Shown: piece by piece, positions 1 through 64,000 of the stretch
How positions within the stretch are numbered: the stretch's first letter is position 1
Layout of the letters: each line of letters begins with the position of its first letter
DNA from: an uncultured cyanobacterium
Lineage (GTDB): Bacteria; Cyanobacteriota; Cyanobacteriia; Cyanobacteriales; CAWUOF01
Length of the DNA stretch: 64,000 bases
Direction: 5' to 3'
Assembly: GCA_963744145.1 (NCBI GenBank)
Contig: CAVUSO010000001.1
Location: 6,624,001 to 6,688,000 of the forward strand
Program-made: the position numbers and the translations under genes
Notes under the pieces: generated by a model
Database searches by the model: none
What the model was told of the DNA's origin: nothing
What the model saw: the letters and a program-made list of their open reading frames with translations, nothing else

Positions 1-2468
1 CTAATAGTAAATTTGACTGGGATAAACTTAACTGGTTAAATAGCCAATATTTGCATGAGTTACCGATCGCGGAACTTACAGATCTGTTAATCAGCTATTG
101 GGAAGAAGCTGGATACAAATTTGATCCAATTAGCGATCGCGTTTGGTTAGAACAACTCACTACCTTAATTAGTCCGAGTTTAGTCCGACTCCAAGATGTA
201 GTAGAACTTAGTAAAGTCTTTTTTGTCGAAGAAATCGAATTTAAACAAGAAGCGATTATTCAACTAACCAAAACGGAGTCCATCACTATTCTCAAAGGAA
301 TTCTTGAGCATCTTGAGCAAGATTATCAACTAAATAAAACTAATGCTCATCGATTACTCAAACAAATCACTAAAGAATATAAGACCAAAAAAGAACAACC
401 TCAAAGATTGCTAAGAGCAGCTTTAATGGGTGAATTACACGGAATTGATATCATCCAATCTTGGTTGTTACTTCATCAACGTGGATGGGATAAAATGCGA
501 TTACGGTTAGCATTAAATCTCCCAGATTCACTAACCGCGATCGCGGAAGAATTATCGGAGTCGGTGACTGAGGAGTCGGAAAATCAAAACCTTGAACTTA
601 GTCCAGTTAAAGACCAGGTAACTAGAAATTCTTTAGTAGAACCAATGAATAATGAACCGCTTAACCAAGAGGAAGACATAGCTCCGATTACATCAAACTC
701 TGAATCCGAGCAAATCATCAACCATTCAGTTGCATTATCCCAACTAGAATCAGAGTTAGCAAAAATTGGAAATGAATTACAGGAAAGTGAAACAGCGCAA
801 TCGCAATTAAATGCTCAACTCCATGATACTCAAATTAAACTCCAACAAACCGACCAAGATAAATCTCATTTAGAGTCAGCATTACAAGAAATTCAAGCAC
901 AATTAAATCAATCGTCCCAGGAAAAAGAACAACTCCAAACAGTAATTCAAGAACATCATCAGCAACAAGCACAGTTTCAATCGCAAGTAGAGGAAATTAA
1001 ACGTCACTTAACCAAAGTAGAACAACAAAAATCCCATTTCCAATTGCAAGTGGAGGAAATTAAACAGCAATTAATCAAAGCTAATCAACAAACAGTTCAG
1101 TTCCAAGCAGAAATTGAAAATAGTCAGAAACAAAAAGCTCAACTACAGTCACAAATTGCTACCAATGAAACACAATTAAATCAAGCACATCAGCAAATAT
1201 CCCAACTGCAAGATGAGCTAAAAAAAGCATCCCAAGTAAAAATAAATCTAGAGTCAGAATTAGCAACTCGTTCACAGCAAATACTGGACAAAGAAAAGCA
1301 ATTACAGCAAGTTGAACAAGAGCGCAATCTGGGACAAGCTCAATTAGCAGAATTAGACCAGAACCGATCGCAACTTCAAGCACAAATTGCTCAACTGGAA
1401 TCGGAGTTAAACCAATCTAGTCAAGAGCGTTCTGGACTTGAATCCCAGTTAACAGAAATCCAAACTCAGTTACAACAAATTAAACAAGAACGTACTGAGA
1501 TTTCCACTCAACTAAGTAGCACTCAAACTGAGTTAAAACAAGTTGAACAAGAGCTAAAGTTGAGACAAGCTCAATTAGGAGAATCAGACCAGACTCAATC
1601 GCAACTTCAAGCACAAATTGCTCAACTAGAATCGGAGTTAAAGCAATCTGGTCAAGAACGTTCTAGACTTGAATCCCAGTTAGCAGAAATGCACATTCAG
1701 TTACAACAAACTGAACAAGAACGTACTCAGATTTCTAGTCAATTATTTCTAGTTCAGGGACATTTACATCAGAGCGAACAACAGCGGATTCAATTACAAT
1801 TACAGTTAGAGGAAGCAGAACGAAAATATTCTCATTTTCACTATCAATTCACCATCACTAAATCCCAGTTGCACCAATCTGAAGAAACGCGAAATCAAAT
1901 ATTATTGCAATTAGATGAGGTGGAAAGACAACGCTCTCAATTTGAAAAACAGCTCGAAGAAGTTCAAGCTCAATCCTACCAAACTCAACTAGAAAAAACT
2001 TTTGTTTCTAGTGAACTATTGCAATCCAATCAGATGCGATCGCAGCTATCCCATCAATTGAGTAATCTCCAAGAACAGTTGCAAAAATTACAGCAAGAAT
2101 ACTCGCACACTTACAACAAGTTAGAGCAAACTGATTATGACCGATCCTATTTTCAGTTTAGTCTATCCCAAGCTTACTTAAAAATGAATGAAGTCCAAAA
2201 AGAAAAATGGGATGTAACATCTCAGTTATTGAAATCTAAGGAAATACAAGCTCAACTGAAATATCAATTAGCCGATCGGGAAATTCAACTCCAGCAAGTC
2301 CAACAAGAACAAAGTAACACCCGATCGCAATTGACAGAAATTAATCAAGAGCGATCGCAATTAGAAACCAAAATCTCTCAATTACAATTGCGAAAAGCAT
2401 TGTGGATTTGGGGAATAGTAATTGCTTTACTTGTGGGGTCTTCTCTGACTTTGATATTGGTAAAGTAA
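1..2468 (+). CDS. gltX: Glutamate--tRNA ligase, 5'-partial, with ~650-aa C-terminal extension (acidic linker, Q/E-rich coiled coil, terminal TM helix)
   Basis: Frame is open from the window start (NSKFDWDKLNWLNSQYLH..., LRAALMGELHGIDI), matching the GluRS anticodon-binding region. It continues into heptad-rich sequence and a hydrophobic tail ALWIWGIVIALLVGSSLTLILVK. Confidence 0.8.
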   Translation, partial: NSKFDWDKLNWLNSQYLHELPIAELTDLLISYWEEAGYKFDPISDRVWLEQLTTLISPSLVRLQDVVELSKVFFVEEIEFKQEAIIQLTKTESITILKGILEHLEQDYQLNKTNAHRLLKQITKEYKTKKEQPQRLLRAALMGELHGIDIIQSWLLLHQRGWDKMRLRLALNLPDSLTAIAEELSESVTEESENQNLELSPVKDQVTRNSLVEPMNNEPLNQEEDIAPITSNSESEQIINHSVALSQLESELAKIGNELQESETAQSQLNAQLHDTQIKLQQTDQDKSHLESALQEIQAQLNQSSQEKEQLQTVIQEHHQQQAQFQSQVEEIKRHLTKVEQQKSHFQLQVEEIKQQLIKANQQTVQFQAEIENSQKQKAQLQSQIATNETQLNQAHQQISQLQDELKKASQVKINLESELATRSQQILDKEKQLQQVEQERNLGQAQLAELDQNRSQLQAQIAQLESELNQSSQERSGLESQLTEIQTQLQQIKQERTEISTQLSSTQTELKQVEQELKLRQAQLGESDQTQSQLQAQIAQLESELKQSGQERSRLESQLAEMHIQLQQTEQERTQISSQLFLVQGHLHQSEQQRIQLQLQLEEAERKYSHFHYQFTITKSQLHQSEETRNQILLQLDEVERQRSQFEKQLEEVQAQSYQTQLEKTFVSSELLQSNQMRSQLSHQLSNLQEQLQKLQQEYSHTYNKLEQTDYDRSYFQFSLSQAYLKMNEVQKEKWDVTSQLLKSKEIQAQLKYQLADREIQLQQVQQEQSNTRSQLTEINQERSQLETKISQLQLRKALWIWGIVIALLVGSSLTLILVK
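1308..1769 (+). repeat. Intragenic tandem duplication, 231-bp period (77 aa = 11 heptads)
   Basis: CAAGTTGAACAAGAG at 1308 and 1539; peptide SQLQAQIAQLESEL occurs twice. Confidence 0.85.
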
Positions 2469-2682
2469 TTTAAGTTATTTTCCCCAACCCCATGGGTCTT
2501 GAGGGCGATTCGTGATTAAGACAATCCCATCTTAACCCAAAAAATCAAGCTAATCTGCTATGATTATTCCTGATCACCATTTTTTTAGATGGAGAGTATT
2601 AATTACTAATGCCCTCGTTTGAATTGATCACCTACTATTTCATCACCAACACCAAGAATAACACCAACAATTAAGGAGCATT

Positions 2683-2901
2683 ATGCTGTTAAATATTTAC
2701 TTCAGGGGCGAAAATGGAAAGATTGAAATTAAAGGTGGTTATGAATTGGATGAACAAGAATTAAAAAAGTTACAGGGAGATTTTCTCAAATATTGCAGTG
2801 GTCATAAAGATTATCAGGGAGGATGCTATAAGTACAAATTGGGTCCAAGCGGTGATAAGATTTTATTGATAAAATTCGATGAGATTTTATACATAGATTA
2901 A
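2683..2901 (+). CDS. Small hypothetical protein
   Basis: 72-aa ORF with a strong RBS (TAAGGAG) upstream. Confidence 0.65.
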   Translation: MLLNIYFRGENGKIEIKGGYELDEQELKKLQGDFLKYCSGHKDYQGGCYKYKLGPSGDKILLIKFDEILYID

Positions 2902-3115
2902 CCATAAGTTAATCATCTAATACCGTGCGATTGCTATTTAGGATTGAACGATGATATCTGAATAGCGATCGCGCCAGCTCGTCAACTTGTCACCTAGATT
3001 GCCTTAGAGTCTTTTCATTACCCAGAAGAAATTTTAGCCATTTATAAAACTATTAAATATTAAATTCCTATAGAAATAATTGTCCCTGATATTTTTTAGT
3101 CCAGTATCCTAACTT

Positions 3116-3143
3116 TCGATCAGATATTATTATATCTGATCGA
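3116..3143. promoter_or_regulatory. Perfect 12-bp inverted repeat, putative operator
   Basis: TCGATCAGATAT-tatt-ATATCTGATCGA, upstream of the DsbA-like gene. Confidence 0.45.
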
Positions 3144-3278
3144 TATATGTTAGAATTGAGCTAAGGTTAGATGCAAATATTGATTATTGCTATTAAAATA
3201 AACTTAATCTAAAATAAATTAGTTCCCTACCTGTTCTAAATTGTGTTATTGCTTTACCTAAGCGTTAGGAAAAAATCA

Positions 3279-3824
3279 ATGTCTAATATTCCTAATTATG
3301 GCAAATTAAGTGATCCGAATATCTCTGAATTTGATCATTGTCAAGGGTCAATTCAAAGCCCCATTATCTTAATCGAATATGGTAGTTATCAATGTCCCGA
3401 TTGTTGTAAAATTTCTAGGATAATTCATGATATTCAGCAACAATTAGGAGAGCAATTGTGTTTTGTATTTCGACATTTTCCCCAATCATCTCTTTATCCT
3501 CAAGCCCAAAGAGCAGCTGAAGCAGCTGAAGTAGCTGGAGAGCAGAATATGTTCTGGCAAATGCACGAAATACTATTTAAAAACCAACATTCTCTTGAAG
3601 ATGGTTTTTTAGTAGAATATGCGGTTAATATCGGTTTAGATATGTCACAATTCCTGAGAAGTTTTTCGGCGCGATCGCATAATAATCGGATTCAAAGAGA
3701 TATTCAAAGTGGTCTTAAAAGTGGTGTTAATTATACCCCAGTCTTTTTTATAAATGGTAACCGATATGAAAACAATTATGATCGAGAAAGTTTATTATCA
3801 TTATTAGATTCCCTGATTTGTTAG
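3279..3824 (+). CDS. DsbA/thioredoxin-fold protein
   Basis: EYGSYQCPDC (CxxC), FVFRHFP, GVNYTPVFFING. Confidence 0.85.
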   Translation: MSNIPNYGKLSDPNISEFDHCQGSIQSPIILIEYGSYQCPDCCKISRIIHDIQQQLGEQLCFVFRHFPQSSLYPQAQRAAEAAEVAGEQNMFWQMHEILFKNQHSLEDGFLVEYAVNIGLDMSQFLRSFSARSHNNRIQRDIQSGLKSGVNYTPVFFINGNRYENNYDRESLLSLLDSLIC

Positions 3825-3923
3825 GCGATCGCGTGACACTTGTGGCAAAATATTCCTAATCCCCTATTAGGCTCCAGTCTGATTTCCTAGTTAGCTCATT
3901 TATCTATTTTTTGATCAATTCTT

Positions 3924-4700
3924 ATGAACTCATCTCAACGCTTCAATGCTTTAGCCAGCAACTATGCTATTAGTGAAGTCCATACCAGTAGCCCAACTCG
4001 CGCCCGATTGCACGCACTATTACCTCCGATTGAATCCGTTTGCGATGTAGCCAGTGGTGCGGGGCATACAGGCTTAGGTTTTGTAGGAATTGCCTCACGA
4101 ATTGTCGCGGTTGATCCTGCACCGAATATGCTTGAATATGTCCGGCAGTTGGCAGCAGAACGTGGTGTGGTGGTTGAGACAGTAGAAGCATTTGCAGAGT
4201 CCATTCCACTAGCGTCAGCATCATTTGATCTGGTTGTTTGTCGGTTAGCAGCACACCATTTTTCTGACCTTCCCAAAGCTATGAATGAAATGACCCGCTT
4301 GGTAAAACCAGACGGATACATAGCAATTATCGATATGGAAGGTAACGAAAATCCTACCCTTGACGCTCTCAATCACGAGATCGAAGTGCTTCATGATCCA
4401 ACTCATGTGCGTTCTTACACAGCAAAACACTGGCGAGAGATTTTTGCGGCAAATAGACTGGAAGTAAAAGTGTGTGAAAACCACTGGTGGGAGGTTCCTG
4501 ATGGTCTGACGATCGAGCGGTGGTGTGAATTGGGCAATTCTGGTGCTGAAGCTTTACAAGCCATTAACGAGCGATTAGCAACTGTTCCCGCAGAATGGTT
4601 ATCAGAACTCGAAATTACGCGGGATGTAGACGGAACTTTTCGCATCCCCGTGCGTACACTACTCATTCTTGGACAGAAACTTTCTCATTCTCTTGTCTAG
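3924..4700 (+). CDS. Class I SAM-dependent methyltransferase
   Basis: DVASGAGHTG motif I; FDLVVCRLAAHHF. Confidence 0.85.
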   Translation: MNSSQRFNALASNYAISEVHTSSPTRARLHALLPPIESVCDVASGAGHTGLGFVGIASRIVAVDPAPNMLEYVRQLAAERGVVVETVEAFAESIPLASASFDLVVCRLAAHHFSDLPKAMNEMTRLVKPDGYIAIIDMEGNENPTLDALNHEIEVLHDPTHVRSYTAKHWREIFAANRLEVKVCENHWWEVPDGLTIERWCELGNSGAEALQAINERLATVPAEWLSELEITRDVDGTFRIPVRTLLILGQKLSHSLV

Positions 4701-4742
4701 AAATTGACCATACTGGTTAAATATCTCTAAACGTTCCATACA

Positions 4743-5366
4743 CTACCACTCTGTCGCTAGTTTCATCAGCTTTGCTCTTGCAGTTGCAAGCTCGCGTTGT
4801 CGAATTTCGTCCGACATAAATTGATCTGGTACTGGTACAACGGTTACATCTTCAATTCCAATAAATCCTAAAACAAAGCGTAAATAAGTGTCACAAAAAT
4901 TCATGGTCGCAAGGGGTGTTCCCACAGCAAAATTTCCTGCACTCGGAGTAATGATCAGGGCTTTTTTACCTTTCACCAATCCCTGAAACTTGTAGGTTTC
5001 TGGATCAAAGGTAAAAGTGCGATTGATGCGGACAATATTGTCTAAATAAGCTTTGAGGGTAGAAGGAACACTGAAATTATACATTGGCACACCGAACAAG
5101 AGGTAATCTGCCCAAAATAACTCTGCAATCAAATTTTCTGAATCAGTCAATATCGATATCATCTCTGGCGATCGCTCTTCTGGCAAAATATAATTTGCCT
5201 TTGTCCAAAGTTCAGTTGGATGAGCGGGTGGATTGATCCCAACATCACGCTTTTGATGTTGAGTTCCAGAATAAATTCTTTGCCAAGCTTGGACAAACTC
5301 ATCACTCAAAAATCGGGAAATGGAACCCTCTTCACGAACACTCGATTGAATCTCAAGTAACTTCAT
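4743..5366 (-). CDS. azoR: FMN-dependent NADH-azoreductase
   Basis: SSVREEGSISR, PMYNFSVPSTLKAYLD motifs. Confidence 0.85.
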   Translation of the reverse strand: MKLLEIQSSVREEGSISRFLSDEFVQAWQRIYSGTQHQKRDVGINPPAHPTELWTKANYILPEERSPEMISILTDSENLIAELFWADYLLFGVPMYNFSVPSTLKAYLDNIVRINRTFTFDPETYKFQGLVKGKKALIITPSAGNFAVGTPLATMNFCDTYLRFVLGFIGIEDVTVVPVPDQFMSDEIRQRELATARAKLMKLATEW

Positions 5367-5544
5367 TATTGATCCTTACTCCTAAAACTTCTATTAATTA
5401 AGACGAATCCCCATATCTATTTGTGACAAGTTTACAGGATTTTCCTTAGTTTTAGAAACTCATTCAGGTACTGAGCCACTTGTGTCAGAGGCTCCGTTTT
5501 CTGTGTGAGTCTACTCATTACCAAAGCACTTTCGAGTGACACTA

Positions 5545-5874
5545 TCAGTAGAGTCGCAAGTCCACTGGCTTGTCCCAAACCACTGAATAACGCCAAAATA
5601 AATGTTTCCTGACTTTTGCTTCTCTCAATGAGTTTGTGTAAATTTGTCGTGCTTGCGAAATGGTTAGGTACTCATCTGTACGGAGATGCTCTCTCATTGC
5701 TGCTACTGCTTCAGGCAATTGCTGAATATGACTACTTTTGAGCGCCTGAAATAGCCAATTTAGGGGAACTGCAATAAAATCGCTTAATTTATCTCGCCAA
5801 CACTCATGTTCTAGCAAATCCAAAATTATCAATCTACCACCAGGTTTCATTGTGAAAGCGTGTTGATCCATCAA
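5545..5874 (-). pseudogene. C-terminal fragment of a SAM methyltransferase
   Basis: Begins at MKPGGRLIILDL (post-motif II region); no motif I present. Confidence 0.6.
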
Positions 5875-5919
5875 AATGGCAAAGCAATGGAATGCGTTAA
5901 GATAAAAAGGCTTATGAGG

Positions 5920-6292
5920 TTATTGATTGGCTGCAAGATCAACATCCGACGGATTACTCCGAATGATTTGTGTGTCATCAATATGCTTTAAGCCCCAAAT
6001 CGTGATTACTTTCAAAACCGGGCGCAAGCTTTTTCCCTTCTCGGTGAGTTGATAGTTCATTCGACGGGAATGGTTACTGTAAGCCTGCTTTTGAGCTAAA
6101 CCTAATTCTTCCAACAGCTTGAGGCGGTTTGCTAAGATATTAGTGGAGATGCCTTCAGGGGATTCTAAAAACTCTTCAAAGCGTTGCTTACCGAAGAACA
6201 TCATGTCTCTGATCACAAGTAACGAAAGAGCGATCGCCAATCAAATCTAATGTGCAGGAGACAGGACAGGGAGAGCGTCTTGGTTGAGACAT
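5920..6292 (-). pseudogene. HxlR-family winged-helix regulator, frameshifted
   Basis: MSQPRRSPCPVSCTLDLIGDR (start 6292) is one base out of frame with SLLVIRDMMFFGKQRFEEF...YQLTEKG; the shift lies next to a HIP1 site. Confidence 0.8.
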
Positions 6293-6438
6293 CGCAATAT
6301 CTAAAGTCTGATCACTTGCATTTTACCACCTATATTTGCTAAAGTACATTTTTATTTGCAAGTTAAAATCTCAAAAATTGGGACTTGTTTTGGCGTTATT
6401 CAGTAGTTTGGGACAAGCCAGCAGCGGTACAGAATAAA

Positions 6439-6771
6439 TCAGTGAAGTTCTAAGCAGTGAAGAGTTGGATTCCCTAAAATCTCTTGAATTGCTTCTTGCC
6501 CAGAACGAATGAGAGTTTCAACCTGGTTAGTTGGTGCATTTCCACATCTGAGCCATACTACTTTCGGTGGAGAGCCATATAGTCGGCTTCTTTCCGCAAA
6601 ATCTGCATCTTGAGTCACAATACAGAAATCGTTCCCCCTCGCAAATTCCCAAATCTCAGTATCTGTATTTTCTGCTAACGCATGAAATTGTACGTGGCTA
6701 GCATTAGGAAAAATATCAGCCAAGCGAGCCACCAATTTTCGGCTCAGGTTTTGATCAAATAGTAGTTTCAA
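6439..6771 (-). CDS. DUF5615 PIN-like toxin
   Basis: MKLLFDQNLS, VTQDADF, PPKVVWLRCGN. Confidence 0.85.
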   Translation of the reverse strand: MKLLFDQNLSRKLVARLADIFPNASHVQFHALAENTDTEIWEFARGNDFCIVTQDADFAERSRLYGSPPKVVWLRCGNAPTNQVETLIRSGQEAIQEILGNPTLHCLELH

Positions 6772-6998
6772 GCAGCACTCACTGAAGCAACTAAACGATG
6801 ATCACGATCAGCTGCAAACTCTAGGCAGGCTTTAATATCTGTTTCTGTTAGTTCCGGGAAGTCATCAATAATTTCAGCAGTAGACATTCCAGTAGCTAGC
6901 CAACCAAGAATGTCGTAAACTGTAATCCGCATCCGGCGAATGCAGGGTCTACCCCCACGCTTATCAGGCTCAATGGTAATTATGTCGCGATAGCTCAT
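6768..6998 (-). CDS. DUF433 antitoxin
   Basis: GGRPCIRRMRITVYDIL...FPELTETDIKACL; overlaps the toxin start by 4 bp. Confidence 0.85.
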   Translation of the reverse strand: MSYRDIITIEPDKRGGRPCIRRMRITVYDILGWLATGMSTAEIIDDFPELTETDIKACLEFAADRDHRLVASVSAA

Positions 6999-7080
6999 AA
7001 TATTAAGTAGGTCTTTTACATTTACATCTAAGTCTAGGGCAGGCTAACACTACGCTGCAATGGACGGAGCCAATATCTTG

Positions 7081-7328
7081 GTGGAGATGTCTTCAGGAGA
7101 TTCTAAAAACTCTTCACTCGCGTTGCTTTCTGAAGAACATCATGTCTCAGGATGTCTCAGATGACAAGTAACGAAAGAGCGATCGCCAATCAAATCTAAT
7201 GTGCAGGAGACAGGACAGGCAGAGCGTCTTGGTTGAGACATAGCAAGAACTAAAGTCTTATCACTTGCATTTTACCACCTATATTTGCTAAATTACAATT
7301 TTAATTTGCAAGTTAAAAGCTAAAAAAT
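7081..7328 (-). pseudogene. Second, degenerate copy of the hxlR promoter and 5' end (direct repeat of ~6143-6378)
   Basis: Shares GAAAGAGCGATCGCCAATCAAATCTAATGTGCAGGAGACAGGACAGG and TCACTTGCATTTTACCACCTATATTTGCTAAA with the first copy. Confidence 0.85.
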
Positions 7329-7708
7329 AAACACAGATTGAATTGAGTCCAGAGGAATGGATCAACTTCAAGCGTCGGATGCGAGTAATCCCAAAGATTT
7401 GGCAGCGCCGTCGTCATCAACGCATCAATGCTTTATTACAACAGCAAATTCTTGAGACTTAAGGAATCAAACTTATCGAAAGTTGGTATGACAATCACAA
7501 TCGTCTTGGTGTACATTTTGATCGCTTGCTATTTCGTGATCGAGCGATCGCTAAAGAAAGATCAGCAAGCATTCAACACACCAATAACTATCTTGCTGAT
7601 TGAACTCATCTTAATTACCTCTTTGGCGAAGCTGTATGTAAACTAAAATAAGCTGAAGACATATGTATCTAAGCGTTTATACCATTACAGCATTTGGAGA
7701 GGAGCTTC

Positions 7709-8173
7709 ATGGAAGTACGCATTGTGACGTTTCCGGAAACGAGAGTGGCAGCGATCACTCATATGGGGCCGCCGGAACACGAACAAGACACAGCACGCAA
7801 ACTGATCGCGTGGAAGCTTGAGCATCGTCTACTTGATCAAGCGAAGTATCGGAGCTATGGCTTGCACTATACTGACCCGAGAATGGTAAATCCCAAAGAG
7901 CATCGTGTGGACTTCTGTCTCTCCATTGATCGGGATGTGGGTACAAACTCTTACAGCATTCATGAGATGACTATCCCAAGTATGCGATGTGCATTCGCCC
8001 GCGATATCGGTTCGCGCTCTAACAATAAGGCAGCGGCATATCTATATGATGATTGGTTGCCCAGTAGCGGGGAATCACTCTGTGGTGCTCCCCTAATCTT
8101 CCACTATGTCAATGTCGGTAAAAACGTGAAGGACGAAGAAATGATTACGGATGTTTATATGCCCCTCAAATGA
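7709..8173 (+). CDS. GyrI-like small-molecule-binding protein
   Basis: MEVRIVTFPETRVAA, YLYDDWLPSSGE, TDVYMPLK; RBS GAGGAG. Confidence 0.8.
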   Translation: MEVRIVTFPETRVAAITHMGPPEHEQDTARKLIAWKLEHRLLDQAKYRSYGLHYTDPRMVNPKEHRVDFCLSIDRDVGTNSYSIHEMTIPSMRCAFARDIGSRSNNKAAAYLYDDWLPSSGESLCGAPLIFHYVNVGKNVKDEEMITDVYMPLK

Positions 8174-8414
8174 GTGGAGTCGGAGAAAGCCTGGTACTGC
8201 CTAGCATATTAGTAAAACATATAATTAGCAAGGTTTGATGATCGGGGTCAATAGGACTCTGCCTGTAACACTCCGATTTTGGACTTGTTCATAGGCAGCG
8301 ATCGCCTCATTGAGTGGATAGCGATGAAGTCCGGCAGCGGACGGGCGCAATGTCTCAGCCTTTTTTTCAGCTTTGTCTAGTCCGTCAAACTGACGTGTAT
8401 ATACTAAAATGCCT

Positions 8415-8505
8415 GGCGTTGCTTAATCAGGGTATGAAAATCAATCGGGGCGCATGGCCATGCGCCCCTACAAATTATTTATTCATACCGTAAATCAGCA
8501 ACACC
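8415..8505. mobile_element. 91-bp MITE (GGCGTTGC termini) with internal hairpin
   Basis: Imperfect TIR GGCGTTGCTTAATCAGGGTATGAA / TTCATACCGTAAATCAGCAACACC; 8-bp TSD AAATGCCT (8407-8414, 8506-8513). Confidence 0.9.
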
Positions 8506-8565
8506 AAATGCCTAACCATGCAAATGAAGGGAGCGTCGGGTTTTTCCATGTTGTAAAATGTTCTG

Positions 8566-8586
8566 AAACATCATATGATCTGATGT
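8566..8586. promoter_or_regulatory. Putative FadR/GntR operator (second copy at 9317-9339)
   Basis: AAACATCATATGATCTGATGT precedes the regulator; AAACATCTGATGATCTGCTGT precedes the MFS gene. Confidence 0.55.
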
Positions 8587-9273
8587 ATGACCAGTAAACC
8601 GCTACGAATTCAACGTCAACCTTTAGTCGATCAGGTGATCGAACAGTTGCAACAACGAATTGCCCAAGGCGAATTTGAAGTTGGTGCAAAATTTCCGTCA
8701 GAGCCTGAACTCACGGATTTACTCGGTGTCAGTCGCTCAACGCTTCGAGAGGCAGTGCGAGTCCTGGTTCATATAGGGCTTTTAGAAGTTCGCCAAGGAG
8801 ACGGTACCTATGTTCGAGCTAAGACCGCGATCGCTGAACCATTAGAGCGCCGACTCAAACGCGCTGCTATTCTGGAAGTTTATGAAGTCCGGCGCATTCT
8901 GGAATTAGAAATTGCCCGTTTAGCTGCACAGCGACGTGACAAAACTGATCTGGATCAAATGCAGAAAAGTCTTCAGCAACGGAAATGCGCCCGTGAAATC
9001 GGTGACGAGGTTGCCTTTTTGAATGCTGATATTGCTTTTCATCAAGCGATCGCGGCTGCTAGTAAAAACGCTGTCCTGATTGAGTTGTATCAAACCTTTT
9101 CCACTGCGTTACGGGATGCTCTTGCTCAGTTAGCCACAGACGCTGAAATTGACCGTGCCGATCAAGCGATGCTCCACGAGCGATTACTTGACGCAATTAC
9201 CGCAGGCGATGCGGAAGCGGCAGAACAGTGGACAGCTGAATTCCTCGACCAAATTTTACTACAACTGGGCTAA
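8587..9273 (+). CDS. FadR/GntR-family transcriptional regulator
   Basis: PSEPELTDLLGVSRSTLREAV HTH; FCD domain (ADIAFHQAIAAASKN). Confidence 0.9.
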   Translation: MTSKPLRIQRQPLVDQVIEQLQQRIAQGEFEVGAKFPSEPELTDLLGVSRSTLREAVRVLVHIGLLEVRQGDGTYVRAKTAIAEPLERRLKRAAILEVYEVRRILELEIARLAAQRRDKTDLDQMQKSLQQRKCAREIGDEVAFLNADIAFHQAIAAASKNAVLIELYQTFSTALRDALAQLATDAEIDRADQAMLHERLLDAITAGDAEAAEQWTAEFLDQILLQLG

Positions 9274-9353
9274 TTGCCCTGTTAGATTCAATCGCCATTT
9301 ACCTGATTGCCTGGATAAACATCTGATGATCTGCTGTTTTGAGGTATTTCCAA

Positions 9354-10556
9354 ATGAATGATTTTCTTAGGACTCGAAAATTCATCGATACTCGCCTACT
9401 CGCAGTGTGGCTCACAGGTTTTTGTCCATTCCTGGTTATGTATGTCACACAGCCACTCTTGCCTGACTTTCAGGAGATTTTTCATGCGACTGCGGCACAA
9501 GTCAGTCTCACCGTGAGTGCAACCACGATCGCCGTCACCCTTGTTGCCCCGTTTATCGGTCTACTTGCTGATTCTTGGGGGCGTAAGCGGATTATTGTTC
9601 CAGCAATTTTTGCTTTGTCCGTGCCGATGTTCCTAGCAGCAACGGCTTCTGACCTAAATACTCTCATTCAATGGCGTTTCATTCAGGGACTTTTCATTCC
9701 AGGAATCTTCACAGTTGCGTTAGCTTACATTGGCGAAGAGTGGAATCGCACCAAAGTGGGTTCAGCGACAGCCGCTTATGTGTCTGGTAATGTTTTTGGT
9801 AGCGTTTCTGGGCGGGTACTGGCTGGATTTGTTGCAGAACGTCTCAACTGGCATTGGTCGTTTGTAGCGCTAGGATGCTTGCTCGTCCTGGGTGGGATGG
9901 CAACTTGGCAATGGCTACCTCGATCACGTCACTTTGTCCGTCAGCGCAACCCATTAGCCTCTATTCGCAGTTTTACGAACCATCTCCGTAATCCAAAACT
10001 CCTTGCTGTTTACGCGGTTGGCTTCAACACTCTATTTGTATTTGTTAGTACCTTTACATATATCACTTTTTATCTAGCGGCGGCTCCTTTCCATTTAAAC
10101 ACTGTAGCACTAGGCGTACTCTTTTTAGTTAACTTGCCTGGTGCAGTCATCACCGCAATGATGGGTCGATCGATTGACAAAATTGGGCAACGTTTGACCG
10201 TGCTAATTGCGGTCGGAGTTTCCTGTTTTGGCATTCTGTTAACATTAGTGCCGATGCTAACAGTTGTATTGATCGGATTAATGCTTTGCTCAATCGGAGT
10301 CTTCCTCTGTCAATCTGCTGCTAGTAGCTACATTGGGGTTGTAGCAGGTTTTGCGCGTTCTTCTGCCGTCGGTTTGTATGTTAGTTCCTACTATCTAGGT
10401 GGAACAGTTGGTGCTGCCGTTCCTGGATTATTTTGGGCGGTAGGGGGTTGGATTGCTTGTGTCGTGCTAATTGTCATGATTCAAATTATAACGATTGGTT
10501 TTGTAGTTTGTTTCTGGCGCAGTCAATTAGCAAAGACACCTAAAATTAACACCTAG
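9354..10556 (+). CDS. MFS transporter (YnfM-like)
   Basis: GLLADSWGRKR motif A; about 12 hydrophobic segments. Confidence 0.9.
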   Translation: MNDFLRTRKFIDTRLLAVWLTGFCPFLVMYVTQPLLPDFQEIFHATAAQVSLTVSATTIAVTLVAPFIGLLADSWGRKRIIVPAIFALSVPMFLAATASDLNTLIQWRFIQGLFIPGIFTVALAYIGEEWNRTKVGSATAAYVSGNVFGSVSGRVLAGFVAERLNWHWSFVALGCLLVLGGMATWQWLPRSRHFVRQRNPLASIRSFTNHLRNPKLLAVYAVGFNTLFVFVSTFTYITFYLAAAPFHLNTVALGVLFLVNLPGAVITAMMGRSIDKIGQRLTVLIAVGVSCFGILLTLVPMLTVVLIGLMLCSIGVFLCQSAASSYIGVVAGFARSSAVGLYVSSYYLGGTVGAAVPGLFWAVGGWIACVVLIVMIQIITIGFVVCFWRSQLAKTPKINT

Positions 10557-10656
10557 TATTTTGCAGAGCGATCGCGATCGCCACTGCCCCTCTAGCCGCC
10601 TAACAACCTTGTTGCCACGGAACATACCTTCAAAGACAATTGAATTTGCTCTAATG

Positions 10657-11385
10657 TTACTGGTGATGTCGATTTTTCACAATTTGCAGAAAGTTATCAA
10701 ATAAAATTTTAGCTTCACGATTCATGATAGGCATTTGTTGACTGACTACTTGCTTCAAATGGTCACAACCAGTTAAGCCCAGCGTTGCTTCTAAATCTGC
10801 TCTATAAGCAGGAATTTGTACCCAATCTTCTACTGTTACATCAGTTACTTCGCTGTGAAATTGCAGCCCAAACGCATAATCTCCCACTGCATAGGATTGA
10901 ACTTTACACTGATCTGAGGAAGCAAGAAGTGTAGCTCCGATAGGTAATAGTTTTACTTCTTGACCATGCCACTGAAGTACCTTGAACGTTTGGGGTAATT
11001 GTTTCATGAGCGGGTGATTAGATCCAGTTGATGTCATAGTAACAGTCAGAAGACCTACTTCAGGGGCTGACATTGGTTTTACTTCTCCACCCAAAGCATC
11101 AGCTAGTAGTTGTGCTCCTAAACAAATACCTATGTAGGGTAGTTGGAAATCTTGAACAGCTTTTCGGATTAAAATCTTTTCCTCTACCAACCAGGGAAAT
11201 TCCGCTTCATCACTGACATTCATCGGACCACCCATTACCCATAGTGCTGCATAACCTTCCAAATTTGGGAAAACATCCCCTTTTTCAAGTTCTACCGTAT
11301 CTATGGCAATACCAATATCGTGGCAAAACTGTTCAAAGATTCCCATCCCTTCTACAACAACGTGCTTGATCACTAAAAATTTCAT
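10657..11385 (-). CDS. Type 1 glutamine amidotransferase-like protein
   Basis: MGGPM, GICLGAQL, LQFHSE. Confidence 0.9.
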   Translation of the reverse strand: MKFLVIKHVVVEGMGIFEQFCHDIGIAIDTVELEKGDVFPNLEGYAALWVMGGPMNVSDEAEFPWLVEEKILIRKAVQDFQLPYIGICLGAQLLADALGGEVKPMSAPEVGLLTVTMTSTGSNHPLMKQLPQTFKVLQWHGQEVKLLPIGATLLASSDQCKVQSYAVGDYAFGLQFHSEVTDVTVEDWVQIPAYRADLEATLGLTGCDHLKQVVSQQMPIMNREAKILFDNFLQIVKNRHHQ

Positions 11386-11389
11386 TCTT

Positions 11390-12055
11390 TCATGCTCCTC
11401 GATGATAATTAGTTAAGTTATTAGGCGCAGCAATATCAGAAGACAACTTAGGATCTGGAATTAGCACACCCGCAGTTAATTTAAGGGGCAATTGTCCAGC
11501 CCAGATTGGTAGCGCATAATCTTCAGCATTATCATGAGGCTCACCACTACGGATTTTGGCAGAGCCTTCTTCAATCGGGAATGCTAACACGGTTGTCCCT
11601 TTTACTTCCAGGGTTGTTGGTGTTCTAGCCTGCTCCCAACGTCCTGGAATAATATGCTCTGATAACACTTTCAGAGCGTGCATTTTCTCCTCTTCACTTT
11701 CGACCAAAGTGGCACGACCAAATAGTACCACTGATCGATAATTCATTGCATGGTGGAAAAGGGATCTGGCAATTACAATGCCATCTAATAAGGTTGCTGT
11801 TACACAAATATCAATCCCTTTTTCTAGGCTTTTTAGCATTCGACTAGCTGTTGAACCGTGGATGTAAAGGCGATCGCCATCTCGTCCATAGCCCATTGGA
11901 ATCACAAAAGGTTGGTTTTCTACCATAAATCCAACATGAACCACCAACGATTCATCCAGAATTTGGTTCACAATCGAGCGCTCATAATGCCCTAGTCGAG
12001 GACGAATCTTAATCTTACTTCGGTCAGTAGTTTGTAAAGTTTCTGTGTTAGACAC
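11390..12055 (-). CDS. Pyridoxamine 5'-phosphate oxidase-family flavin-binding protein
   Basis: LYIHGSTASRM, HHAMNYRSVV; divergent from the MocR regulator. Confidence 0.85.
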   Translation of the reverse strand: MSNTETLQTTDRSKIKIRPRLGHYERSIVNQILDESLVVHVGFMVENQPFVIPMGYGRDGDRLYIHGSTASRMLKSLEKGIDICVTATLLDGIVIARSLFHHAMNYRSVVLFGRATLVESEEEKMHALKVLSEHIIPGRWEQARTPTTLEVKGTTVLAFPIEEGSAKIRSGEPHDNAEDYALPIWAGQLPLKLTAGVLIPDPKLSSDIAAPNNLTNYHRGA

Positions 12056-13210
12056 AGGTGAATCTCCTAATTGAAATAGTTGTTATTGGGTTAAGATAAA
12101 CGACATATTGGTATGGTGCAATAGCCAATTTATAGATTTTATACCAGTCCAATTAGGAGTCAGATGGATTTAGTCATTTCCCTCAATCGCCAGTCGGTAA
12201 TTCCTCTATATCAGCAGCTTGTAGAGGAGCTACGACTTGCTGTGTTACAGAAACGACTTAAGCCAAACCAAAAATTACCACCAACCCGTGTTTTGGCTAA
12301 GTCCCTAGAAATCTCCCGTGCGACTGTTACCCAAAGCTATGAGCAGCTATTGAGTGAGGGATATTTTGAGGCTCGTTGTGGTTCAGGAACGTTTGTTTGT
12401 TCTCGACTACCTGAGGAATATCTAAAGCCAGAATCCGTCGCTCAAAGCAAATCAGAACTATCTGAATTACCGATCCTTTCTCGATTTGGCACAGATATTT
12501 TAGAGGTTAGTCAACTGGAAGTTGCAGAACCTGAAGATGAAATTAGTTTTCGGTTTGGTAGTCCTGCTGTTGAACAATTTCCGATTAAGTTATGGCGAAA
12601 ATTACTTTCTCGTCACTGTGATAATTCCTCTACATTATTGAACTATAGCCCTGATCCGGCTGGATATATGCCGCTCCGAATAGCGATCGCGGACTATCTA
12701 GGTCGCTCCCGTGCAGTACAATGCAGTGCAGAACAGGTCATTATTGTTAACGGTTCTCAACAAGCTTTAGATTTGATTGCGCGACTCACGCTCAATCCAG
12801 GGGATTGGGTAGCGATCGAAGACCCAGGTTATTTGGGTGCACGTAATTGTTTCAAAGGACAAGGAGCCAAATTACAACCAGTTATAGTTGATCCAGAAGG
12901 CTTAGATGTGGAATTTCTTAGCCAATTTCGCCAGTCATTCAAACTACTTTATGTCACACCATCTCATCAATTTCCAACTGGAGCAACGTTATCATTATCG
13001 CGCCGACTAGCACTACTGCAATGGGCACAGCAAAGGAAAACATTAATCTTAGAAGATGATTATGACAGTGAATACCGCTATGGCGATCGCCCCATACCAG
13101 CTTTACAAGGACTCGATCAACATAACACAGTGATATACGTGGGTACATTTTCCAAAATCCTTTTCCCATCCTTGCGGATTGGCTATTTAGTTGTACCTTC
13201 TGTATGGATA

Positions 13211-15118
13211 CAGCAATTCTCATTTTAAAAAAAATAGAGTATTAATCCCGATTTGGGAATTGAAAATATAGTACAAAATAACCAGTTTTTCAGGCAGAGG
13301 CAATGGCTAAAAAACAATTGGGTCAATATCTAAGTATAAATACTCAATAGAATCGAGGATGGCCTGACAACGAACGAGGGAAATCCAGTTTGATAGTTCG
13401 GTTTTTAGAATAGGGAATTCAAGGAAAATAAAAATTTATAATTGTGATCAGATGAGGTATAATCGGTGAGTTAAAAATCTGACAGCACGTTAAATTACTC
13501 AAACATGGCTCAAAAAGCAGCGACCCTAGAAATCCCTGAATTAATCGAATTTTTACGTCAACAATTACATGACTTACCTGATGAAAGGAAACCTGGAAAT
13601 AATACGAAATACCAGGTAGAAGATGCAGTGATGGCTGCATTTTCAATCTTTTTTACTCAGTCAGCATCTTTTTTAGACCATCAGCGGTTAATGAAAAGCA
13701 ATAAAGGAAAAGATAACGCAGAAAGTTTATTTTCAATTAAGAAAATTCCCTGTGATAATCAAATCAGAAATTTGTTAGATCCGGTGCCAGCAGCTACTAT
13801 ATTTATGGCTTTTCAAGAAGTCTATGAATGGTTAAATAAAAACGGAGTTTTGAAAAAGTTTCTCTACTTAGATGAAGAAATTTTAATGGCTTTAGATGGC
13901 ACCGAATATTTTTCATCACAGAAAATAAATTGTCCTCATTGTAACCGTCGTAATCATCGCAATGGAACTACCACTTATTTTCATAGCTGTGTTACACCTA
14001 TTGTAGTTTCTCCTAATCAAAACCAAGTGATTAGTTTAGCGCCAGAATTTATTAAAAACCTGGATGGTCATCAAAAACAAGATTGTGAAAATGCGGCGGT
14101 TAAAAGATGGTTGAATAAGAATCATCAAAATAAATATGGTTATCCTGTAACCCTTTTAGGGGATGACTTATATGCCCACCAACCTATTTGTGAATTAGCT
14201 CTAAAACAAGGATATAATTTTATTTTTGTTGGTCGAGAAACTTCGCATAAAACTTTATATGAATGGCTAGAGTTTTTAGAAAAAAGTGGAGAAGTTACTA
14301 CCATTAAAAAGCCCCAATGGGATGGGCGAAAAAATCTCCTGTATCGTTATCGCTATGCTAATAGAGTTCCCTTAAAAGATGAAGAATCAAGTCTCGAAGT
14401 TAATTGGTACGAAGTGACTGTTATTAATGAGGAAACACAGAAAATTATCTACCAAAATAATTGGATCACTAATCATAAAATCACTGAAAATAATATTGAA
14501 GAAATTGTCAAAGCTGGGCGCAGCAGATGGAAAGTTGAGAATGAAAGTAATAACGTTCTTAAAAATCACGGTTATAATTTAGAGCATAACTTTGGTCATG
14601 GTGAAAATCATTTGTGCGAGTTATTATTGTCTTTGAATTTACTAGCTTTTTTATTTCATACTGTTTTGGATTTAGTTAATTACATCTATCAAAAAGTTCG
14701 TGACCTATTAGTACGGGCGTATTGCCATACGCCCCTACTACTTTCTTTAAGGATATTCGGACCTTATTAAAATATTTATGGTTCAAAAATTGGTCAGATT
14801 TATTCTCATTTATTCTCACCGAGAATGTCCCATTAAAAAAACTAAATTCTAGTTGAAAAATATCAATATATTGAAAGAGGAAGGGTAGGGGCGTATTGCA
14901 ATACGCCCGTACTTTTTTATCAAAAAAAACCTAAAAAATGGGTGAGAATTTCATCTGGATGTATCAGTTGAAATCGATTTTTCATGGACAAATTTCTGAA
15001 AACTTGTCTATCTTCAGCGTCGGATGATAATTATCTGTCAAAAAATCATGCTTCGACACAAGTTCTCTATTTAAATAAGAGAATTTTCTCTGATTTTTTT
15101 TCAAAATGAGAATTGCTG
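13211..15118 (+). mobile_element. 1908-bp IS (ISNCY-like DDE)
   Basis: TIR CAGCAATTCTCATTTT / AAAATGAGAATTGCTG; 9-bp TSD GTATGGATA (13202-13210, 15119-15127). Confidence 0.92.
13505..14852 (+). pseudogene. DDE transposase, C-terminus frameshifted by a hairpin insertion at 14711-14738
   Basis: ALDGT, LGDDLY, GRSRWKVENE motifs; the native tail TFFKDIRTLLKYLWF... continues in another frame after the hairpin. Confidence 0.8.
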
Positions 15119-15628
15119 GTATGGATACCTGTAGTGAGTAGAGCTAAATGGTTGTGCGATCGACAATCTCCAACTTTAGAACAATACGCACTTACTGATT
15201 GCCTGATAGAGGGGTATTTTGAACGACACATTCGGAAGATGCGCCATCTCTATAATCATCGTCGTCAAGTTCTAGTGAATGCTCTTAAACATTATTTTGG
15301 CTCGCGAGTCATGATCTTGGGCGAAAATGCAGGCATTCATTTGATGGCAAAAATTGAGACAGTATTACCGGATGAAATTATCATTCAAAACGCTGCAATT
15401 AAAGGTGTTGGCTTGATTAGCGCACAAGGTTATTATTTGACTACTCCTAAAACGGGAGAGTTTATTTTCGGTTATGCCCAGCTAGATGAAACTCAGATCG
15501 AGCAAGGGATTCAAAAGTTGTCTCTGGTATGGAAGGAATAAAAACAAAATACTCAACATTAGCAAATTATAATAACAAATATTGATATACTGTTAAGTGC
15601 AGTATAAAATCTCAGAGGTTAAAAACTC

Positions 15629-15847
15629 ATGATGAAAAAAACCTTTGTAATTAGTATCTCTTCTGACATTATGGGTGGTACACCAGTCTTCACAGGAACC
15701 AGAGTTCCTATACAGACACTTTTGGACTATCTTAAAGCAGGAGAATCAATTAACGATTTCTTAGACGGATTTCCGACAGTAACGAGAGAGCAGGTGATTA
15801 CTTTACTGGAAGAAGCCGGAAAACAACTGATGGGCATTGCAGCCTAG
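15629..15847 (+). CDS. DUF433 antitoxin
   Basis: IMGGTPVFTGTRVPIQTLLDYL. Confidence 0.85.
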   Translation: MMKKTFVISISSDIMGGTPVFTGTRVPIQTLLDYLKAGESINDFLDGFPTVTREQVITLLEEAGKQLMGIAA

Positions 15848-15848
15848 G

Positions 15849-16118
15849 ATGAAGATTCTCTTAGACGAGTGCATCGATCGTAGACTAGCCAAAGAGTTTG
15901 TAGAACATGAGATCAGAATTGTTCCCCAAAAGTTTGAAGTTTTTATTACGGTTGATCGAAACTTATCTTTCCAGCAAAATCTACCACAGTTTGATATCGT
16001 CGTTATCGTGTTACAAGCGCCATCTAATCGTTTAGCAGATTTGAAACCTCTAATACCCAAAGTTTTAGCTCTTTTAGCTACAGTGGCAAAAGGACAAGCT
16101 TCGATCATCGGAACCTAA
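15849..16118 (+). CDS. DUF5615 PIN-like toxin, probably internally deleted
   Basis: MKILLDECID...FITVDRNL; looks short between IVPQ and KFEVF. Confidence 0.7.
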   Translation: MKILLDECIDRRLAKEFVEHEIRIVPQKFEVFITVDRNLSFQQNLPQFDIVVIVLQAPSNRLADLKPLIPKVLALLATVAKGQASIIGT

Positions 16119-16279
16119 TAAAGCTTCTGTTGTTTTCCTTGCAACCCACCAAAACCGCCTACACCAAAATCTCCCAGCGACTTCATGGGTAAGCTCCTCT
16201 CGGTGACAGCTTGTAAGATTAGCATTGCAAAAACGGATAGCTGTGACACACTAACCTATCCGTACTTGAATTACTGAAC

Positions 16280-16970
16280 TTAGGAAACTCCAGCGCCGAT
16301 GGATTGAATCATTACATCAGAATAATATCCCTTTGGCTTCAAGCCGACTGGCTTACCTCCATGCAGCATTCCTTGAATCTCTGGCTCAAAGAAGCTATAG
16401 GGAAATTGAGGCTCAGGACGACTGATTGCTTTAAGGCGATCGCTCAACTCTGTAGGAATCTCAAAATCTAATGCTTTGAGATTGTCCTCTAATTGCGATC
16501 GCTTCGTCGCCCCCACAATCACGCTCGCCACCCCCGGTCGATTCGCTGTCCAATTGATGGCAACTTGAGCCATACTTCGATCCAGTTCTTTGGCCACGTT
16601 TTCCAGTTCCGCCACAATTTTCCAGTTTCGCTCTGTAAATTTTTGAAAGGCTGGGTTTTGGCTGTCTTTGAGGGCTTCCAATCGTCCTTCTCCAGTAAAT
16701 GAACCCTGACTCGGTTTATATTTGCCGCTTAAAAGTCCGCTTGCTAAAGGGCTCCAGACCATTACCCCCATCCCAAGTTCCAAACCGAGTGGGACAAATT
16801 CCCGTTCAATGTTTCGTTCAACAAGAGAGTATTCCAGTTGCAGAGTATTAAGCGGTTCGTAACCACGCCACTGGGCAAGTGTTTGTGCTCTTGCGGCATA
16901 CCAAGCTGGTGTGTCACTCAATCCCACATACCGCACTTTACCAGATCGAACCAGATCATCAAGTGTTCGC
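16280..16970 (-). pseudogene. Aldo/keto reductase, 5'-truncated at the IS right end
   Basis: RTLDDLVRSGKVRYVGLSD, WSPLASGLLSGKY; the N-terminal part is absent. Confidence 0.85.
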
Positions 16971-18798
16971 TTGATACTCTCAGGTCTAAAGACACAGAGA
17001 TTCTTGAATAGTCCAGAATCTGTACGGGCGTATTGCAATACGCCCCTTCAAAGGCGCGTACAAAACACCTCTACTGATTTCACTCAGGCATAGCCTAAGA
17101 TTCACCGCTACTTTTCTTAAAATATTAGCCGCAGCATTCGCGTCTGCGTTGATTTTTATGCCATTAGAACTGACATACAAACCACGTTTAACTCTTTTTC
17201 CTGATGCTGTCCATTCTGTGGGTTTTTCACCATAACTTGGGATGGTATCAGCATCTAAAAAACTAGCTTTGCTGGTATAACTTTCTTCAGTTTCAAGAAA
17301 CTTAATGCCGTACAATGTACAAAGTTCTTGAAGTCTTGCTTTGAGTCTTGCCGTAGGGATTTGGTAGGGGCGTATTGCAATACGCCCGTACTGATTAGTT
17401 TTTTTACCTAACTCAATGCCATCTTTTTGTCCTTTGTTCCAACCAAAAACTAAAGTCCCTATCCCATTATTTAAACAGTGATTTATCACTAGCCGAGCGG
17501 CTTTGTTAATAGCATCCCTCATCTGTCTATTCCGTTTCTCAGTCATTGCTGCTAAACGATTAGACCAAAAACCTTGAGGTTTATTAGCTTTGAGTTTAGC
17601 TACTTGTTTGTTGTACCATTGATTGACTGACTTTAAGTGTTTGCCATCAATAATAAAACTTGTCCCTACATTACTAACGGCTGTCAACCAGTTATTTAAA
17701 CCGTGATCTAACCCTAAGCACTTATCTGGATCTAGGACTGGTTTTTCGACTAGGACTGGGTAGACAAACTCTGCATAAAAACAACCGTTTCTAGGAAGTA
17801 TTCTCACCTCTCTAATACCAATTCACCATGAAGATACATTGATGTATATTGATCTGTGGGTGAGGGTGGGTTTTGATGATTAGTAGGTAAATGTCAAACA
17901 TCTCGGTGAACCCGCCCCTACTACAAAAACCCGCAAATAGAGGATAAAATTGGTAGGGGCAGGTTCACCAGTTAATTCTGCCACCAACAGATCACCATTA
18001 TAAACCTGCCCTGGCCTAACAGATCAACCTCAGATTAAGTGCAATTTCATAGTTAATTGGTATAAGAGTGTGAAAGTCTAGGTTAGTTGGCATCGGCAAG
18101 AAAAACTCTTTGATCCCAAACCAAGCATTGATCTTCAATCCTAAAGGAAATCTAATCTTTCCATCAATCAGCCTGAGTGCCCGTTTGGGATAGGCAATTA
18201 ATTGATACCCTGGTTTTCGATAATTGGGTAGTTTTGGTTTAGTTTCAAGTTGACCATTTAGCCACAATCCCCGGTACGGGCGTATTGCAATACGCCCCTA
18301 GGGCAAAAGAGCTAATTGACTCCCCCACTGAGATACAAGTTTGCGTTGCGGCATCGGATGGAAGTGCAGAGAAATGTATATTTTTCGTAAGGGTTCTTAC
18401 TAGGTCAAACTTGGTGACATACCTTTGAGCTTTAAACCAGATTTGACGCGCATAGTAGGTAGCACAGTTGTGGAGTTTGTTAGACTCAGAACAAATAAAT
18501 TCAAGAATTGCTTTTAACTCTGGTTCAGCACTGATCAAATTTTGCTGAACACCTAACGGTATTTGGGGATTTTTTTCTGTTTTCTTTCTTTTAACCATTT
18601 TTTGTTTCTTTTTTTTCTAATCTTAACTATAGCTGATGTTTCACAAAAAGCAAGTCTTTGTGATCAAAATAATGTTAAGATTAAGAAATATTTTCAGGTG
18701 GTTAAAACCACTTGGGTCATTTACCTCTCAGGCTCGCCGTGAGCGGAGTCGAACGGTCTAAAGAACCTGAGTTTCCCACTTACCAGATGTTTTTTATG
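16971..18798 (-). mobile_element. tnpB: IS200/IS605-family (IS1341-type, tnpB-only) element, multiply disrupted
   Basis: TnpB pieces 18598-18245, 18267-18066 and 17812-16986 (GLDHGLNN, EESYTSKAS, NADANAAANI). Right end ...CTTTAGACCTGAGAGTATCAA; left-end hairpin CTCAGG...CCTGAG at ~18727-18771. The left boundary is approximate. Confidence 0.85.
17816..18062. mobile_element. 247-bp MITE with IS630-type ends, inserted in tnpB
   Basis: TACCAATT...AATTGGTA termini, TAA duplicated on both sides; excision restores FHTLREVRIL. Confidence 0.9.
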
Positions 18799-19052
18799 AT
18801 TCAACCACAAGTTCTTGGGGAGCAACGTTGTGAGCTTGAAAAATTGCTAAATCTTGCCGAGAAACCTGGGTATGATTTAATACTGGTTCGTTATTGATAG
18901 TGTGGTCTAGCTGCATTTCCGCTCCTAATGACCTGGGGCGTACAAGACTGATAACTGAATTTCTTCTAGGTCAACACTAAGGTTCTTAAAAGAGCAGTCG
19001 GCTTGTCAACATTCTAGGGCTTCTTTCGCAATCCAACCCACTAACCAACACC

Positions 19053-19763
19053 TTAATGTAACCGCCCACCTCCATCTACATCTAATATTGCTCCCGTCGT
19101 AAATCCATTCTTAATAAAGTAGGACACAGCTTGACCAATTTCATCGGGTTTTCCAACTCGCCCAACGGGTAGCTCTCCCCCCATCTGCTTGAAGAAATCT
19201 GCTTTCTGCTCAGGAGTCATCCAATCATAAACTGGAGTGTCAACTAATCCAGGAGAGAGAATATTCACACGCAGCGGAGCAAGCTCTTTTGCCATTGTGA
19301 ATGCCATTGCTTGAATCGCACCATTGACCGCTGCCACTCCAGTTGTGCCAGGAATGGCTGAACGGCTTGCCCCTCCAATCACAAATGTGATAGAACCATC
19401 CGCACGAATTTTGTTCAAAGCCGCTTGGCTACACAAAAAGAAACCATAAAACTTCTGGTCGAAGGCGACTTTTAGATCCTCCAATTTCAGGTCACGGAAA
19501 CTGCCCCACGCAGCTTTCCCACTTCCTACTAAAGCTAAGTGGTCAAAAGAACCAACTTGATCGAAGAAGGAGACAACTGAAGCATGATCTGTGAAATCAA
19601 GCGGAAAACCTACACTATTTCCCCCAATTTGAGACAGCGCCTTGTTGATCGTGTCTTGAGAACGACCCGAAATAACGACCTGAAATCCTTCGCTGCTGAG
19701 TAGTTGTGCAGTTGCCAGCCCCATTCCTGCTGTCCCGCCAATCACAATAACGGTTTCGCTCAC
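19053..19763 (-). CDS. Short-chain dehydrogenase/reductase
   Basis: GGTAGMG, RVNILSPGLVDT, DVDGG. Confidence 0.9.
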   Translation of the reverse strand: MSETVIVIGGTAGMGLATAQLLSSEGFQVVISGRSQDTINKALSQIGGNSVGFPLDFTDHASVVSFFDQVGSFDHLALVGSGKAAWGSFRDLKLEDLKVAFDQKFYGFFLCSQAALNKIRADGSITFVIGGASRSAIPGTTGVAAVNGAIQAMAFTMAKELAPLRVNILSPGLVDTPVYDWMTPEQKADFFKQMGGELPVGRVGKPDEIGQAVSYFIKNGFTTGAILDVDGGGRLH

Positions 19764-19881
19764 AATCAATCTCCTCTTTTCCAAGAAAAACCTCTACCAT
19801 TTTAGCTTGATCTCGAAACCACTGTCCCTGTCAGAATTCGCTGGAATGATGGGTTGGGCTGGATTTCCCGACGCTTACCCT

Positions 19882-20022
19882 TCAAGCCCGTAGGTTGATC
19901 AATCTATGTCCACCATCAGTTCTAACAGATTCGATTTTTCCATCCTTTTCCCATCGTCTGATCCTGTCCACGCTGACAGCTTTAAGTTCGGTCAGTTCCC
20001 CAATGCTTATTAATCTATCCAC
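19882..20022 (-). pseudogene. IS607-type TnpA N-terminal MerR-like HTH remnant
   Basis: Manual translation: MDRLISIGELTELKAVSVDRIRRWEKDGKIESVRTDGGHRLINLRA*; not in the ORF track. Confidence 0.65.
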
Positions 20023-20043
20023 CGTTTTACCGAGAATTTATCC

Positions 20044-20135
20044 GGCGTTGCTTAATCAGGGTATGAAAATCCTGTAGGGGCGTATGGCAATACGCCCCTA
20101 CAAATTATTTATTCATACCGTAAATCAGCAACGCC
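20044..20135. mobile_element. 92-bp MITE, same family as 8415-8505
   Basis: Same TIRs; 8-bp TSD ATTTATCC (20036-20043, 20136-20143); internal GTAGGGGCGTATGGCAATACGCCCCTAC. Confidence 0.92.
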
Positions 20136-20231
20136 ATTTATCCTTTTAATTCTAGGTAAGCCTAGGTATTTTCGCAACTGCAAACACCCTCAAGTACCCT
20201 CCAATAACTACCATTACCAATAACTGAAACT

Positions 20232-20307
20232 GTATAAAGTTCCCAATCACCCGCCGCAGACAACCTCGAATACTCCCAGATAACGGTGTGCATTGGGGTT
20301 GTTATGC
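20232..20307 (-). other. Degenerate integron attC-like site (copy at 28335-28410)
   Basis: Minus strand GCATAAC-aac-CCCAATgCACaCCG...CGGGTGATTGGG-aac-tTTATAC: paired arms with two extrahelical bases, directly 3' of the toxin gene. Confidence 0.55.
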
Positions 20308-20337
20308 CGCGCCGCTTACTGGCTCATCCTTGTGCAT

Positions 20338-20691
20338 CTATATCTCGTATCCTAGCGTTACTAACACTACTTCTTCTAATTGAGCAATTGTTTCAGCACT
20401 CAGTTGACTTAACCTCCGAATTAACCGAGTCTTATCCAGTACTCGAATTTGAAAACACAATGCAACTGAATCCTGTGATAATCCACCATCTCCCTGTTTG
20501 ATCAGCATACAAATTGGTAATGAGGCGCGACGCTGGTTCGTAGTTAAGGGGATGGCAATAGTTGTTGTTGAGAACTGAGAGACGATATCATTTTGAAAAA
20601 TGATGACAGGACGAACACCCGCTTGCTCAGAACCTTGAGTAGGATCAAGGTTTGCTAGCCAAACTTCCCCTCGTTTAAGCTGGTCGGTCAT
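20338..20691 (-). CDS. PemK/MazF-family toxin (copy 1)
   Basis: RGEVWLANLDPTQGSEQAGVRPVII, QIRVLDKTRL. Confidence 0.92.
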   Translation of the reverse strand: MTDQLKRGEVWLANLDPTQGSEQAGVRPVIIFQNDIVSQFSTTTIAIPLTTNQRRASLPICMLIKQGDGGLSQDSVALCFQIRVLDKTRLIRRLSQLSAETIAQLEEVVLVTLGYEI

Positions 20692-20924
20692 TACTGATCT
20701 TCCTGGGCAAGCATCACTCCATAATCACCCATTCCAGCTTCAGCAAGAGAACGGTCTTCTTCTGCAAACTCAGTTGCAAGGGAAGCCAACTGAACAGGAT
20801 CAAGAACGATACGGCGGCGTTTATCTCGAAATTTGAGAAAAGCAATGAAGTCAGCGACTTGTTGAAGTTGCTCGTTGGTGAGTTGATCGAGATCTTGCTT
20901 AAGAGCTTCGCTAGTGACTGGCAT
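20691..20924 (-). CDS. Putative antitoxin (copy 1)
   Basis: Small acidic ORF (QVADFIAFLK) coupled to the toxin by a 1-bp overlap. Confidence 0.8.
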   Translation of the reverse strand: MPVTSEALKQDLDQLTNEQLQQVADFIAFLKFRDKRRRIVLDPVQLASLATEFAEEDRSLAEAGMGDYGVMLAQEDQ

Positions 20925-21076
20925 ACTAACACAGTAAAAGGATTTTTAAGCTATTGCTCTATTGTAGATAATCCGCTTCCCCTATGTACCCCCTCTTTTT
21001 TCTCACTCTGCCATCAACCAGTGTTTCACTAACTACTTAATGGAACTTGACAACATCGTATTTAAACAACAACATC

Positions 21077-21565
21077 TTACTTGATAAACTGCAACAGATC
21101 GAACTCTTGACGAATATCGAGCAGAGAACGATCGAGCAAAGGCTCAAATTCTAGAAAAGGCAATCGCTTCTGGTGTTTTCGAGTTTTGAACCAAATCGGG
21201 ATTAATGCTGGTATCAAAGCAGGAAGAACTCTAAATACTGCCCCATAAAGCCAAAGGACACCCTTCTCTTTAATCATGTCGGCATACATTACGTCTACAG
21301 CGGGTGAATTTTTCATCTTGAGATAGGTCTGAAACCTGCATTCACTCGTCCACCAGAAGAGTGGCAGAATCTTTAACTCATCGTACATTCCTGTGTCACA
21401 GCCATAGATGACATGACCCACATCGTGAGCTAGCAAGATTTTGGCAAATTCTGACGGTTGTGTCTCAGGTGGAGTTATATGTGGATTTAGAGCATAATAC
21501 TCGGCTAAACCTTCTCGAAGGGTTTGAGTGCTGTCTTTGTCCATGTATTGAGGAGATTGGCTCAT
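21077..21565 (-). CDS. Hypothetical protein, possibly Coq4-like (HDxxH)
   Basis: LAHDVGHVIYGCDT motif; divergent from tetR. Confidence 0.6.
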   Translation of the reverse strand: MSQSPQYMDKDSTQTLREGLAEYYALNPHITPPETQPSEFAKILLAHDVGHVIYGCDTGMYDELKILPLFWWTSECRFQTYLKMKNSPAVDVMYADMIKEKGVLWLYGAVFRVLPALIPALIPIWFKTRKHQKRLPFLEFEPLLDRSLLDIRQEFDLLQFIK

Positions 21566-21578
21566 AATTCTATTTAGA

Positions 21579-21595
21579 TACGATACTGTACCGTA
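21579..21595. promoter_or_regulatory. Putative TetR operator
   Basis: Imperfect palindrome TACGATACTGTACCGTA in the 46-bp divergent intergenic gap. Confidence 0.5.
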
Positions 21596-21611
21596 AATTA
21601 TCATAGCACTT

Positions 21612-22196
21612 ATGAGTAACACCGACAAAAAGCTGCCTGGAAGACCCCGAAGTCTCCAATCTCATCAAGCTATGTTGCAAGCAACCTTAGAACTGCTGGC
21701 AGAAGTTGGCTTTGATGCCATGAGTATTGATGCGATCGCGACTCGTGCTAGAGTCGGTAAGACAACCATTTATCGCCGCTATGCCTCAAAAGAAGAACTG
21801 GTAGCAGATGCCATTGAAAGTGTACGAGAAGAAATTGTAATTCCTGACACAGGTAATCTTCAGGGCGATATTGATGCACTTATTCAGAATGCAGCACAAA
21901 TCACCCTCAGTCCACTCGGACGACAGACTGTTGCCATGATCATCAGTAGTGCATCTAGTAATGCTCAATTTGCTCAAATCTACTGGGCAAAATATCTGCA
22001 ACCTCGACGAAAAACTTTTGCGATTGTCTTGGAACGGGCAAAGGCAAGAAACGAAATTCCCACAGCTCTAGACTCCGATCTGGTTTTTGATACAATGAGC
22101 GGAATCATGCTCTATACTTTAATTTTTCAACCGACTTCTGAATCTTGGACAGCCTATGTTCACCGTGCCCTAAGTCTATTGTTGAGAAACGCCTGA
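21612..22196 (+). CDS. TetR/AcrR-family regulator
   Basis: GRPRS...IATRARVGKTTIYRRYASKEEL. Confidence 0.92.
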   Translation: MSNTDKKLPGRPRSLQSHQAMLQATLELLAEVGFDAMSIDAIATRARVGKTTIYRRYASKEELVADAIESVREEIVIPDTGNLQGDIDALIQNAAQITLSPLGRQTVAMIISSASSNAQFAQIYWAKYLQPRRKTFAIVLERAKARNEIPTALDSDLVFDTMSGIMLYTLIFQPTSESWTAYVHRALSLLLRNA

Positions 22197-22199
22197 ACA

Positions 22200-22386
22200 C
22201 AAAATGATCATCTCGAACATTGAGACTCACCGACGGAAAGTGACCTTTTGCTGCTTCTAAAAGCTGCATTAATAGCTGACTTCCAATCCCTTGTCCTCCA
22301 TATTCCGGTAATACCGCGATCGCTAACTCTGGGATTTGATCAATGATATAGCCAAACCCTTTGTCTTCCCCCACCCACAAACGCAA
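22200..22386 (-). pseudogene. GNAT acetyltransferase fragment
   Basis: ELAIAVLPEYGGQGIGSQLL motif A; both ends are missing. Confidence 0.65.
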
Positions 22387-22680
22387 ACAAGCTGGATCAT
22401 TACACCTCTTGCTTGCACCTGACTACATTTCTATAGCATTGTAATCTATACGTTGCTGCCTTTTCGTACTTTTTCAGCAAACCCTAATTATTATTAGGTA
22501 ATAACAATAGTCCGGACAGTTTTAAATCACCAACAGCAGAATGCGGGTTTCAGCCCCCTCACCAAGGTCAAGTTTTCACAACAGAATGCAGGTTTCAGCC
22601 GCTATCTCAAAAACTGTTCGGGGTATTGTAATAAAATTATTTGTGATATTATTGTTATAGTATAACACCACAGATACACT

Positions 22681-25600
22681 ATGAACACGATCGCCAGTTT
22701 GGTCGGTTATGAAATAATAGAGGAAATTTACACCAGTAATCATACTCTTGTCTATCGAGGAATCCGGAGTAGTGACAACCAACCTGTTGTGATTAAAATT
22801 CTGCGAAAGGAATATCCTAACTTTAACGAGCTAGTAGAGTTTCGTAACCAATACACCATTGCGAAAAATCTCGACCTGCCTGATATTATTAAACCTCTAG
22901 CTTTAGAAGTATACTACAATAGATATGCTCTAATCATGGAAGACTTTGGTGGAGTCTCCTTAACAGATTATCTCAAAACAGCAATAAATGAAAGTAAAAT
23001 CAATAAATATTTACCTTTAGCAGAATTTCTTAAAATTACGATTCAACTGACAGACATTCTCCACTATCTCTACCAAAACCGAGTCATTCACAAAGATATT
23101 AAACCGGGCAATATTCTCATTAATCCTTATACCAAACAAATTAAGCTAATTGACTTTAGTATTTCTTCCCTATTACCACGAGAAACCCAAGAAATTCAGA
23201 ATCCTCGTGTTTTAGAAGGAACATTATCCTACATCTCTCCAGAACAAACTGGGAGGATGAATCGGGGGATTGATTATCGAAGTGATTTTTATTCTTTGGG
23301 GATTACCTGTTATGAATTATTGACAGGAGTATTACCATTTGTAACAGAAGATGCGATGGAATTAGTACATTTTCATCTCGCTAAAGATGCGATACCTATC
23401 CATAAAATTAATGCAGAAATTCCTCTAGTTTTATCAGAAATTGTCACGAAACTGATGGCGAAAAATGCTGAAGATCGCTATCAAAGTGCCTTGGGATTAA
23501 AACATGATTTAGAAATTTGTTTAGTACAGTTACAAACAACAAACAAGATCGAACCATTTGAAATCGGTCAGCGAGATATTAGCGATCGCTTTCTCATCCC
23601 GGAAAAACTTTATGGTAGAGAATCCGAAGTCCAAAGTTTACTCGATGCTTTTGTTCGAGTGAGTAAAGGGTATCCAGAAATGATGCTAGTAGCAGGTTTT
23701 TCTGGTATTGGTAAAACCGCAGTTGTGAATGAAGTCCATAAACCAATTGTCAAACAGCGAGGTTATTTTGTCAAAGGTAAATATGACCAATTTCAGCGGA
23801 ATATTCCCTTTAGTGCGTTTGTCCAAGCTTTTCGCGACTTAATGAACCAATTGCTCTCTGAATCAGATCTGCAACTACAAACATGGAAAACTCTGATTAT
23901 TGATGCAGTAGGAGATAATGGACAAGTCTTAATTGAAGTTATTCCTGAGTTAGAACAGATCATTGGTGAACAACCAACAGTACCAAAACTACCAGGGAGT
24001 GCAGCCCAAAATCGCTTTAATTTGATATTTCAAAAGTTTGTGCAAGTTTTCACTACTCAAGAACATCCATTAGTGATATTTTTAGATGACTTGCAATGGG
24101 CAGATTCAGCATCTCTAAATTTACTCCAGTTATTAATGCAAAATCAAGGATATTTATTATTAATTGGTGCTTATAGAGATAATGAAGTTTCAGGTATTCA
24201 TCCTTTAATATTAAGTTTAGAAGAAATTAAAAAAACAACAGCTATAATCAATACTATTACCCTTAATCCTCTCAGTAAATCTAGTCTCAATCAACTGATC
24301 GCAGATACGCTGAGTTGTTCTACTGAAGTTGCCGAACCATTAACTCAATTAATATATCAAAAGACGCAGGGAAATCCATTTTTTAGCACACAGTTTCTTA
24401 AAGCATTACATGAAGATGGGTTAATTCAATTTGACTTGGGTCGAGGAAATTGGCAATGTGATATTAACACAGTAAAAGCGTTATCACTCTCTAATGATGT
24501 AGTTGAATTCATGACATTGCAGTTACAGAAATTACCAGAACTAACGCAGCATATTTTGAAATTAGCAGCTTGTATAGGGAATCAATTTGACTTGCTAACA
24601 TTGGCAATTATTTTGGAAAAATCGGAAACCGAAATCGCTACAGGATTATGGAAAGCATTACAAGAAGAACTAATTTTACCCCAGGGTAAAGTTTATAAAT
24701 TTTATGTTGGACAGGAAGCTGAGGAAGTGGTGAAAAGTTCACTATCTGTGAGCTACAAATTTATCCACGATTGGGTTCAGCAAGCAGCATACTTATTGAT
24801 TTCCGAAGCACAAAAACATCATACGCATTTCAGGATTGGTCAATTATTACTGCAAGGATTATCTCAGCAGGAACAACAAGAACGTATTTTTGATATTGTG
24901 AACCAATTGAATATGGGACAATCTGTAATTGTCACCAATGAACAAAAACAACAACTTGCTCAACTAAATTTACAAGCTGCACAAAAAGCCAAACTATCAA
25001 CTGCGTATCAAGCAGCTTACAACTATTGTAAAACTGGCATTGCCCTATTATCGAAAGATGCTTGGTATACCAACTATAACCTCATGTATAGTTTGCATCG
25101 TGATGGTTCGGAAAATGCTTATCTTTGTGGTAATTTCCCTCAAGCTGAAGCGTTGTATGTAGAAGCAATCACCTATACTCAAAACCCCCTCGACCAAGCA
25201 ATAATTTATCGCATCCAGATGACCCAGTACCAGTTTCAGGGACGAAATGCAGAAGCGATCGCGATTCAACGTCAAAGTTTAAAATTACTTGGTTGGGAAA
25301 TACCGGTAGAACCAGAGATCATTCAAGCTAGTCTGGATGAAGAAATTGCTAGGGTGAAAAAGTTTTTAGAGCAGCAAAATATTGAATCCATCCTGAAATT
25401 TGCTCAAATGAAAGATGAGTATATTGCGGAAATGCTGCGAATTTTACAAATTCTCTTCTATGCAGCATGGCTTGATGGTCAACCAACTTTAGCATTACTA
25501 GCACTCGCTAAAATGACCACACTATCATTACAGTATGGTAATAGCGATATGTCGCCCTTTGGTTATGTTGGCTATGGCTTAATTGCTAATAGTCTACTCA

Positions 25601-28059
25601 AGAATACTGCGATCGCTTATCAGTTTGGGGAAATGGCAGTAAGACTGTGCGAACAGTTTGACAACGATGATGTGCGCGGGATGACTAATTTCCTCTTTGC
25701 TGCGGATGTACATAGCTGGAGTCATCCAATTCGACAAGCAGATACTTACTACGAAAACGCCTATAAATATAGTATGGAAGCTGGAAACTGGCTGACAGTT
25801 AGCTTCATGATGATGCAAAGTGGCTCCGATCGCCTGACCTACGGTAAAAATCTAGAGGATTTATATGCGATCGCTCAAAACCATGCAGCTTTTCTTCAGC
25901 ACATCAAAAGCTTAGATAATCTAGATGCTTTAATTGCCGGAGTAATTCAACCAATTCGACATCTTCTTGGTTTGACAAAAACGACTTTCACCTTTGATGA
26001 TGACAATTTTAGTGAAGCCCAGTATTTGCAAAAATACCAGAATGCCTCCTATCATTTAGCTTGGTTATATTCCGTCAAAATTCGTCATGCTTATTTATTT
26101 GATCAAAAACAGACCTACGCTGATTTAATCCCGCACTTAAACATGATCGAAAACACGATCTCCTCTCATGCAAAAATTCCTTCTAGTGTTTTTTATGTAG
26201 CATTAATGCACCTCGCTCTAGCTGAAAATACTGATCCAGATTCTTACCATTGGCAAGCGATCGCTCCTTTAGAAGAACGCTTAAAACATTGGGCAAAAGC
26301 TTGTCCTGAAAATATTCAGCATAAATTTCTACTCATCCAAGCAGAAAAAGCAAGACTAAAGAAACGAAAAACTAAGGCAATGGAACTGTATGATCAAGCC
26401 ATTACCCAAGCAAAAGCAAATAAGTATGGCTACGAAGAAGCTTTAGCGAATGAACTCACAGCTAAATTTTATCTGACTTGGGGTAAAGAAAAAGTAGCTG
26501 CTGAATATATGCAAGAAGCCTATTATTGCTATGCTCAATGGGGAGCAAAAACGAAGATAAAGGATTTAGAAAAGCTTTATCCCCAACTGCTCAGACCAAT
26601 TCTGCAAAAAACTCATGCTTATCATCCGTTCAAGGAAATTATTGCCGAAGGAACTCTTACTTCTGCTAATTGCTCTACCAGCATCTCAGAAATACTAGAT
26701 TTAGGGACTCTGCTCAAAGCATCTCAAACTATTTCGGTCGAGATTGAACTCGAAAAACTTTTAGCTACTCTGGTAAAAATAGTAATTACTAATGCAGGTG
26801 CAAATAAGTGTGTTTTACTGCTGAAAAAAGACCAGGATTTACAAGTAACAGCCAAGTTGGAACAAGACCAAGAACCTGAAATATTACCTTTCATCCCGCT
26901 AGAGTTAAGTCAAGATGTCGCGATCGGGTTGGTGAATATTGTTAAGCGTAATTTGAAACCTTTGGTAATTAATGATGTGAGTGCAAATAGTCAGTTAGTC
27001 AGCGATCGCTATTTGCTAGAACACCAACCTAAAAGTATTCTTTGTAGTCCAATGATCAATCAAGGTAAGTTAATCGGAGTTTTATATTTAGAAAATTATC
27101 TTACTATTGGAGCATTTACAAGCGATCGGGTTGAATTGCTAAATACCATTTGCACTCAAGCTGCAATTTCCTTAGAAAATGCCCATCTTTATCAAAAATC
27201 TCAACAAGCGTTTCAGGATTTACAACAGGCACAATTACAAATTGTTCAAAGTGAAAAAATGTCAGCATTGGGTAATTTAGTATCAGGGATTGCTCACGAG
27301 ATTAATAATCCTCTTGGGTTTATTTCTGCTAGTCTACCTCAAGTTAAATCTACTTTTAATGATTTTACTGAACATCTGAGACTATATCAAGAAAGTCTAG
27401 CAAATCCTAACGAAAAAATTAGAGATCATGCGGCTACAATTGATTTAGATTATAGCTTAGAAGACTTACCAAAAACCCTGAATTCAATGACAACAGCTTG
27501 TGACAGATTAAGAAATATTAGCACCAGTTTAAGAACCTTTTCCCGTGCGGATCAAGATGATCAAGTTTATTTTAATATCCATGAAGGGATTGATAGTACA
27601 ATTTTAATCCTCAATCATCGTCTCAAAGCTAATCAACACCGTCCCGCAATAAAAGTGATCACAGATTATGGTAATTTACCTAAAATCAAGTGTTTTCCTG
27701 GACAATTAAATCAAGTATTTATGAATATTTTGGCAAATGGTATTGATGCTTTAGATGAATTCAATGATGGACGTAGTTATGCTGAGATTCAAGCAAATCC
27801 TAACTTAATTACTATTAAGACATTTGGTGAAGATCACCAAGTAAAAATATCAATTGCTGATAACGGTAATGGGATGACTGAAGAAGTTAAGCAGCGAATA
27901 TTTGACCACTTATTTACTACTAAAGGGGTAGGGAAAGGAACAGGATTAGGATTGGCGATCGCACGACAGATTATTGTTGAAAAACATCAAGGAACCATTA
28001 CAGTTAACTCGGAATTAGGTGTGGGTACTGAGTTTATCTTGTCTCTACATAAGAGTTAA
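22681..28059 (+). CDS. Hybrid Ser/Thr kinase - AAA ATPase - GAF - histidine kinase
   Basis: HKDIKP, GFSGIGKT, LDDLQWAD, GVLYLEN, IAHEINNP, GTGLGL. Confidence 0.95.
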   Translation: MNTIASLVGYEIIEEIYTSNHTLVYRGIRSSDNQPVVIKILRKEYPNFNELVEFRNQYTIAKNLDLPDIIKPLALEVYYNRYALIMEDFGGVSLTDYLKTAINESKINKYLPLAEFLKITIQLTDILHYLYQNRVIHKDIKPGNILINPYTKQIKLIDFSISSLLPRETQEIQNPRVLEGTLSYISPEQTGRMNRGIDYRSDFYSLGITCYELLTGVLPFVTEDAMELVHFHLAKDAIPIHKINAEIPLVLSEIVTKLMAKNAEDRYQSALGLKHDLEICLVQLQTTNKIEPFEIGQRDISDRFLIPEKLYGRESEVQSLLDAFVRVSKGYPEMMLVAGFSGIGKTAVVNEVHKPIVKQRGYFVKGKYDQFQRNIPFSAFVQAFRDLMNQLLSESDLQLQTWKTLIIDAVGDNGQVLIEVIPELEQIIGEQPTVPKLPGSAAQNRFNLIFQKFVQVFTTQEHPLVIFLDDLQWADSASLNLLQLLMQNQGYLLLIGAYRDNEVSGIHPLILSLEEIKKTTAIINTITLNPLSKSSLNQLIADTLSCSTEVAEPLTQLIYQKTQGNPFFSTQFLKALHEDGLIQFDLGRGNWQCDINTVKALSLSNDVVEFMTLQLQKLPELTQHILKLAACIGNQFDLLTLAIILEKSETEIATGLWKALQEELILPQGKVYKFYVGQEAEEVVKSSLSVSYKFIHDWVQQAAYLLISEAQKHHTHFRIGQLLLQGLSQQEQQERIFDIVNQLNMGQSVIVTNEQKQQLAQLNLQAAQKAKLSTAYQAAYNYCKTGIALLSKDAWYTNYNLMYSLHRDGSENAYLCGNFPQAEALYVEAITYTQNPLDQAIIYRIQMTQYQFQGRNAEAIAIQRQSLKLLGWEIPVEPEIIQASLDEEIARVKKFLEQQNIESILKFAQMKDEYIAEMLRILQILFYAAWLDGQPTLALLALAKMTTLSLQYGNSDMSPFGYVGYGLIANSLLKNTAIAYQFGEMAVRLCEQFDNDDVRGMTNFLFAADVHSWSHPIRQADTYYENAYKYSMEAGNWLTVSFMMMQSGSDRLTYGKNLEDLYAIAQNHAAFLQHIKSLDNLDALIAGVIQPIRHLLGLTKTTFTFDDDNFSEAQYLQKYQNASYHLAWLYSVKIRHAYLFDQKQTYADLIPHLNMIENTISSHAKIPSSVFYVALMHLALAENTDPDSYHWQAIAPLEERLKHWAKACPENIQHKFLLIQAEKARLKKRKTKAMELYDQAITQAKANKYGYEEALANELTAKFYLTWGKEKVAAEYMQEAYYCYAQWGAKTKIKDLEKLYPQLLRPILQKTHAYHPFKEIIAEGTLTSANCSTSISEILDLGTLLKASQTISVEIELEKLLATLVKIVITNAGANKCVLLLKKDQDLQVTAKLEQDQEPEILPFIPLELSQDVAIGLVNIVKRNLKPLVINDVSANSQLVSDRYLLEHQPKSILCSPMINQGKLIGVLYLENYLTIGAFTSDRVELLNTICTQAAISLENAHLYQKSQQAFQDLQQAQLQIVQSEKMSALGNLVSGIAHEINNPLGFISASLPQVKSTFNDFTEHLRLYQESLANPNEKIRDHAATIDLDYSLEDLPKTLNSMTTACDRLRNISTSLRTFSRADQDDQVYFNIHEGIDSTILILNHRLKANQHRPAIKVITDYGNLPKIKCFPGQLNQVFMNILANGIDALDEFNDGRSYAEIQANPNLITIKTFGEDHQVKISIADNGNGMTEEVKQRIFDHLFTTKGVGKGTGLGLAIARQIIVEKHQGTITVNSELGVGTEFILSLHKS

Positions 28060-28089
28060 TAATAAACCTGGGAGGTATTTGTTTGGATC

Positions 28090-28160
28090 ATCCGCACGAG
28101 TTTAAGAAGTCCGGCATTTTTTTCAACTTGTATGTAAACTTCTTGGGTGAGGGTGCGGAT
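28090..28160 (-). ncRNA. Candidate ~70-nt structured small RNA or leader (copy A)
   Basis: Nested stems AUCCGCAC/GUGCGGAU and AAGAAGUUU/GGACUUCUU, starting 7 nt after TTGACA-N17-TATTAT (28196-28168). Confidence 0.45.
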
Positions 28161-28293
28161 TATTTTTATAATACATATATAGTACAAATTTGTCAACAGA
28201 GATTTGGGAAATTTTACAGGTATTTTGCTAAAGTTGCGGCAGTCTTTTCACCAGTTAAAGCCCAACTAAATTCCTGAGCGCGGGCTAAACCCT
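28090..28293 (-). repeat. Diverged duplicate of the glycosyltransferase 3' end and downstream region (29198-29400)
   Basis: Encodes [25 protein letters not shown] versus [25 protein letters not shown]. Confidence 0.88.
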
Positions 28294-28440
28294 CAAGTAC
28301 CCTCCAAGAACTATCATTACCAATAACTGAAACTGTATAAAGTTCCCAATCACCCGCCGCAGACAACCTCGAATACTCCCAGATAACGGTGTGCATTGGG
28401 GTTGTTATGCCGCGCCGCTTACTGGCTCATCCTTGTGCAT

Positions 28441-28794
28441 CTATATCTCGTATCCTAGCGTTACTAACACTACTTCTTCTAATTGAGCAATTGTTTCAGC
28501 ACTCAGTTGACTTAACCTCCGAATTAACCGAGTCTTATCCAGTACTCGAATTTGAAAACACAATGCAACTGAATCCTGTGATAATCCACCATCTCCCCGT
28601 TTGATCAGCATACAAATTGGTAATGAGGCGCGACGCTGGTTCGTAGTTAAGGGGATGGCAATAGTTGTTGTTGAGAACTGAGAGACGATATCATTTTGAA
28701 AAATGATGACAGGACGAACACCCGCTTGCTCAGAACCTTGAGTAGGATCAAGGTTTGCTAACCAAACTTCCCCTCGTTTAAGCTGGTCGGTCAT
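28441..28794 (-). CDS. PemK/MazF-family toxin (copy 2)
   Basis: Identical to copy 1 except one Q>R change. Confidence 0.92.
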   Translation of the reverse strand: MTDQLKRGEVWLANLDPTQGSEQAGVRPVIIFQNDIVSQFSTTTIAIPLTTNQRRASLPICMLIKRGDGGLSQDSVALCFQIRVLDKTRLIRRLSQLSAETIAQLEEVVLVTLGYEI

Positions 28795-29027
28795 TACTGA
28801 TCTTCCTGGGCAAGCATCACTCCATAATCACCCATTCCAGCTTCAGCAAGAGAACGGTCTTCTTCTGCAAACTCAGTTGCAAGGGAAGCCAACTGAACAG
28901 GATCAAGAACGATACGGCGGCGTTTATCTCGAAATTTGAGAAAAGCAATGAAGTCAGCGACTTGTTGAAGTTGCTCGTTAGTGAGTTGATCGAGATCTTG
29001 CTTAAGAGCTTCGCTAGTGACTGGCAT
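28794..29027 (-). CDS. Putative antitoxin (copy 2)
   Basis: Protein identical to 20691-20924. Confidence 0.8.
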   Translation of the reverse strand: MPVTSEALKQDLDQLTNEQLQQVADFIAFLKFRDKRRRIVLDPVQLASLATEFAEEDRSLAEAGMGDYGVMLAQEDQ

Positions 29028-29197
29028 ACTAACATAGTAAAAGGATTTTTAAGCTATTGCTCTATTATAGATAATCCGCTTCCACTATGTACCCAAGTCT
29101 CAGTAGTGGTGCGATCGTGTTTGTAGGAAGTACAGAAGGATAATCTAAAAAATTATCGCAAAAAGAGCAGTGCCAATAGACAATTTTGATTTTAATT

Positions 29198-29267
29198 ATC
29201 CGCACGAGTTTAAAAAGTCCGCCATTTTTTCATTTTGTATGTAAACTTCTTAGGTAAGGGTGCAGAT
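29198..29267 (-). ncRNA. Candidate structured small RNA or leader (copy B)
   Basis: Same stems with G-U-compatible changes; promoter TTGACA-N17-TATATT (29303-29275). Confidence 0.45.
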
Positions 29268-29320
29268 TACTCTTAATATACATATATAATAAAGATTTGT
29301 CAACTGAGATTTGGGAAATT

Positions 29321-30403
29321 TTACAAGTATTTTGCTAGAATTGCAGCAGTCTTTTCACCAGTTAAAGCCCAACTAAATTCCCTAGCTCTGGCTAAACCCT
29401 GTTGTCGTAAACGCGATCGCCAAGCTGAACTATTGACAATTGTCTCCATTGCTAATCTAATTTCATTTATATTATAGGGATTAACTAATAAAGCTGCATC
29501 AAGGGTTATTTCTGGTAAAGACGCTAGATTAGAAGTAATCACGGGTGTACCACATCCCATTGCTTCTAAAACAGGTAAACCAAAACCTTCCCACAGACTC
29601 GGAAAAATTAGCGCGATCGCTTGGTTAATTAAGATGGGTAACTCTGGATAGGGTACATATTCTAAAAATTTGACTCTTTTAGTTAACTCTAACTCTTTGA
29701 CTTGCTCGATGAGAATTTGACTATAGCGTCGATCTTTTGGTCCAACTAACCATAATTCCCCATCAGAAAAATTTGGTAAACTTGCAAATGCTGTAATTAA
29801 ACGTTGCAAATTTTTATGGGGATTCAGTCGTCCGATATAGAGAAAATAATTTTTGGTAGGTAAATCCATAAAGCGAAAATTATTAGTATCATAAGCGAGG
29901 GGAATCGGGGTAATTTTTTGAGGGTCAATATTAAAAAACTCCCTAATATCCTGTGCTGTAGCTACAGAATTACAGATAATATGTTGAGCCTGAGATAAAA
30001 CTTGAGGTATATAATAACGACAATAATAGGTCATCGGTGAAAACATCTGGGGAAATCTCAAGGGAATTAAATCATGAACCATAACCACAAACCGACTATC
30101 ACTAAATAGAGGTGCTTCAGGTAATGGTGAAAAAATTAATTGGGATTTTAATTGCTGATAAATTTGCGGTAGATGTACCTGAGTCCAAATTAATCGGCGT
30201 AAATGACCTTTAACTCCTTGTTCTGGTGTTTGTCCATCAGGAATTGGGTAATAAGTATAATCTGCGATCGGTTGAGCAGCTAATAAAGTAGGGGCAAAAT
30301 GTTTTAAATGGGGTAGCAGATTTAAACAATAGGTACTAATCCCCGTGGGACGTTTCATTAAAACTGCCAAATTGATCAAAAGTTGATGTGGGTTTAATTC
30401 CAT
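29321..30403 (-). CDS. GT4 (glycosyltransferase group 1) protein
   Basis: [31 protein letters not shown]. Confidence 0.92.
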
Positions 30404-30447
30404 TTGATGTGAATTCGAGTATGGATAAGAAGTAATCATTGACAGAT

Positions 30448-33400
30448 TTATGGATAACTTTTGAGCCACTGACAACGATTATAGCGCCATGCTAATGCTT
30501 CTTCATTTGGATGTAACTCTAATTTAGTAGGTAAACTTAATCGAGTACCATTTAATTGATAATAGATGGTTTCCTGGAGTTGGGGAGAAACTGTTATTTC
30601 CTTAGTTTTGGGGTGAATAGCAATTAGATCGCGATCGAAAAGTGTATGAATATCGCTGCGAAGCAATAAGCCATTTGAGACTTCATTGGTATGTTTGCCA
30701 TTGTATGGTTTAATATGAGCAGCTTCTAGTGCTTCACCTGCATTTGTTTTGGTAATTGCACATTCTTTGTTGTAAGCATCAAGCAATTCTTGGCGGAATT
30801 TAGCTTGTCCTTGTCTTTGATTAAGAGCTTTTTTGATTTCTTTAATTGCGATCGCGAAGTGAGAAGATTGTTCATCTGGATCTGCCCAGGAAGTATTTAA
30901 TCCAAGTTCGGACAATCCTGCTTGCATTTCCTGAATTTTTTGTTCGGAAATATTACCTTTGATGGCAAATTCGATCAATAAAGAAACCTGGAAATTGATA
31001 TTGTTGATTAGAGTCAAGATCACCTTGGAATAAAAAGTCATCCATTTTTGAGGAATAACTTTTCCTCTCCATCCGAATGATGATATTTCGATCGCTAAAT
31101 CATTGCTCAATTCTAATTCTGCTAAAGCTATTCTGGTCTGATTAATAGTTGTTTCTTCAATATTTCCTATCACCAATATATTCACTTCTAAGGTTAAATT
31201 AACATTTTTGTCACTACTGGATAATTTACTAAGAACTTTGGTGTAGAAATTCATCCACTTCTGAGGACTAATTTCACCAATCCATTTCAATTCTTTAGGT
31301 GGGAGTTCTTGATGATCAGGTACTTGATAAGTTGTGGGATTTTCTTCGGTTCTTAAATTATTAAAAGATTTTACAGCAAATTCAGCGATCGCGCTAATTG
31401 TTTCTACTGTTGCTGTGACTGTGAAATTTCCCTCATCTTCTCCAACGGTAAGAACACCATTCGGTTCAATCTTACCACCTGTAGTAGTCCACTGGATTTC
31501 ACTAATCGCAATTTCTTGGTCATGCTGATCGCGTCCCCGTGCAGTAAAGGTTTGTTTTTTACCCGGTTCGAGTTGTAATTTGGTTGGTGAAATTATCAAG
31601 GTACTCAACCTAGGAGGATCGGTAATACGTTGCAGATAAGCTTCAGCTACTTCTGCTTTAATAATAAACAAATCCTCAGAAATCTCGATTTGGTTAGCTG
31701 CTAAATCTGTTTTAAACTCAAATGGTTCATAGCGATCGCCCGCTGCTTTACCAACTAATGCTAAAATGCCATCTTTAACACCACGAGCGATCACATCTTT
31801 GACTACATCCCCTTTCAATAGTCGGGGAAATACAGGTGAAGCAAAGAATACATCCCGTACAGATTTGGTACTCCACTCCTGAAAAGCACCAGACCAATTG
31901 CGAACTAAAAAGCGCGGACTAACTACATCTACTACATCACCATCGACACGCAAGCGATTGATAATTAATTCTACAATTGATTTAGCAGAACTGGAGGTAA
32001 TTAAACCCAAATCAACGACCTGTAACTGATTATTTTTACCTAGTAACGCAATATATTTATAAGAGCGCCATACTGATTCAATTAAATCGCGTTGTGCTTT
32101 TTTCAAGTTTTCGGATAATTGCTTTTTCTGAGTCTCTTCTAAATTAGTTTCCTCATCCCGAATGTCTTCCCATGCTAACATCTTGCGAGCTTCTTCGCGC
32201 AATTGAATATCTGAGTCTGCGATCGCGAAAATTAGCGCACTCTTAAAGGTTCGGGCTGAAGCACCTGACTCGCGAATCATTGACTCCACTAGCTTTAGGG
32301 TACTTTCATCTTGTTTAGAATGGGTAGGAGCCATCACCGCTAAAGTCAGTATAGCTTGATTGGGAATATTGTTAGGTTTACCCTGAGCGTTCCCTGAGCG
32401 CGTACCCTGAGCGTAGTCGAAGGGTTCAGGAAAACAAATAACCTGAATTCCCTGATTAGTAACAAATAACTTTTGAATTTCGGTGTGAATTCGCTCATCA
32501 ATACGATTTCTTTCTACATTAGCGCGACGATCTGCTAGAATTTTGTTGAGGTTTGGATAGAGACTGAATCGATATTTTGTTTTCTCAACAGTTAAGTAAT
32601 AGCAATCGCTGGTGAGAGATTCCAAAACCGTTTCTACATTGCCAATATCTACATTTGGCTCACCTACAGCCAGTCGAATTTCTGGTACAGTTGTCTCTAT
32701 GCGGGTACAGCCACCATTAGACTCAAAAAAGATAGTCGTTGCAACTTTGCGATGTAACCTTGATTTTTTAATATCTTCTGTAGCTTCAGCATCAAGACGA
32801 ATCGAGTGAGCGTCTTTTTTACCACATATATCAGTAGTAACTGGTCCTTCTAGGCGATCGTTTCCCAGTTGATCGAATACTGCTGCTCGAAATGATAAGT
32901 TATCTAGGGGTGCAGTTCCTAATCCAATTAGTGCATCACGATGATTACCTTTGTATCCTTCTTGATAAGCAATTGATACCCATAAAGCTAAGAGACGCAA
33001 GACACCCCTAGTGCGTTGAAATCGAGGTAAAGTCTGCCATTTCCGTTCAAATACCGATAGCACTGTGGGATGAAAAGGATAAGTCGCAATAAAAGCTTCC
33101 CGTGCATTTTCAATTGGGAAACTAGGTAACTGTTGCTTGTGTTCAATTACCCAATCTGCATATTCATTACAAGTAGCAACAGCATCTTTAGGCAGAATGA
33201 TTTTACCTTCAACTGTCACCGCATTGGCAGTCCATTCAAATAAGCGACGGCGGATAATTTCTGATGTCTCAGATTCGGCAGACATCAGAATTGCCTTACC
33301 TAATCTGTCTAGTAATTTTTTGAAACGCTGTTCGTCGCCTTCATCAACCGCATTATATTCCATCTCTGAAGCGGGAATAGATACTACTAAAACGACGTTT

Positions 33401-34119
33401 TTCTCTCCTCTGGCAGTTTCTGAAAGTGCTTGAATGAAGTTATAAAGGCGATCGCCATAGCCTTTTTTGCGATAAGTGCTGACATAGTTGATAATCTCGT
33501 CTAACAGGATCAAACACGGCTGATCTTTAGGCAAAAACTGGCGAATCACATCACCTTTGGGTTCAATAAATTGTTTTTCGTGTTCGGCTACTATATTAAA
33601 AGCTGTTTCGCCACCTAATTGATAGGCAATTTCACCCCAAGGTGTTTTTCGCAGAGGAGTACCGTCATTACCACCACGTCCAGTGATCGAGTCAAATTCA
33701 GTACCAACAAACACAGCTACAGCAGCTTCGGGGATGGAGGAAATACCTGCTTGACTTAAGATTTTATTGACTCCCACCCAGTTATTAGCAGCAGTACCAT
33801 TTTTAGCTAAGTGATAGAGTAGAGTTAATGCGTGAGTTTTACCACCGCCAAATTGGGTGGAAAGATTGAATATAGCTGAAGTTTCTGTTGTTTCTCCAGA
33901 AAGTCGTCTGACTACTTGAGCCGCGAGGTCTATTAAATATTTGGTTAGATAAGTGCGATCGAAAAATCTTTCTGGTTCTTGATAGTCAGCAGGCGCTCTT
34001 TGATCTCGCACTTGGTCGAGATGCACCGCAAATTCAGAAGCATCTAAAGGTTTACCTTCACGCAAGTCTTCGCGAGGGATAAGTCCTTCAATTTTATACC
34101 AAGGTTTGAGTCCTGCCAC
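30448..34119 (-). CDS. DUF499 ATPase with Ig-like domain, duplicated C-terminal module and HNH endonuclease
   Basis: TQFGGGKTH Walker A, LILLDE Walker B, YPFHP, FQRTRGVLRL; C-terminal RQGQAKFR...CAIT...LEAAHI...NGLLLRSDIHTLFD. Confidence 0.88.
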   Translation of the reverse strand: MAGLKPWYKIEGLIPREDLREGKPLDASEFAVHLDQVRDQRAPADYQEPERFFDRTYLTKYLIDLAAQVVRRLSGETTETSAIFNLSTQFGGGKTHALTLLYHLAKNGTAANNWVGVNKILSQAGISSIPEAAVAVFVGTEFDSITGRGGNDGTPLRKTPWGEIAYQLGGETAFNIVAEHEKQFIEPKGDVIRQFLPKDQPCLILLDEIINYVSTYRKKGYGDRLYNFIQALSETARGEKNVVLVVSIPASEMEYNAVDEGDEQRFKKLLDRLGKAILMSAESETSEIIRRRLFEWTANAVTVEGKIILPKDAVATCNEYADWVIEHKQQLPSFPIENAREAFIATYPFHPTVLSVFERKWQTLPRFQRTRGVLRLLALWVSIAYQEGYKGNHRDALIGLGTAPLDNLSFRAAVFDQLGNDRLEGPVTTDICGKKDAHSIRLDAEATEDIKKSRLHRKVATTIFFESNGGCTRIETTVPEIRLAVGEPNVDIGNVETVLESLTSDCYYLTVEKTKYRFSLYPNLNKILADRRANVERNRIDERIHTEIQKLFVTNQGIQVICFPEPFDYAQGTRSGNAQGKPNNIPNQAILTLAVMAPTHSKQDESTLKLVESMIRESGASARTFKSALIFAIADSDIQLREEARKMLAWEDIRDEETNLEETQKKQLSENLKKAQRDLIESVWRSYKYIALLGKNNQLQVVDLGLITSSSAKSIVELIINRLRVDGDVVDVVSPRFLVRNWSGAFQEWSTKSVRDVFFASPVFPRLLKGDVVKDVIARGVKDGILALVGKAAGDRYEPFEFKTDLAANQIEISEDLFIIKAEVAEAYLQRITDPPRLSTLIISPTKLQLEPGKKQTFTARGRDQHDQEIAISEIQWTTTGGKIEPNGVLTVGEDEGNFTVTATVETISAIAEFAVKSFNNLRTEENPTTYQVPDHQELPPKELKWIGEISPQKWMNFYTKVLSKLSSSDKNVNLTLEVNILVIGNIEETTINQTRIALAELELSNDLAIEISSFGWRGKVIPQKWMTFYSKVILTLINNINFQVSLLIEFAIKGNISEQKIQEMQAGLSELGLNTSWADPDEQSSHFAIAIKEIKKALNQRQGQAKFRQELLDAYNKECAITKTNAGEALEAAHIKPYNGKHTNEVSNGLLLRSDIHTLFDRDLIAIHPKTKEITVSPQLQETIYYQLNGTRLSLPTKLELHPNEEALAWRYNRCQWLKSYP

Positions 34120-34139
34120 TATATTAGTCCTTAATATTG

Positions 34140-34270
34140 ATTAGACAAGAAAGCAAAAGTCATGGTGATCAATTTACTGGACAGGCAAGATGCCTGTCCC
34201 ACAAGAGTTTTTTTTGTTGTTGTGGGACAGGCATCTTGCCTGTCCTAGTTATTTTTGCAAGAAGTTTATT
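34140..34270. repeat. MITE-like element with paired GTGGGACAGGCATCTTGCCTGTCC hairpins
   Basis: Two inverted copies at ~34179-34202 and ~34222-34245; further copies at ~39058-39081 and ~42725-42748. Confidence 0.7.
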
Positions 34271-37200
34271 TAGAATCCTAGTCCTTTTTTTCTTGCTAAA
34301 ACTCCATCTACCCAGCGTTTTTCATCGGTGCCTGTGGGATACAATGCCGAGAGTGCCTGGGCTAATGTCCAGAAGCGATTGTCACTTCCTACACCGTCAT
34401 CGACTAAGAAGCGTTTCAGGGCTTCACTGCGTCCAGCAGCAAATAGAATCATGGTTTGGTGGATGCGATCGAGTACAGTTTTACCTTGATTCTCAGTATT
34501 AGTATCGCCCCAATTTTCTACATCTTCATCGGTGGTAATACTTAGTGTATCAAAGAGACTCAATTGCTTTTCGCCTTTTTTCGGGCGTTTGGTGGGGGCT
34601 TTACCTGCGTCTTTGCCGAATAGATAGGGCGATCGCTCTGATACTGGTAGCAGTCGCGCTTTATCTCCCTTTATTTGGACAAGACTGGTAAGCATTTCTA
34701 GGTGTGCGCCAAGTCCCTGAGCAATCTTACGAGCAGCATCGAATTCCAAAATGTAACCGCTCATTTTGGCTGATTTTTTGGAGGTATCCTCATCATCTTC
34801 GTCATCGTTGGTACTATCATTGGGGCTGCTTGCATCAGTTTGCTCAGTACCAGTGGAAAGCGTCCAGAACCACATCGCAGTAAGACGAGCATCTTCTTCA
34901 AAACCTGTAGCATCAGCACCTGAGAAAATCATGCTGAGGGCTTCTTTAGAAACCGCAGCCCAGACATATTCGAGATATTCTTTGAGGGTGACAATTTCGC
35001 CAGAGGCTTTTTCTACGCTGTCATAACGGGAGAAGATTTCTAAAGCAGGACCGAGACAAGCAAATATGGCATCAGCTCCAACTACACCTTCACTAGCAAG
35101 TCTGGGCATCCAGTCGTGAATACATTGGGGGAGTTGTTGCAATACATCCCGCCAGTCGCCTATTTCTTTAGTGCTGCGGGGACGACAAACTATATGAACG
35201 GATGAGGCGAGGGAAGCTGTACCCATTGCGTTCATTCTGCTACCCATTTCGGTATCTATTGACCATGACCCTGTAATTGTCCAACCTGCATCTACCATTG
35301 CTTGTAATTGTGCTTCCCAACCTGATGTAGATTTATGGGCAAAGACAATTACACCAATACCATTAGAAGATAAAATTCGACATCCCTCTGCCATTGCTTT
35401 ACCCATTTGCCTTTCAAAATAGGCTTTATCTTTTCCTCTATTTAGATCAACAATACATTCTTCTTCTTTTGGAGTTAATTCATCTTCAAAAGAGATTCCG
35501 ATAAATTTGGGTAAAGTTCTCTTTAGCCACACATAAAAAAAATCAGATAGATCTGAATATTCAATACTATCGAAATATGGAGGATCACTAATAAATGCTT
35601 GAATAAAATCATCTGGTAGGGGGTGAGTAGCGGCTGAACTTCTTTCTATGGAAGCAACAGGGTAGACGATTGTACTTTCTCGCTCTAAAACTTCCAGAAC
35701 ATTTTTCATTGTCACGCTATAGTCACCGGCTGCATTAGAAACAGGTGAAGTCTCGGCAAAGTCCCAAGCCATTGGAATTGCTTGCCTTGTGAATAAGTGA
35801 CCAATTCGATCCATTGAGGTTTGCCAAGTTACCAAAGAACACATAACATCAGCAATTTTGCTCACTCCAATACTCAAAACTGTTTGAACAGCGATCGCCA
35901 ATCCTTGATCACTATCAGCTAATTTTTTTCCTACTTTTTGCACTAATCTTGTTAATGTCGTTAAAGCTAAAGATTGACGAGATGTAAATAAATTTCCGAA
36001 TTGATTTATTCCATAAGACTCTAAACGAAAACTTCTACCTTGAGGCGGTACTGACTCATCAGGAACTAAGCTTAATACTCCCTTATGTTCGCCTTTCCGT
36101 TTTTCTAACTCTTGTTTAGCCCTAATTACAGCCTTTAAATCCTGCTCATTAGGCAACCGATAAAAACGCCCCTGAGTTTCTGTTTTAGTAGTCACCACAC
36201 AAAATAACCGAGCATCATCAGCACCCCCATGACGTGCTTTTAACTGTATTCTTACCGAAGCTACAGGAGTAGTAAAACCACAACAAGGACAAGTCGCCGA
36301 ACCTCTTTTAACAGTGCCATCTAAACTCGGATTTTTGACCTCAATTTCTGGATGATCAATAACTATCCATTTACCTTTTTGCTTTTCAATAATCTCAAAA
36401 TCTATTCGCTTATTTTCTGGTTTAGGAATAATCCGTAAAGCAACAGACCGATTACTTTTTTTCGCTAACCACAGCGATCGCATTAACGGCACTTCTGCTC
36501 CACAACCCGGACCCTCACAAACAATCGTTCGCGCCCATAAATAGGCAATAGGTGTACTTCCATCTGCATCTTTAGGATAAAATTCGCTTAATTCTTTTTC
36601 GGCTTCTTCCTTAACCCACTCTCCCCATTTTCGCACTTCATCCGCTAGGGTTTGACCGTATTTAGGAATATATTCCAACACCACTTTATTTAATAAAACC
36701 GCTACTGGATTCAAGTCAGAAGCAAAAGCATCCGCACCCACCCGCAAAGCTTCTAATGGGATTGAACCACCACCCGCAAAAGGATCAACTACCAGAGGTC
36801 GCGTCCCGATTTCACCACCTAACGCTTCATGAGCAACCTGAGTCAGCGATCGGGCTGTTGTCAAATAATCTGACTGGGTAGAATTATCCCAATTAGCAAA
36901 ATCTGCAATAAAATCTAATAAGCGATCGCGGAGAATATTAAGATGTTGGGAATTCTTAGGATCTATCTGATTTTCCGTTTTGGCTAAAAATTTCCATTTA
37001 CTCCAATTTTCAGGAGAACAATGATTAGCTAAATCCTTATCGATCGCTACTTTTTTAGCAAAATTATTAATAATGCTAGCAGCTTTATCCCGAAAATCTT
37101 GAGGACAATTTTCATCAACCGGATCAATCCATAATGCCGCACAAATCACCGCTCGACACGCTGCTAAAGGTCGCCTTGCCCACCATATATGCAGTGTGGA

Positions 37201-37299
37201 AATATGCCCATGACGAATAGATTTTTCGCGTCTAGCGTGGGCAGAAATGCGCTTGATGGGGAGGTCAATTTCGATTAAACGTTTGGGATATTGTGTCAT
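34270..37299 (-). CDS. DUF1156 adenine-specific DNA methyltransferase
   Basis: HIWWARRPLAACRA, DPFAGGGSIPLEA, SDPPY, CxxC pairs. Confidence 0.9.
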   Translation of the reverse strand: MTQYPKRLIEIDLPIKRISAHARREKSIRHGHISTLHIWWARRPLAACRAVICAALWIDPVDENCPQDFRDKAASIINNFAKKVAIDKDLANHCSPENWSKWKFLAKTENQIDPKNSQHLNILRDRLLDFIADFANWDNSTQSDYLTTARSLTQVAHEALGGEIGTRPLVVDPFAGGGSIPLEALRVGADAFASDLNPVAVLLNKVVLEYIPKYGQTLADEVRKWGEWVKEEAEKELSEFYPKDADGSTPIAYLWARTIVCEGPGCGAEVPLMRSLWLAKKSNRSVALRIIPKPENKRIDFEIIEKQKGKWIVIDHPEIEVKNPSLDGTVKRGSATCPCCGFTTPVASVRIQLKARHGGADDARLFCVVTTKTETQGRFYRLPNEQDLKAVIRAKQELEKRKGEHKGVLSLVPDESVPPQGRSFRLESYGINQFGNLFTSRQSLALTTLTRLVQKVGKKLADSDQGLAIAVQTVLSIGVSKIADVMCSLVTWQTSMDRIGHLFTRQAIPMAWDFAETSPVSNAAGDYSVTMKNVLEVLERESTIVYPVASIERSSAATHPLPDDFIQAFISDPPYFDSIEYSDLSDFFYVWLKRTLPKFIGISFEDELTPKEEECIVDLNRGKDKAYFERQMGKAMAEGCRILSSNGIGVIVFAHKSTSGWEAQLQAMVDAGWTITGSWSIDTEMGSRMNAMGTASLASSVHIVCRPRSTKEIGDWRDVLQQLPQCIHDWMPRLASEGVVGADAIFACLGPALEIFSRYDSVEKASGEIVTLKEYLEYVWAAVSKEALSMIFSGADATGFEEDARLTAMWFWTLSTGTEQTDASSPNDSTNDDEDDEDTSKKSAKMSGYILEFDAARKIAQGLGAHLEMLTSLVQIKGDKARLLPVSERSPYLFGKDAGKAPTKRPKKGEKQLSLFDTLSITTDEDVENWGDTNTENQGKTVLDRIHQTMILFAAGRSEALKRFLVDDGVGSDNRFWTLAQALSALYPTGTDEKRWVDGVLARKKGLGF

Positions 37300-37401
37300 T
37301 TAAGGATAAGTACCGCGATCGAGAAAATAATTATTGCCCTCTGCTGATTGAGGAGCAACACCATATTCAACCACAAGCAGCATTTATTATGAAGTATAGC
37401 A

Positions 37402-37704
37402 GTTTTGTCTGTGGTGTTAGATGGGGTGCGTTCATTTAGGTGATCTGTGGGGTTGGACGGGTTCGTTAATGTTATTTGTGTGTGGCAAGGTTGATGGTGA
37501 ACCCGCCCCTACGAATCCTGGTTTTTGGCGATAAATTCTGATTTTTGGTGATAAATCCTGATTTTTGGCGATCGCTTTGACCAGAAATAACTGGTTTTGT
37601 CTGTGGTGTTAGATGGGGTGCGTTCATTTAGGTGATCTGTGGGGTTGGGCGGGTTCGTTAATGTTATTTGTGTGTGGCAAGGTTGATGGTGAACCCGCCC
37701 CTAC
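37402..37704 (-). repeat. Left REP array (2 units, 192-bp period), inverted relative to the right array
   Basis: GAACCCGCCCCTAC ends at 37512 and 37704; reverse complement of the units at 38312-38993. Confidence 0.92.
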
Positions 37705-37746
37705 AGGTGATATAATGTTCGGCTATTGGATTATTGACCAAAAAAT

Positions 37747-38307
37747 ATGAAATTCAATCCTGATATCCATCATCGACGTTCTATTCGTCTATCTGGATAT
37801 GATTATAGCCAACCAGGTGCATATTTTGTGACAATTTGTATAAGGCAACGTGAGTGTTTATTGGGTGATATTCAAGAGGGGAAGATCCGGTTAAATTGTT
37901 ACGGTGAAGTCGTTAACTTTAATTGGTTTAATCTTCAGAAAGTGTATGCTAATATTGAATTAGATTCTTTTGTGATTATGCCGAATCATATTCATGGAAT
38001 TATCCTGCTCAAAGAGCATAATAAAGATCATAGCTTATCGGAAATTGTGAGAGGTTTAAAAACATTTTCTGCCCGTCGAATTAATCAAATCCGCTTGGTT
38101 AAAGGAATACCTGTATGGCAAAGAGGATATTATGAACATATTATTCGTAATGAGATAGCATTCTCAAAAATTCAAGAATATATTATTAATAATCCGTCTA
38201 AATGGGAAACCGATGAAATGCACCCATCGCAAAAATTTTCCAATTCCCAGAAAATCAATATTAAATTAGATCATAAAAATGTATTATCGATGAATTTATT
38301 ATCATAA
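37747..38307 (+). CDS. REP-associated tyrosine transposase (RAYT/TnpA-REP, HUH Y1)
   Basis: RRSIRLSGYDYSQPGAYFVTIC, VIMPNHIHGI (HUH), WQRGYYEHIIR, YIINNP. Confidence 0.92.
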   Translation: MKFNPDIHHRRSIRLSGYDYSQPGAYFVTICIRQRECLLGDIQEGKIRLNCYGEVVNFNWFNLQKVYANIELDSFVIMPNHIHGIILLKEHNKDHSLSEIVRGLKTFSARRINQIRLVKGIPVWQRGYYEHIIRNEIAFSKIQEYIINNPSKWETDEMHPSQKFSNSQKINIKLDHKNVLSMNLLS

Positions 38308-38311
38308 TAAA

Positions 38312-38993
38312 CCAGGATTCGTAGGGGCGGGTTCACCATCAACCTTGCCACACACAAATAACATTAACGAACCCGCCCAACCCCACAGATCACCTAAATG
38401 AACGCACCCCATCTAACACCACAGACAAAACCAGTTATTTCTAGTCAAAGCGATCGCCAAAAATCAGGATTTATCACCAAAAATCAGAATTTATCGCCAA
38501 AAACCAGGATTCGTAGGGGCGGGTTCACCATCAACCTTGCCACACACAAATAACATTAACGAACCCGCCCAACCCCACAGATCACCTCAATGAACGCACC
38601 CCATCGAACACCACAGACAAAACCAGCTATTTCTGGTCAAAGCGATCGCCAAAAATCAGAATTTATCGCCAAAAATCAGGATTCGTAGGGGCGGGTTCAC
38701 CACCAACCTTGCCACACACAAATAACATTAACGAACCCGCCCAACCCCACAGATCACCTAAATGAACGCACCCCATCTAACACCACAGACAAAACCAGTT
38801 ATTTCTGGTCAAAGCGATCGCCAAAAATCAGGATTTATCGCCAAAAATCAGGATTCGTAGGGGCGGGTTCACCATCAACTTTGCCACACACAAATAACAT
38901 TAACGAACCCGCCCAACCCCACAGATCACCTAAATGAACGCACCCCATCGGACACCACAGACAAAACCAGTTATTTTTGGTCAAAGCGATCGC
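38312..38993 (+). repeat. Right REP array (4 units, periods 192/172/172 bp)
   Basis: GTAGGGGCGGGTTCACC starts at 38321, 38513, 38685 and 38857; each pairs with a downstream GAACCCGCCC. Confidence 0.95.
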
Positions 38994-39115
38994 CATAAAA
39001 CCATCTCAATTCCCAGGATTTTTCTAATAGCGATCGCGATGATATTTTTTGATCTTTGTGGGACAGGCATCTTGCCTGTCCTATTTATTTTTGCTTTCTT
39101 GTCTAATAGGTATAA

Positions 39116-42100
39116 TCAAATTTGATTAACCCCCAAAATTTTCTCTGCATTAATGTGATAATGTTCAATTTTTACTAGAGCTTCCCACCCCAATTCCACA
39201 GGATCTTGGATTGGATGCAATTCTGGATTAGAAGCGCAGTTAAAGACTACATATAGCCAGTAATCTTTCTTGAGACGTTCTGCCGTTTTGTACTCATTAG
39301 TAGTAAGTGCTACTTGTCCTACCTCTGACCGTCCCTTCACTTCAATAAACCGCACGGAAATAGCTGTATTTGGATCTTCAGGATGGAATTTACGAGAAAT
39401 GAGATCAAACCCGCGATTCTCCGACTCAACACTTTCCACCACCCATCCGCGAGACATTTCGTAGACAATAACTGTCTCTATTGCTATTCGTTCAATTTCA
39501 TCATTGCTGACAATAGATACAATTTCAGGCGATGTGCGTTCTGGATGAGGTAAAACCCAGGCACGTCCATGATGTTGAATATCAGCGATCGTACAACTGC
39601 GCTCTTTTTGAAGTTCCTCGTGCCGCGTTTCTAAGCGCCCATTTAGTTCAAACAAACGGTCTTCTATTTGCTTAATCCGACCATCTAAACCAGATTCCTT
39701 AGAACCAGATTCTTTTTGCGTCATCAGTTCGGCAAATTGACATTGAACTCGATCAATAATTGCATTAAGACTAATTTCTAAGTGATGCTTAATAGTTTCT
39801 ATCTCTTTTTCTCGCTGTGCCTTAGTTTCTATTAAGAATGGCTGCAATGCTTGTTCAATTAACACTTGTTCTACTTGCGATCGCCCAGGTAATACGGAAT
39901 CATCAGGGAGTTCTTTTCCCTGGGGTGCTAATACCAAATCCAAGAAAATAGTCGGTTGACGCACGGTAATAGTTCTGTCCATGTCAGTTTGCACCACAAA
40001 CAATCGCTTGTGCAGAGTGCGCCCACTTCCATCAGCGATCGCAGCAGAAAACACATCCAACCTAGCAGAATATTGGCGATATAGATCATAAAACACCGCA
40101 CCTCGCTGCAAATCATCGCGCACTAATTCCAGCACTTGTTCTCGCACACACTCAAATAAAGGATGTCCCGGTGTCACCCACTCCAAAGTCGGATCATCTT
40201 TCAGCAATTCTCGATTAAATGCAATCCGCTTATACTCCCGTCCTAATTTACCGTAACGAGATTCGAGCCGATCGCCAACAGACCAAAGGGTGCGGGGTAA
40301 TTTACCAATCCGATAGATCCGATCACCCTTACTCGTTTCTTTGGGATGAATACCAGTGATGGGTGCAGATTGAGTAAAGAAATCCTCGATCGCTTCTGGT
40401 ACTAAGCGTTTTTCTTTAGCTTCAGCTGATTTACCTACGATCGCAGATAAATTAAGTTCTCGTTTGGCTAACCCTTCCAAAGCAGAATTAGTAATCCGAC
40501 GAAAACTTTGCACATCTACCTGCTCAATAATACGGTTTTTAATGACATCTTCAGTAAGATTGCGAGCGTACATATCCCGAATCATCCGCTCTAACTGATT
40601 AGCGGGGAAAATATCACCCAAAACGTTGAAAATTTTGCCCGTGTTTTCTGGGTCTAAATCGGTTTCAATTGCTTGCAATCGCTCGAACAATTTCCACAGT
40701 ACCCGTCCTTCGCGGGTGTTAGTAGAAACAAAGTTAAAGATTAAACAATCCTTTTCCTGACCGTAGCGATGAATCCGACCCATACGTTGTTCTAAACGCA
40801 CAGGATTCCAAGGAATATCATAGTTAATCATCAGCCAGCAAAATTGCAAATTAATACCTTCTCCTGCTGCTTCAGTAGCTACTAAAATCTGACAGTCTTC
40901 TCGAAACTCCCGCTCGGCATAAATCCGAGTATTAGGTGTATCGCGATCGCCAATTTTCATTCCCCCGTGAATTTGAGTAACGGACAATCCCCAATTTCTA
41001 AGTTTACCTACCAAATAATCAAGGGTATCTTTGTGTTCGGTGAAAATCAGCAACTTCATTTTCGGGTCTTTGAAGATGCCTTCTTGAGTAATAACTTCCT
41101 TAAGTTTGACTAATTTAGATTCAATTTCGCGACATTCGAGTTGTTGAGCTTCAGCAATTAGTTTAGTCAATTGAATCAATTCATCACGCAAATCATTAGG
41201 ATTAATTGAAGCAACAACAGATTCAAGGTTGCCAATAATTTTTTGCTGTTCTTCTTCCGTCAGTTCTTCAAAATCATCGGGCAATTTCTTATTAATCTGT
41301 TCTTGACGATAAACTTGGGGATCATCTACAATCCTTTGGCGTTTTTCCTGCATCCGTTCCAGACTGCGACGCACAGCATAAACACTCGAAGCAAAGCGCC
41401 TTTGTAGCATTGCCATTGTGAACCCCAGAGCGCGACCTCTCGCCGAATCATCCTCAGCAGCTTTGATCGATTGATCTTCAACATAATGGGTTAGATCATC
41501 GTAAAAATCTAACTCTTCGTCATCAATTTGGAAATCAATTGTTTCTACTTTCCGCGTAGTGAATAGCTTTTTAACTTGTCCCGTTTCTGGATCTGGGAAG
41601 GTAACAAGAGCCTCTTTAGTACGCCGTAAATAAAATGGAGCGACATGGCGACGCATGGCTTCCTCTAAACTTTTGATATCTCCATAAATATCGCGATCGA
41701 GAAGTTCAAGAAATAAACAAAAGTTAGCTGGGTCACCTTTGTGGGGAGTAGCAGTCATTAATAAGTAATGGTCTGTCATCTCCGATAGTCTTTCTCCCAG
41801 TTGGTAGGCTAGAGTTTTTTTATCAGCACTGTAAGCACTCATCTTGTGAGCTTCATCTACAATCACCAAATCCCATTCCGAACGCAGCAAACTTTCTTTA
41901 GCATCGGATATGCGAGACACCCAAGAGACGGAGGTAATCACTTGGTTTTTTTCTTGCCAGGGGTTCGTGCCATAGTTAGCTCGTAGCACATCTCCCCGAA
42001 CTATCTCGAAATCTTCACGAAACTTTTCCTTCAGCTCCCGTTGCCACTGAAAAGTTAGATTAGCAGGAGCAACAATCAAAACGCGCTTGACCAATCCCCG

Positions 42101-42535
42101 AATTTTGAGTTCTTTAAGTAGCAATCCTGCCATAATAGTTTTGCCAGCACCTGGATCATCAGCTAAAAGAAAACGAATTCGAGCTAATTTGAGAAAGTAG
42201 TCATAGACTGCTTCTAACTGGTGGGGTAGAGGATCAACTCGCGCGATCGCCAAAGAAAAATAGGGATCATATTCATGAGCGAGTCCCCAGCGCAAAGCTT
42301 CTACACCAATGCGGAATTTATGGGGATCACCGTCAAAGGGTTCTTGATCCGGACTGGAGCTTAATTGTACTAATTGCTCAATATTGAGAATAGTTTCATA
42401 AACTTGATTGGTGTTGAGTCCCTTACCAATGAGTTTAATCGCGTCTCCCATTGGTAAAGTCACGATTACTTGTATTGGTTCAGGGAAGAGAGAGCCACTA
42501 ATAATTAGATTGGGTTTGAGTTGGTCTAACTGCAT
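39116..42535 (-). CDS. SNF2-family helicase with C-terminal DUF3883 (PD-(D/E)XK-like) domain
   Basis: LADDPGAGKT, DEAH, TATPH, QRMGRIHRYGQ; tail GFDLISR...FIEVKGR. Confidence 0.92.
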   Translation of the reverse strand: MQLDQLKPNLIISGSLFPEPIQVIVTLPMGDAIKLIGKGLNTNQVYETILNIEQLVQLSSSPDQEPFDGDPHKFRIGVEALRWGLAHEYDPYFSLAIARVDPLPHQLEAVYDYFLKLARIRFLLADDPGAGKTIMAGLLLKELKIRGLVKRVLIVAPANLTFQWQRELKEKFREDFEIVRGDVLRANYGTNPWQEKNQVITSVSWVSRISDAKESLLRSEWDLVIVDEAHKMSAYSADKKTLAYQLGERLSEMTDHYLLMTATPHKGDPANFCLFLELLDRDIYGDIKSLEEAMRRHVAPFYLRRTKEALVTFPDPETGQVKKLFTTRKVETIDFQIDDEELDFYDDLTHYVEDQSIKAAEDDSARGRALGFTMAMLQRRFASSVYAVRRSLERMQEKRQRIVDDPQVYRQEQINKKLPDDFEELTEEEQQKIIGNLESVVASINPNDLRDELIQLTKLIAEAQQLECREIESKLVKLKEVITQEGIFKDPKMKLLIFTEHKDTLDYLVGKLRNWGLSVTQIHGGMKIGDRDTPNTRIYAEREFREDCQILVATEAAGEGINLQFCWLMINYDIPWNPVRLEQRMGRIHRYGQEKDCLIFNFVSTNTREGRVLWKLFERLQAIETDLDPENTGKIFNVLGDIFPANQLERMIRDMYARNLTEDVIKNRIIEQVDVQSFRRITNSALEGLAKRELNLSAIVGKSAEAKEKRLVPEAIEDFFTQSAPITGIHPKETSKGDRIYRIGKLPRTLWSVGDRLESRYGKLGREYKRIAFNRELLKDDPTLEWVTPGHPLFECVREQVLELVRDDLQRGAVFYDLYRQYSARLDVFSAAIADGSGRTLHKRLFVVQTDMDRTITVRQPTIFLDLVLAPQGKELPDDSVLPGRSQVEQVLIEQALQPFLIETKAQREKEIETIKHHLEISLNAIIDRVQCQFAELMTQKESGSKESGLDGRIKQIEDRLFELNGRLETRHEELQKERSCTIADIQHHGRAWVLPHPERTSPEIVSIVSNDEIERIAIETVIVYEMSRGWVVESVESENRGFDLISRKFHPEDPNTAISVRFIEVKGRSEVGQVALTTNEYKTAERLKKDYWLYVVFNCASNPELHPIQDPVELGWEALVKIEHYHINAEKILGVNQI

Positions 42536-42689
42536 AATTCTTACATTTTAATTGTCTAACCGAGTTGTTTGTAGGTGGTGTTTCAATCGCGATCGCCGAT
42601 TTTAATCTCTATGCTAATTTACGGTAATGTGAATTGGACGGACTAGAAAAAAGTGATCAGAACAGCATTTGACTGAGGTTAAAGTCGCT

Positions 42690-42905
42690 TGTGAGTGATC
42701 TGTGTTGGTTGGGCAGGTTTATGAGTGGGACAGGCATCTTGCCTGTCCGTGATCTATTTGGAGCAGAATTGATTGGTGAACCTGCCCCTACAAATCCTGG
42801 TTGATTGTGATCATAAATTCATTCACCTGCCCCTACAAATCCTGTTAATCTTGTCATCCTCTAATCCTGATCGATTTTTTGGTGAATCCCTGTAGGGGCG
42901 GATTC
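42690..42905. repeat. Cluster of REP-like half sites upstream of the defence operon
   Basis: GGTGAACCTGCCCCTAC, CACCTGCCCCTAC, GTAGGGGCGGATTC and GTGGGACAGGCATCTTGCCTGTCC. Confidence 0.7.
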
Positions 42906-43191
42906 TAAAAGGAAAAAATCGGGTTGAACAGATTCTCAATTTCTTAAGAGGATTACCATGAAAGAATTACCTGATGAGAAAACATTACTTGAAATGCTTG
43001 AAGTCTTTAAAGACGCTGAAATCAAAGCCAGAGAAATGAGTGAACTGGCGACTGCGATCGCGTTGAAGTATCAAAAAAAAACTGCGCGAAACCAGACATA
43101 GACAACAACAGGTTAGCGGAGTTGAGTAGCTCAAATATGTCCCTTAATAGGTACTAACTACCCTTCCAGTACCTATTTAATTGTACAGTAC

Positions 43192-44238
43192 CTATTTTTT
43201 CCGCCAACGTGCATCACGTCCTTTACCTGTACATTCGAGCCGTCCTAAAGCACGTTCTTGCTGTAATATCTGGCGAATTAGGTCAATGCCCACAGTGGGG
43301 CAGCGTTCCTTTAAATTACGAATAGAGAAATCGAAAGGCATATTAATAATAGCATTAAGCACCATAGCTGTTTTAGCACCCTTGACTTTGGTTACTAGAC
43401 CCACTCGTTGCTCAAAGTCCCGGTACGCTGTTAGCACCATGACTCCTAAAAAATACTCCCACCAAGGTAACAAGCTATGCTGTCCTTGGTGCCAGTTCTG
43501 TGACGACTGGTAAAGTGTATCGTAATAACTTTCCTTAGTCCGCTCGATAATCTGCTCCAAACTAATAAACCTTCCCACCTCATAACCAGCTTTGTATAGT
43601 AATAGTAGTGTCAGTAAACGAGCCATACGTCCATTACCATCTCTAAAAGGATGAATACATAAAAAATCCAGAATATAGGTGGGAATTAGTAGCAATGGCT
43701 CACTTTGATCAGACTGCAAAAGCTGATTAAAATGTTCGTGTAAGCGTTCCATTGCAGTTGGTGTGAGATAAGCAGGAAGTGCTTTAAACCTCACTATTTT
43801 TGTGCCATCTGAACGAGTTTCACTAATTTCGTTGTCTACTGACTTCCATTGTCCACCTTCTGCGACAGCAAACTGATAAAGGTCACGATGTAGGTGTAAA
43901 ACGACTCCAGGTGTGAAAGGGATATGAGCATAACTAGTATGGATAGTTGTCAGCACATCTCGATAACCAGCAATTTCTTGTTCGGAACGATCTTGAGGAG
44001 TAGTTTTGTCAGCTATTAGTTTCTTAATTCGTTCTATTGGTGCGGTGATACCCTCGATCCGGTTAGAAGACTCGCTACTCTGAATAATTGCAGTTTGACG
44101 TAGGTTTTCTAATACTTGGGGTGATTGTTCTTGGCATAATTCTTGTTTACCTTTATACTCACCAATCAGTCGGATAATGCGGATTAGATTAACAGTAGGA
44201 TGCTGACGTTCAATCAAACCATTTTCAAAAGATTTCAT
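43192..44238 (-). CDS. Fic-domain protein
   Basis: HPFRDGNGRMAR motif and N-terminal SNRIEG inhibitory motif. Confidence 0.92.
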   Translation of the reverse strand: MKSFENGLIERQHPTVNLIRIIRLIGEYKGKQELCQEQSPQVLENLRQTAIIQSSESSNRIEGITAPIERIKKLIADKTTPQDRSEQEIAGYRDVLTTIHTSYAHIPFTPGVVLHLHRDLYQFAVAEGGQWKSVDNEISETRSDGTKIVRFKALPAYLTPTAMERLHEHFNQLLQSDQSEPLLLIPTYILDFLCIHPFRDGNGRMARLLTLLLLYKAGYEVGRFISLEQIIERTKESYYDTLYQSSQNWHQGQHSLLPWWEYFLGVMVLTAYRDFEQRVGLVTKVKGAKTAMVLNAIINMPFDFSIRNLKERCPTVGIDLIRQILQQERALGRLECTGKGRDARWRKK

Positions 44239-44241
44239 AGC

Positions 44242-45102
44242 TTAATATTCCCGAAGCTTGGCGATAAAATTCTTTAAACCGTTCCATCTTCCCAATGCTA
44301 CTTCCCGATCGCGCGGTAAAAGCCAAATTACTAATCCCAGCATATAACCCAAATTTAACCACAATGCTAAAATAGTTCCATGTTGTTTTAAAAACCATAA
44401 CTTACTATAGGTAGCATAAGTAAACTTAGCCAATTGATTTTTTCCAGTAATCGCTGAAACTTCATGAGTTACCAAAACTTTCTGAGTCACTCCGATCGGG
44501 TAACCCTGTTGATAATATCTTTCACATAAATCAGCATCTTCATAGTAAAGAAAATAGCGATCGTCAAACCTTGGACAATGGTCAAACCTAGCCAAATTTA
44601 AAATCAGACTACACCCAGAAACCCAACGACAGTTGATGATTTTGATTTCCTCATTTTCCGGTTGTTGATCTAGGCTTTTTAAAGAACCAATCCAAGGATT
44701 AAATCTACCCTTACTAAACCATATTTCACCATTAGTATCTCTAATCCGAGTTCCTAGAATTGCCAGGGATGGTACTTGCTGAAAACATTGTGTAATATAT
44801 AAAATAGCTTCTTTATCAATAGTAGTATCGGGATTAATTAGCCAGATTAATGCTTGACGATCGCGTTTATAAACATAATCAATCCCTAAATTACAACCAC
44901 CCCCAAATCCTAAATTTTTTTCGGCATTAATTACAATGATTTGCGGATATTCAGCTAATAAATTATCAAGGGGAGCATCAGGAGAATTATTAACTACTAA
45001 AATTTTACATTCTTGACTATCCTGTGCCAACTCAATAGAAATAAGCAAATTTTTAATTAAATCACTAGCATAATAGTTAACAATAACAAAATAAATCATC
45101 AT
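44242..45102 (-). CDS. GT2 glycosyltransferase (rhamnosyltransferase-like)
   Basis: NLGFGGGCNLG, LINPD, FLYYEDADLC. Confidence 0.88.
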   Translation of the reverse strand: MMIYFVIVNYYASDLIKNLLISIELAQDSQECKILVVNNSPDAPLDNLLAEYPQIIVINAEKNLGFGGGCNLGIDYVYKRDRQALIWLINPDTTIDKEAILYITQCFQQVPSLAILGTRIRDTNGEIWFSKGRFNPWIGSLKSLDQQPENEEIKIINCRWVSGCSLILNLARFDHCPRFDDRYFLYYEDADLCERYYQQGYPIGVTQKVLVTHEVSAITGKNQLAKFTYATYSKLWFLKQHGTILALWLNLGYMLGLVIWLLPRDREVALGRWNGLKNFIAKLREY

Positions 45103-45420
45103 CGATGCTTTTATTCCCACCCAACATCATGCCATTTATTCTAACCTGATTTTGGCTTAGTCATCTGTTGAATTCCGATCTGGGTTTCGCGTTGAACGCT
45201 CGACTGAACGATCGCTTAACCTCCACAGGGGACAGTTGACGATGGTGGTGTGGAGTCCATCTCCCATTATTTCTACCACAAGGTTGCAAAATTTGGCAGA
45301 AATTATCGACTGAGCATTCATAAATTTGCTAGCAATTAAGTAAACAGCTATACCTTATTATATCACAAAAATGTTCTATTATATAGCTAGAGACGATGTA
45401 TTTTATTTAGAAAAGTTAAT

Positions 45421-46854
45421 ATGGATGAAGAAAAAATGTCAAATATAAATGAATTAGACAACCAAGATTGGTGTAATCGCAGTTTAAATAATATTCCCCT
45501 CAATGAAGCGACTCTGTACGAATATGCTGTAGCGATCGCCGAGAGCCAATATAAAGATGAACAGACTTATCCCTCAATGAAGGTTTTATCAGATATCAAA
45601 TTTGCTTTGGATGCAACTGCGATTGTCGCGATCACCGATTGTCAAGGATTGATCACGTATGCTAATGATAAATTTTGTCAGATATCTAAATATTCTCTGT
45701 CAGAAATTATCGGAAAAGACCACAAGATCATTAATTCTGGATACCATCCTAAATCCTTTTTTCAAGAAATGTGGTCAACCATTCAATCCGGAAAAGTTTG
45801 GAAAGGAGAAGTCAAAAATAAAGCTAAAGATGGAAGTTATTATTGGGTAGATACTACCATTGTCCCATTATTAAATGAAAGCGGGCGACCAATCGAGTAT
45901 TTAGCGATTCGATTGGATATTACTGAACGTAAACAAACTGAGGAAGCATTACAGCGATCGCAGGATGAATTGCGAGAAAAAACTCAACATTTAGAACAAG
46001 TAATATCTGAACTAAAAACAACTCAAGCTCAACTCGTTCAAACTGAAAAAATGTCTTCTTTAGGACAATTAATCGCGGGGATTGCCCACGAAATTAATAA
46101 TCCAATTAATTTTATTCACGGCAATCTCATTCATACTAGAGAATATACAGACAAAATTCTATACTTACTCCAAATTTATCAGAAGTGTTATCCGATATCT
46201 TTGCCAGAAATCCAAAAAGAAATTGAAGCAACTGAATTAAGTTTTATTAAAGAAGATTTGCCAAAAGTATTAGAATCAATGCAGTTGGGAGCAAATCGGA
46301 TTCGTCAGATTGTTTTATCGCTGCGGAATTTTTCTCGTTTAGATGAAGCTCAGATGAAATCGGTTAATATTCACGAAGGTATTGATAGTACACTACTGAT
46401 TTTGCAAAGTAGATTGAAAGGAAGAGGATCAGCTCCAGAAATTGCGATCGTCAAAGAATATGGTAATTTGCCTTTAATCGAATGTTATGCTGGACAGCTT
46501 AACCAGGTATTTATGAATATTATTAGTAATGGGATTGATGAACTAAAAACAGCGCATAAAAATGGCAAAATCACCAACCCTACGATCCAGATTCGCACTA
46601 AAGTCTCTGGGAAAGATCGCGTTACGATTGCGATCGCAGATAACGGATTAGGAATGACAGAAGATATCTGTAACAAAATCTTTGATCCTTTTTTTACTAC
46701 TAAACCAGTGGGAGTAGGTACGGGACTTGGTTTATCAATTAGCTATCAAATCGTAGTCGAAAAGCATCGTGGTCAATTAACTTGTATTTCTGCTCCCAAT
46801 GTCGGTACAGAATTTTTCATAGAGATTCCAATTCAGCAGTTAGGAATTCAATAA
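45421..46854 (+). CDS. PAS-domain sensor histidine kinase
   Basis: NKAKDGSYYWVDTTIVP (PAS/PAC), IAHEINNP, GTGLGLSI. Confidence 0.93.
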   Translation: MDEEKMSNINELDNQDWCNRSLNNIPLNEATLYEYAVAIAESQYKDEQTYPSMKVLSDIKFALDATAIVAITDCQGLITYANDKFCQISKYSLSEIIGKDHKIINSGYHPKSFFQEMWSTIQSGKVWKGEVKNKAKDGSYYWVDTTIVPLLNESGRPIEYLAIRLDITERKQTEEALQRSQDELREKTQHLEQVISELKTTQAQLVQTEKMSSLGQLIAGIAHEINNPINFIHGNLIHTREYTDKILYLLQIYQKCYPISLPEIQKEIEATELSFIKEDLPKVLESMQLGANRIRQIVLSLRNFSRLDEAQMKSVNIHEGIDSTLLILQSRLKGRGSAPEIAIVKEYGNLPLIECYAGQLNQVFMNIISNGIDELKTAHKNGKITNPTIQIRTKVSGKDRVTIAIADNGLGMTEDICNKIFDPFFTTKPVGVGTGLGLSISYQIVVEKHRGQLTCISAPNVGTEFFIEIPIQQLGIQ

Positions 46855-47007
46855 ATCTGCGACCCCATCCAATCAGCAGGACTGTTTCAGGTTAGCAGAA
46901 CACCTCTCCCCCAACCCCTCTCCTAACAGGAAAGGGGAGCAAGAATGATTCTGATTCCTCCCATCAATTTAATCATCTTAATTACTCCCCCTTCCCTCCT
47001 AGGGAAG

Positions 47008-48125
47008 CTACGGTGTACACACAAGTTGAGGTAGAGTAAGGGGGTTCGGGAAGTAAGGAGAAAAAACAGTGGAAAATCCAATTTGAATTCATGCACAAGA
47101 GTGCCCGGGAACAGCATTCAGAGATCCAAGACTGGTAAAAAGGGGAGCGAGGTTGTATGCAGCGATGGCACAACATCAATCAGTAAATATTCGGAAAATC
47201 AGTAAAAATCGAGCCCAGCAAGTTGGAGATTACCGATTTTTAGGGAATGAGAATGTGAAAATTGGAGAATTAGTCGTAAGTTTAGGAGAGCATTGCGCCT
47301 TACAAGTGGATGGAAAACACCAGGTCTTAGCGATAGCATGATCGTAGTGAAATTAACTTACAGTCTCACCAAGGGAGATGAAAATCCGAGGGAATTGGAG
47401 TAGTAGGAAACAATCAAGATGTCGGATTTTATCTTCACCCTACACTGGTGTTAGATGCAGAAAATGGCTGCCCACTAGGATTAAGCACAGTGCAATTGTG
47501 GAAGAGAGAACCTGACCATAAAGATCAGAAGGAAAGATCAGATCAGAACTTACCGATTGAAGAACAAGAATCCTATAAATGGCTCAAATCAGCCGAGAAA
47601 ACAGACATTTGTTTCAGTCGGTCTGATGTGAAAATAGTGACTCATATCGGCGCTCGGGAAAGCGATATATTTGCAGAATTTGTCCGCGTACCTAATCAAC
47701 AGAATCATCGATTAATCAGAGTCGCACAAAACTGTCAGCTACTGGATCAGCCCGAGTCTCTGTATACCTATTTAAGTCAGCAACCTTGTCAAGGAACTTA
47801 TCCCGTTGAAGTCCAGGCTGATTCACGGGTTGAACGAACAGCAAGAGAAGCATTACTGTGCAGGGGCGTATTGCAATACGCCCGTACTTGCCCTGGTTCA
47901 AATTCAACGTCCCAAGCATTGATCTGCCGCCGATGATCCGGAAAGTGTCAGTAGGGGCCTATTGCCATACGCCCCTACGGATTATTGCTCGACTGGGTGG
48001 TTGGTCTGGCGCTCGGTCTCAAAAACCGCCAGGAATTACTACCTTAGTGCGCGGACGCGAGCCAATTTCAATCCTCTTTTTCTGGCGGTCAACTCGCCCT
48101 AGGTATGGTTGTGTGTACACTGTAG
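47008..48125 (+). mobile_element. IS4-family element, degenerate and internally deleted
   Basis: TIR CTACGGTGTACACACAA / TTGTGTGTACACTGTAG; transposase fragments YRFLGNENV, ESYKWL, ESDIF, IARLGGW. Confidence 0.85.
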
Positions 48126-48148
48126 GTCTTTAGACCGGGAAGTGTCAA

Positions 48149-48745
48149 CTACAAAATATGGTCAAGACTAATTACTAAATCTGGAAACGCAAGGGGTGAG
48201 ATGCTTTCGCCGCGTCTGAATTGTTGGATACTTTCATAGCCGTTCGGACCAGGGTTGCGATATACCTCTAGTACGGGCGTATTGCAATACGCCCCTTCGA
48301 TATCTACGATCCAAAGTTCAATAATCCCAGCTTGACTGTAGTGGACTGATTTTTCATTACGGTCATATTCCACCGTGGTAACCGATACTTCGATTAATAG
48401 ATATACGTCTTGAGGTTGTGGAAGTTGATACCTGTAATCATCTTCCCTCCGTTTCAAAATTGATAGATCGGGTTCTGGTACTAATCCGACCTTTAGTCTG
48501 ACTGGGATTTGTGCTACGACTGAAGCTCGATCATCAAAAAGTTTTGGGAAAATCCTACTCAATCGGATCAAACAGCTTATATGCCCACTACCCATCGGTG
48601 CCATAAGAATAATATCCCCATCAATTAGTTCTGTTCGTTCATCCGGTCCAATTATCCCAACTTCACCCAGCTTGTAATATTCCTCTACCGTGAATTTCTT
48701 TCTTGTTGGTCCTGTTGCTGTAGTTGCTGTTGCTACTGCGGTCAT
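48149..48745 (-). CDS. Uma2-family endonuclease with an in-frame hairpin insertion
   Basis: ELIDGDI, PEPDL, LLIEVS, AGIIELWIVD; GAYCNTP derives from the repeat. Confidence 0.88.
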   Translation of the reverse strand: MTAVATATTATGPTRKKFTVEEYYKLGEVGIIGPDERTELIDGDIILMAPMGSGHISCLIRLSRIFPKLFDDRASVVAQIPVRLKVGLVPEPDLSILKRREDDYRYQLPQPQDVYLLIEVSVTTVEYDRNEKSVHYSQAGIIELWIVDIEGAYCNTPVLEVYRNPGPNGYESIQQFRRGESISPLAFPDLVISLDHIL

Positions 48746-48750
48746 AATTC

Positions 48751-48942
48751 TCACCATCCTATTACAGCTATAGCTTTTGACTTCAATTCTTGATTTACTT
48801 CGAGGTATCGCTGAAGTGTTCTCAGGTCGCTGTGCCCTGAAATATCTTGAATAATTCTTAATGGTATCCCAGCGTTAGCAAGTTGAGTTAGTGCTGTCCG
48901 TCGGAAACTATGAGTGCTTGCCCCATCAATGTTTACCCGAAG
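48751..48942 (-). pseudogene. Tyrosine recombinase C-terminal fragment
   Basis: STHSFRRT...ISGHSDLRTLQRYL (H-x-x-R, H, Y). Confidence 0.85.
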
Positions 48943-49001
48943 CCTAGGGAAGGGGGTTGGGGGGTTAGGTCTGATCATTAAACACATCCCATCTACAACG
49001 A

Positions 49002-50075
49002 TCAAACCAATTCAATTTGACAATCATCCCCAATTAAAAATCGCAAAGCTTTCGGACGACGGGGTGCTACAGTTAAACAAGCTCTCTGACCAATTACACT
49101 ATCAACTATCCGCTGATGAATTCCCGAAATTTTTGCACCCTCTAGAATTACACTATGTTCGATATCAGCCTCAATTAAAGTAGCATGATTAGAAATACTA
49201 CTATAAGGACCAATAAAACAATTCTCTAAATAGCAATTATCTCCAATGATTACCGGACCACGAATCGAAGAGTTAATTACCCGAGTATTCTGACCGATTT
49301 GCACTCTTCCAATCACTTTACTTTCATTATCTATATCTCCTGCGATCGCAGGTGTGAGACGAGTATCTAAAATAATTCGATTTGCTTCGAGTAAATCATC
49401 TTTTTTCCCCGTATCTAACCACCACCCTTCTAAAGTACAAGCTTCTACAGGTTTTTCTAAATCAATTAAACGTTGAATTGCATCAGTAATTTCTAGTTCA
49501 CCGCGAGCTGATGGGGAAATTAGGGAAATTGCTTGATGGATCGCTGATGAAAAAAAGTAAATTCCCACTAATGCTAAATTAGAAGGAGGATTTTTGGGTT
49601 TTTCAATTAAATGTAAAACTTTACCATTAGCATCAACTTCAGCTACTCCAAATGCACTTGGGTTAGAAACCTTTCGCAACATAATTAAAGCAGCCCGATT
49701 TTGGTCTTTAAACTGAGTTAAAAATGGCTGTAAATCATTTTCAATAATATTATCTCCCAAATACATGATAAAAGGACTATCTCCCAAAAAAGGTTGGGCT
49801 ACTTTGACTGCATGAGCTAATCCGGCTGGTTGATCTTGTAAGATATAAGTGATATTAGCGCCAAACCGATCGCCATTCCCGGTTTTACTTTTTACTTCTT
49901 CACCAGTTTCCGGACTAATAATAATCCCAATATCCGTAATCCCTGCTTTGACTATTCCTTCAATGCCATACCACAAAATCGGTTTATTAGCAACAGGGAC
50001 TAATTGTTTAGCTCCAGTATAGGTCAGAGGTCGTAATCTTGTTCCTTTACCACCAGAAAGAATTAAGGCTTTCAT
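49002..50075 (-). CDS. rfbA: Glucose-1-phosphate thymidylyltransferase (long form)
   Basis: LSGGKGTRLRPLT, KQLVPVANKP, SARGELEITD. Confidence 0.93.
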   Translation of the reverse strand: MKALILSGGKGTRLRPLTYTGAKQLVPVANKPILWYGIEGIVKAGITDIGIIISPETGEEVKSKTGNGDRFGANITYILQDQPAGLAHAVKVAQPFLGDSPFIMYLGDNIIENDLQPFLTQFKDQNRAALIMLRKVSNPSAFGVAEVDANGKVLHLIEKPKNPPSNLALVGIYFFSSAIHQAISLISPSARGELEITDAIQRLIDLEKPVEACTLEGWWLDTGKKDDLLEANRIILDTRLTPAIAGDIDNESKVIGRVQIGQNTRVINSSIRGPVIIGDNCYLENCFIGPYSSISNHATLIEADIEHSVILEGAKISGIHQRIVDSVIGQRACLTVAPRRPKALRFLIGDDCQIELV

Positions 50076-50109
50076 ATTGATTAAAAAGAATGATAATGTT
50101 TGATGTCAA

Positions 50110-50985
50110 CTAGGAACTCAACTGATGATTTAACATCTGTCGAAGTCCTTGTCTCCAATGGGGAGAATAGGTGCCTAATAGTTGTCTGATTTTGCTACAA
50201 TCAAGTACAGAATATCCTGGACGTTTAGCTGGGGTAGGATATTCAGGTGTTGTAATGGGAATCACTCGTTTGAGTTTTAAGGGAAATTGATACTGTTGAG
50301 CTTCTTCAAAAATCGCGATCGCGAAATCATACCAACTCGCTACTCCACTATTGGTAAAATGATAAATACCAGCAATTTCCGGTTTGAGTCTGGGGATAAG
50401 TTGCGCGATCGCTTGAGCTAAGTCTCCCGTCCAAGTCGGACTACCAATTTGGTCTGCTACTACTCTAATTTCTTCCCGTTCTGCACCAAGTCTGAGCATA
50501 GTTTTCACAAAATTACTTTTCCCCCCATTACCATATACCCAAGCTGTTCTCAGAATAATATGATTAGAACAATTAGCCAGAATAACTTCTTCCCCAGCTA
50601 ATTTAGAGTGACCATAAACATTTAAGGGATGAGTCGGAGCAGTTTCTGGGTAAGGATAACTTTGACTACCGTCAAACACATAGTCAGTCGAAATATGAAT
50701 TAACCAAGCATTGCGATCGCGACAGATTTGGGCTAATTTACCCACAGTTTTACTATTGATCTCAAATGCTAACTCTGGTTCACTTTCCGCTTTATCTACA
50801 GCCGTATATGCTACAGCATTAATGACAATATCAGGTTTAGTGTTTTCCATCACCTGAACTACTGTTTCGACTGAGGTAAAATCGACAGTTTCCCGTCCCA
50901 CCCCCATCACTTCACCTACCCCAGTTAGAGTAGGTTGTAGTTCTGAACCTAATTGACCATTGACTCCAATAATTAAAATTCGCAT
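50110..50985 (-). CDS. rfbD: dTDP-4-dehydrorhamnose reductase
   Basis: GVNGQLG, AYTAVDKAE, STDYVFDG, YGHSK. Confidence 0.95.
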   Translation of the reverse strand: MRILIIGVNGQLGSELQPTLTGVGEVMGVGRETVDFTSVETVVQVMENTKPDIVINAVAYTAVDKAESEPELAFEINSKTVGKLAQICRDRNAWLIHISTDYVFDGSQSYPYPETAPTHPLNVYGHSKLAGEEVILANCSNHIILRTAWVYGNGGKSNFVKTMLRLGAEREEIRVVADQIGSPTWTGDLAQAIAQLIPRLKPEIAGIYHFTNSGVASWYDFAIAIFEEAQQYQFPLKLKRVIPITTPEYPTPAKRPGYSVLDCSKIRQLLGTYSPHWRQGLRQMLNHQLSS

Positions 50986-50987
50986 TA

Positions 50988-51536
50988 TTACTGAAAAATA
51001 TCTGCGGTTGGCAAAGTTTGACCTTCTCGGTCTTTAGCTGATAAAATCGGATCTGCACCATTAATCGGCCAATTAATGGCAAGATCAGGATCGTTCCAGA
51101 TAATACAACGCTCATGTTGTTTCGCATAGTAGTCTGTAGTTTTATAAAGAACCTCAGCTACATCGGAAACAACCAAAAAACCGTGAGCAAATCCTGGGGG
51201 TATCCATAACTGACGTTTATTTTCCGCACTGAGTAGAAAGGAAACCCATTGACCAAAAGTGGGTGAATTTTTTCTAATATCAATTGCGACATCAAAAATT
51301 TCCCCAGCGATCGCCCGAACTAATTTTCCTTGAGCTTGTTCAATTTGATAATGTAACCCACGTAAAACATTCCGGATGGAACGAGAATGGTTATCTTGGA
51401 CAAAGTTAACCACTAAACCAGTTTTTTCACTAAAATTTCGCCCATTGAAACTTTCATAAAAAAAGCCCCGGTCATCATTAAACACCTGTGGTTCAATCAG
51501 CAAAACATCCGGGATATCTGTCGGCAAAATTTTCAT
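50988..51536 (-). CDS. rfbC: dTDP-4-dehydrorhamnose 3,5-epimerase
   Basis: DDRGFFYE, LRGLHYQ, PPGFAHGF. Confidence 0.95.
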   Translation of the reverse strand: MKILPTDIPDVLLIEPQVFNDDRGFFYESFNGRNFSEKTGLVVNFVQDNHSRSIRNVLRGLHYQIEQAQGKLVRAIAGEIFDVAIDIRKNSPTFGQWVSFLLSAENKRQLWIPPGFAHGFLVVSDVAEVLYKTTDYYAKQHERCIIWNDPDLAINWPINGADPILSAKDREGQTLPTADIFQ

Positions 51537-51579
51537 AAAGTCCGGGTTAATCACTCAACAACACCAAATTCTGACTAAA

Positions 51580-53409
51580 TTATCTAACAGTTTCCAAACT
51601 GCGGCTCTTTTGTAAGAATAGATCAGTAAAGATACTTAATACAGTCCGTTTACGAACCAGAATTTTCGTATTGACTGACATCCCAGACTGGAGGGGAATT
51701 TCCTTACCACTAATCAAAAATGACTGACGTTCCAGCTCAATCGTAGCTGGAAAAGCATAGTAAGGACGTTCTTGTGTCGGTGGTAGCACATCTTCACCAA
51801 TTGATTTTAATTTACCAGGAATCGTGCCAAACTCCAGAGCTGGGAAAGAGTCAACATCTACTTGTACCTTCATTCCTTCTTTGATAAACCCAATATCTTT
51901 ATTCGTCAAAAACACAGACGCTTCTAAACCATCCTGGGGCACAATTTTCACGATCGGTTCCGTTGCTTTTGCGACATATCCAGGTCCACTCGCTTTCAAA
52001 TCAAATACTATCCCATCGACAGGAGCGCGTAACTCTTGATATTGACGAGATTGTTCTGATTTTTTTAAATTCCCATCAATTTGAGCAATTTGCTTTTGAT
52101 TGTCAATTTTTTTCTGACCGAATTGAGAATCAATCTGAGCAATTTGTTTCTGATTGTCTGCAATTTTCATAAGGATTTCTTTTTTTGACCCCTCAATGGT
52201 ATTTTGGTATTCAAATTCGGCTCTATTAATATCTGCTTTGATTCGTTCAGCATCTTTGCTCAACTGCTCTTCTTCCCCGACATTTCGGGATAATTCTTTT
52301 TGATTACTTAAATATTGATTTTGGCTACTGATCAGGTCTTTTTGGGTATTTTCAATTTGACTTCTACTGCTCAAAATAGCTTTAACGCTATTTGACATTT
52401 CTTTTTGTTGCTGATTTAATTGTAGCTCTGGTAATCCCCCTTCATCAACTACTGGTTTAATGCGATCGAGAATTGCTTGGTTGATCGCATAAGTATTTTT
52501 ACTTTCTTCAAATTGTTGCTGCGCTGTAATTAATTGATTTTGGATATTTCTGATTTGGTCTTGAACCACTAATAATTGATTTTTAGATATTTGCATTTGG
52601 TTTCTAGCGGAATTCAATTGGGCTTGATTTGATAATAATTGTTGGTTTAATGACTCAATTTGCAATCGTTTAGCTAAAATGCGTGACTGAATTTCATTAT
52701 TGTTAGTAACTAGTAATTTTTGTTGATTTAGATCAAAAGAATCGGTCGGACTACTAAAATTACCTTTACCTTCAGCCAAAGCTTGGTAATAAAAAGCTTC
52801 TTGAGCTAAGGAATTTCGCAAACGCAGAGTGTTTTCTAAATCTGGACTAATACCTCCTGGAAAAAGTTGCTTAATTAGCTCAGGAGATAAGGAACCACCA
52901 TTCAGAACAACATCATAAAATTTGTTTTCTTTTTCCAAACTATCTTTTAATTTCTTTTGTGATTCTAAATCTGCTTCTGGTGCTGTGGGGTCAAAGGTAA
53001 TTAATAAATCTCCTTTTTTCACCTTCTGACCAGCTTTAACCAGAATTTCGCGGACAACTCCCCCAGCTGGTGGTTGAACTTCTTTAACTGCTCCGGAAGG
53101 TTGCAATCTACCCACTGCTGGTACTGCTTGTTCAATTTGAGCCAATGCTGACCAGATTAAAGCAGAAGTTGTCATTCCAATAATAATCCAAGTAAAAGCT
53201 CTGCCCCAACTACTAGTCCTTTCCAGGATCACTGGTTGTTCGGTGAGAATTTCGGCAAAATTTACTTTAACATTAGGTGCATCTGCGCTATTTTGATCTC
53301 CATATGCCACAGTAGAATCAACCACTGGTTTAGTTTTTACCACTATTGATTGTCGATCTTGGGGAGATCCATTTCCGTTGTTATCTTGAATTTTCGATCT
53401 ACTTTTCAT
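51580..53409 (-). CDS. HlyD-family type I secretion membrane-fusion protein
   Basis: Single TM helix, lipoyl half-motifs, long coiled coil, LRAPVDG, LQSGM. Confidence 0.92.
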   Translation of the reverse strand: MKSRSKIQDNNGNGSPQDRQSIVVKTKPVVDSTVAYGDQNSADAPNVKVNFAEILTEQPVILERTSSWGRAFTWIIIGMTTSALIWSALAQIEQAVPAVGRLQPSGAVKEVQPPAGGVVREILVKAGQKVKKGDLLITFDPTAPEADLESQKKLKDSLEKENKFYDVVLNGGSLSPELIKQLFPGGISPDLENTLRLRNSLAQEAFYYQALAEGKGNFSSPTDSFDLNQQKLLVTNNNEIQSRILAKRLQIESLNQQLLSNQAQLNSARNQMQISKNQLLVVQDQIRNIQNQLITAQQQFEESKNTYAINQAILDRIKPVVDEGGLPELQLNQQQKEMSNSVKAILSSRSQIENTQKDLISSQNQYLSNQKELSRNVGEEEQLSKDAERIKADINRAEFEYQNTIEGSKKEILMKIADNQKQIAQIDSQFGQKKIDNQKQIAQIDGNLKKSEQSRQYQELRAPVDGIVFDLKASGPGYVAKATEPIVKIVPQDGLEASVFLTNKDIGFIKEGMKVQVDVDSFPALEFGTIPGKLKSIGEDVLPPTQERPYYAFPATIELERQSFLISGKEIPLQSGMSVNTKILVRKRTVLSIFTDLFLQKSRSLETVR

Positions 53410-53450
53410 CGCTGCTTTCCTATATGGTGGTAATTCTGGTCATCGCTACT

Positions 53451-56400
53451 CTAGATTTCTGATTCCTGTTGCTGATAGAGACAAAAGTAACGTCCTTTTA
53501 ACTCCATTAGCTCTTTGTGGGTTCCTTTTTCTACTACTGCCCCTTGCTCCATCATAATAATCACATCGGCATTTTTCACAGTGGGGAGACGGTGGGTGAT
53601 AAAAAATACGGTTCGTCCCGCAAAGGCGATCGCTAAGTTATCGCAAACTTGACGTTCTAAGTTATAATCTAGGGCGCTAGTAGCTTCATCTAGCATCAAC
53701 AGATTTGGATTTTGTAATACTGTCCGGGCGATCGCTAATCTTTGTCTTTGTCCTCCCGATAGATTTGAACCTCTTTCCCCTACTAAGGTGTTATACCCAT
53801 TGGGCAAATCCATAATAAAATCATGAGCGGCTGCGATTTTTGCTGCTTCAATAATTTGATCAGTAGTTGCATCCGGATTATTCAATGCAATATTTTCTCG
53901 TACTGTGCCACTAAACAATAGGGTATCTTGCAAGACCATACCCATTTGCCGTCGCAGAGAATATAGTTCTACTTTACTAATATCGTAACTATCAATCTGA
54001 ATTCTGCCCGTGAGTGGTTCATAAAGTCGTTGCAACAATTTCATTAAGGTACTTTTACCTGAACCACTCTGTCCGACTATCCCCACAAATGTCCCAGCTG
54101 GAAATTCCAGATTAACATTAGCCAATTGCATCTTACCCCCAGGGGTAAAGGTGAAGGAAAGACTGTCAAATTTGACTTGACCCTGAATTTCGGGCATGGG
54201 AATATTCTCTAGGTTTAGCTCTCCTCCTTCGGTCGTTTTATCCAAAACATCTCGCAACCGTTCGATCGACATTGCTGTTTCTTGGAAGTTTTGCCAAACT
54301 TGGACAAATCGCAATAGAGCCCCTGTCACGTTGCCCGAAATAATCCGAAATGCAATTAAGGCTCCTAAAGTCATTTGATTATCTAATACTAAATGAACTC
54401 CTACCCACAGCAAAGCGACCGAGGAAAGAGTGTTTAAAAAGCTACCAAACGCATTAGCGACCGTAGCGATCTGAACAGTTTTAAAACTCGCTTTCATGAA
54501 GCGAGCATATTTTTCATACCAACTCCAACGAGATTTTAATTCAATTGTCTGTGCTTTTACCGTTTGGACTCCAGACAGCACTTCCACTAAGTATGATTGG
54601 GAATCTGCATAGCGTTCTGCTCTTCTGAGTAATAATCGCTGCACTACCGGAGAAACGAAAAATATTAATGCACCGAAAATTGGTACTGTCCCTAAAGCTA
54701 CTACTGTTAATAGCAAACTGTAAGACAGCATCACACCAATATAAATCACTGAAAATACAGCATCAAGGACTACGGTCAATGCTGTACCTGTTAAGAATTG
54801 ACGAATGTTAGCTAGTTCGTTGATCCGTCCAACGGTTTCCCCCACGCGACGATTGTCAAAGTAGTTTAGTGGTAGTCGGAGCAAGTGATCGATGACCTGG
54901 GACCCCAGATTCAGATCAATCCGGTTGGTGGTGTCTGCAAATGATAAATTTCTCAGACTATTGAGAATAGCTTCAAATAGGGCAACCAGAATCATAGCTG
55001 CACCTAATACATCTAAGGTATCAGGGCTTTTTTGACCGAGAACTTTATCAATGATGAGTTGGGTAATCAAGGGGTTGACTAAGCCAAACATCTGGACGAA
55101 AAATGAGGCTACAAATACTTCGATTAAAACTCGACGATATTGGAGTAAGGATGGGAGAAACCACCAGAAACTGAATTTTTCTTTAATATCTTCTGGTTTT
55201 GGTTGTTGGAGTAATAAAACTTGACCAACTGGACCCCAAACTTCAATAAATTTTTCTGGAGTAAGTTTTTTGATCCCCTCCTCCGGTACGGCCAGAACTA
55301 GTTCTTTTTCGGTAATGTTGTAGAGGATTGCTAGTCTTTGCTTTTGTGGATCTGGGGTTGGTTGTTCCTCGGTCTGCTCGAATTTTTGGCCTTGGATTGG
55401 CCATTGGACCAGGACTGGAGCTTTGAGTCGGTTGATGAAAGTTGCGTTTACTTGTAATAACTGTGCTGGTATTCCCATCATAGTTACTACACCTCCCGCC
55501 GTGTAGAGGGAGATTTGCCCAGTCGTTTTTATTTGATTGTCTAAGACTTTCCGAATTACATCTCGACGACAGGGAACTTCCAGGTGACGTCCCAACATTT
55601 GGAAGCAAGCTAAGGACGCTTCTAAGAGACCTTGGCCCCGAATAAAGGGATATTTAGGGGGAGTAGCTCTTGGATTTGGACTTGCTTCCGGGGGGATATG
55701 GGGTGCGTAGAGGATTTCTGGGATAGTAGTTGGTGTCTCTGTTGGTGCTGCTACGCTTACAGGTGTGGCGATCGCGTTAGCTTGATTCCGGTTTGGATTG
55801 GGTTCAACAAACCCTACTACTCTGGCTCCTCTAGCACTAGCCACAATTAAGGGTAGTCCATCAAAAACGAGACGACTACCGATGGGAAAGTCTTCAATTT
55901 CACCACTGCTAACTAACCAAACTCGTTGGGGATCTAGTTGACTCAGATCAACCCGACCTGGAGGTAAGTTCGCGACTAATGAATCTACAGCTACTTGGTG
56001 AGATAAGTCTTTGAGGGTCGCTGTATTTTCTGGTCTCCGTTGGAGTTCTTGACTCCACAATTCAAAGATTTCGCTGATTTCTGATTGCGATCGCACGTAG
56101 TCTTTAAATTCTGGATCGTTGTCTAAATATTCTAAAAAGTCGTTCTTTTCAATGGTGATACAAACAGATTCCGTTGACGCGATCGCCGTTTCACAGGGAA
56201 TTCCTCGAATTAAGGAGATCCACCCCAAGGTACTTCCTGGTCCGACTCGGTGAATACTCACTAAGCTCTGGGTGCGTTGATCATTACCTAATAGTCTTGC
56301 TTGTCCAGTGTAGATGATCGCTACAAAAGCTGGCATTCTTTCCCGTTCGAGGATTGGCTGGCCCACACGATAGCGTAACAACTGACTGTGAGACGCTAAT

Positions 56401-56489
56401 TGTTTTAAGCCATCTAATCCCAATTTTTGAAAAAACGGGGTTTGACCTAAAAATTCGGCGATTTGAGACTGGGAAAGAGCTTGATTCAT
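53451..56489 (-). CDS. HlyB-like type I secretion ABC transporter with cNMP-binding and C39-like domains
   Basis: GQSGSGKST, LSGGQRQR, LDEATSALD. Confidence 0.93.
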   Translation of the reverse strand: MNQALSQSQIAEFLGQTPFFQKLGLDGLKQLASHSQLLRYRVGQPILERERMPAFVAIIYTGQARLLGNDQRTQSLVSIHRVGPGSTLGWISLIRGIPCETAIASTESVCITIEKNDFLEYLDNDPEFKDYVRSQSEISEIFELWSQELQRRPENTATLKDLSHQVAVDSLVANLPPGRVDLSQLDPQRVWLVSSGEIEDFPIGSRLVFDGLPLIVASARGARVVGFVEPNPNRNQANAIATPVSVAAPTETPTTIPEILYAPHIPPEASPNPRATPPKYPFIRGQGLLEASLACFQMLGRHLEVPCRRDVIRKVLDNQIKTTGQISLYTAGGVVTMMGIPAQLLQVNATFINRLKAPVLVQWPIQGQKFEQTEEQPTPDPQKQRLAILYNITEKELVLAVPEEGIKKLTPEKFIEVWGPVGQVLLLQQPKPEDIKEKFSFWWFLPSLLQYRRVLIEVFVASFFVQMFGLVNPLITQLIIDKVLGQKSPDTLDVLGAAMILVALFEAILNSLRNLSFADTTNRIDLNLGSQVIDHLLRLPLNYFDNRRVGETVGRINELANIRQFLTGTALTVVLDAVFSVIYIGVMLSYSLLLTVVALGTVPIFGALIFFVSPVVQRLLLRRAERYADSQSYLVEVLSGVQTVKAQTIELKSRWSWYEKYARFMKASFKTVQIATVANAFGSFLNTLSSVALLWVGVHLVLDNQMTLGALIAFRIISGNVTGALLRFVQVWQNFQETAMSIERLRDVLDKTTEGGELNLENIPMPEIQGQVKFDSLSFTFTPGGKMQLANVNLEFPAGTFVGIVGQSGSGKSTLMKLLQRLYEPLTGRIQIDSYDISKVELYSLRRQMGMVLQDTLLFSGTVRENIALNNPDATTDQIIEAAKIAAAHDFIMDLPNGYNTLVGERGSNLSGGQRQRLAIARTVLQNPNLLMLDEATSALDYNLERQVCDNLAIAFAGRTVFFITHRLPTVKNADVIIMMEQGAVVEKGTHKELMELKGRYFCLYQQQESEI

Positions 56490-57238
56490 GGTGAAATTGA
56501 CGACGAAGACGTTAGCGATCGCATTAAGCCCACTTGCTGTTGTTGTTCATTTAGCCAGCTGACAAACATTTCATCAATCATTCGCTGGCGCATGGCTTCA
56601 TCCAGTTGGGCGGGAATATACTGTTCTAACCTGATAATAATAAACCATTCTGCTAATGGACGTGGTGCCCATAGTTGTCCTGGTTGACTAACGCTCAGTA
56701 ATTGGCTAATGACTGGATGAGGTTGAATTACTGGTGCTGGCCCAATGTATCCTCCCGTATTAGCTTCTGGTCCTTGAGAATATTGCCTGGCCATATCGGC
56801 AAAACTTTCTTCTCCTTCTTGAATCCGAAAGTAGATCTCTTTGGCTAAACCCTCATCTTTCATACGAATCAGGGAATAGTACACCATATCTAAACTGAAC
56901 TTGCGTTTGAGAAAGTAGGATTCTACTTTTAAACCCCAGGTTGCTACTTTATATTTTTCTATCAATAGCGATCGCACCGCTATTTCTTCTAACTGTTCTG
57001 GAGTGAGTAATTGATTCCCTAACCATTCATTTTTTGCTTCTGGTGTATTCAGATTATGCTGTTGACAAAATTTTTCAATTGCCTGCTCCCGTTCTGCTGC
57101 TGTACAGGTCAGATCGGCGATCGCCCCATCCACAATTTTCTCCCGAATAAATTGTTGCATCAACTGATAGCGACCCAACAACCCCGGAATTTCCGACGCT
57201 GAAAGTATTTGTTTCCCAATGGCAAATTCTTCTGTCAT
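56486..57238 (-). CDS. PpiC-type peptidyl-prolyl isomerase
   Basis: SFADMARQYSQGPEANTGG; typical partner of cyanobacterial T1SS genes. Confidence 0.88.
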   Translation of the reverse strand: MTEEFAIGKQILSASEIPGLLGRYQLMQQFIREKIVDGAIADLTCTAAEREQAIEKFCQQHNLNTPEAKNEWLGNQLLTPEQLEEIAVRSLLIEKYKVATWGLKVESYFLKRKFSLDMVYYSLIRMKDEGLAKEIYFRIQEGEESFADMARQYSQGPEANTGGYIGPAPVIQPHPVISQLLSVSQPGQLWAPRPLAEWFIIIRLEQYIPAQLDEAMRQRMIDEMFVSWLNEQQQQVGLMRSLTSSSSISP

Positions 57239-57707
57239 ATCATCCCAAATTAGCACTTAGATCTCTTGGTGACACTAGCATTTTCAGCTCACTGTCCCGT
57301 CCAGAGCGCGAGCAAAGATTCAGTAATTGCACCAACTACGCATTTATTCCTAAAGCGTATATCCACCAACTCTGACACTCAATATTATTTATATCGCACT
57401 CCCTGGACATTTTAAATTACTCTATCATTGACGGCTATTCCAGATTAACCACTTTCAGCCACCCACTCAAGTACCTTGTATGATCAAGTCGTAAATCTGT
57501 GACTAGATGTTCCATCTATCCAAGCCATCCTCAGATCCCGATCTATGGAAAAAGCATTTTTTGCTCCGAAGATCTTGTACACTTTTTGGTAGATTTTAAT
57601 CCTAGGAATACCCATGATCCCAATCTGAACCATCTGCTTCTACTATAAGATTCTGCTTGTTTCCTCAATTCTCTGGTCTGATATTTTCTTAAGCAAATTT
57701 TCCAACT

Positions 57708-60453
57708 ATGACATTTTTACCCAATACATTGCTCCCGAACATCTATGTCTTTTGTCTCGATCATAGCGTCCCTTCTGGTGGGATTAGAAAATTATATCTT
57801 CATGTAGACACTTTAAATAGAAATGGCTTCAATGCAGCGATCATTCACGAAAAAAAAGATTTCCGATGTACTTGGTTTGAAAATCAAACAAAAGTTGTTT
57901 CTTGGTCAGAGATTAAGATTAATCCCAGGGATTATTTGGTGATTCCCGAAGTTTATGGTCCCGATATTGCCCAGCTCTTTCCAGATAATCCCAGAATTAT
58001 CTTTAATCAAAATGCTTACTATACATTTTCCCCTCAATGTTTTGGGGATATTAATATGATTGACTTTAGTTTTATTCGAGATGTTGCTGCTATTTTTGTG
58101 ATTTCGGAAGATAGTAAAAAATATTTAGAATATGTATTTCCCCATACCAAGATTTTTCGACTTTACTATGGACTAGATTCTGATTTATTTAACTATCAAT
58201 CAAACAAAAAGAAGCAAATCTGTTTTATGCCCAGAAAAAAAGCACAAAGAGATGCAATTCAAGTGATTAAGATTCTCCAAGCTCGAAATACTTTAAAAGA
58301 TTTTCAATTTAGGATAATTGACAATAAAACTGAACAAGAAGTAGCAGTATTACTCAAAGAATCTCTAATTTTTCTGAGTCTTGGTCACACAGAAGGATTT
58401 GGTTTACCTCCAGCTGAAGCAATGGCTTGTGGTTGCATTGTAATAGGCTATCATGGTAGAGGAGGAAAAGAATTTTTTAAACCAGAGTTTTCTTTTCCGA
58501 TCGAAGTTGGAGATATTATGGGTTTTGCCCAAACCCTAGAAGCAGTAATTGCTGAATATGAAATTGATAGCACTAATTTAAAAGCTAAAGCTAAACAAGC
58601 ATCAGATTATATTTTAAAGACTTATTCTCGCACCCGAGAAGAAGCAGATATCATCAATACCTGGAACCAATTATTAGGTCAAACCAGTTTGATGGAAAAT
58701 TCTGAACCATCATCAACAATTTCTGCAAAAGCTGAGGATAGTAAAATGTCAGATGATCCAGATTACTACGATCGCGTTAATCCAAATTTATTAAAATTAC
58801 TCCCAGCTGATGCTAAATTAATCGTCGAAATTGGCTGTGGATCTGGTGCTTTAGGGAAAGAATATAAACAAATTAATCCCCATGGTAAGTATATTGGAAT
58901 AGAAATTAATCCAGCCGCAGCAAAAATTGCAGCTGAAAGATTAGATCGAGTAATTGTTGGTGATATTGAAAGTTTAGATGAAGCTAGTCTCAATCTAGCG
59001 ATCGGCAGTGTAGATTGTTTAATATATGGAGATGTGCTGGAACATTTATTGAATCCTTGGGAAGTGCTAAAAAAGCATACTAATTGGCTCAAGGAAGATG
59101 GTCAAGTCCTCGCTTGTATTCCCAATATCCAGCATTGGAGCGCGATCGTTGATTTATTAAAAGGTAAATGGAATTACGAAGATGAAGGTTTATTAGATCG
59201 CACCCATCTCCACTTTTTTACTTTAGATAGTATCAAAAAACTGTTCATTCAAGCCGGACTCCAAATCTATGAAATTCAGACCCGAAGCGGTATATCTGAT
59301 GATTTTGAAAAGTTCCAGCAGTTAATCGCCCCTTTAGTAAAAACATTACAATTAAATCCAGTTAATTTTGCTACTCAGACAGCCGCAATCCAGTATATTG
59401 TTAGAGCCATCAAATCGCCCATCCCACCTCGAAGACTACTGATTCAAACTTTGATGAGTGCGCCCACTGCTTGCGAGACAATTAGAGTTTTACAGCCAGA
59501 TCAATTTAGTTCGACTATTCCCGGTGTGAGAACTTTTTGCACCATTAAAAAAGGTAATAAGAATATTGGTTTTGCTGGTGAAGAAAAAGTATTAATTTGG
59601 CAAAGAACTACTTTAATCTATCCACAAGATTTAGAACAACAAAGAGACCTGATCCATCGGGGTTATTTAATTATTGCAGAAATTGATGACGATCCATTGC
59701 GTTGAGTCTGAATTAGCGGAAAATAAATATTTAACCTACCGAAGTAGTCATGGTATTCAAACCTCGACCGAACCTTTAGCAGCATATTTACGCCAATTTA
59801 ATCCAAATATAGCAATTTTTACTAATCAATTAAGTAAACTACCACCACCCCGGATTTACCCAAATGACGATTCCGTCACAATTTTCTTTGGAGCTTTAAA
59901 TCGACAAGAAGATTGGGCACCAATTATGCCAGCTTTAAATCGAGTGATTGCTACTTATCCAGACCGAGTGTCGGTAAAAGTAATTCATGATCAGGAATTT
60001 TTTCAAGCTTTGGTCACAGCACAAAAGGAATTTGAACCATTTTGTCCCTACGAACGTTATCAAGAAATTATGAGCAGTTGTGATATCGCTTTGCTCCCCC
60101 TTAATCCCACTCGTTTCAATCAAATGAAATCAGATTTAAAGTTCTTGGAATGTGCTGGTTATGGGGTAACAGCATTAGCTAGTCCGACAGTTTATGCCCA
60201 ATCAATTATTAACGGTGAAACAGGTTTAATTTATCACTCGGTGACAGAATTTGAGTCCCAATTGCGAGAATTAATTACTAATATTGAATGGCGCAGAAAA
60301 CTAGCTCGGAATGCTTATCAATGGGTGCGAGATCATCGTTTACTTTCTTTATCTTATCGAGAGCGACGAGATTGGTATTTGCAAATGCGCGATCGGTTAC
60401 CGCAACTAAATGAAGAATTGCGAGAAAGATTACCAGAATTATTTGTAGATTAA
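57708..60453 (+). pseudogene. Glycosyltransferase - methyltransferase - glycosyltransferase fusion, frameshifted at ~59700
   Basis: [21 protein letters not shown] and [15 protein letters not shown] then ESELAENKYL...KSDLKFLE in a different frame. Confidence 0.75.
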
Positions 60454-61547
60454 TGGCTCCAATTGTGCGATCGGCAAAATCAAACCGGAAAACTAATTTT
60501 TCCGGTTAACCTGCTACACAAAACTTGGTACTGGAGTTTAGACTAAGCAAAATTGGCCCAGCGAGGTGCTGAGAGAAAAACCAGGGTAGGGGCGTATTGC
60601 TTTTGCGCCCCTACATAAGTAAAGAAATCTTAATTAAGAGGCCACTTTTTGATGATTTTGAAACTGACATGAGCCTTTTTTCACAGTGGGATAGCGAATT
60701 TTGGGAGTGCGGGGTTGGCCAGTTGGCCAGCCTGGTGACTTTCCGCGTCGTTTTGGATGTACTGCGGGTGTATCAATCGTGACCAAAAGTGAGAACATGG
60801 ACTGGGCTACTCGTCCAGGGGTCAAATTAGTCAGAGGTTTTTGCCAAGGTAAGTAAGAGTCTCTGACCAAATCTCTAGCCAGCCATAATTGCCAGGTTAA
60901 CAGAGGCATTAAATCGCTCCAACGGTCACATTGTTCTGGGGTACTCAGGTGGGGTAAAGTCCAATGCAATGTTTGTGAAAGCGAAACGATACCAATGTTC
61001 AATCACAAAACGCCGCAAATATTCCAAACCGATGATTTCCAGGATCAACGGGGATTCACCAATCCACGCTAACCATCAAGGTTTAGCAGAACGACCATTA
61101 CTACTAACCTTAAGTCGTTCCACACAAATCAAGGTCATCTGATGTTCGGCACTATTGGCAAAATGCAAGTTATTCCACTGAGAAAACCGCAATTTCCCCA
61201 GTTTTGGATCATCCAATTCTACCGTCTGGTTTGCTGCCCACCAAGTTTGAGGCTGATTAAGCCTTTTGTCGAGCGTAGTCGAGACATGAAATTTTTGACC
61301 ATGACGATGAGGACGGCCATGACCAGAATAAGCTGGTGGGGCAGAATATAAACAACGATTAGAACGCAGACGCATTAGTACGGGCGTATTGCAATACGCC
61401 CCTACGCAGGCAAATGGGCGGTTTGTAAGACTAAACGGCCACAGCCATATTCTCGGTCAAACCATACTAACGGTCGTTGTGGCAATTGTGTCAGGACTTG
61501 TTCTAACTGCTTGGCAGCTTTACTGATGGGGGTATCCCAACTGGTAA

Positions 61548-62695
61548 TACCAATTCTCTAAATGCCGACTACAGATAGTGCCTCTAATATATAGGCTCGT
61601 CCCGTAATTGAGGCAATTACTTTTGAATTCATCTTTTCTAGTTCTTTACTAATTAAAAGTCTTAATTCATCTAAGTTTCTTGGTAATTCCCATCTCAATC
61701 CCTTTTTGAGATACTGCCATACCTGTTCGATTGGATTTGATTCAGGACAATGGGATGGTTGAAACATTAAAATAACGTTTTTAGGAATTACCAACTTTTT
61801 AGCTTTATGAAAACCACCATTGTCTAACTGAATGATCAAAATACTATCCGAAAAATGCGCGGCTACTAAGTCTAAAAATATCTGAAAGCATTGACTATTG
61901 AGATGAGTAAACTCGTAAAAGAAATGTTCCCCTGTCTTTGGCTCTACTACGCCATAAATATAAGTCGCTTGAAATTTCCATTGCACTTTACCAATTGGTT
62001 TTACCCCACGAATGGTAATTTTTCTCCCACTAATCGTTTTCATGCCGATCCGTGTTTCATCTTGACATAAAAATCTGACTTTATCTCCTAAACTCATTAC
62101 TGTTATGGCAAACCAACTCAGCATAGCTAAGTCCTCCGCCAAGTGATTTCTAAAATTATCTAACTTTTTTTTTGACTGTTCTGTACTTTTCGGCCTGGCG
62201 ATTTTTGGTGAGGCTTTTAGTTTATAATGCACTAATTGATGAACGGTTTTATATTTAGCTTCTATCCCAAGGGTGGATGATAGCCATTGACAAATTTCCC
62301 CATAACTATTAAATCCTTCCTCTTCATTTAGTCGTTTTTCTAAACTTTTTACCGCCCAGTCAGGAATTTTTCTCGGTCGGCCTGTACCCACTTTTTTCCC
62401 CAGATATTTGGCCAATCCTCCTTGACGGTATTTGGCTAACCAATCTTGAACGGTAACTCGATTTCTGCCCAAGATTTCAGCAACTTCTGTGACTGTTTTA
62501 GCTTTGTTTATCTTGAGTAGATATAATGCTTGTAATCGTTCTTTTCCTGGACCAGTTTTTTCCACTGCGAGCAATTTCTTCAGCTCGGCTTCACTTTCCT
62601 TAATGTCTAGGTGATAAACTCCTGCCATATTTTTCCTTCAACTCTACTCAAATTATACTCTACACTATCTGTAGTCAAAGTTGCAAGAATTGGTA
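61548..62695 (-). mobile_element. 1148-bp IS630-family element, apparently intact
   Basis: TACCAATTCT...AGAATTGGTA termini, TAA duplication; excision restores HERITSWDTP of the host transposase. Confidence 0.92.
61558..62628 (-). CDS. IS630-family transposase
   Basis: CQDETR, QLDNGGFH, PESNPIEQVW. Confidence 0.93.
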   Translation of the reverse strand: MAGVYHLDIKESEAELKKLLAVEKTGPGKERLQALYLLKINKAKTVTEVAEILGRNRVTVQDWLAKYRQGGLAKYLGKKVGTGRPRKIPDWAVKSLEKRLNEEEGFNSYGEICQWLSSTLGIEAKYKTVHQLVHYKLKASPKIARPKSTEQSKKKLDNFRNHLAEDLAMLSWFAITVMSLGDKVRFLCQDETRIGMKTISGRKITIRGVKPIGKVQWKFQATYIYGVVEPKTGEHFFYEFTHLNSQCFQIFLDLVAAHFSDSILIIQLDNGGFHKAKKLVIPKNVILMFQPSHCPESNPIEQVWQYLKKGLRWELPRNLDELRLLISKELEKMNSKVIASITGRAYILEALSVVGI

Positions 62696-63375
62696 TAATT
62701 CGCTCGTGTCTTAAGGGTAAGGCCCAACTGCCTGTTGTTTCTGGAATCCAGGCAATGGTGCTGTAGCTATAGCCAATTTCTCTCTTGTTTGTTACCAGAG
62801 CAGGCCGCCGCTTTATGCTCATAAGTACGCTCTCTCAATGTCCTGGCTCTTCTGCCGCCCCCACGCTGGATGGTCCACTGCCAAGATTGGTCGCTCTCTG
62901 ACCGACATCTGCTGAATATACAGTTTCATCAATCCCTCGCGGTCTGGTGCACAGTCTTGTAGCGCTTCGTACACACTTGACCACTCTCTTCGGAATAATG
63001 GGCTTAAGGCCATGTCTGCTAGACAATTGGCGTGACCTGTGGTCATTAGTGCATCCATTAGCTCAAAAGTGGCATCTTTGGCTGGACCTAGCGTAGGGGC
63101 GTATGGCAATACGCCCGTACATATGCTTGTTGACGGAATTCGCTCAAGATTTCATAATTCATGGTAGGCAGATCAATGAGTTTTTTGCAATAATTCTCAA
63201 TTTTCTGCCCCCAGGGGACTCTTTGACAATTACTTCCCTTTTTCTCTCTTATTAGTCTAAACTCCAGTAGTTAATAACTGAAAAATCTCTAGTTAAGATA
63301 GGTTAATTCTTAGCTCTTAATTAAATTCAAGAACTCGTTCAAGCCAAATCCACTTATGAGATAGTAGCAAGAGGA

Positions 63376-64000
63376 TTAAGTGATAAATTTATAGTAGCGC
63401 TGACAATGTCTCGACTACGCTCGACACAAGTCTTCTGGTAGCAGGGTCAGGATAAATTCACGTTCATTACTCCAATTAGATACTTGTTGTTGTTGTTGAA
63501 ATGTGACCAGGTGAATTGCTTGAAAGCATTGAAATATCCATTTGGCTGTTGGACGGTCTGTTGCTTTCCCTAACTGATTTTTATGGTTAATTTTGCTGAT
63601 GATAAAGCGGCTCGTATTTGTCTTTGTGCTAGGGTATAAACCAGTAAGCCTAGCCCCATAATTGCTGCTAATGATTCGATGCGTTCGGGACTTTTCAGAT
63701 AAACACTATCCGCAAAAAATGTGGGATCTTTAAGAAAACCAAATCCTCTTTCACAGGATTGCTGTGCCTTATACTCAGTCAGCATCGCCTCATTACTAAT
63801 TTCGCTTTCTGCTAAAACGTTCGTCGCAATTATGAATCTACCAGCACTGTTAGTTTCTCGCTCAATTTGGCTTTTATCTTCGGTAAAACTGCCGAAAATT
63901 TGATCACACTTTTTTTGACTTTTACCTAATTTATCTGGTCTGATTTCCCTTACTTCTTTTGGTTCAATTTGATGATATTTAAAGGATTTCGATAGTTGAG
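63376..64000 (-). pseudogene. IS1634-family transposase, 3' part, frameshifted
   Basis: YKAQQSCERGFGFLKDP, LKSPERIESL, RPTAKWIFQCF. Confidence 0.8.

Follow-up and report, generated by a model that had tools for sequence, protein, structure and literature searches.

The window, by which we mean the whole 64,000-nt stretch of DNA that was analysed, opens inside a gene whose reading frame (+3 of the window) is open for 821 codons, at positions 3-2468. The whole ORF encodes 1135 amino acids (G000:C1:6623061-6626468, G000 being the genome of the window), with 939 nt of it preceding the window, and has a GTG start with AGGAG shortly upstream. The parts of the encoded protein are listed in Table 1. 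Residues 1 to ~487 form a complete glutamyl-tRNA synthetase (GluRS) fold with a score of 452 bits against TIGR00464 (cut-off 290), and the anticodon domain is recognized as Pfam Anticodon_2 (E 1e-13). The structural model of this head has a pLDDT of 95.2 and a TM score of 0.93 to PDB 2cfo, the Thermosynechococcus enzyme, and rests on an alignment of mostly intact GluRS, an earlier 6-sequence alignment having given a poor fold with a pLDDT of 58. The ~555-aa rod contains no proline, and a single register holds through 8/8 blocks of 70 aa, with two positions of the heptad hydrophobic; if straight, it would be about 80 nm long. The best 19-aa hydropathy window in the tail reaches 2.49, compared with at most 1.15 elsewhere in the protein. 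All descriptive points of the original prediction, namely a GluRS domain continuing in frame into an acidic linker, a heptad rod with a duplication, and a final RK followed by a hydrophobic end, were borne out.

Table 1. Parts of the fused protein encoded at the left edge of the window, and loci of the ligase-headed rods discussed in the text.
Feature	Position	Strand	Description
Rossmann domain of head	before window (gene start G000:C1:6623061)	+	altered motifs TPSLTG, QIGP, QDEDL, TRSKS
Degenerate GluRS head, in-window part	1..521	+	residues ~315-487; end of stem-contact fold and anticodon-binding domain
Acidic low-complexity linker	522..731	+	~70 aa, net charge -14
Q/E/L coiled-coil rod	732..2396	+	residues 558-1112, ends in RK
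Internal duplication	1302..1745	+	213-nt direct repeat, 1302-1514 and 1533-1745, spaced 231 nt (77 aa, 11 heptads); 87% nucleotide identity
C-terminal hydrophobic helix	2397..2468	+	single, 22 uncharged aa, then Lys and stop
Ligase-headed rods	L102:3638-6286 (G128), L133:3833-6418 (G226), other f38 loci		motif-eroded LigA OB-Zn-HhH fragment

The ORF is open throughout, with no stop codon between the domains. In assembled contigs of one soil DNA run, which may come from the source sample, the gene is free of indels and joints; these contigs bridge the head-linker junction, and no single one of them spans the whole gene. G001, which belongs to a different genus and is the sole further genome of this family in our collection, has the fusion too: it harbors an intact gltX as well as a 1102-aa orthologue with the same layout. 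Since the fused layout recurs in another genus and the soil-run contigs contain no indel, an assembly artefact is unlikely to be its source. Two further strain variants of the G001 fused protein were found, one of which is 21 aa shorter in the rod.

Some cyanobacterial synthetases are anchored by a CAAD domain. A Pfam scan of the G000 fused protein detected no CAAD domain (PF14159) at E<=0.1, and a custom profile built from 119 GluRS-CAAD tails gave ~0 bits on its tail versus 138 on a control, in agreement with the predicted single-helix tail-anchor design on a long stalk, distinct from CAAD. The Pfam coiled-coil matches of the protein were generic, and all but ATG16 fell below the cut-off. 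The CAAD domain of the G000 genome is located elsewhere, at L053 (C1:7297744-7297959), in a 1170-aa ORF read as IleRS from its sequence motifs, and a stand-alone CURT1-like gene is found at C1:7216051.

Two genes of the G000 genome encode GluRS domains. The second, for which the original prediction had recommended a search, is intact and located at C1:6240329; it encodes a protein of normal length (482 aa) that is 56% identical to the fused head, and lies behind tRNA-Asp, the usual locus, which also holds the intact gltX of G001. As the prediction had anticipated, a catalytic domain lies upstream of the window, but the HIGH/KMSK motifs expected in it are degenerate. The fused and housekeeping copies differ in TPSLTG/APSPTG, QIGP/HIGT, PLQN/PLYN, QDEDL/RGEDH and TRSKS/KLSKR, respectively. 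The HIGH and KMSKS motifs have an established role in ATP binding. An excerpt of PMC7373986 gives them as the signature motifs of class I synthetases. The HIGH motif, whose His is present in 98-100% of references, reads QIGP in G000 and EIGT in G001, and the KMSKS-type motif (KLSKR) reads TRSKS and KLSEA. Among 59 near-invariant positions defined over 133 bacterial and 119 cyanobacterial GluRS, 12 are lost in the G000 head and nine in the G001 head, compared with one and none in the housekeeping copies; at least nine are lost in 2/252 references (13 in one, nine in the other). The reference with 13 differences, P0237, a bacterial GluRS representative of 507 aa, may be another dead paralogue or a misalignment.

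H16 is missing from both heads. The G000 head also lacks R210, G211, H214, K248 and R252, and the losses of the G001 head include H16E, K251E and R252A. In the glutamate network R6/D200/R210 (equivalent by motif offset to Arg5/Asp195/Arg205 of T. thermophilus), G000 shows R210Q, G211D, H214L and Y192Q, while it retains R6, S10, E42, D43, D45, R48 and D200. Arg205 of the T. thermophilus enzyme belongs to the main glutamate network according to a partial text of PMC2978374. Losses are spread over every GluRS sub-domain, affecting 18-38% of conserved sites. Against inactivity it can be said that the G001 head retains all of R6, D200 and R210, and that the lost Tyr is described as non-critical (PMC2978374, in part). 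Since its catalytic motifs are gone and the genome has an intact paralogue, we nevertheless infer strongly from the sequences that the fused head is catalytically inactive. It is also distinct from GluQ-RS, scoring 185 bits against a cut-off of 277 and possessing an anticodon domain. A DNA search for the R120H pattern (HYDNRHRxLT) returned 12 genome and four metagenome loci, of which one was G001, 14 were GluRS of ordinary length with intact-looking motifs and one was noise; R120H is therefore not an inactivating change.

The ATP site of G001 was lost through substitutions other than those of G000, and the fold is kept in both. The two heads have lost 25/222 conserved positions in common, versus 12.2 expected, and 19 of these 25 changed to different residues. 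At variable sites the dead heads are as similar to each other as the housekeeping copies are (identity 0.40 each), but at conserved sites less so (0.67 versus 0.95). Among conserved residues, polar ones were not lost significantly more often than hydrophobic ones (p 0.05-0.75). Counted by the simple Nei-Gojobori method, and with dS close to saturation, dN/dS is 0.325/1.20 = 0.27 for the heads, which are free of frameshifts, and 0.153/1.94 = 0.08 for the housekeeping pair. Going by the dN/dS ratio, the shared loss sites and the identity at variable sites, purifying selection preserves the fold of the head while the active site erodes.

In the tree, the two heads form one clade (100/99) with terminal branches of 0.86 and 0.81, compared with 0.35 and 0.12 for the housekeeping copies. 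The best tree places the dead pair away from the gltX of their own genomes, near the f11 and GluRS-CAAD lineages; sisterhood with their own gltX was not rejected by an AU test on 19 of the 37 rows (p 0.37). Among long homologues, the head matches GluRS-CAAD proteins best, at 54-59% identity. A GluRS profile matched 386 of 401 genomes of the order, six of them twice: G000, G001, three genomes of genus g72, and G299. The last was rejected as a second case, its two matches being one gene with an insert; this sole gltX (G299:C94:105099-106832) is a 589-aa frame into which ~96 extra codons are inserted in frame at residue 185. A profile search of 1.84 billion representatives gave two full-length GluRS-headed matches among the best 150, and all searches together found no GluRS-headed members beyond G000, G001 and the two G001 strain variants. 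Word searches with the tail returned known proteins only, a metagenome scan with the tail returned none, and the ESM Atlas gave no match at 0.9 or more.

The rod and anchor occur outside the GluRS fusion. An anchor profile detected one copy in each of 19/401 genomes of the order at E<=5e-20, with the next matches at 5e-5; ten of the 19 had served to train the profile, and a single genus accounts for the remaining nine. A class-wide search of 400 other genomes yielded no new member, the matches consisting of coiled-coil noise at E>=1e-4. The anchor motif of the family is Q-[TK]-P-x-L-x4-[VI]-x2-A-[LF]-x2-GS-x-[IL]-x-W, of which the G000 end is a divergent member. Profiles made from family f19 alone and family f38 alone detect each other (E 1e-6 to 1e-8) and find the G001 anchor at E 9e-6 and 7e-5, respectively, or 5e-8 when combined. 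The match of the G000 anchor to the other families is weak (E 1.9 in the full protein), although it ranks first among 7545 C-termini (E 0.004), and the G000 and G001 proteins share 72/200 gapless identities versus 34+/-7 at 48 other heptad offsets. We place G000 in the family through its G001 orthologue and the mut7C neighbour that the latter shares with other members, mut7C being absent beside the G000 gene.

In one family the rod is bare. Examples are a rod of 583 aa in G137, reached by the tail profile and ending in a similar anchor, and one of 721 aa in G202, which precedes Mut7-C in a genome with one gltX only. Most of the G137 rod (L022:1725-3476) is a 35-aa unit of five heptads repeated in near-identical form, suggestive of a recent expansion in length. 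Calculated from sequence, rod lengths across members span 47-82 nm; this near-twofold range and the 21-aa difference between strains argue against a fixed ruler. The rod is absent from most sampled members of the families that bear it (in f19 it is present in 4/11). Coiled-coil proteins of family f32 were considered and rejected as members: their hydrophobic segment is N-terminal, their C-terminal domain is of another kind, and the anchor profile does not match them. Large and rod-like (loci L104-L106), these proteins carry a long Q/S/E coiled coil, and their C-terminal domain is made of repeats. Taken together, rod and anchor constitute a single-copy family of their own with three head states (bare, GluRS and ligase fragment), an indication of a family of structural proteins that has yet to be described.

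In family f38, the rod end is the C-terminal partner in a fusion with the NAD-dependent DNA ligase LigA, of which the OB, zinc-finger and HhH part is present and the adenylation (catalytic) and BRCT domains are missing. Such ligase-headed rods occur in three genera, and the fragment has the same length, ~260 aa, in all. The head was seen in 9/13 f38 matches, once across a gap of Ns and once, in G307, with the OB part out of frame; a tenth was deduced across two contigs, and the other three matches are fragments. Both ligase-headed genomes that were checked contain an intact ligA, to which the head is 45% identical within its own genome. The ligase heads have lost GRTG, RA(S/T)LHN, RKAGEIIP and the GIG of the last (fourth) HhH, often to acidic residues, and retain the C4 zinc finger, the first two HhH turns and a Lys-rich helix. 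Their dN/dS is 0.16-0.24, compared with 0.06 for an intact ligA pair. The erosion of the ligase head follows the same pattern as that of the GluRS head. No common new surface was identified on the two kinds of head.

The bare rod of G137 lies ~1 kb behind the second, soluble gltX of genus g72 and before a Mut7-C gene. The same gltX-rod-Mut7-C order was found in G119 across two contigs, and in G170 the contig ends after gltX. This second gltX (L022:4462-5949 in G137, L020:1332-2819 in G119 and L023:532-1977 in G170) is intact, with 1/59 near-invariant positions changed. Genus g72 accordingly holds two intact gltX: the tRNA-Asp locus has one fused to CAAD, and the other is the soluble gene, 77% identical in G137. 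In the tree, the extra g72 gltX groups with the GluRS-CAAD of its own genome, apart from the dead heads, which calls for either gene conversion or a second duplication that landed in the same locus. In G001, Mut7-C directly follows the fused gene; the neighbours in G000 differ. Upstream of the G000 gene (L001:2307-8852) lie genes for an acsF-like rubrerythrin-domain protein, a Ser/Thr kinase with TM2, and DUF2996, SH3 and WD40 proteins, with acsF ~6 kb away; none of these is found on the G001 contig. A DsbA-like thioredoxin gene downstream (window 3243-3824) is likewise absent beside the G001 orthologue. A promoter scan was at chance level (two found, 1.2 expected).

The closest known likeness is to the CAAD synthetases (GluRS-, IleRS- and ValRS-CAAD), which also combine a cyanobacterial class I fold with a C-terminal membrane anchor. 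These have two helices and a Pro/Thr/Ala/Glu linker, whereas the G000 protein has one helix and a 555-aa heptad rod. The origin of CAAD synthetases has been ascribed to fusion between adjacent genes, and they have been judged active for want of paralogues (PMC4893482, in part); by its gene content, g72 is an exception to the published statement that they lack paralogues. The two features that define CAAD synthetases, the domain itself and sole-copy status, are both absent from the G000 protein, whose genome holds an intact gltX, and its head, unlike theirs, has lost the catalytic motifs. To our knowledge, neither HisZ nor YadB is rod-borne or membrane-borne. HisZ and YadB/GluQ-RS resemble the head in that a synthetase fold is retained beside the housekeeping gene (an excerpt of PMC7373986); YadB, however, is active and lacks an anticodon domain, whereas the G000 head has one and looks inactive. 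The rod recalls coiled-coil-rich cyanobacterial proteins such as Syc2039 and LfiA/LfiB, whose long heptads it shares. Some of these possess a transmembrane helix and are tied to cell shape or division (bioRxiv 10.1101/674176, in part), and the main text of that source contains no mention of 'tRNA' or 'ligase'. The anchor of Syc2039 is N-terminal, in contrast to the C-terminal one of the G000 protein. In plastid MFP1 and the eukaryotic tail-anchored golgins, a long membrane-anchored coiled coil reaches a target with its far end; the likeness of the rod family to these would be one of functional analogy only. Searches of the open-access literature yielded no account of a duplicated or inactive membrane-bound cyanobacterial GluRS, or of a truncated ligase on a coiled coil, though supplementary tables of CAAD and coiled-coil surveys could list such proteins. 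The protein appears to join two known kinds, the synthetase pseudoenzymes and the membrane-anchored coiled-coil proteins.

Because the rod occurs bare and with two unrelated dead heads, we propose, with roughly an even chance of being right, that rod and tail anchor are the functional unit, a strut or tether which has twice captured the fold of a housekeeping enzyme as a dead cap. The C-terminal helix, preceded by basic residues in a protein without a signal peptide, would insert in the membrane and leave the N-terminus in the cytoplasm. As an unbroken heptad run from one membrane, the rod is most likely a parallel coiled-coil oligomer of 50-80 nm, and it could act as a strut or tether from the thylakoid or plasma membrane. 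Its calculated lengths of 47-82 nm are of the same order as the inter-thylakoid space of 43-58 nm given for three model strains in part of PMC6920412, a loose match. In the family of G000, a spare gltX would have fused to the rod and then lost ATP and glutamate binding, the head persisting as a folded, non-catalytic cap that serves through its bulk or surface; the head position would have gone to a spare ligA fragment in another family. That the heads are kept whole makes a folded cap or binding tip probable. A bolder version, which we hold only tentatively, is that the rods form a new class of tether that recruits duplicates of essential nucleic-acid enzymes (GluRS, DNA ligase), kills their catalysis and uses the fold as a swappable binding tip, holding tRNA, DNA or their machinery 50-80 nm off the membrane.

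Among the alternatives to a strut with a dead cap, two seem to us unlikely to about the same degree. One is that the dead heads still grip tRNA or DNA, with the rod setting the distance from the membrane, as proposed for MFP1. Both heads are nucleic-acid-binding folds; the GluRS heads both keep D45, R48, YDNRHR, K427, K437, R442 and R445, and the ligase heads keep the zinc finger, the HhH turns and the Lys-rich helix noted above. Both GluRS heads are nevertheless changed at R162, R180, A307-A309, P455 and L457, which we take to be tRNA-facing, and it also counts against a retained grip that the GluRS losses fall in all sub-domains, that the OB motifs and the fourth HhH GIG of the ligase are gone, often in favour of acidic residues, and that head-less members exist. 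The other is that only the rod is functional and the heads are slowly decaying accidents of fusion, kept since misfolding would ruin the rod. The existence of bare rods would suit this, as would the three- to fourfold relaxation of selection on the heads, the frame-disrupted OB part of the G307 copy, and the extra intact gltX ~1 kb upstream of the bare rod in g72, a ready precursor. An accident is harder to reconcile with a 480-aa GluRS domain that has stayed full-length in two genera at dS >1, though in-frame deletion would be easy, or with a 260-aa ligase fragment constant in length across three genera.

GluRS supplies both translation and tetrapyrrole/chlorophyll synthesis, and the head might act at the membrane as a GluRS-specific decoy. 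By binding glutamyl-tRNA reductase, GatCAB or tRNA-Glu, it would adjust how much goes to chlorophyll and how much to translation. It would loosely resemble FLU, a thylakoid protein that down-regulates GluTR (PMC4726326, in part). The presence of hemA in G000 and G001, and of acsF near the G000 gene, is compatible with such a decoy, but the acsF neighbourhood does not recur on the G001 contig and the orthologous rod bears a ligase fragment or nothing in other families, so we consider it very improbable. Least credible is the original reading of an active GluRS held tens of nanometres off the membrane, for which the full fold, the score above the TIGR00464 cut-off and the retained R6-D200 set speak, and against which stand the lost catalytic residues of both heads and an intact paralogue of the kind that CAAD synthetases are reported to lack (PMC4893482, in part). 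The structural role that the original prediction offered as its alternative fits better, given that this rod and anchor are also found head-less or behind a dead head of another kind.

The bare, adjacent but unfused, and fused and dead states are all present in living genomes, and together they offer a natural series for the birth of a pseudoenzyme: an extra intact gltX beside a bare rod in one genus, then a fused and inactivated form in a related family, with an independent parallel in the ligase. As the head scores above the GluRS equivalog cut-off, it would be annotated as an active membrane-bound synthetase, and surveys of anchored synthetases would be distorted by it. The rods would represent a new single-copy family of long membrane-anchored proteins in a few filamentous-type cyanobacterial families, and they are candidates for structures that space thylakoids or hold the translation or DNA machinery nearby.

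Follow-up and report, generated by a model that had tools for sequence, protein, structure and literature searches.

A double-foot REP hairpin in a soil cyanobacterium: target-base replacement and an asymmetric variant enriched in mobile DNA

In a 64-kb stretch of the genome of a soil cyanobacterium (here called the window), a 28-bp hairpin recurs inside elements which are themselves mobile. This raises the question of what kind of repeat it is, how it enters DNA and whether it favours other mobile elements over the rest of the genome.

A REP-type hairpin and its copies in the window

The original prediction counted 13 copies in the window, and this number holds. The core GGGCGTATTGCAATACGCCC gives 11 matches at ≤3 mismatches (0 expected from 100 shuffles), starting at 14715, 14889, 17026, 17368, 18278, 20078, 47864, 47955, 48275, 61382 and 63097; two degenerate copies start at 8448 (4 mismatches) and 60590 (one indel, 3 mismatches). 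The basic unit consists of GTAG and an 8-bp stem core with a 4-nt loop, which amounts to 12 pairs counting the feet, with CTAC at the 3' end, three G-C pairs at the stem bottom and a predicted DNA fold of -12.6 kcal/mol. Two forms differ by one base, a symmetric (GTAG..CTAC) and an asymmetric one (xxAG..GTAC). The foot is variable, as predicted (CTTC, CTAG and GCAG are seen). The copies and their host elements are:

8406-8509: MITE repeat segment around the 8444 hairpin, 18 other genomic copies
8444..8471, no strand: hairpin variant ATCG-GGGCGCATGGCCATGCGCCC-CTAC, 4 core mismatches, core of a MITE of about 92 bp
13207..15120, plus strand: IS with a 421-aa ORF (13505-14770), 9 genomic copies
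14711..14738, minus: asymmetric hairpin (GTAC..CTAC on the plus strand); 8 filled and 1 empty copy, GTAACTCGAAC replaced, net +17
14885..14912, plus: asymmetric hairpin (GTAG..GTAC); 8 filled and 1 empty, GAAAG replaced, net +23
16961..18806, minus: TnpB-only element of IS200/IS605 type (right end ..GTATCAA), about 13 copies, this one further interrupted by a MITE of about 250 nt (approximately 17812-18066)
17022..17049, minus: asymmetric hairpin (GTAC..CTTC) about 50 nt from the right end of the TnpB element; 3 full-length filled copies versus 8 empty, GAACTTC replaced, net +21
17364..17391, plus: asymmetric hairpin in frame in tnpB (YGRIAIRPY); 2 filled versus 10-11 empty sibling copies, GACAAAGTTT replaced, net +18
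18274..18301, minus: asymmetric hairpin (GTAC..CTAG), present in this copy alone (1 filled versus 12 empty); TAACTT replaced, net +22, frameshift
20074..20101, no strand: symmetric hairpin at the centre of a second copy of the MITE of about 92 bp; one mismatch in its core
47860..47887, plus: asymmetric hairpin (GCAG..GTAC) in an IS4-like fragment (ORF 47448-47936); 2 filled versus 5 empty, TAGTACGTT replaced, net +19
47951..47978, no strand: symmetric hairpin, 2 core mismatches, IS4-like fragment
48271..48298, minus: asymmetric hairpin (GTAC..CTTC) encoding GAYCNTP in frame within a minus-strand Uma2 gene (48149-48757); site filled in 4-5 of about 33 paralogues, 13 nt replaced, net +15
60586..60614, no strand: degenerate variant with a 21-nt core (GGGCGTATTGCTTTTGCGCCC) and GTAG/CTAC feet, adjoining a transposase remnant
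61378..61405, minus: asymmetric hairpin without core mismatches, in a disrupted NF041680-family transposase gene
63093..63120, plus: asymmetric hairpin with one mismatch in the core, lying in the N-terminal part of this same NF041680-family transposase; the sole sibling copy is likewise filled

The 421-aa IS splits a MocR-like gene (12164-13228 / 15113-15541); its ORF has no Pfam match and only a weak NCBIfam match to the IS4 family (E=0.0012). The NF041680-family transposase lies in pieces (60634-61002, 61076-61375 and 62819-63109) and is interrupted by an intact IS630 (61544-62701), which contains no hairpin copy, as had been noted. In the MITE family of about 92 bp (ends GGCGTTGCT.., 31 family hits) the hairpin is the constant core.

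For 12 of the 13 hairpins the underlying DNA has other genomic copies, and DNA of this kind accounts for 13.1 kb of the window, where about 9 kb of mobile units had been estimated. The 13th (61378) lies within a single-copy remnant of the NF041680-family gene. Within the window, all 13 thus reside in mobile-type or multicopy DNA. The copy at 48271, assigned earlier to an IS4 unit, shows no sign of such membership and lies in a Uma2 (PF05685) gene, one among about 55 diverged paralogues and not an IS.

Judged by its sequence, the palindrome is most readily classed as a GTAG-tagged 'double-foot' REP, the type linked to the subclass 2.4 (group 4) RAYT, or TnpA_REP. For double-foot REPs of this subclass, a 5' GT[AG]G, a 3' C[TC]AC and three G-C pairs at the stem base have been described (Quentin, Siguier, Chandler and Fichant, 2018, PMC6006769). 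The 28-mer shows this arrangement and a high, dispersed copy number (183 copies at 112 sites); the asymmetric form deviates by one base. Other classes fit less well: the copies are mostly single, with doublets only in some MITE cores, and hence not REPINs (inverted REP doublets); the unit is one hairpin without target duplication, where a MITE would be bounded by the terminal inverted repeats of an IS and flanked by a target-site duplication; and a non-autonomous element like those of IS200/IS605 would share the specific target, but here 2-13 nt are lost at every site.

The view that the hairpin is a RAYT-type substrate gains support from two other genomes, G007 and G041, in which subclass 2.4 RAYT genes contain the exact 28-mer in frame and also have it alongside, the feature of a REPtron. 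In G007, a 196-aa RAYT carries it after the HuH motif and at the C-terminus, and a further copy lies 87 nt upstream. The window itself harbors such a gene with its own repeats:

37747..38307, plus: RAYT (TnpA_REP) gene, 186 aa, with the subclass 2.4 motifs NHIH / WQ / YIINNP
38310..38999, plus: tandem array of long REP hairpins (GTAGGGGCGGGTTCACC...), with inverted copies at 37387-37757

This RAYT scores 79.4 bits against NF047646 (cut-off 80) and is 42% identical to the G007 RAYT carrying the 28-mer. Its own REPs have GTAGGGGCG in common with the 28-mer, which corresponds to the foot and the first 5 stem bases. A second subclass 2.4 RAYT (NHLH / WQ / YIQENP) is encoded at C1:4373019-4373594, and both are flanked by other GTAG families. 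None of the 4 RAYT-like genes of this genome has the 28-mer within it or within 2.5 kb, so that the REPtron feature is absent here. Because no RAYT in this genome contains or adjoins the 28-mer, we can only infer the enzyme that moves the hairpin, and on sequence grounds the window RAYT is a candidate.

Replacement of target bases at insertion sites

The genome offers 28 clean pairs of filled and empty sibling sites. In all of them the 28-mer substitutes for target bases, 2-13 in number with a mode of 7 (net gain 21), and in none of the 28 is a target duplication seen. Both observations agree with the original prediction, according to which codons are overwritten rather than cleanly interrupted. 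The two in-frame peptides that it foresaw for TnpB and Uma2 (KKTNQYGRIAIRPYQIPTARLK and WIVDIEGAYCNTPVLEVY) were verified as well. The comparison of siblings that it proposed allows the replaced bases to be read directly from 10-11 empty copies, which makes the TnpB consensus it cited unnecessary. Junction microhomology is absent on the left in 24 of the 28 pairs and on the right in 18, and a single shared cut position was not found across the 28. An assembly artefact, which had been raised as a possible objection, is rejected, since an independently assembled public contig of 383 nt, the run of which may be the source sample, spans 18139-18521 including the 18274 hairpin with 0 differences.

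For the asymmetric form, for which the replacement is likewise established, the insertions have an oriented target. WACTT, in the orientation set by the foot, is present in 16 of 25 pairs compared to 2.3% of random windows (P=1e-20), and the reversed motif in 1 of 25; 8 of 28 empty sites are without ACT. WACTT occurs at similar densities in the three classes of DNA, with 7.4 per kb in IS-like DNA, 6.0 in ORFs and 6.4 outside ORFs, and the targets are no more unpaired than random WACTT sites. For Y1 enzymes a lagging-strand bias is expected; the hairpins lie in 29 plus and 26 minus orientations, and GC skew yielded no replication axis. Furthermore, WACTT includes CT, the dinucleotide at which TnpA_REP cleaves in vitro (Corneloup et al., 2021, PMC8266576).

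Distribution of the two forms and how they may spread

At ≤4 core mismatches the genome holds 183 copies (166 at ≤3), which fall into 112 independent sites, of which 44 lie in multicopy DNA, 41 in single-copy DNA outside ORFs, 13 at an ORF edge and 14 in single-copy ORFs, with the reservation that site families in diverged paralogues are possibly over- or under-split. Confinement to mobile elements, as seen in the window, is therefore not found genome-wide. For the family as a whole, the expected enrichment over other dispensable DNA is also missing: multicopy DNA is 2.7x and single-copy non-ORF DNA 3.4x in density, and single-copy ORFs are depleted (0.18x). These values would suit pure survivorship, in which the hairpin inserts at any WACTT, selection spares only dispensable DNA, and an IS-rich window together with ISs multiplying their cargo gives the impression of confinement. 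In line with this, 76 of the 183 copies fall into 40 families by a long-flank criterion, and 8 of the 13 window hairpins are shared with sibling elements.

The two forms, however, are distributed differently (Fisher P=2.4e-5). The 48 asymmetric sites comprise 31 multicopy, 7 single-copy non-ORF, 8 ORF and 2 edge sites, so that 39 lie in multicopy or ORF DNA; among the 32 symmetric sites (5 multicopy, 17 single-copy non-ORF, 3 ORF, 7 edge), 24 are non-ORF or at an ORF edge. Long repeats, 457 kb delimited independently of hairpin presence, contain 17 of the 48 asymmetric sites (6.0-fold excess, P=1e-8) and 2 of the 32 symmetric ones. In comparison, single-copy non-ORF DNA, which may not be neutral, has 7 asymmetric sites in 1226 kb, that is in 2.7-fold more DNA (P=1e-5). 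Relative to the whole genome or to single-copy non-ORF DNA, the density of the asymmetric form in long multicopy repeats is thus raised about 6-fold, and for this form the predicted enrichment in mobile DNA stands. Since the symmetric form thrives in spacers, spacers tolerate the hairpin; furthermore, in G218, a genome of another genus, all 4 asymmetric copies lie within multicopy repeats. Survivorship as the whole explanation is therefore unlikely.

Hence, in this soil cyanobacterium the asymmetric variant is several-fold commoner in other mobile elements than elsewhere, and the symmetric form is distributed like ordinary spacer REPs and also serves as the core of the 92-bp MITE. Hosts of the asymmetric form are IS200/IS605-TnpB elements, IS4-like elements, IS630 and the 421-aa IS, and Uma2 paralogues are dense as well; fold values per family (63x for the IS605 type, for instance) refer to classes picked after inspection of the window. 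The asymmetric form is derived and has recently spread. A search of 401 genomes of the order detected it in 3, the 20-nt core is present across many phyla, and exact GTAG..CTAC makes up 45 of 183 copies here and 78 of 128 in other genomes. A filled/empty pair in G218 has AGTTTA replaced (reverse complement TAAACT).

The best explanation, to which we assign a probability of about 0.6, is a double-foot REP family whose asymmetric form was spread into mobile DNA by a RAYT-type single-strand reaction at WACTT. A Y1/HUH RAYT would act on single-stranded DNA, cut at the CT within WACTT and join the hairpin there; the second junction would, as a conjecture, be sealed by host repair at the cost of a few bases. 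DNA that is mobile, break-prone or single-stranded might be more exposed to such a reaction, and insertions into essential genes would be purged by selection. A clean HUH cut-and-paste, as in IS608, would be expected to spare the target bases, and their loss would count against a simple RAYT model. A more tentative reading regards the asymmetric variant as a hyperparasitic mini-element favouring other mobile DNA, which implies a two-cut replacement on single-stranded DNA by the RAYT or by a borrowed IS200/IS605 TnpA. If so, the filled/empty pairs show REP integration as the exchange of about 7 target bases at an oriented WACTT for a 28-nt unit.

That an IS200/IS605 TnpA (Y1) rather than a RAYT mobilises the asymmetric hairpin appears distinctly improbable. 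Were it the mover, IS200/IS605 elements and their neighbourhood would be hit most, and indeed 13 of 48 asymmetric sites fall into 33 kb of TnpA/TnpB DNA, a class picked post hoc; two TnpA gene families have clusters of hairpins within and around them (C1:5547-5548k, 5991-5993k, 6306-6307k and 7009k), and one TnpB copy has five. Nevertheless, the ends (..GTATCAA) and flanks of the TnpB element contain neither WACTT nor a similar hairpin, a five-copy tnpA+tnpB element is hairpin-free, IS4-like elements, IS630, the 421-aa IS and Uma2 genes are hit too, and in other genomes the 28-mer goes with RAYTs.

The original prediction proposed a host-serving or hyperparasitic system that disables transposons, which now seems very doubtful. 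The enrichment of the asymmetric form in IS DNA, the closeness of the 17022 hairpin to the TnpB right end and the net lengths not divisible by 3 in 13 of the 28 pairs, including the predicted frameshifts at 14711 and 18274, would fit such a role. However, the frame is kept in 15 of 28 insertions, and the asymmetric strand has no stop codon in any of its three frames. The 421-aa IS with its two hairpins still has 8 filled copies, a dedicated gene linked to the hairpin was not found, Uma2 genes and 5 host ORFs carry hairpins as well, and the symmetric form resides in ordinary spacers. Gene conversion among repeats as the main route, suggested by identical junctions and 100% identical hairpins at one site in paralogues with flanks only 73-97% alike and by a filled-site pattern among three TnpB copies that is not tree-compatible, is highly improbable, since at least 28 distinct sites in unrelated sequences require separate insertions and the oriented WACTT indicates a sequence-specific step.

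Significance and comparison with known systems

The mechanism by which REPs spread was still deemed unresolved in 2021 (Corneloup et al., PMC8266576). Here, a single REP family in one genome can be compared before and after insertion at about 28 natural pairs of sites. These yield a defined, oriented target, which includes the dinucleotide known to be cleaved in vitro, together with a consistent footprint of base replacement. A spacer-dwelling symmetric and an IS-invading asymmetric form, one base apart, give a handle on REP mobility. Furthermore, IS, TnpB and Uma2 genes are marked and in some cases disrupted by the hairpins, a point of relevance to the annotation of cyanobacterial genomes.

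With subclass 2.4 double-foot REPs, which are patchy over Cyanobacteria, Bacteroidetes and other phyla (PMC6006769), the hairpin shares the feet, the stem bottom and the patchy spread; in contrast to those, no RAYT carries or adjoins the 28-mer here, and the available part of that paper makes no mention of an asymmetric 3' GTAC variant, an oriented WACTT, base replacement or enrichment in ISs. In Pseudomonas, REPINs consist of inverted doublets of short GTAG-type palindromes and are restricted to spacers; a domesticated Y1 transposase, present as a single copy, has been proposed to mobilise them (Bertels and Rainey, 2011, PMC3116915). Here, in contrast, a single 28-mer occurs, one form of which enters genes and ISs. 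IS608 and ISDra2 (Corneloup et al., 2021, PMC8266576) are alike in the hairpin substrate, the short oriented target and the lack of duplication, but insert cleanly 3' of the target, where 2-13 bases are lost here. Palindromic elements of Rickettsia and REPs located within genes (Di Nocera et al., 2013, PMC3733652) likewise lie in frame in seemingly functional genes; no IS preference or defined target with replacement is mentioned for them in the accessible text.

The 16-nt core string does not occur in the literature searched. Elhai and co-workers reportedly found in 2008 that, where several copies of a sequence are otherwise identical, some carry SDR4-6 of Nostoc punctiforme, and that such sequences include other repeats. 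The SDRs are likewise described as tiny (21-27 nt) hairpin-type mobile repeats of heterocyst-forming cyanobacteria. According to the accessible parts of two citing papers (PMC4390886, PMC5861425), the target of SDR5 is a HIP1 site and none of the SDRs was found outside Nostocaceae; the present hairpin differs in its WACTT target and in a 20-nt core spread over many phyla. The SDR work may already cover much of the behaviour described here, and if it contains the same rules, the gain is reduced to tying SDR-type elements to subclass 2.4 RAYTs. The hairpin is a known type of selfish repeat, a REP, with a variant in a target-overwriting form that is enriched in mobile DNA.

The hairpin, a REP-like palindrome of 28 nt with 4-nt feet and a 20-nt core, replaces host bases as a whole unit at an oriented WACTT target without creating a duplication. 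One of its two forms is biased to multicopy, mobile-type DNA, and cognate RAYT (TnpA_REP) genes are present in other genomes.

Hairpin copies and their hosts

The original prediction counted 13 copies in the window, and this number is recovered: the 20-nt core GGGCGTATTGCAATACGCCC yields 11 matches at ≤3 mismatches and none in shuffled sequences, to which degenerate copies at 8448 and 60590 are added. The host genome (7.70 Mb, 39% G+C) harbors 166 cores at ≤3 mismatches and 183 at ≤4, with 85 perfect ones. An assembly artefact, which had been considered, is rejected. Window positions 18139-18521 are matched with 0 differences by a 383-nt independently assembled public contig (whose run may be the source sample), which therefore includes the unique hairpin at 18274. 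Furthermore, two unrelated runs (X2, X3) carry the hairpin alone, with flanks differing from those of the window, and the exact core is found at no fewer than 123 loci outside the host genome. Multicopy DNA amounts to 13.1 kb of the window and contains 12 of the 13 hairpins.

Host elements of the hairpins (window coordinates)
8447, 20074: a ~92-bp MITE with ends GGCGTTGCT, the hairpin being its constant core
14711, 14885: 9-copy IS with a 421-aa ORF, inserted in a MocR-like gene
17022, 17364, 18274: TnpB element, ~13 copies, here also split by a ~250-nt MITE
47860, 47951: IS4-like fragment
48271: Uma2 gene, one of ~55 diverged paralogues, known here as a gene and not as part of an IS
60590, 61378, 63093: broken transposase gene of family NF041680, interrupted by an intact IS630

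Three hairpins had been assigned to one IS4 unit; the assignment stands for 47860 and 47951, the third lying in the Uma2 gene. Both in-frame peptides reported earlier are exact on translation.

Several further features of these hosts were observed. The ~250-nt MITE (~17812-18066, ~57 genome copies) cuts the tnpB of the window element into two ORFs. The right end of TnpB elements is the expected site encoding the guide (omega/reRNA) scaffold; the hairpin at 17022-17049 lies ~50 nt from this end and is present in 3 of 11 full-length copies. The adjoining aldo/keto reductase ORF (16280-17038) covers only Pfam profile positions 119-289 and was probably cut off by insertion of the TnpB element. Another copy of this element, at C1:3370437-3372062 of the same contig, carries five hairpins at five sites, the maximum of any copy. 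In the ~92-bp MITE (window 8406-8509 and 19897-20142, and genome-wide), the core hairpin occurs in the versions GCGTATTGCAATACGC, GCGTATGGCCATACGC, GCGCATGGCCATGCGC and GCGTATAGCTATACGC. The two arms covary, and a second hairpin is present in some cores; this suggests compensatory evolution or else repeated core replacement. For the window repeats 34124-34276 and 42677-42905, the genome holds as many as 76 and 28 further copies, respectively, and both repeats are devoid of the 28-mer. Long repeats (≥500 bp, ≥85% identity) make up 10.8% of the genome, and their ≥3-copy subset 5.9%; the IS load is unusually heavy.

Replacement footprint and target site

The flanks of each hairpin copy were matched to sibling sequences at other genomic positions. 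From 36 polymorphic site families, three without a clean empty copy and five whose "empty" copy holds another hairpin variant were removed, leaving 28 clean filled/empty pairs. In all 28, the full 28-mer occupies the place of 2-13 bases of the empty copy, most often 7 nt (9 pairs), 6 nt (6 pairs) or 9 nt (4 pairs). The net gain is 15-23 nt, commonly 21, and is divisible by three in 15 of the 28. No target duplication is present in any of these pairs, and terminal microhomology is absent on the left in 24 and on the right in 18. This bears out the original prediction, which had proposed sibling alignment and held that the hairpin replaces bases instead of inserting cleanly, with no target duplication. 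The empty state is ancestral and not an excision scar, because up to 29 siblings conserve it as coding sequence. A plain 21-nt insertion at AAC^TT was rejected, since the junctions disagree. The feet do vary as described earlier (CTTC, CTAG, GCAG); this is due to target bases beside the junction that persist, as in GAACTTC to GTAC..CTTC, and not to clipping.

The orientation of 25 empty sites was fixed solely by foot asymmetry. WACTT is found in 16 of them and the reverse motif in one, compared to 2.3% of random windows of the same lengths (P=1e-20). Of 20 pairs aligned on ACT, 16 show A and four show T at position -2, and 17 show T at position +2. The motif includes CT, the dinucleotide at which TnpA_REP cleaves in vitro according to the available part of Corneloup 2021 (PMC8266576). 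A target inside a hairpin loop or otherwise specially unpaired was rejected, since neither MFE (P=0.61) nor unpaired probability (P=0.17) showed a difference between the 28 empty sites and 400 random WACTT ones. With regard to replication-strand bias, the cumulative GC skew of the genome gives no clear axis, and hairpin orientations are 29 plus and 26 minus.

Some sites are filled recurrently. Uma2 paralogues, and likewise TnpB copies, share filled sites at which junctions and hairpin are identical while the flanks are only 73-97% alike, a comparison that has no empty-empty baseline and contains one mis-oriented row. The pattern of filled sites among three TnpB copies fits no tree. Such sites may be hotspots, or short conversion tracts may carry the hairpin between copies.

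Genomic distribution of the two forms

Independent sites were grouped by their 45-nt flanks, and the same criterion was applied to 3000 random positions.

Distribution of 112 hairpin sites (random share; enrichment)
Multicopy: 44 (14.5%; 2.7x)
Single-copy non-ORF: 41 (10.7%; 3.4x)
ORF edge: 13 (6.0%; 1.9x)
Single-copy ORF: 14 (68.9%; 0.18x)

A longer-flank criterion, which misses the short MITE, gives a similar picture (147 families, 40 multicopy, 74 non-ORF). Hence, the claim that the hairpin lies only inside mobile elements fails for the whole family genome-wide, given the share of single-copy non-ORF sites. The two forms have different habitats (Fisher P=2.4e-5; asymmetric multicopy versus non-ORF, binomial P=0.0016).

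Sites of the two forms by class
Symmetric, GTAG..CTAC (32 sites): multicopy 5, non-ORF 17, ORF 3, edge 7
Asymmetric, xxAG..GTAC (48 sites): multicopy 31, non-ORF 7, ORF 8, edge 2

Long repeats were then defined independently of the hairpin (≥3 copies of ≥500 bp at ≥85% identity; 457 kb, 5.9% of the genome). They contain 17 of the 48 asymmetric sites (6.0x, P=1e-8) and 2 of the 32 symmetric ones, against 1.9 expected, so that the enrichment sought by the original prediction, not seen for the whole family relative to non-ORF DNA, holds for the asymmetric form. Seven asymmetric sites fall in non-ORF DNA outside these repeats, which totals 1226 kb (P=1e-5 versus the 17). By host class, asymmetric sites are located in IS200/IS605-type TnpA/TnpB DNA (13), Uma2 (5), IS4-like elements (3), the 421-aa IS (2), IS630 (2) and NF041680 (1), counts that are biased upward because the classes were picked after viewing the window.

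Target supply fails to explain this bias, since WACTT occurs at comparable density in IS-like DNA (7.4 per kb), ORFs (6.0 per kb) and non-ORF DNA (6.4 per kb). The asymmetric strand starting with GTAC has all three frames open, whereas in the symmetric form one frame of each strand contains TAG. The open frames may help copies persist in genes, but leave the excess over spacers unexplained. Among 401 genomes of the order, three contain the exact asymmetric 24-mer, with 58 matches in the host genome and 8 and 4 in two genomes of one other genus. In one of the latter two (G218), the four asymmetric copies are all located in multicopy repeats that are either small or ~490 bp long, and in one filled/empty pair CTAG-core-GTAC replaces AGTTTA (reverse complement TAAACT). 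This is a small independent replicate, with one pair for the target rule.

Candidate enzyme and known systems

In the available part of Quentin 2018 (PMC6006769), subclass 2.4 TnpA_REP is described as carrying the motifs NH[IFV]H, WQ and YIxNNP and as occurring patchily in Cyanobacteria, Bacteroidetes and other phyla. Its REPs have a stem closed at the bottom by three G-C pairs, and REPs inserted in frame within the tnpA_REP gene are described; "double-foot" REPs have 5' GT[AG]G and 3' C[TC]AC feet. Judged by its sequence, the 28-mer fits this subclass 2.4 double-foot description. A genome of the same order but another family (G007) encodes a 196-aa RAYT with the exact 28-mer right after HuH (CRGVLQYAPT), again at the C-terminus (VGAYCNTPL) and 87 nt upstream. 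Similarly, in a Salinibacteraceae MAG the 28-mer lies in a 238-aa RAYT, between HuH and Y, and recurs ~25 nt upstream. These genes support the earlier view of the palindrome as a RAYT-type substrate. The exact core is present in Planctomycetota, Omnitrophota, Atribacterota, CPR groups, Ignavibacteria, Capnocytophaga and cyanobacteria, and 78 of 128 copies from other genomes have GTAG..CTAC feet; this wide spread is consistent with transfer of RAYT genes bearing their own REP.

Exactly two homologues of these RAYTs exist in the host genome.
Window 37747-38307: NHIH / WQ / YIINNP; NF047646 79.4 bits (cut-off 80); 42% identity to the G007 enzyme; flanking hairpin arrays GTAGGGGCGGGTTC...
C1:4373019-4373594: flanking hairpins GTAGGGGCAAAGCAT...

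Both flanking hairpin families share the foot GTAGGGGC with the 28-mer. The 28-mer itself is absent within and beside both genes, so we infer the enzyme that serves it in this genome.

Window 37387-38999 is a complete REPtron, with two inverted ~175-nt units upstream of the RAYT and about four tandem units downstream, each with a long GTAGGGGCGGGTTC...GAACCCGCCC hairpin and HIP1 (GCGATCGC) sites; its segments have 38-53 other genome copies. Outside the window, at C1:6347661-6351038, a RAYT domain (NF047646, 100 bits; DHVH / WQ / YIRQNP, consistent with subclass 2.7) lies in frame within a 1125-aa methyltransferase-like ORF, bracketed by the repeated peptides VGQASSLSI and GNVGQDARPTR, which resemble, in translation, hairpins of a different REP family.

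Mechanistically, a subclass 2.4 RAYT would act on single-stranded DNA, cut the target CT and join the hairpin, and host repair would seal the second side, losing bases. Mobile DNA would be more exposed to such insertion. That a borrowed IS200/IS605 TnpA moves the hairpin instead of a RAYT is a live alternative; WACTT as the target of the IS605 TnpA was rejected, since the motif is absent from the element flanks. A GIY-YIG nuclease partner was rejected as well, since of six genome matches only one lies within ~1 kb of a hairpin.

Already known are this type of element and REPs lying in frame within genes, as stated in the available parts of Quentin 2018 (PMC6006769) and Di Nocera 2013 (PMC3733652). 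A full-text literature search gave no match to the 16-nt core string, and the GTAG-12/15/16 sequences are absent from the Di Nocera 2013 supplements. Possibly new are the rule for the target, the 28-for-7 exchange, the variant that differs by one base and occupies another habitat, and its excess in mobile DNA, none of which was found in the compared portions of the REP literature. The reaction of IS608 is clean, in contrast to insertion of the 28-mer, which loses target bases. Very small mobile repeats, some nested in other repeats, are reportedly present in Nostoc. The behavior of the hairpin is possibly already covered by these SDRs (Elhai 2008). However, the target of Nostoc SDR5 is HIP1, according to passages in papers citing Elhai 2008, whereas that of the 28-mer is WACTT.
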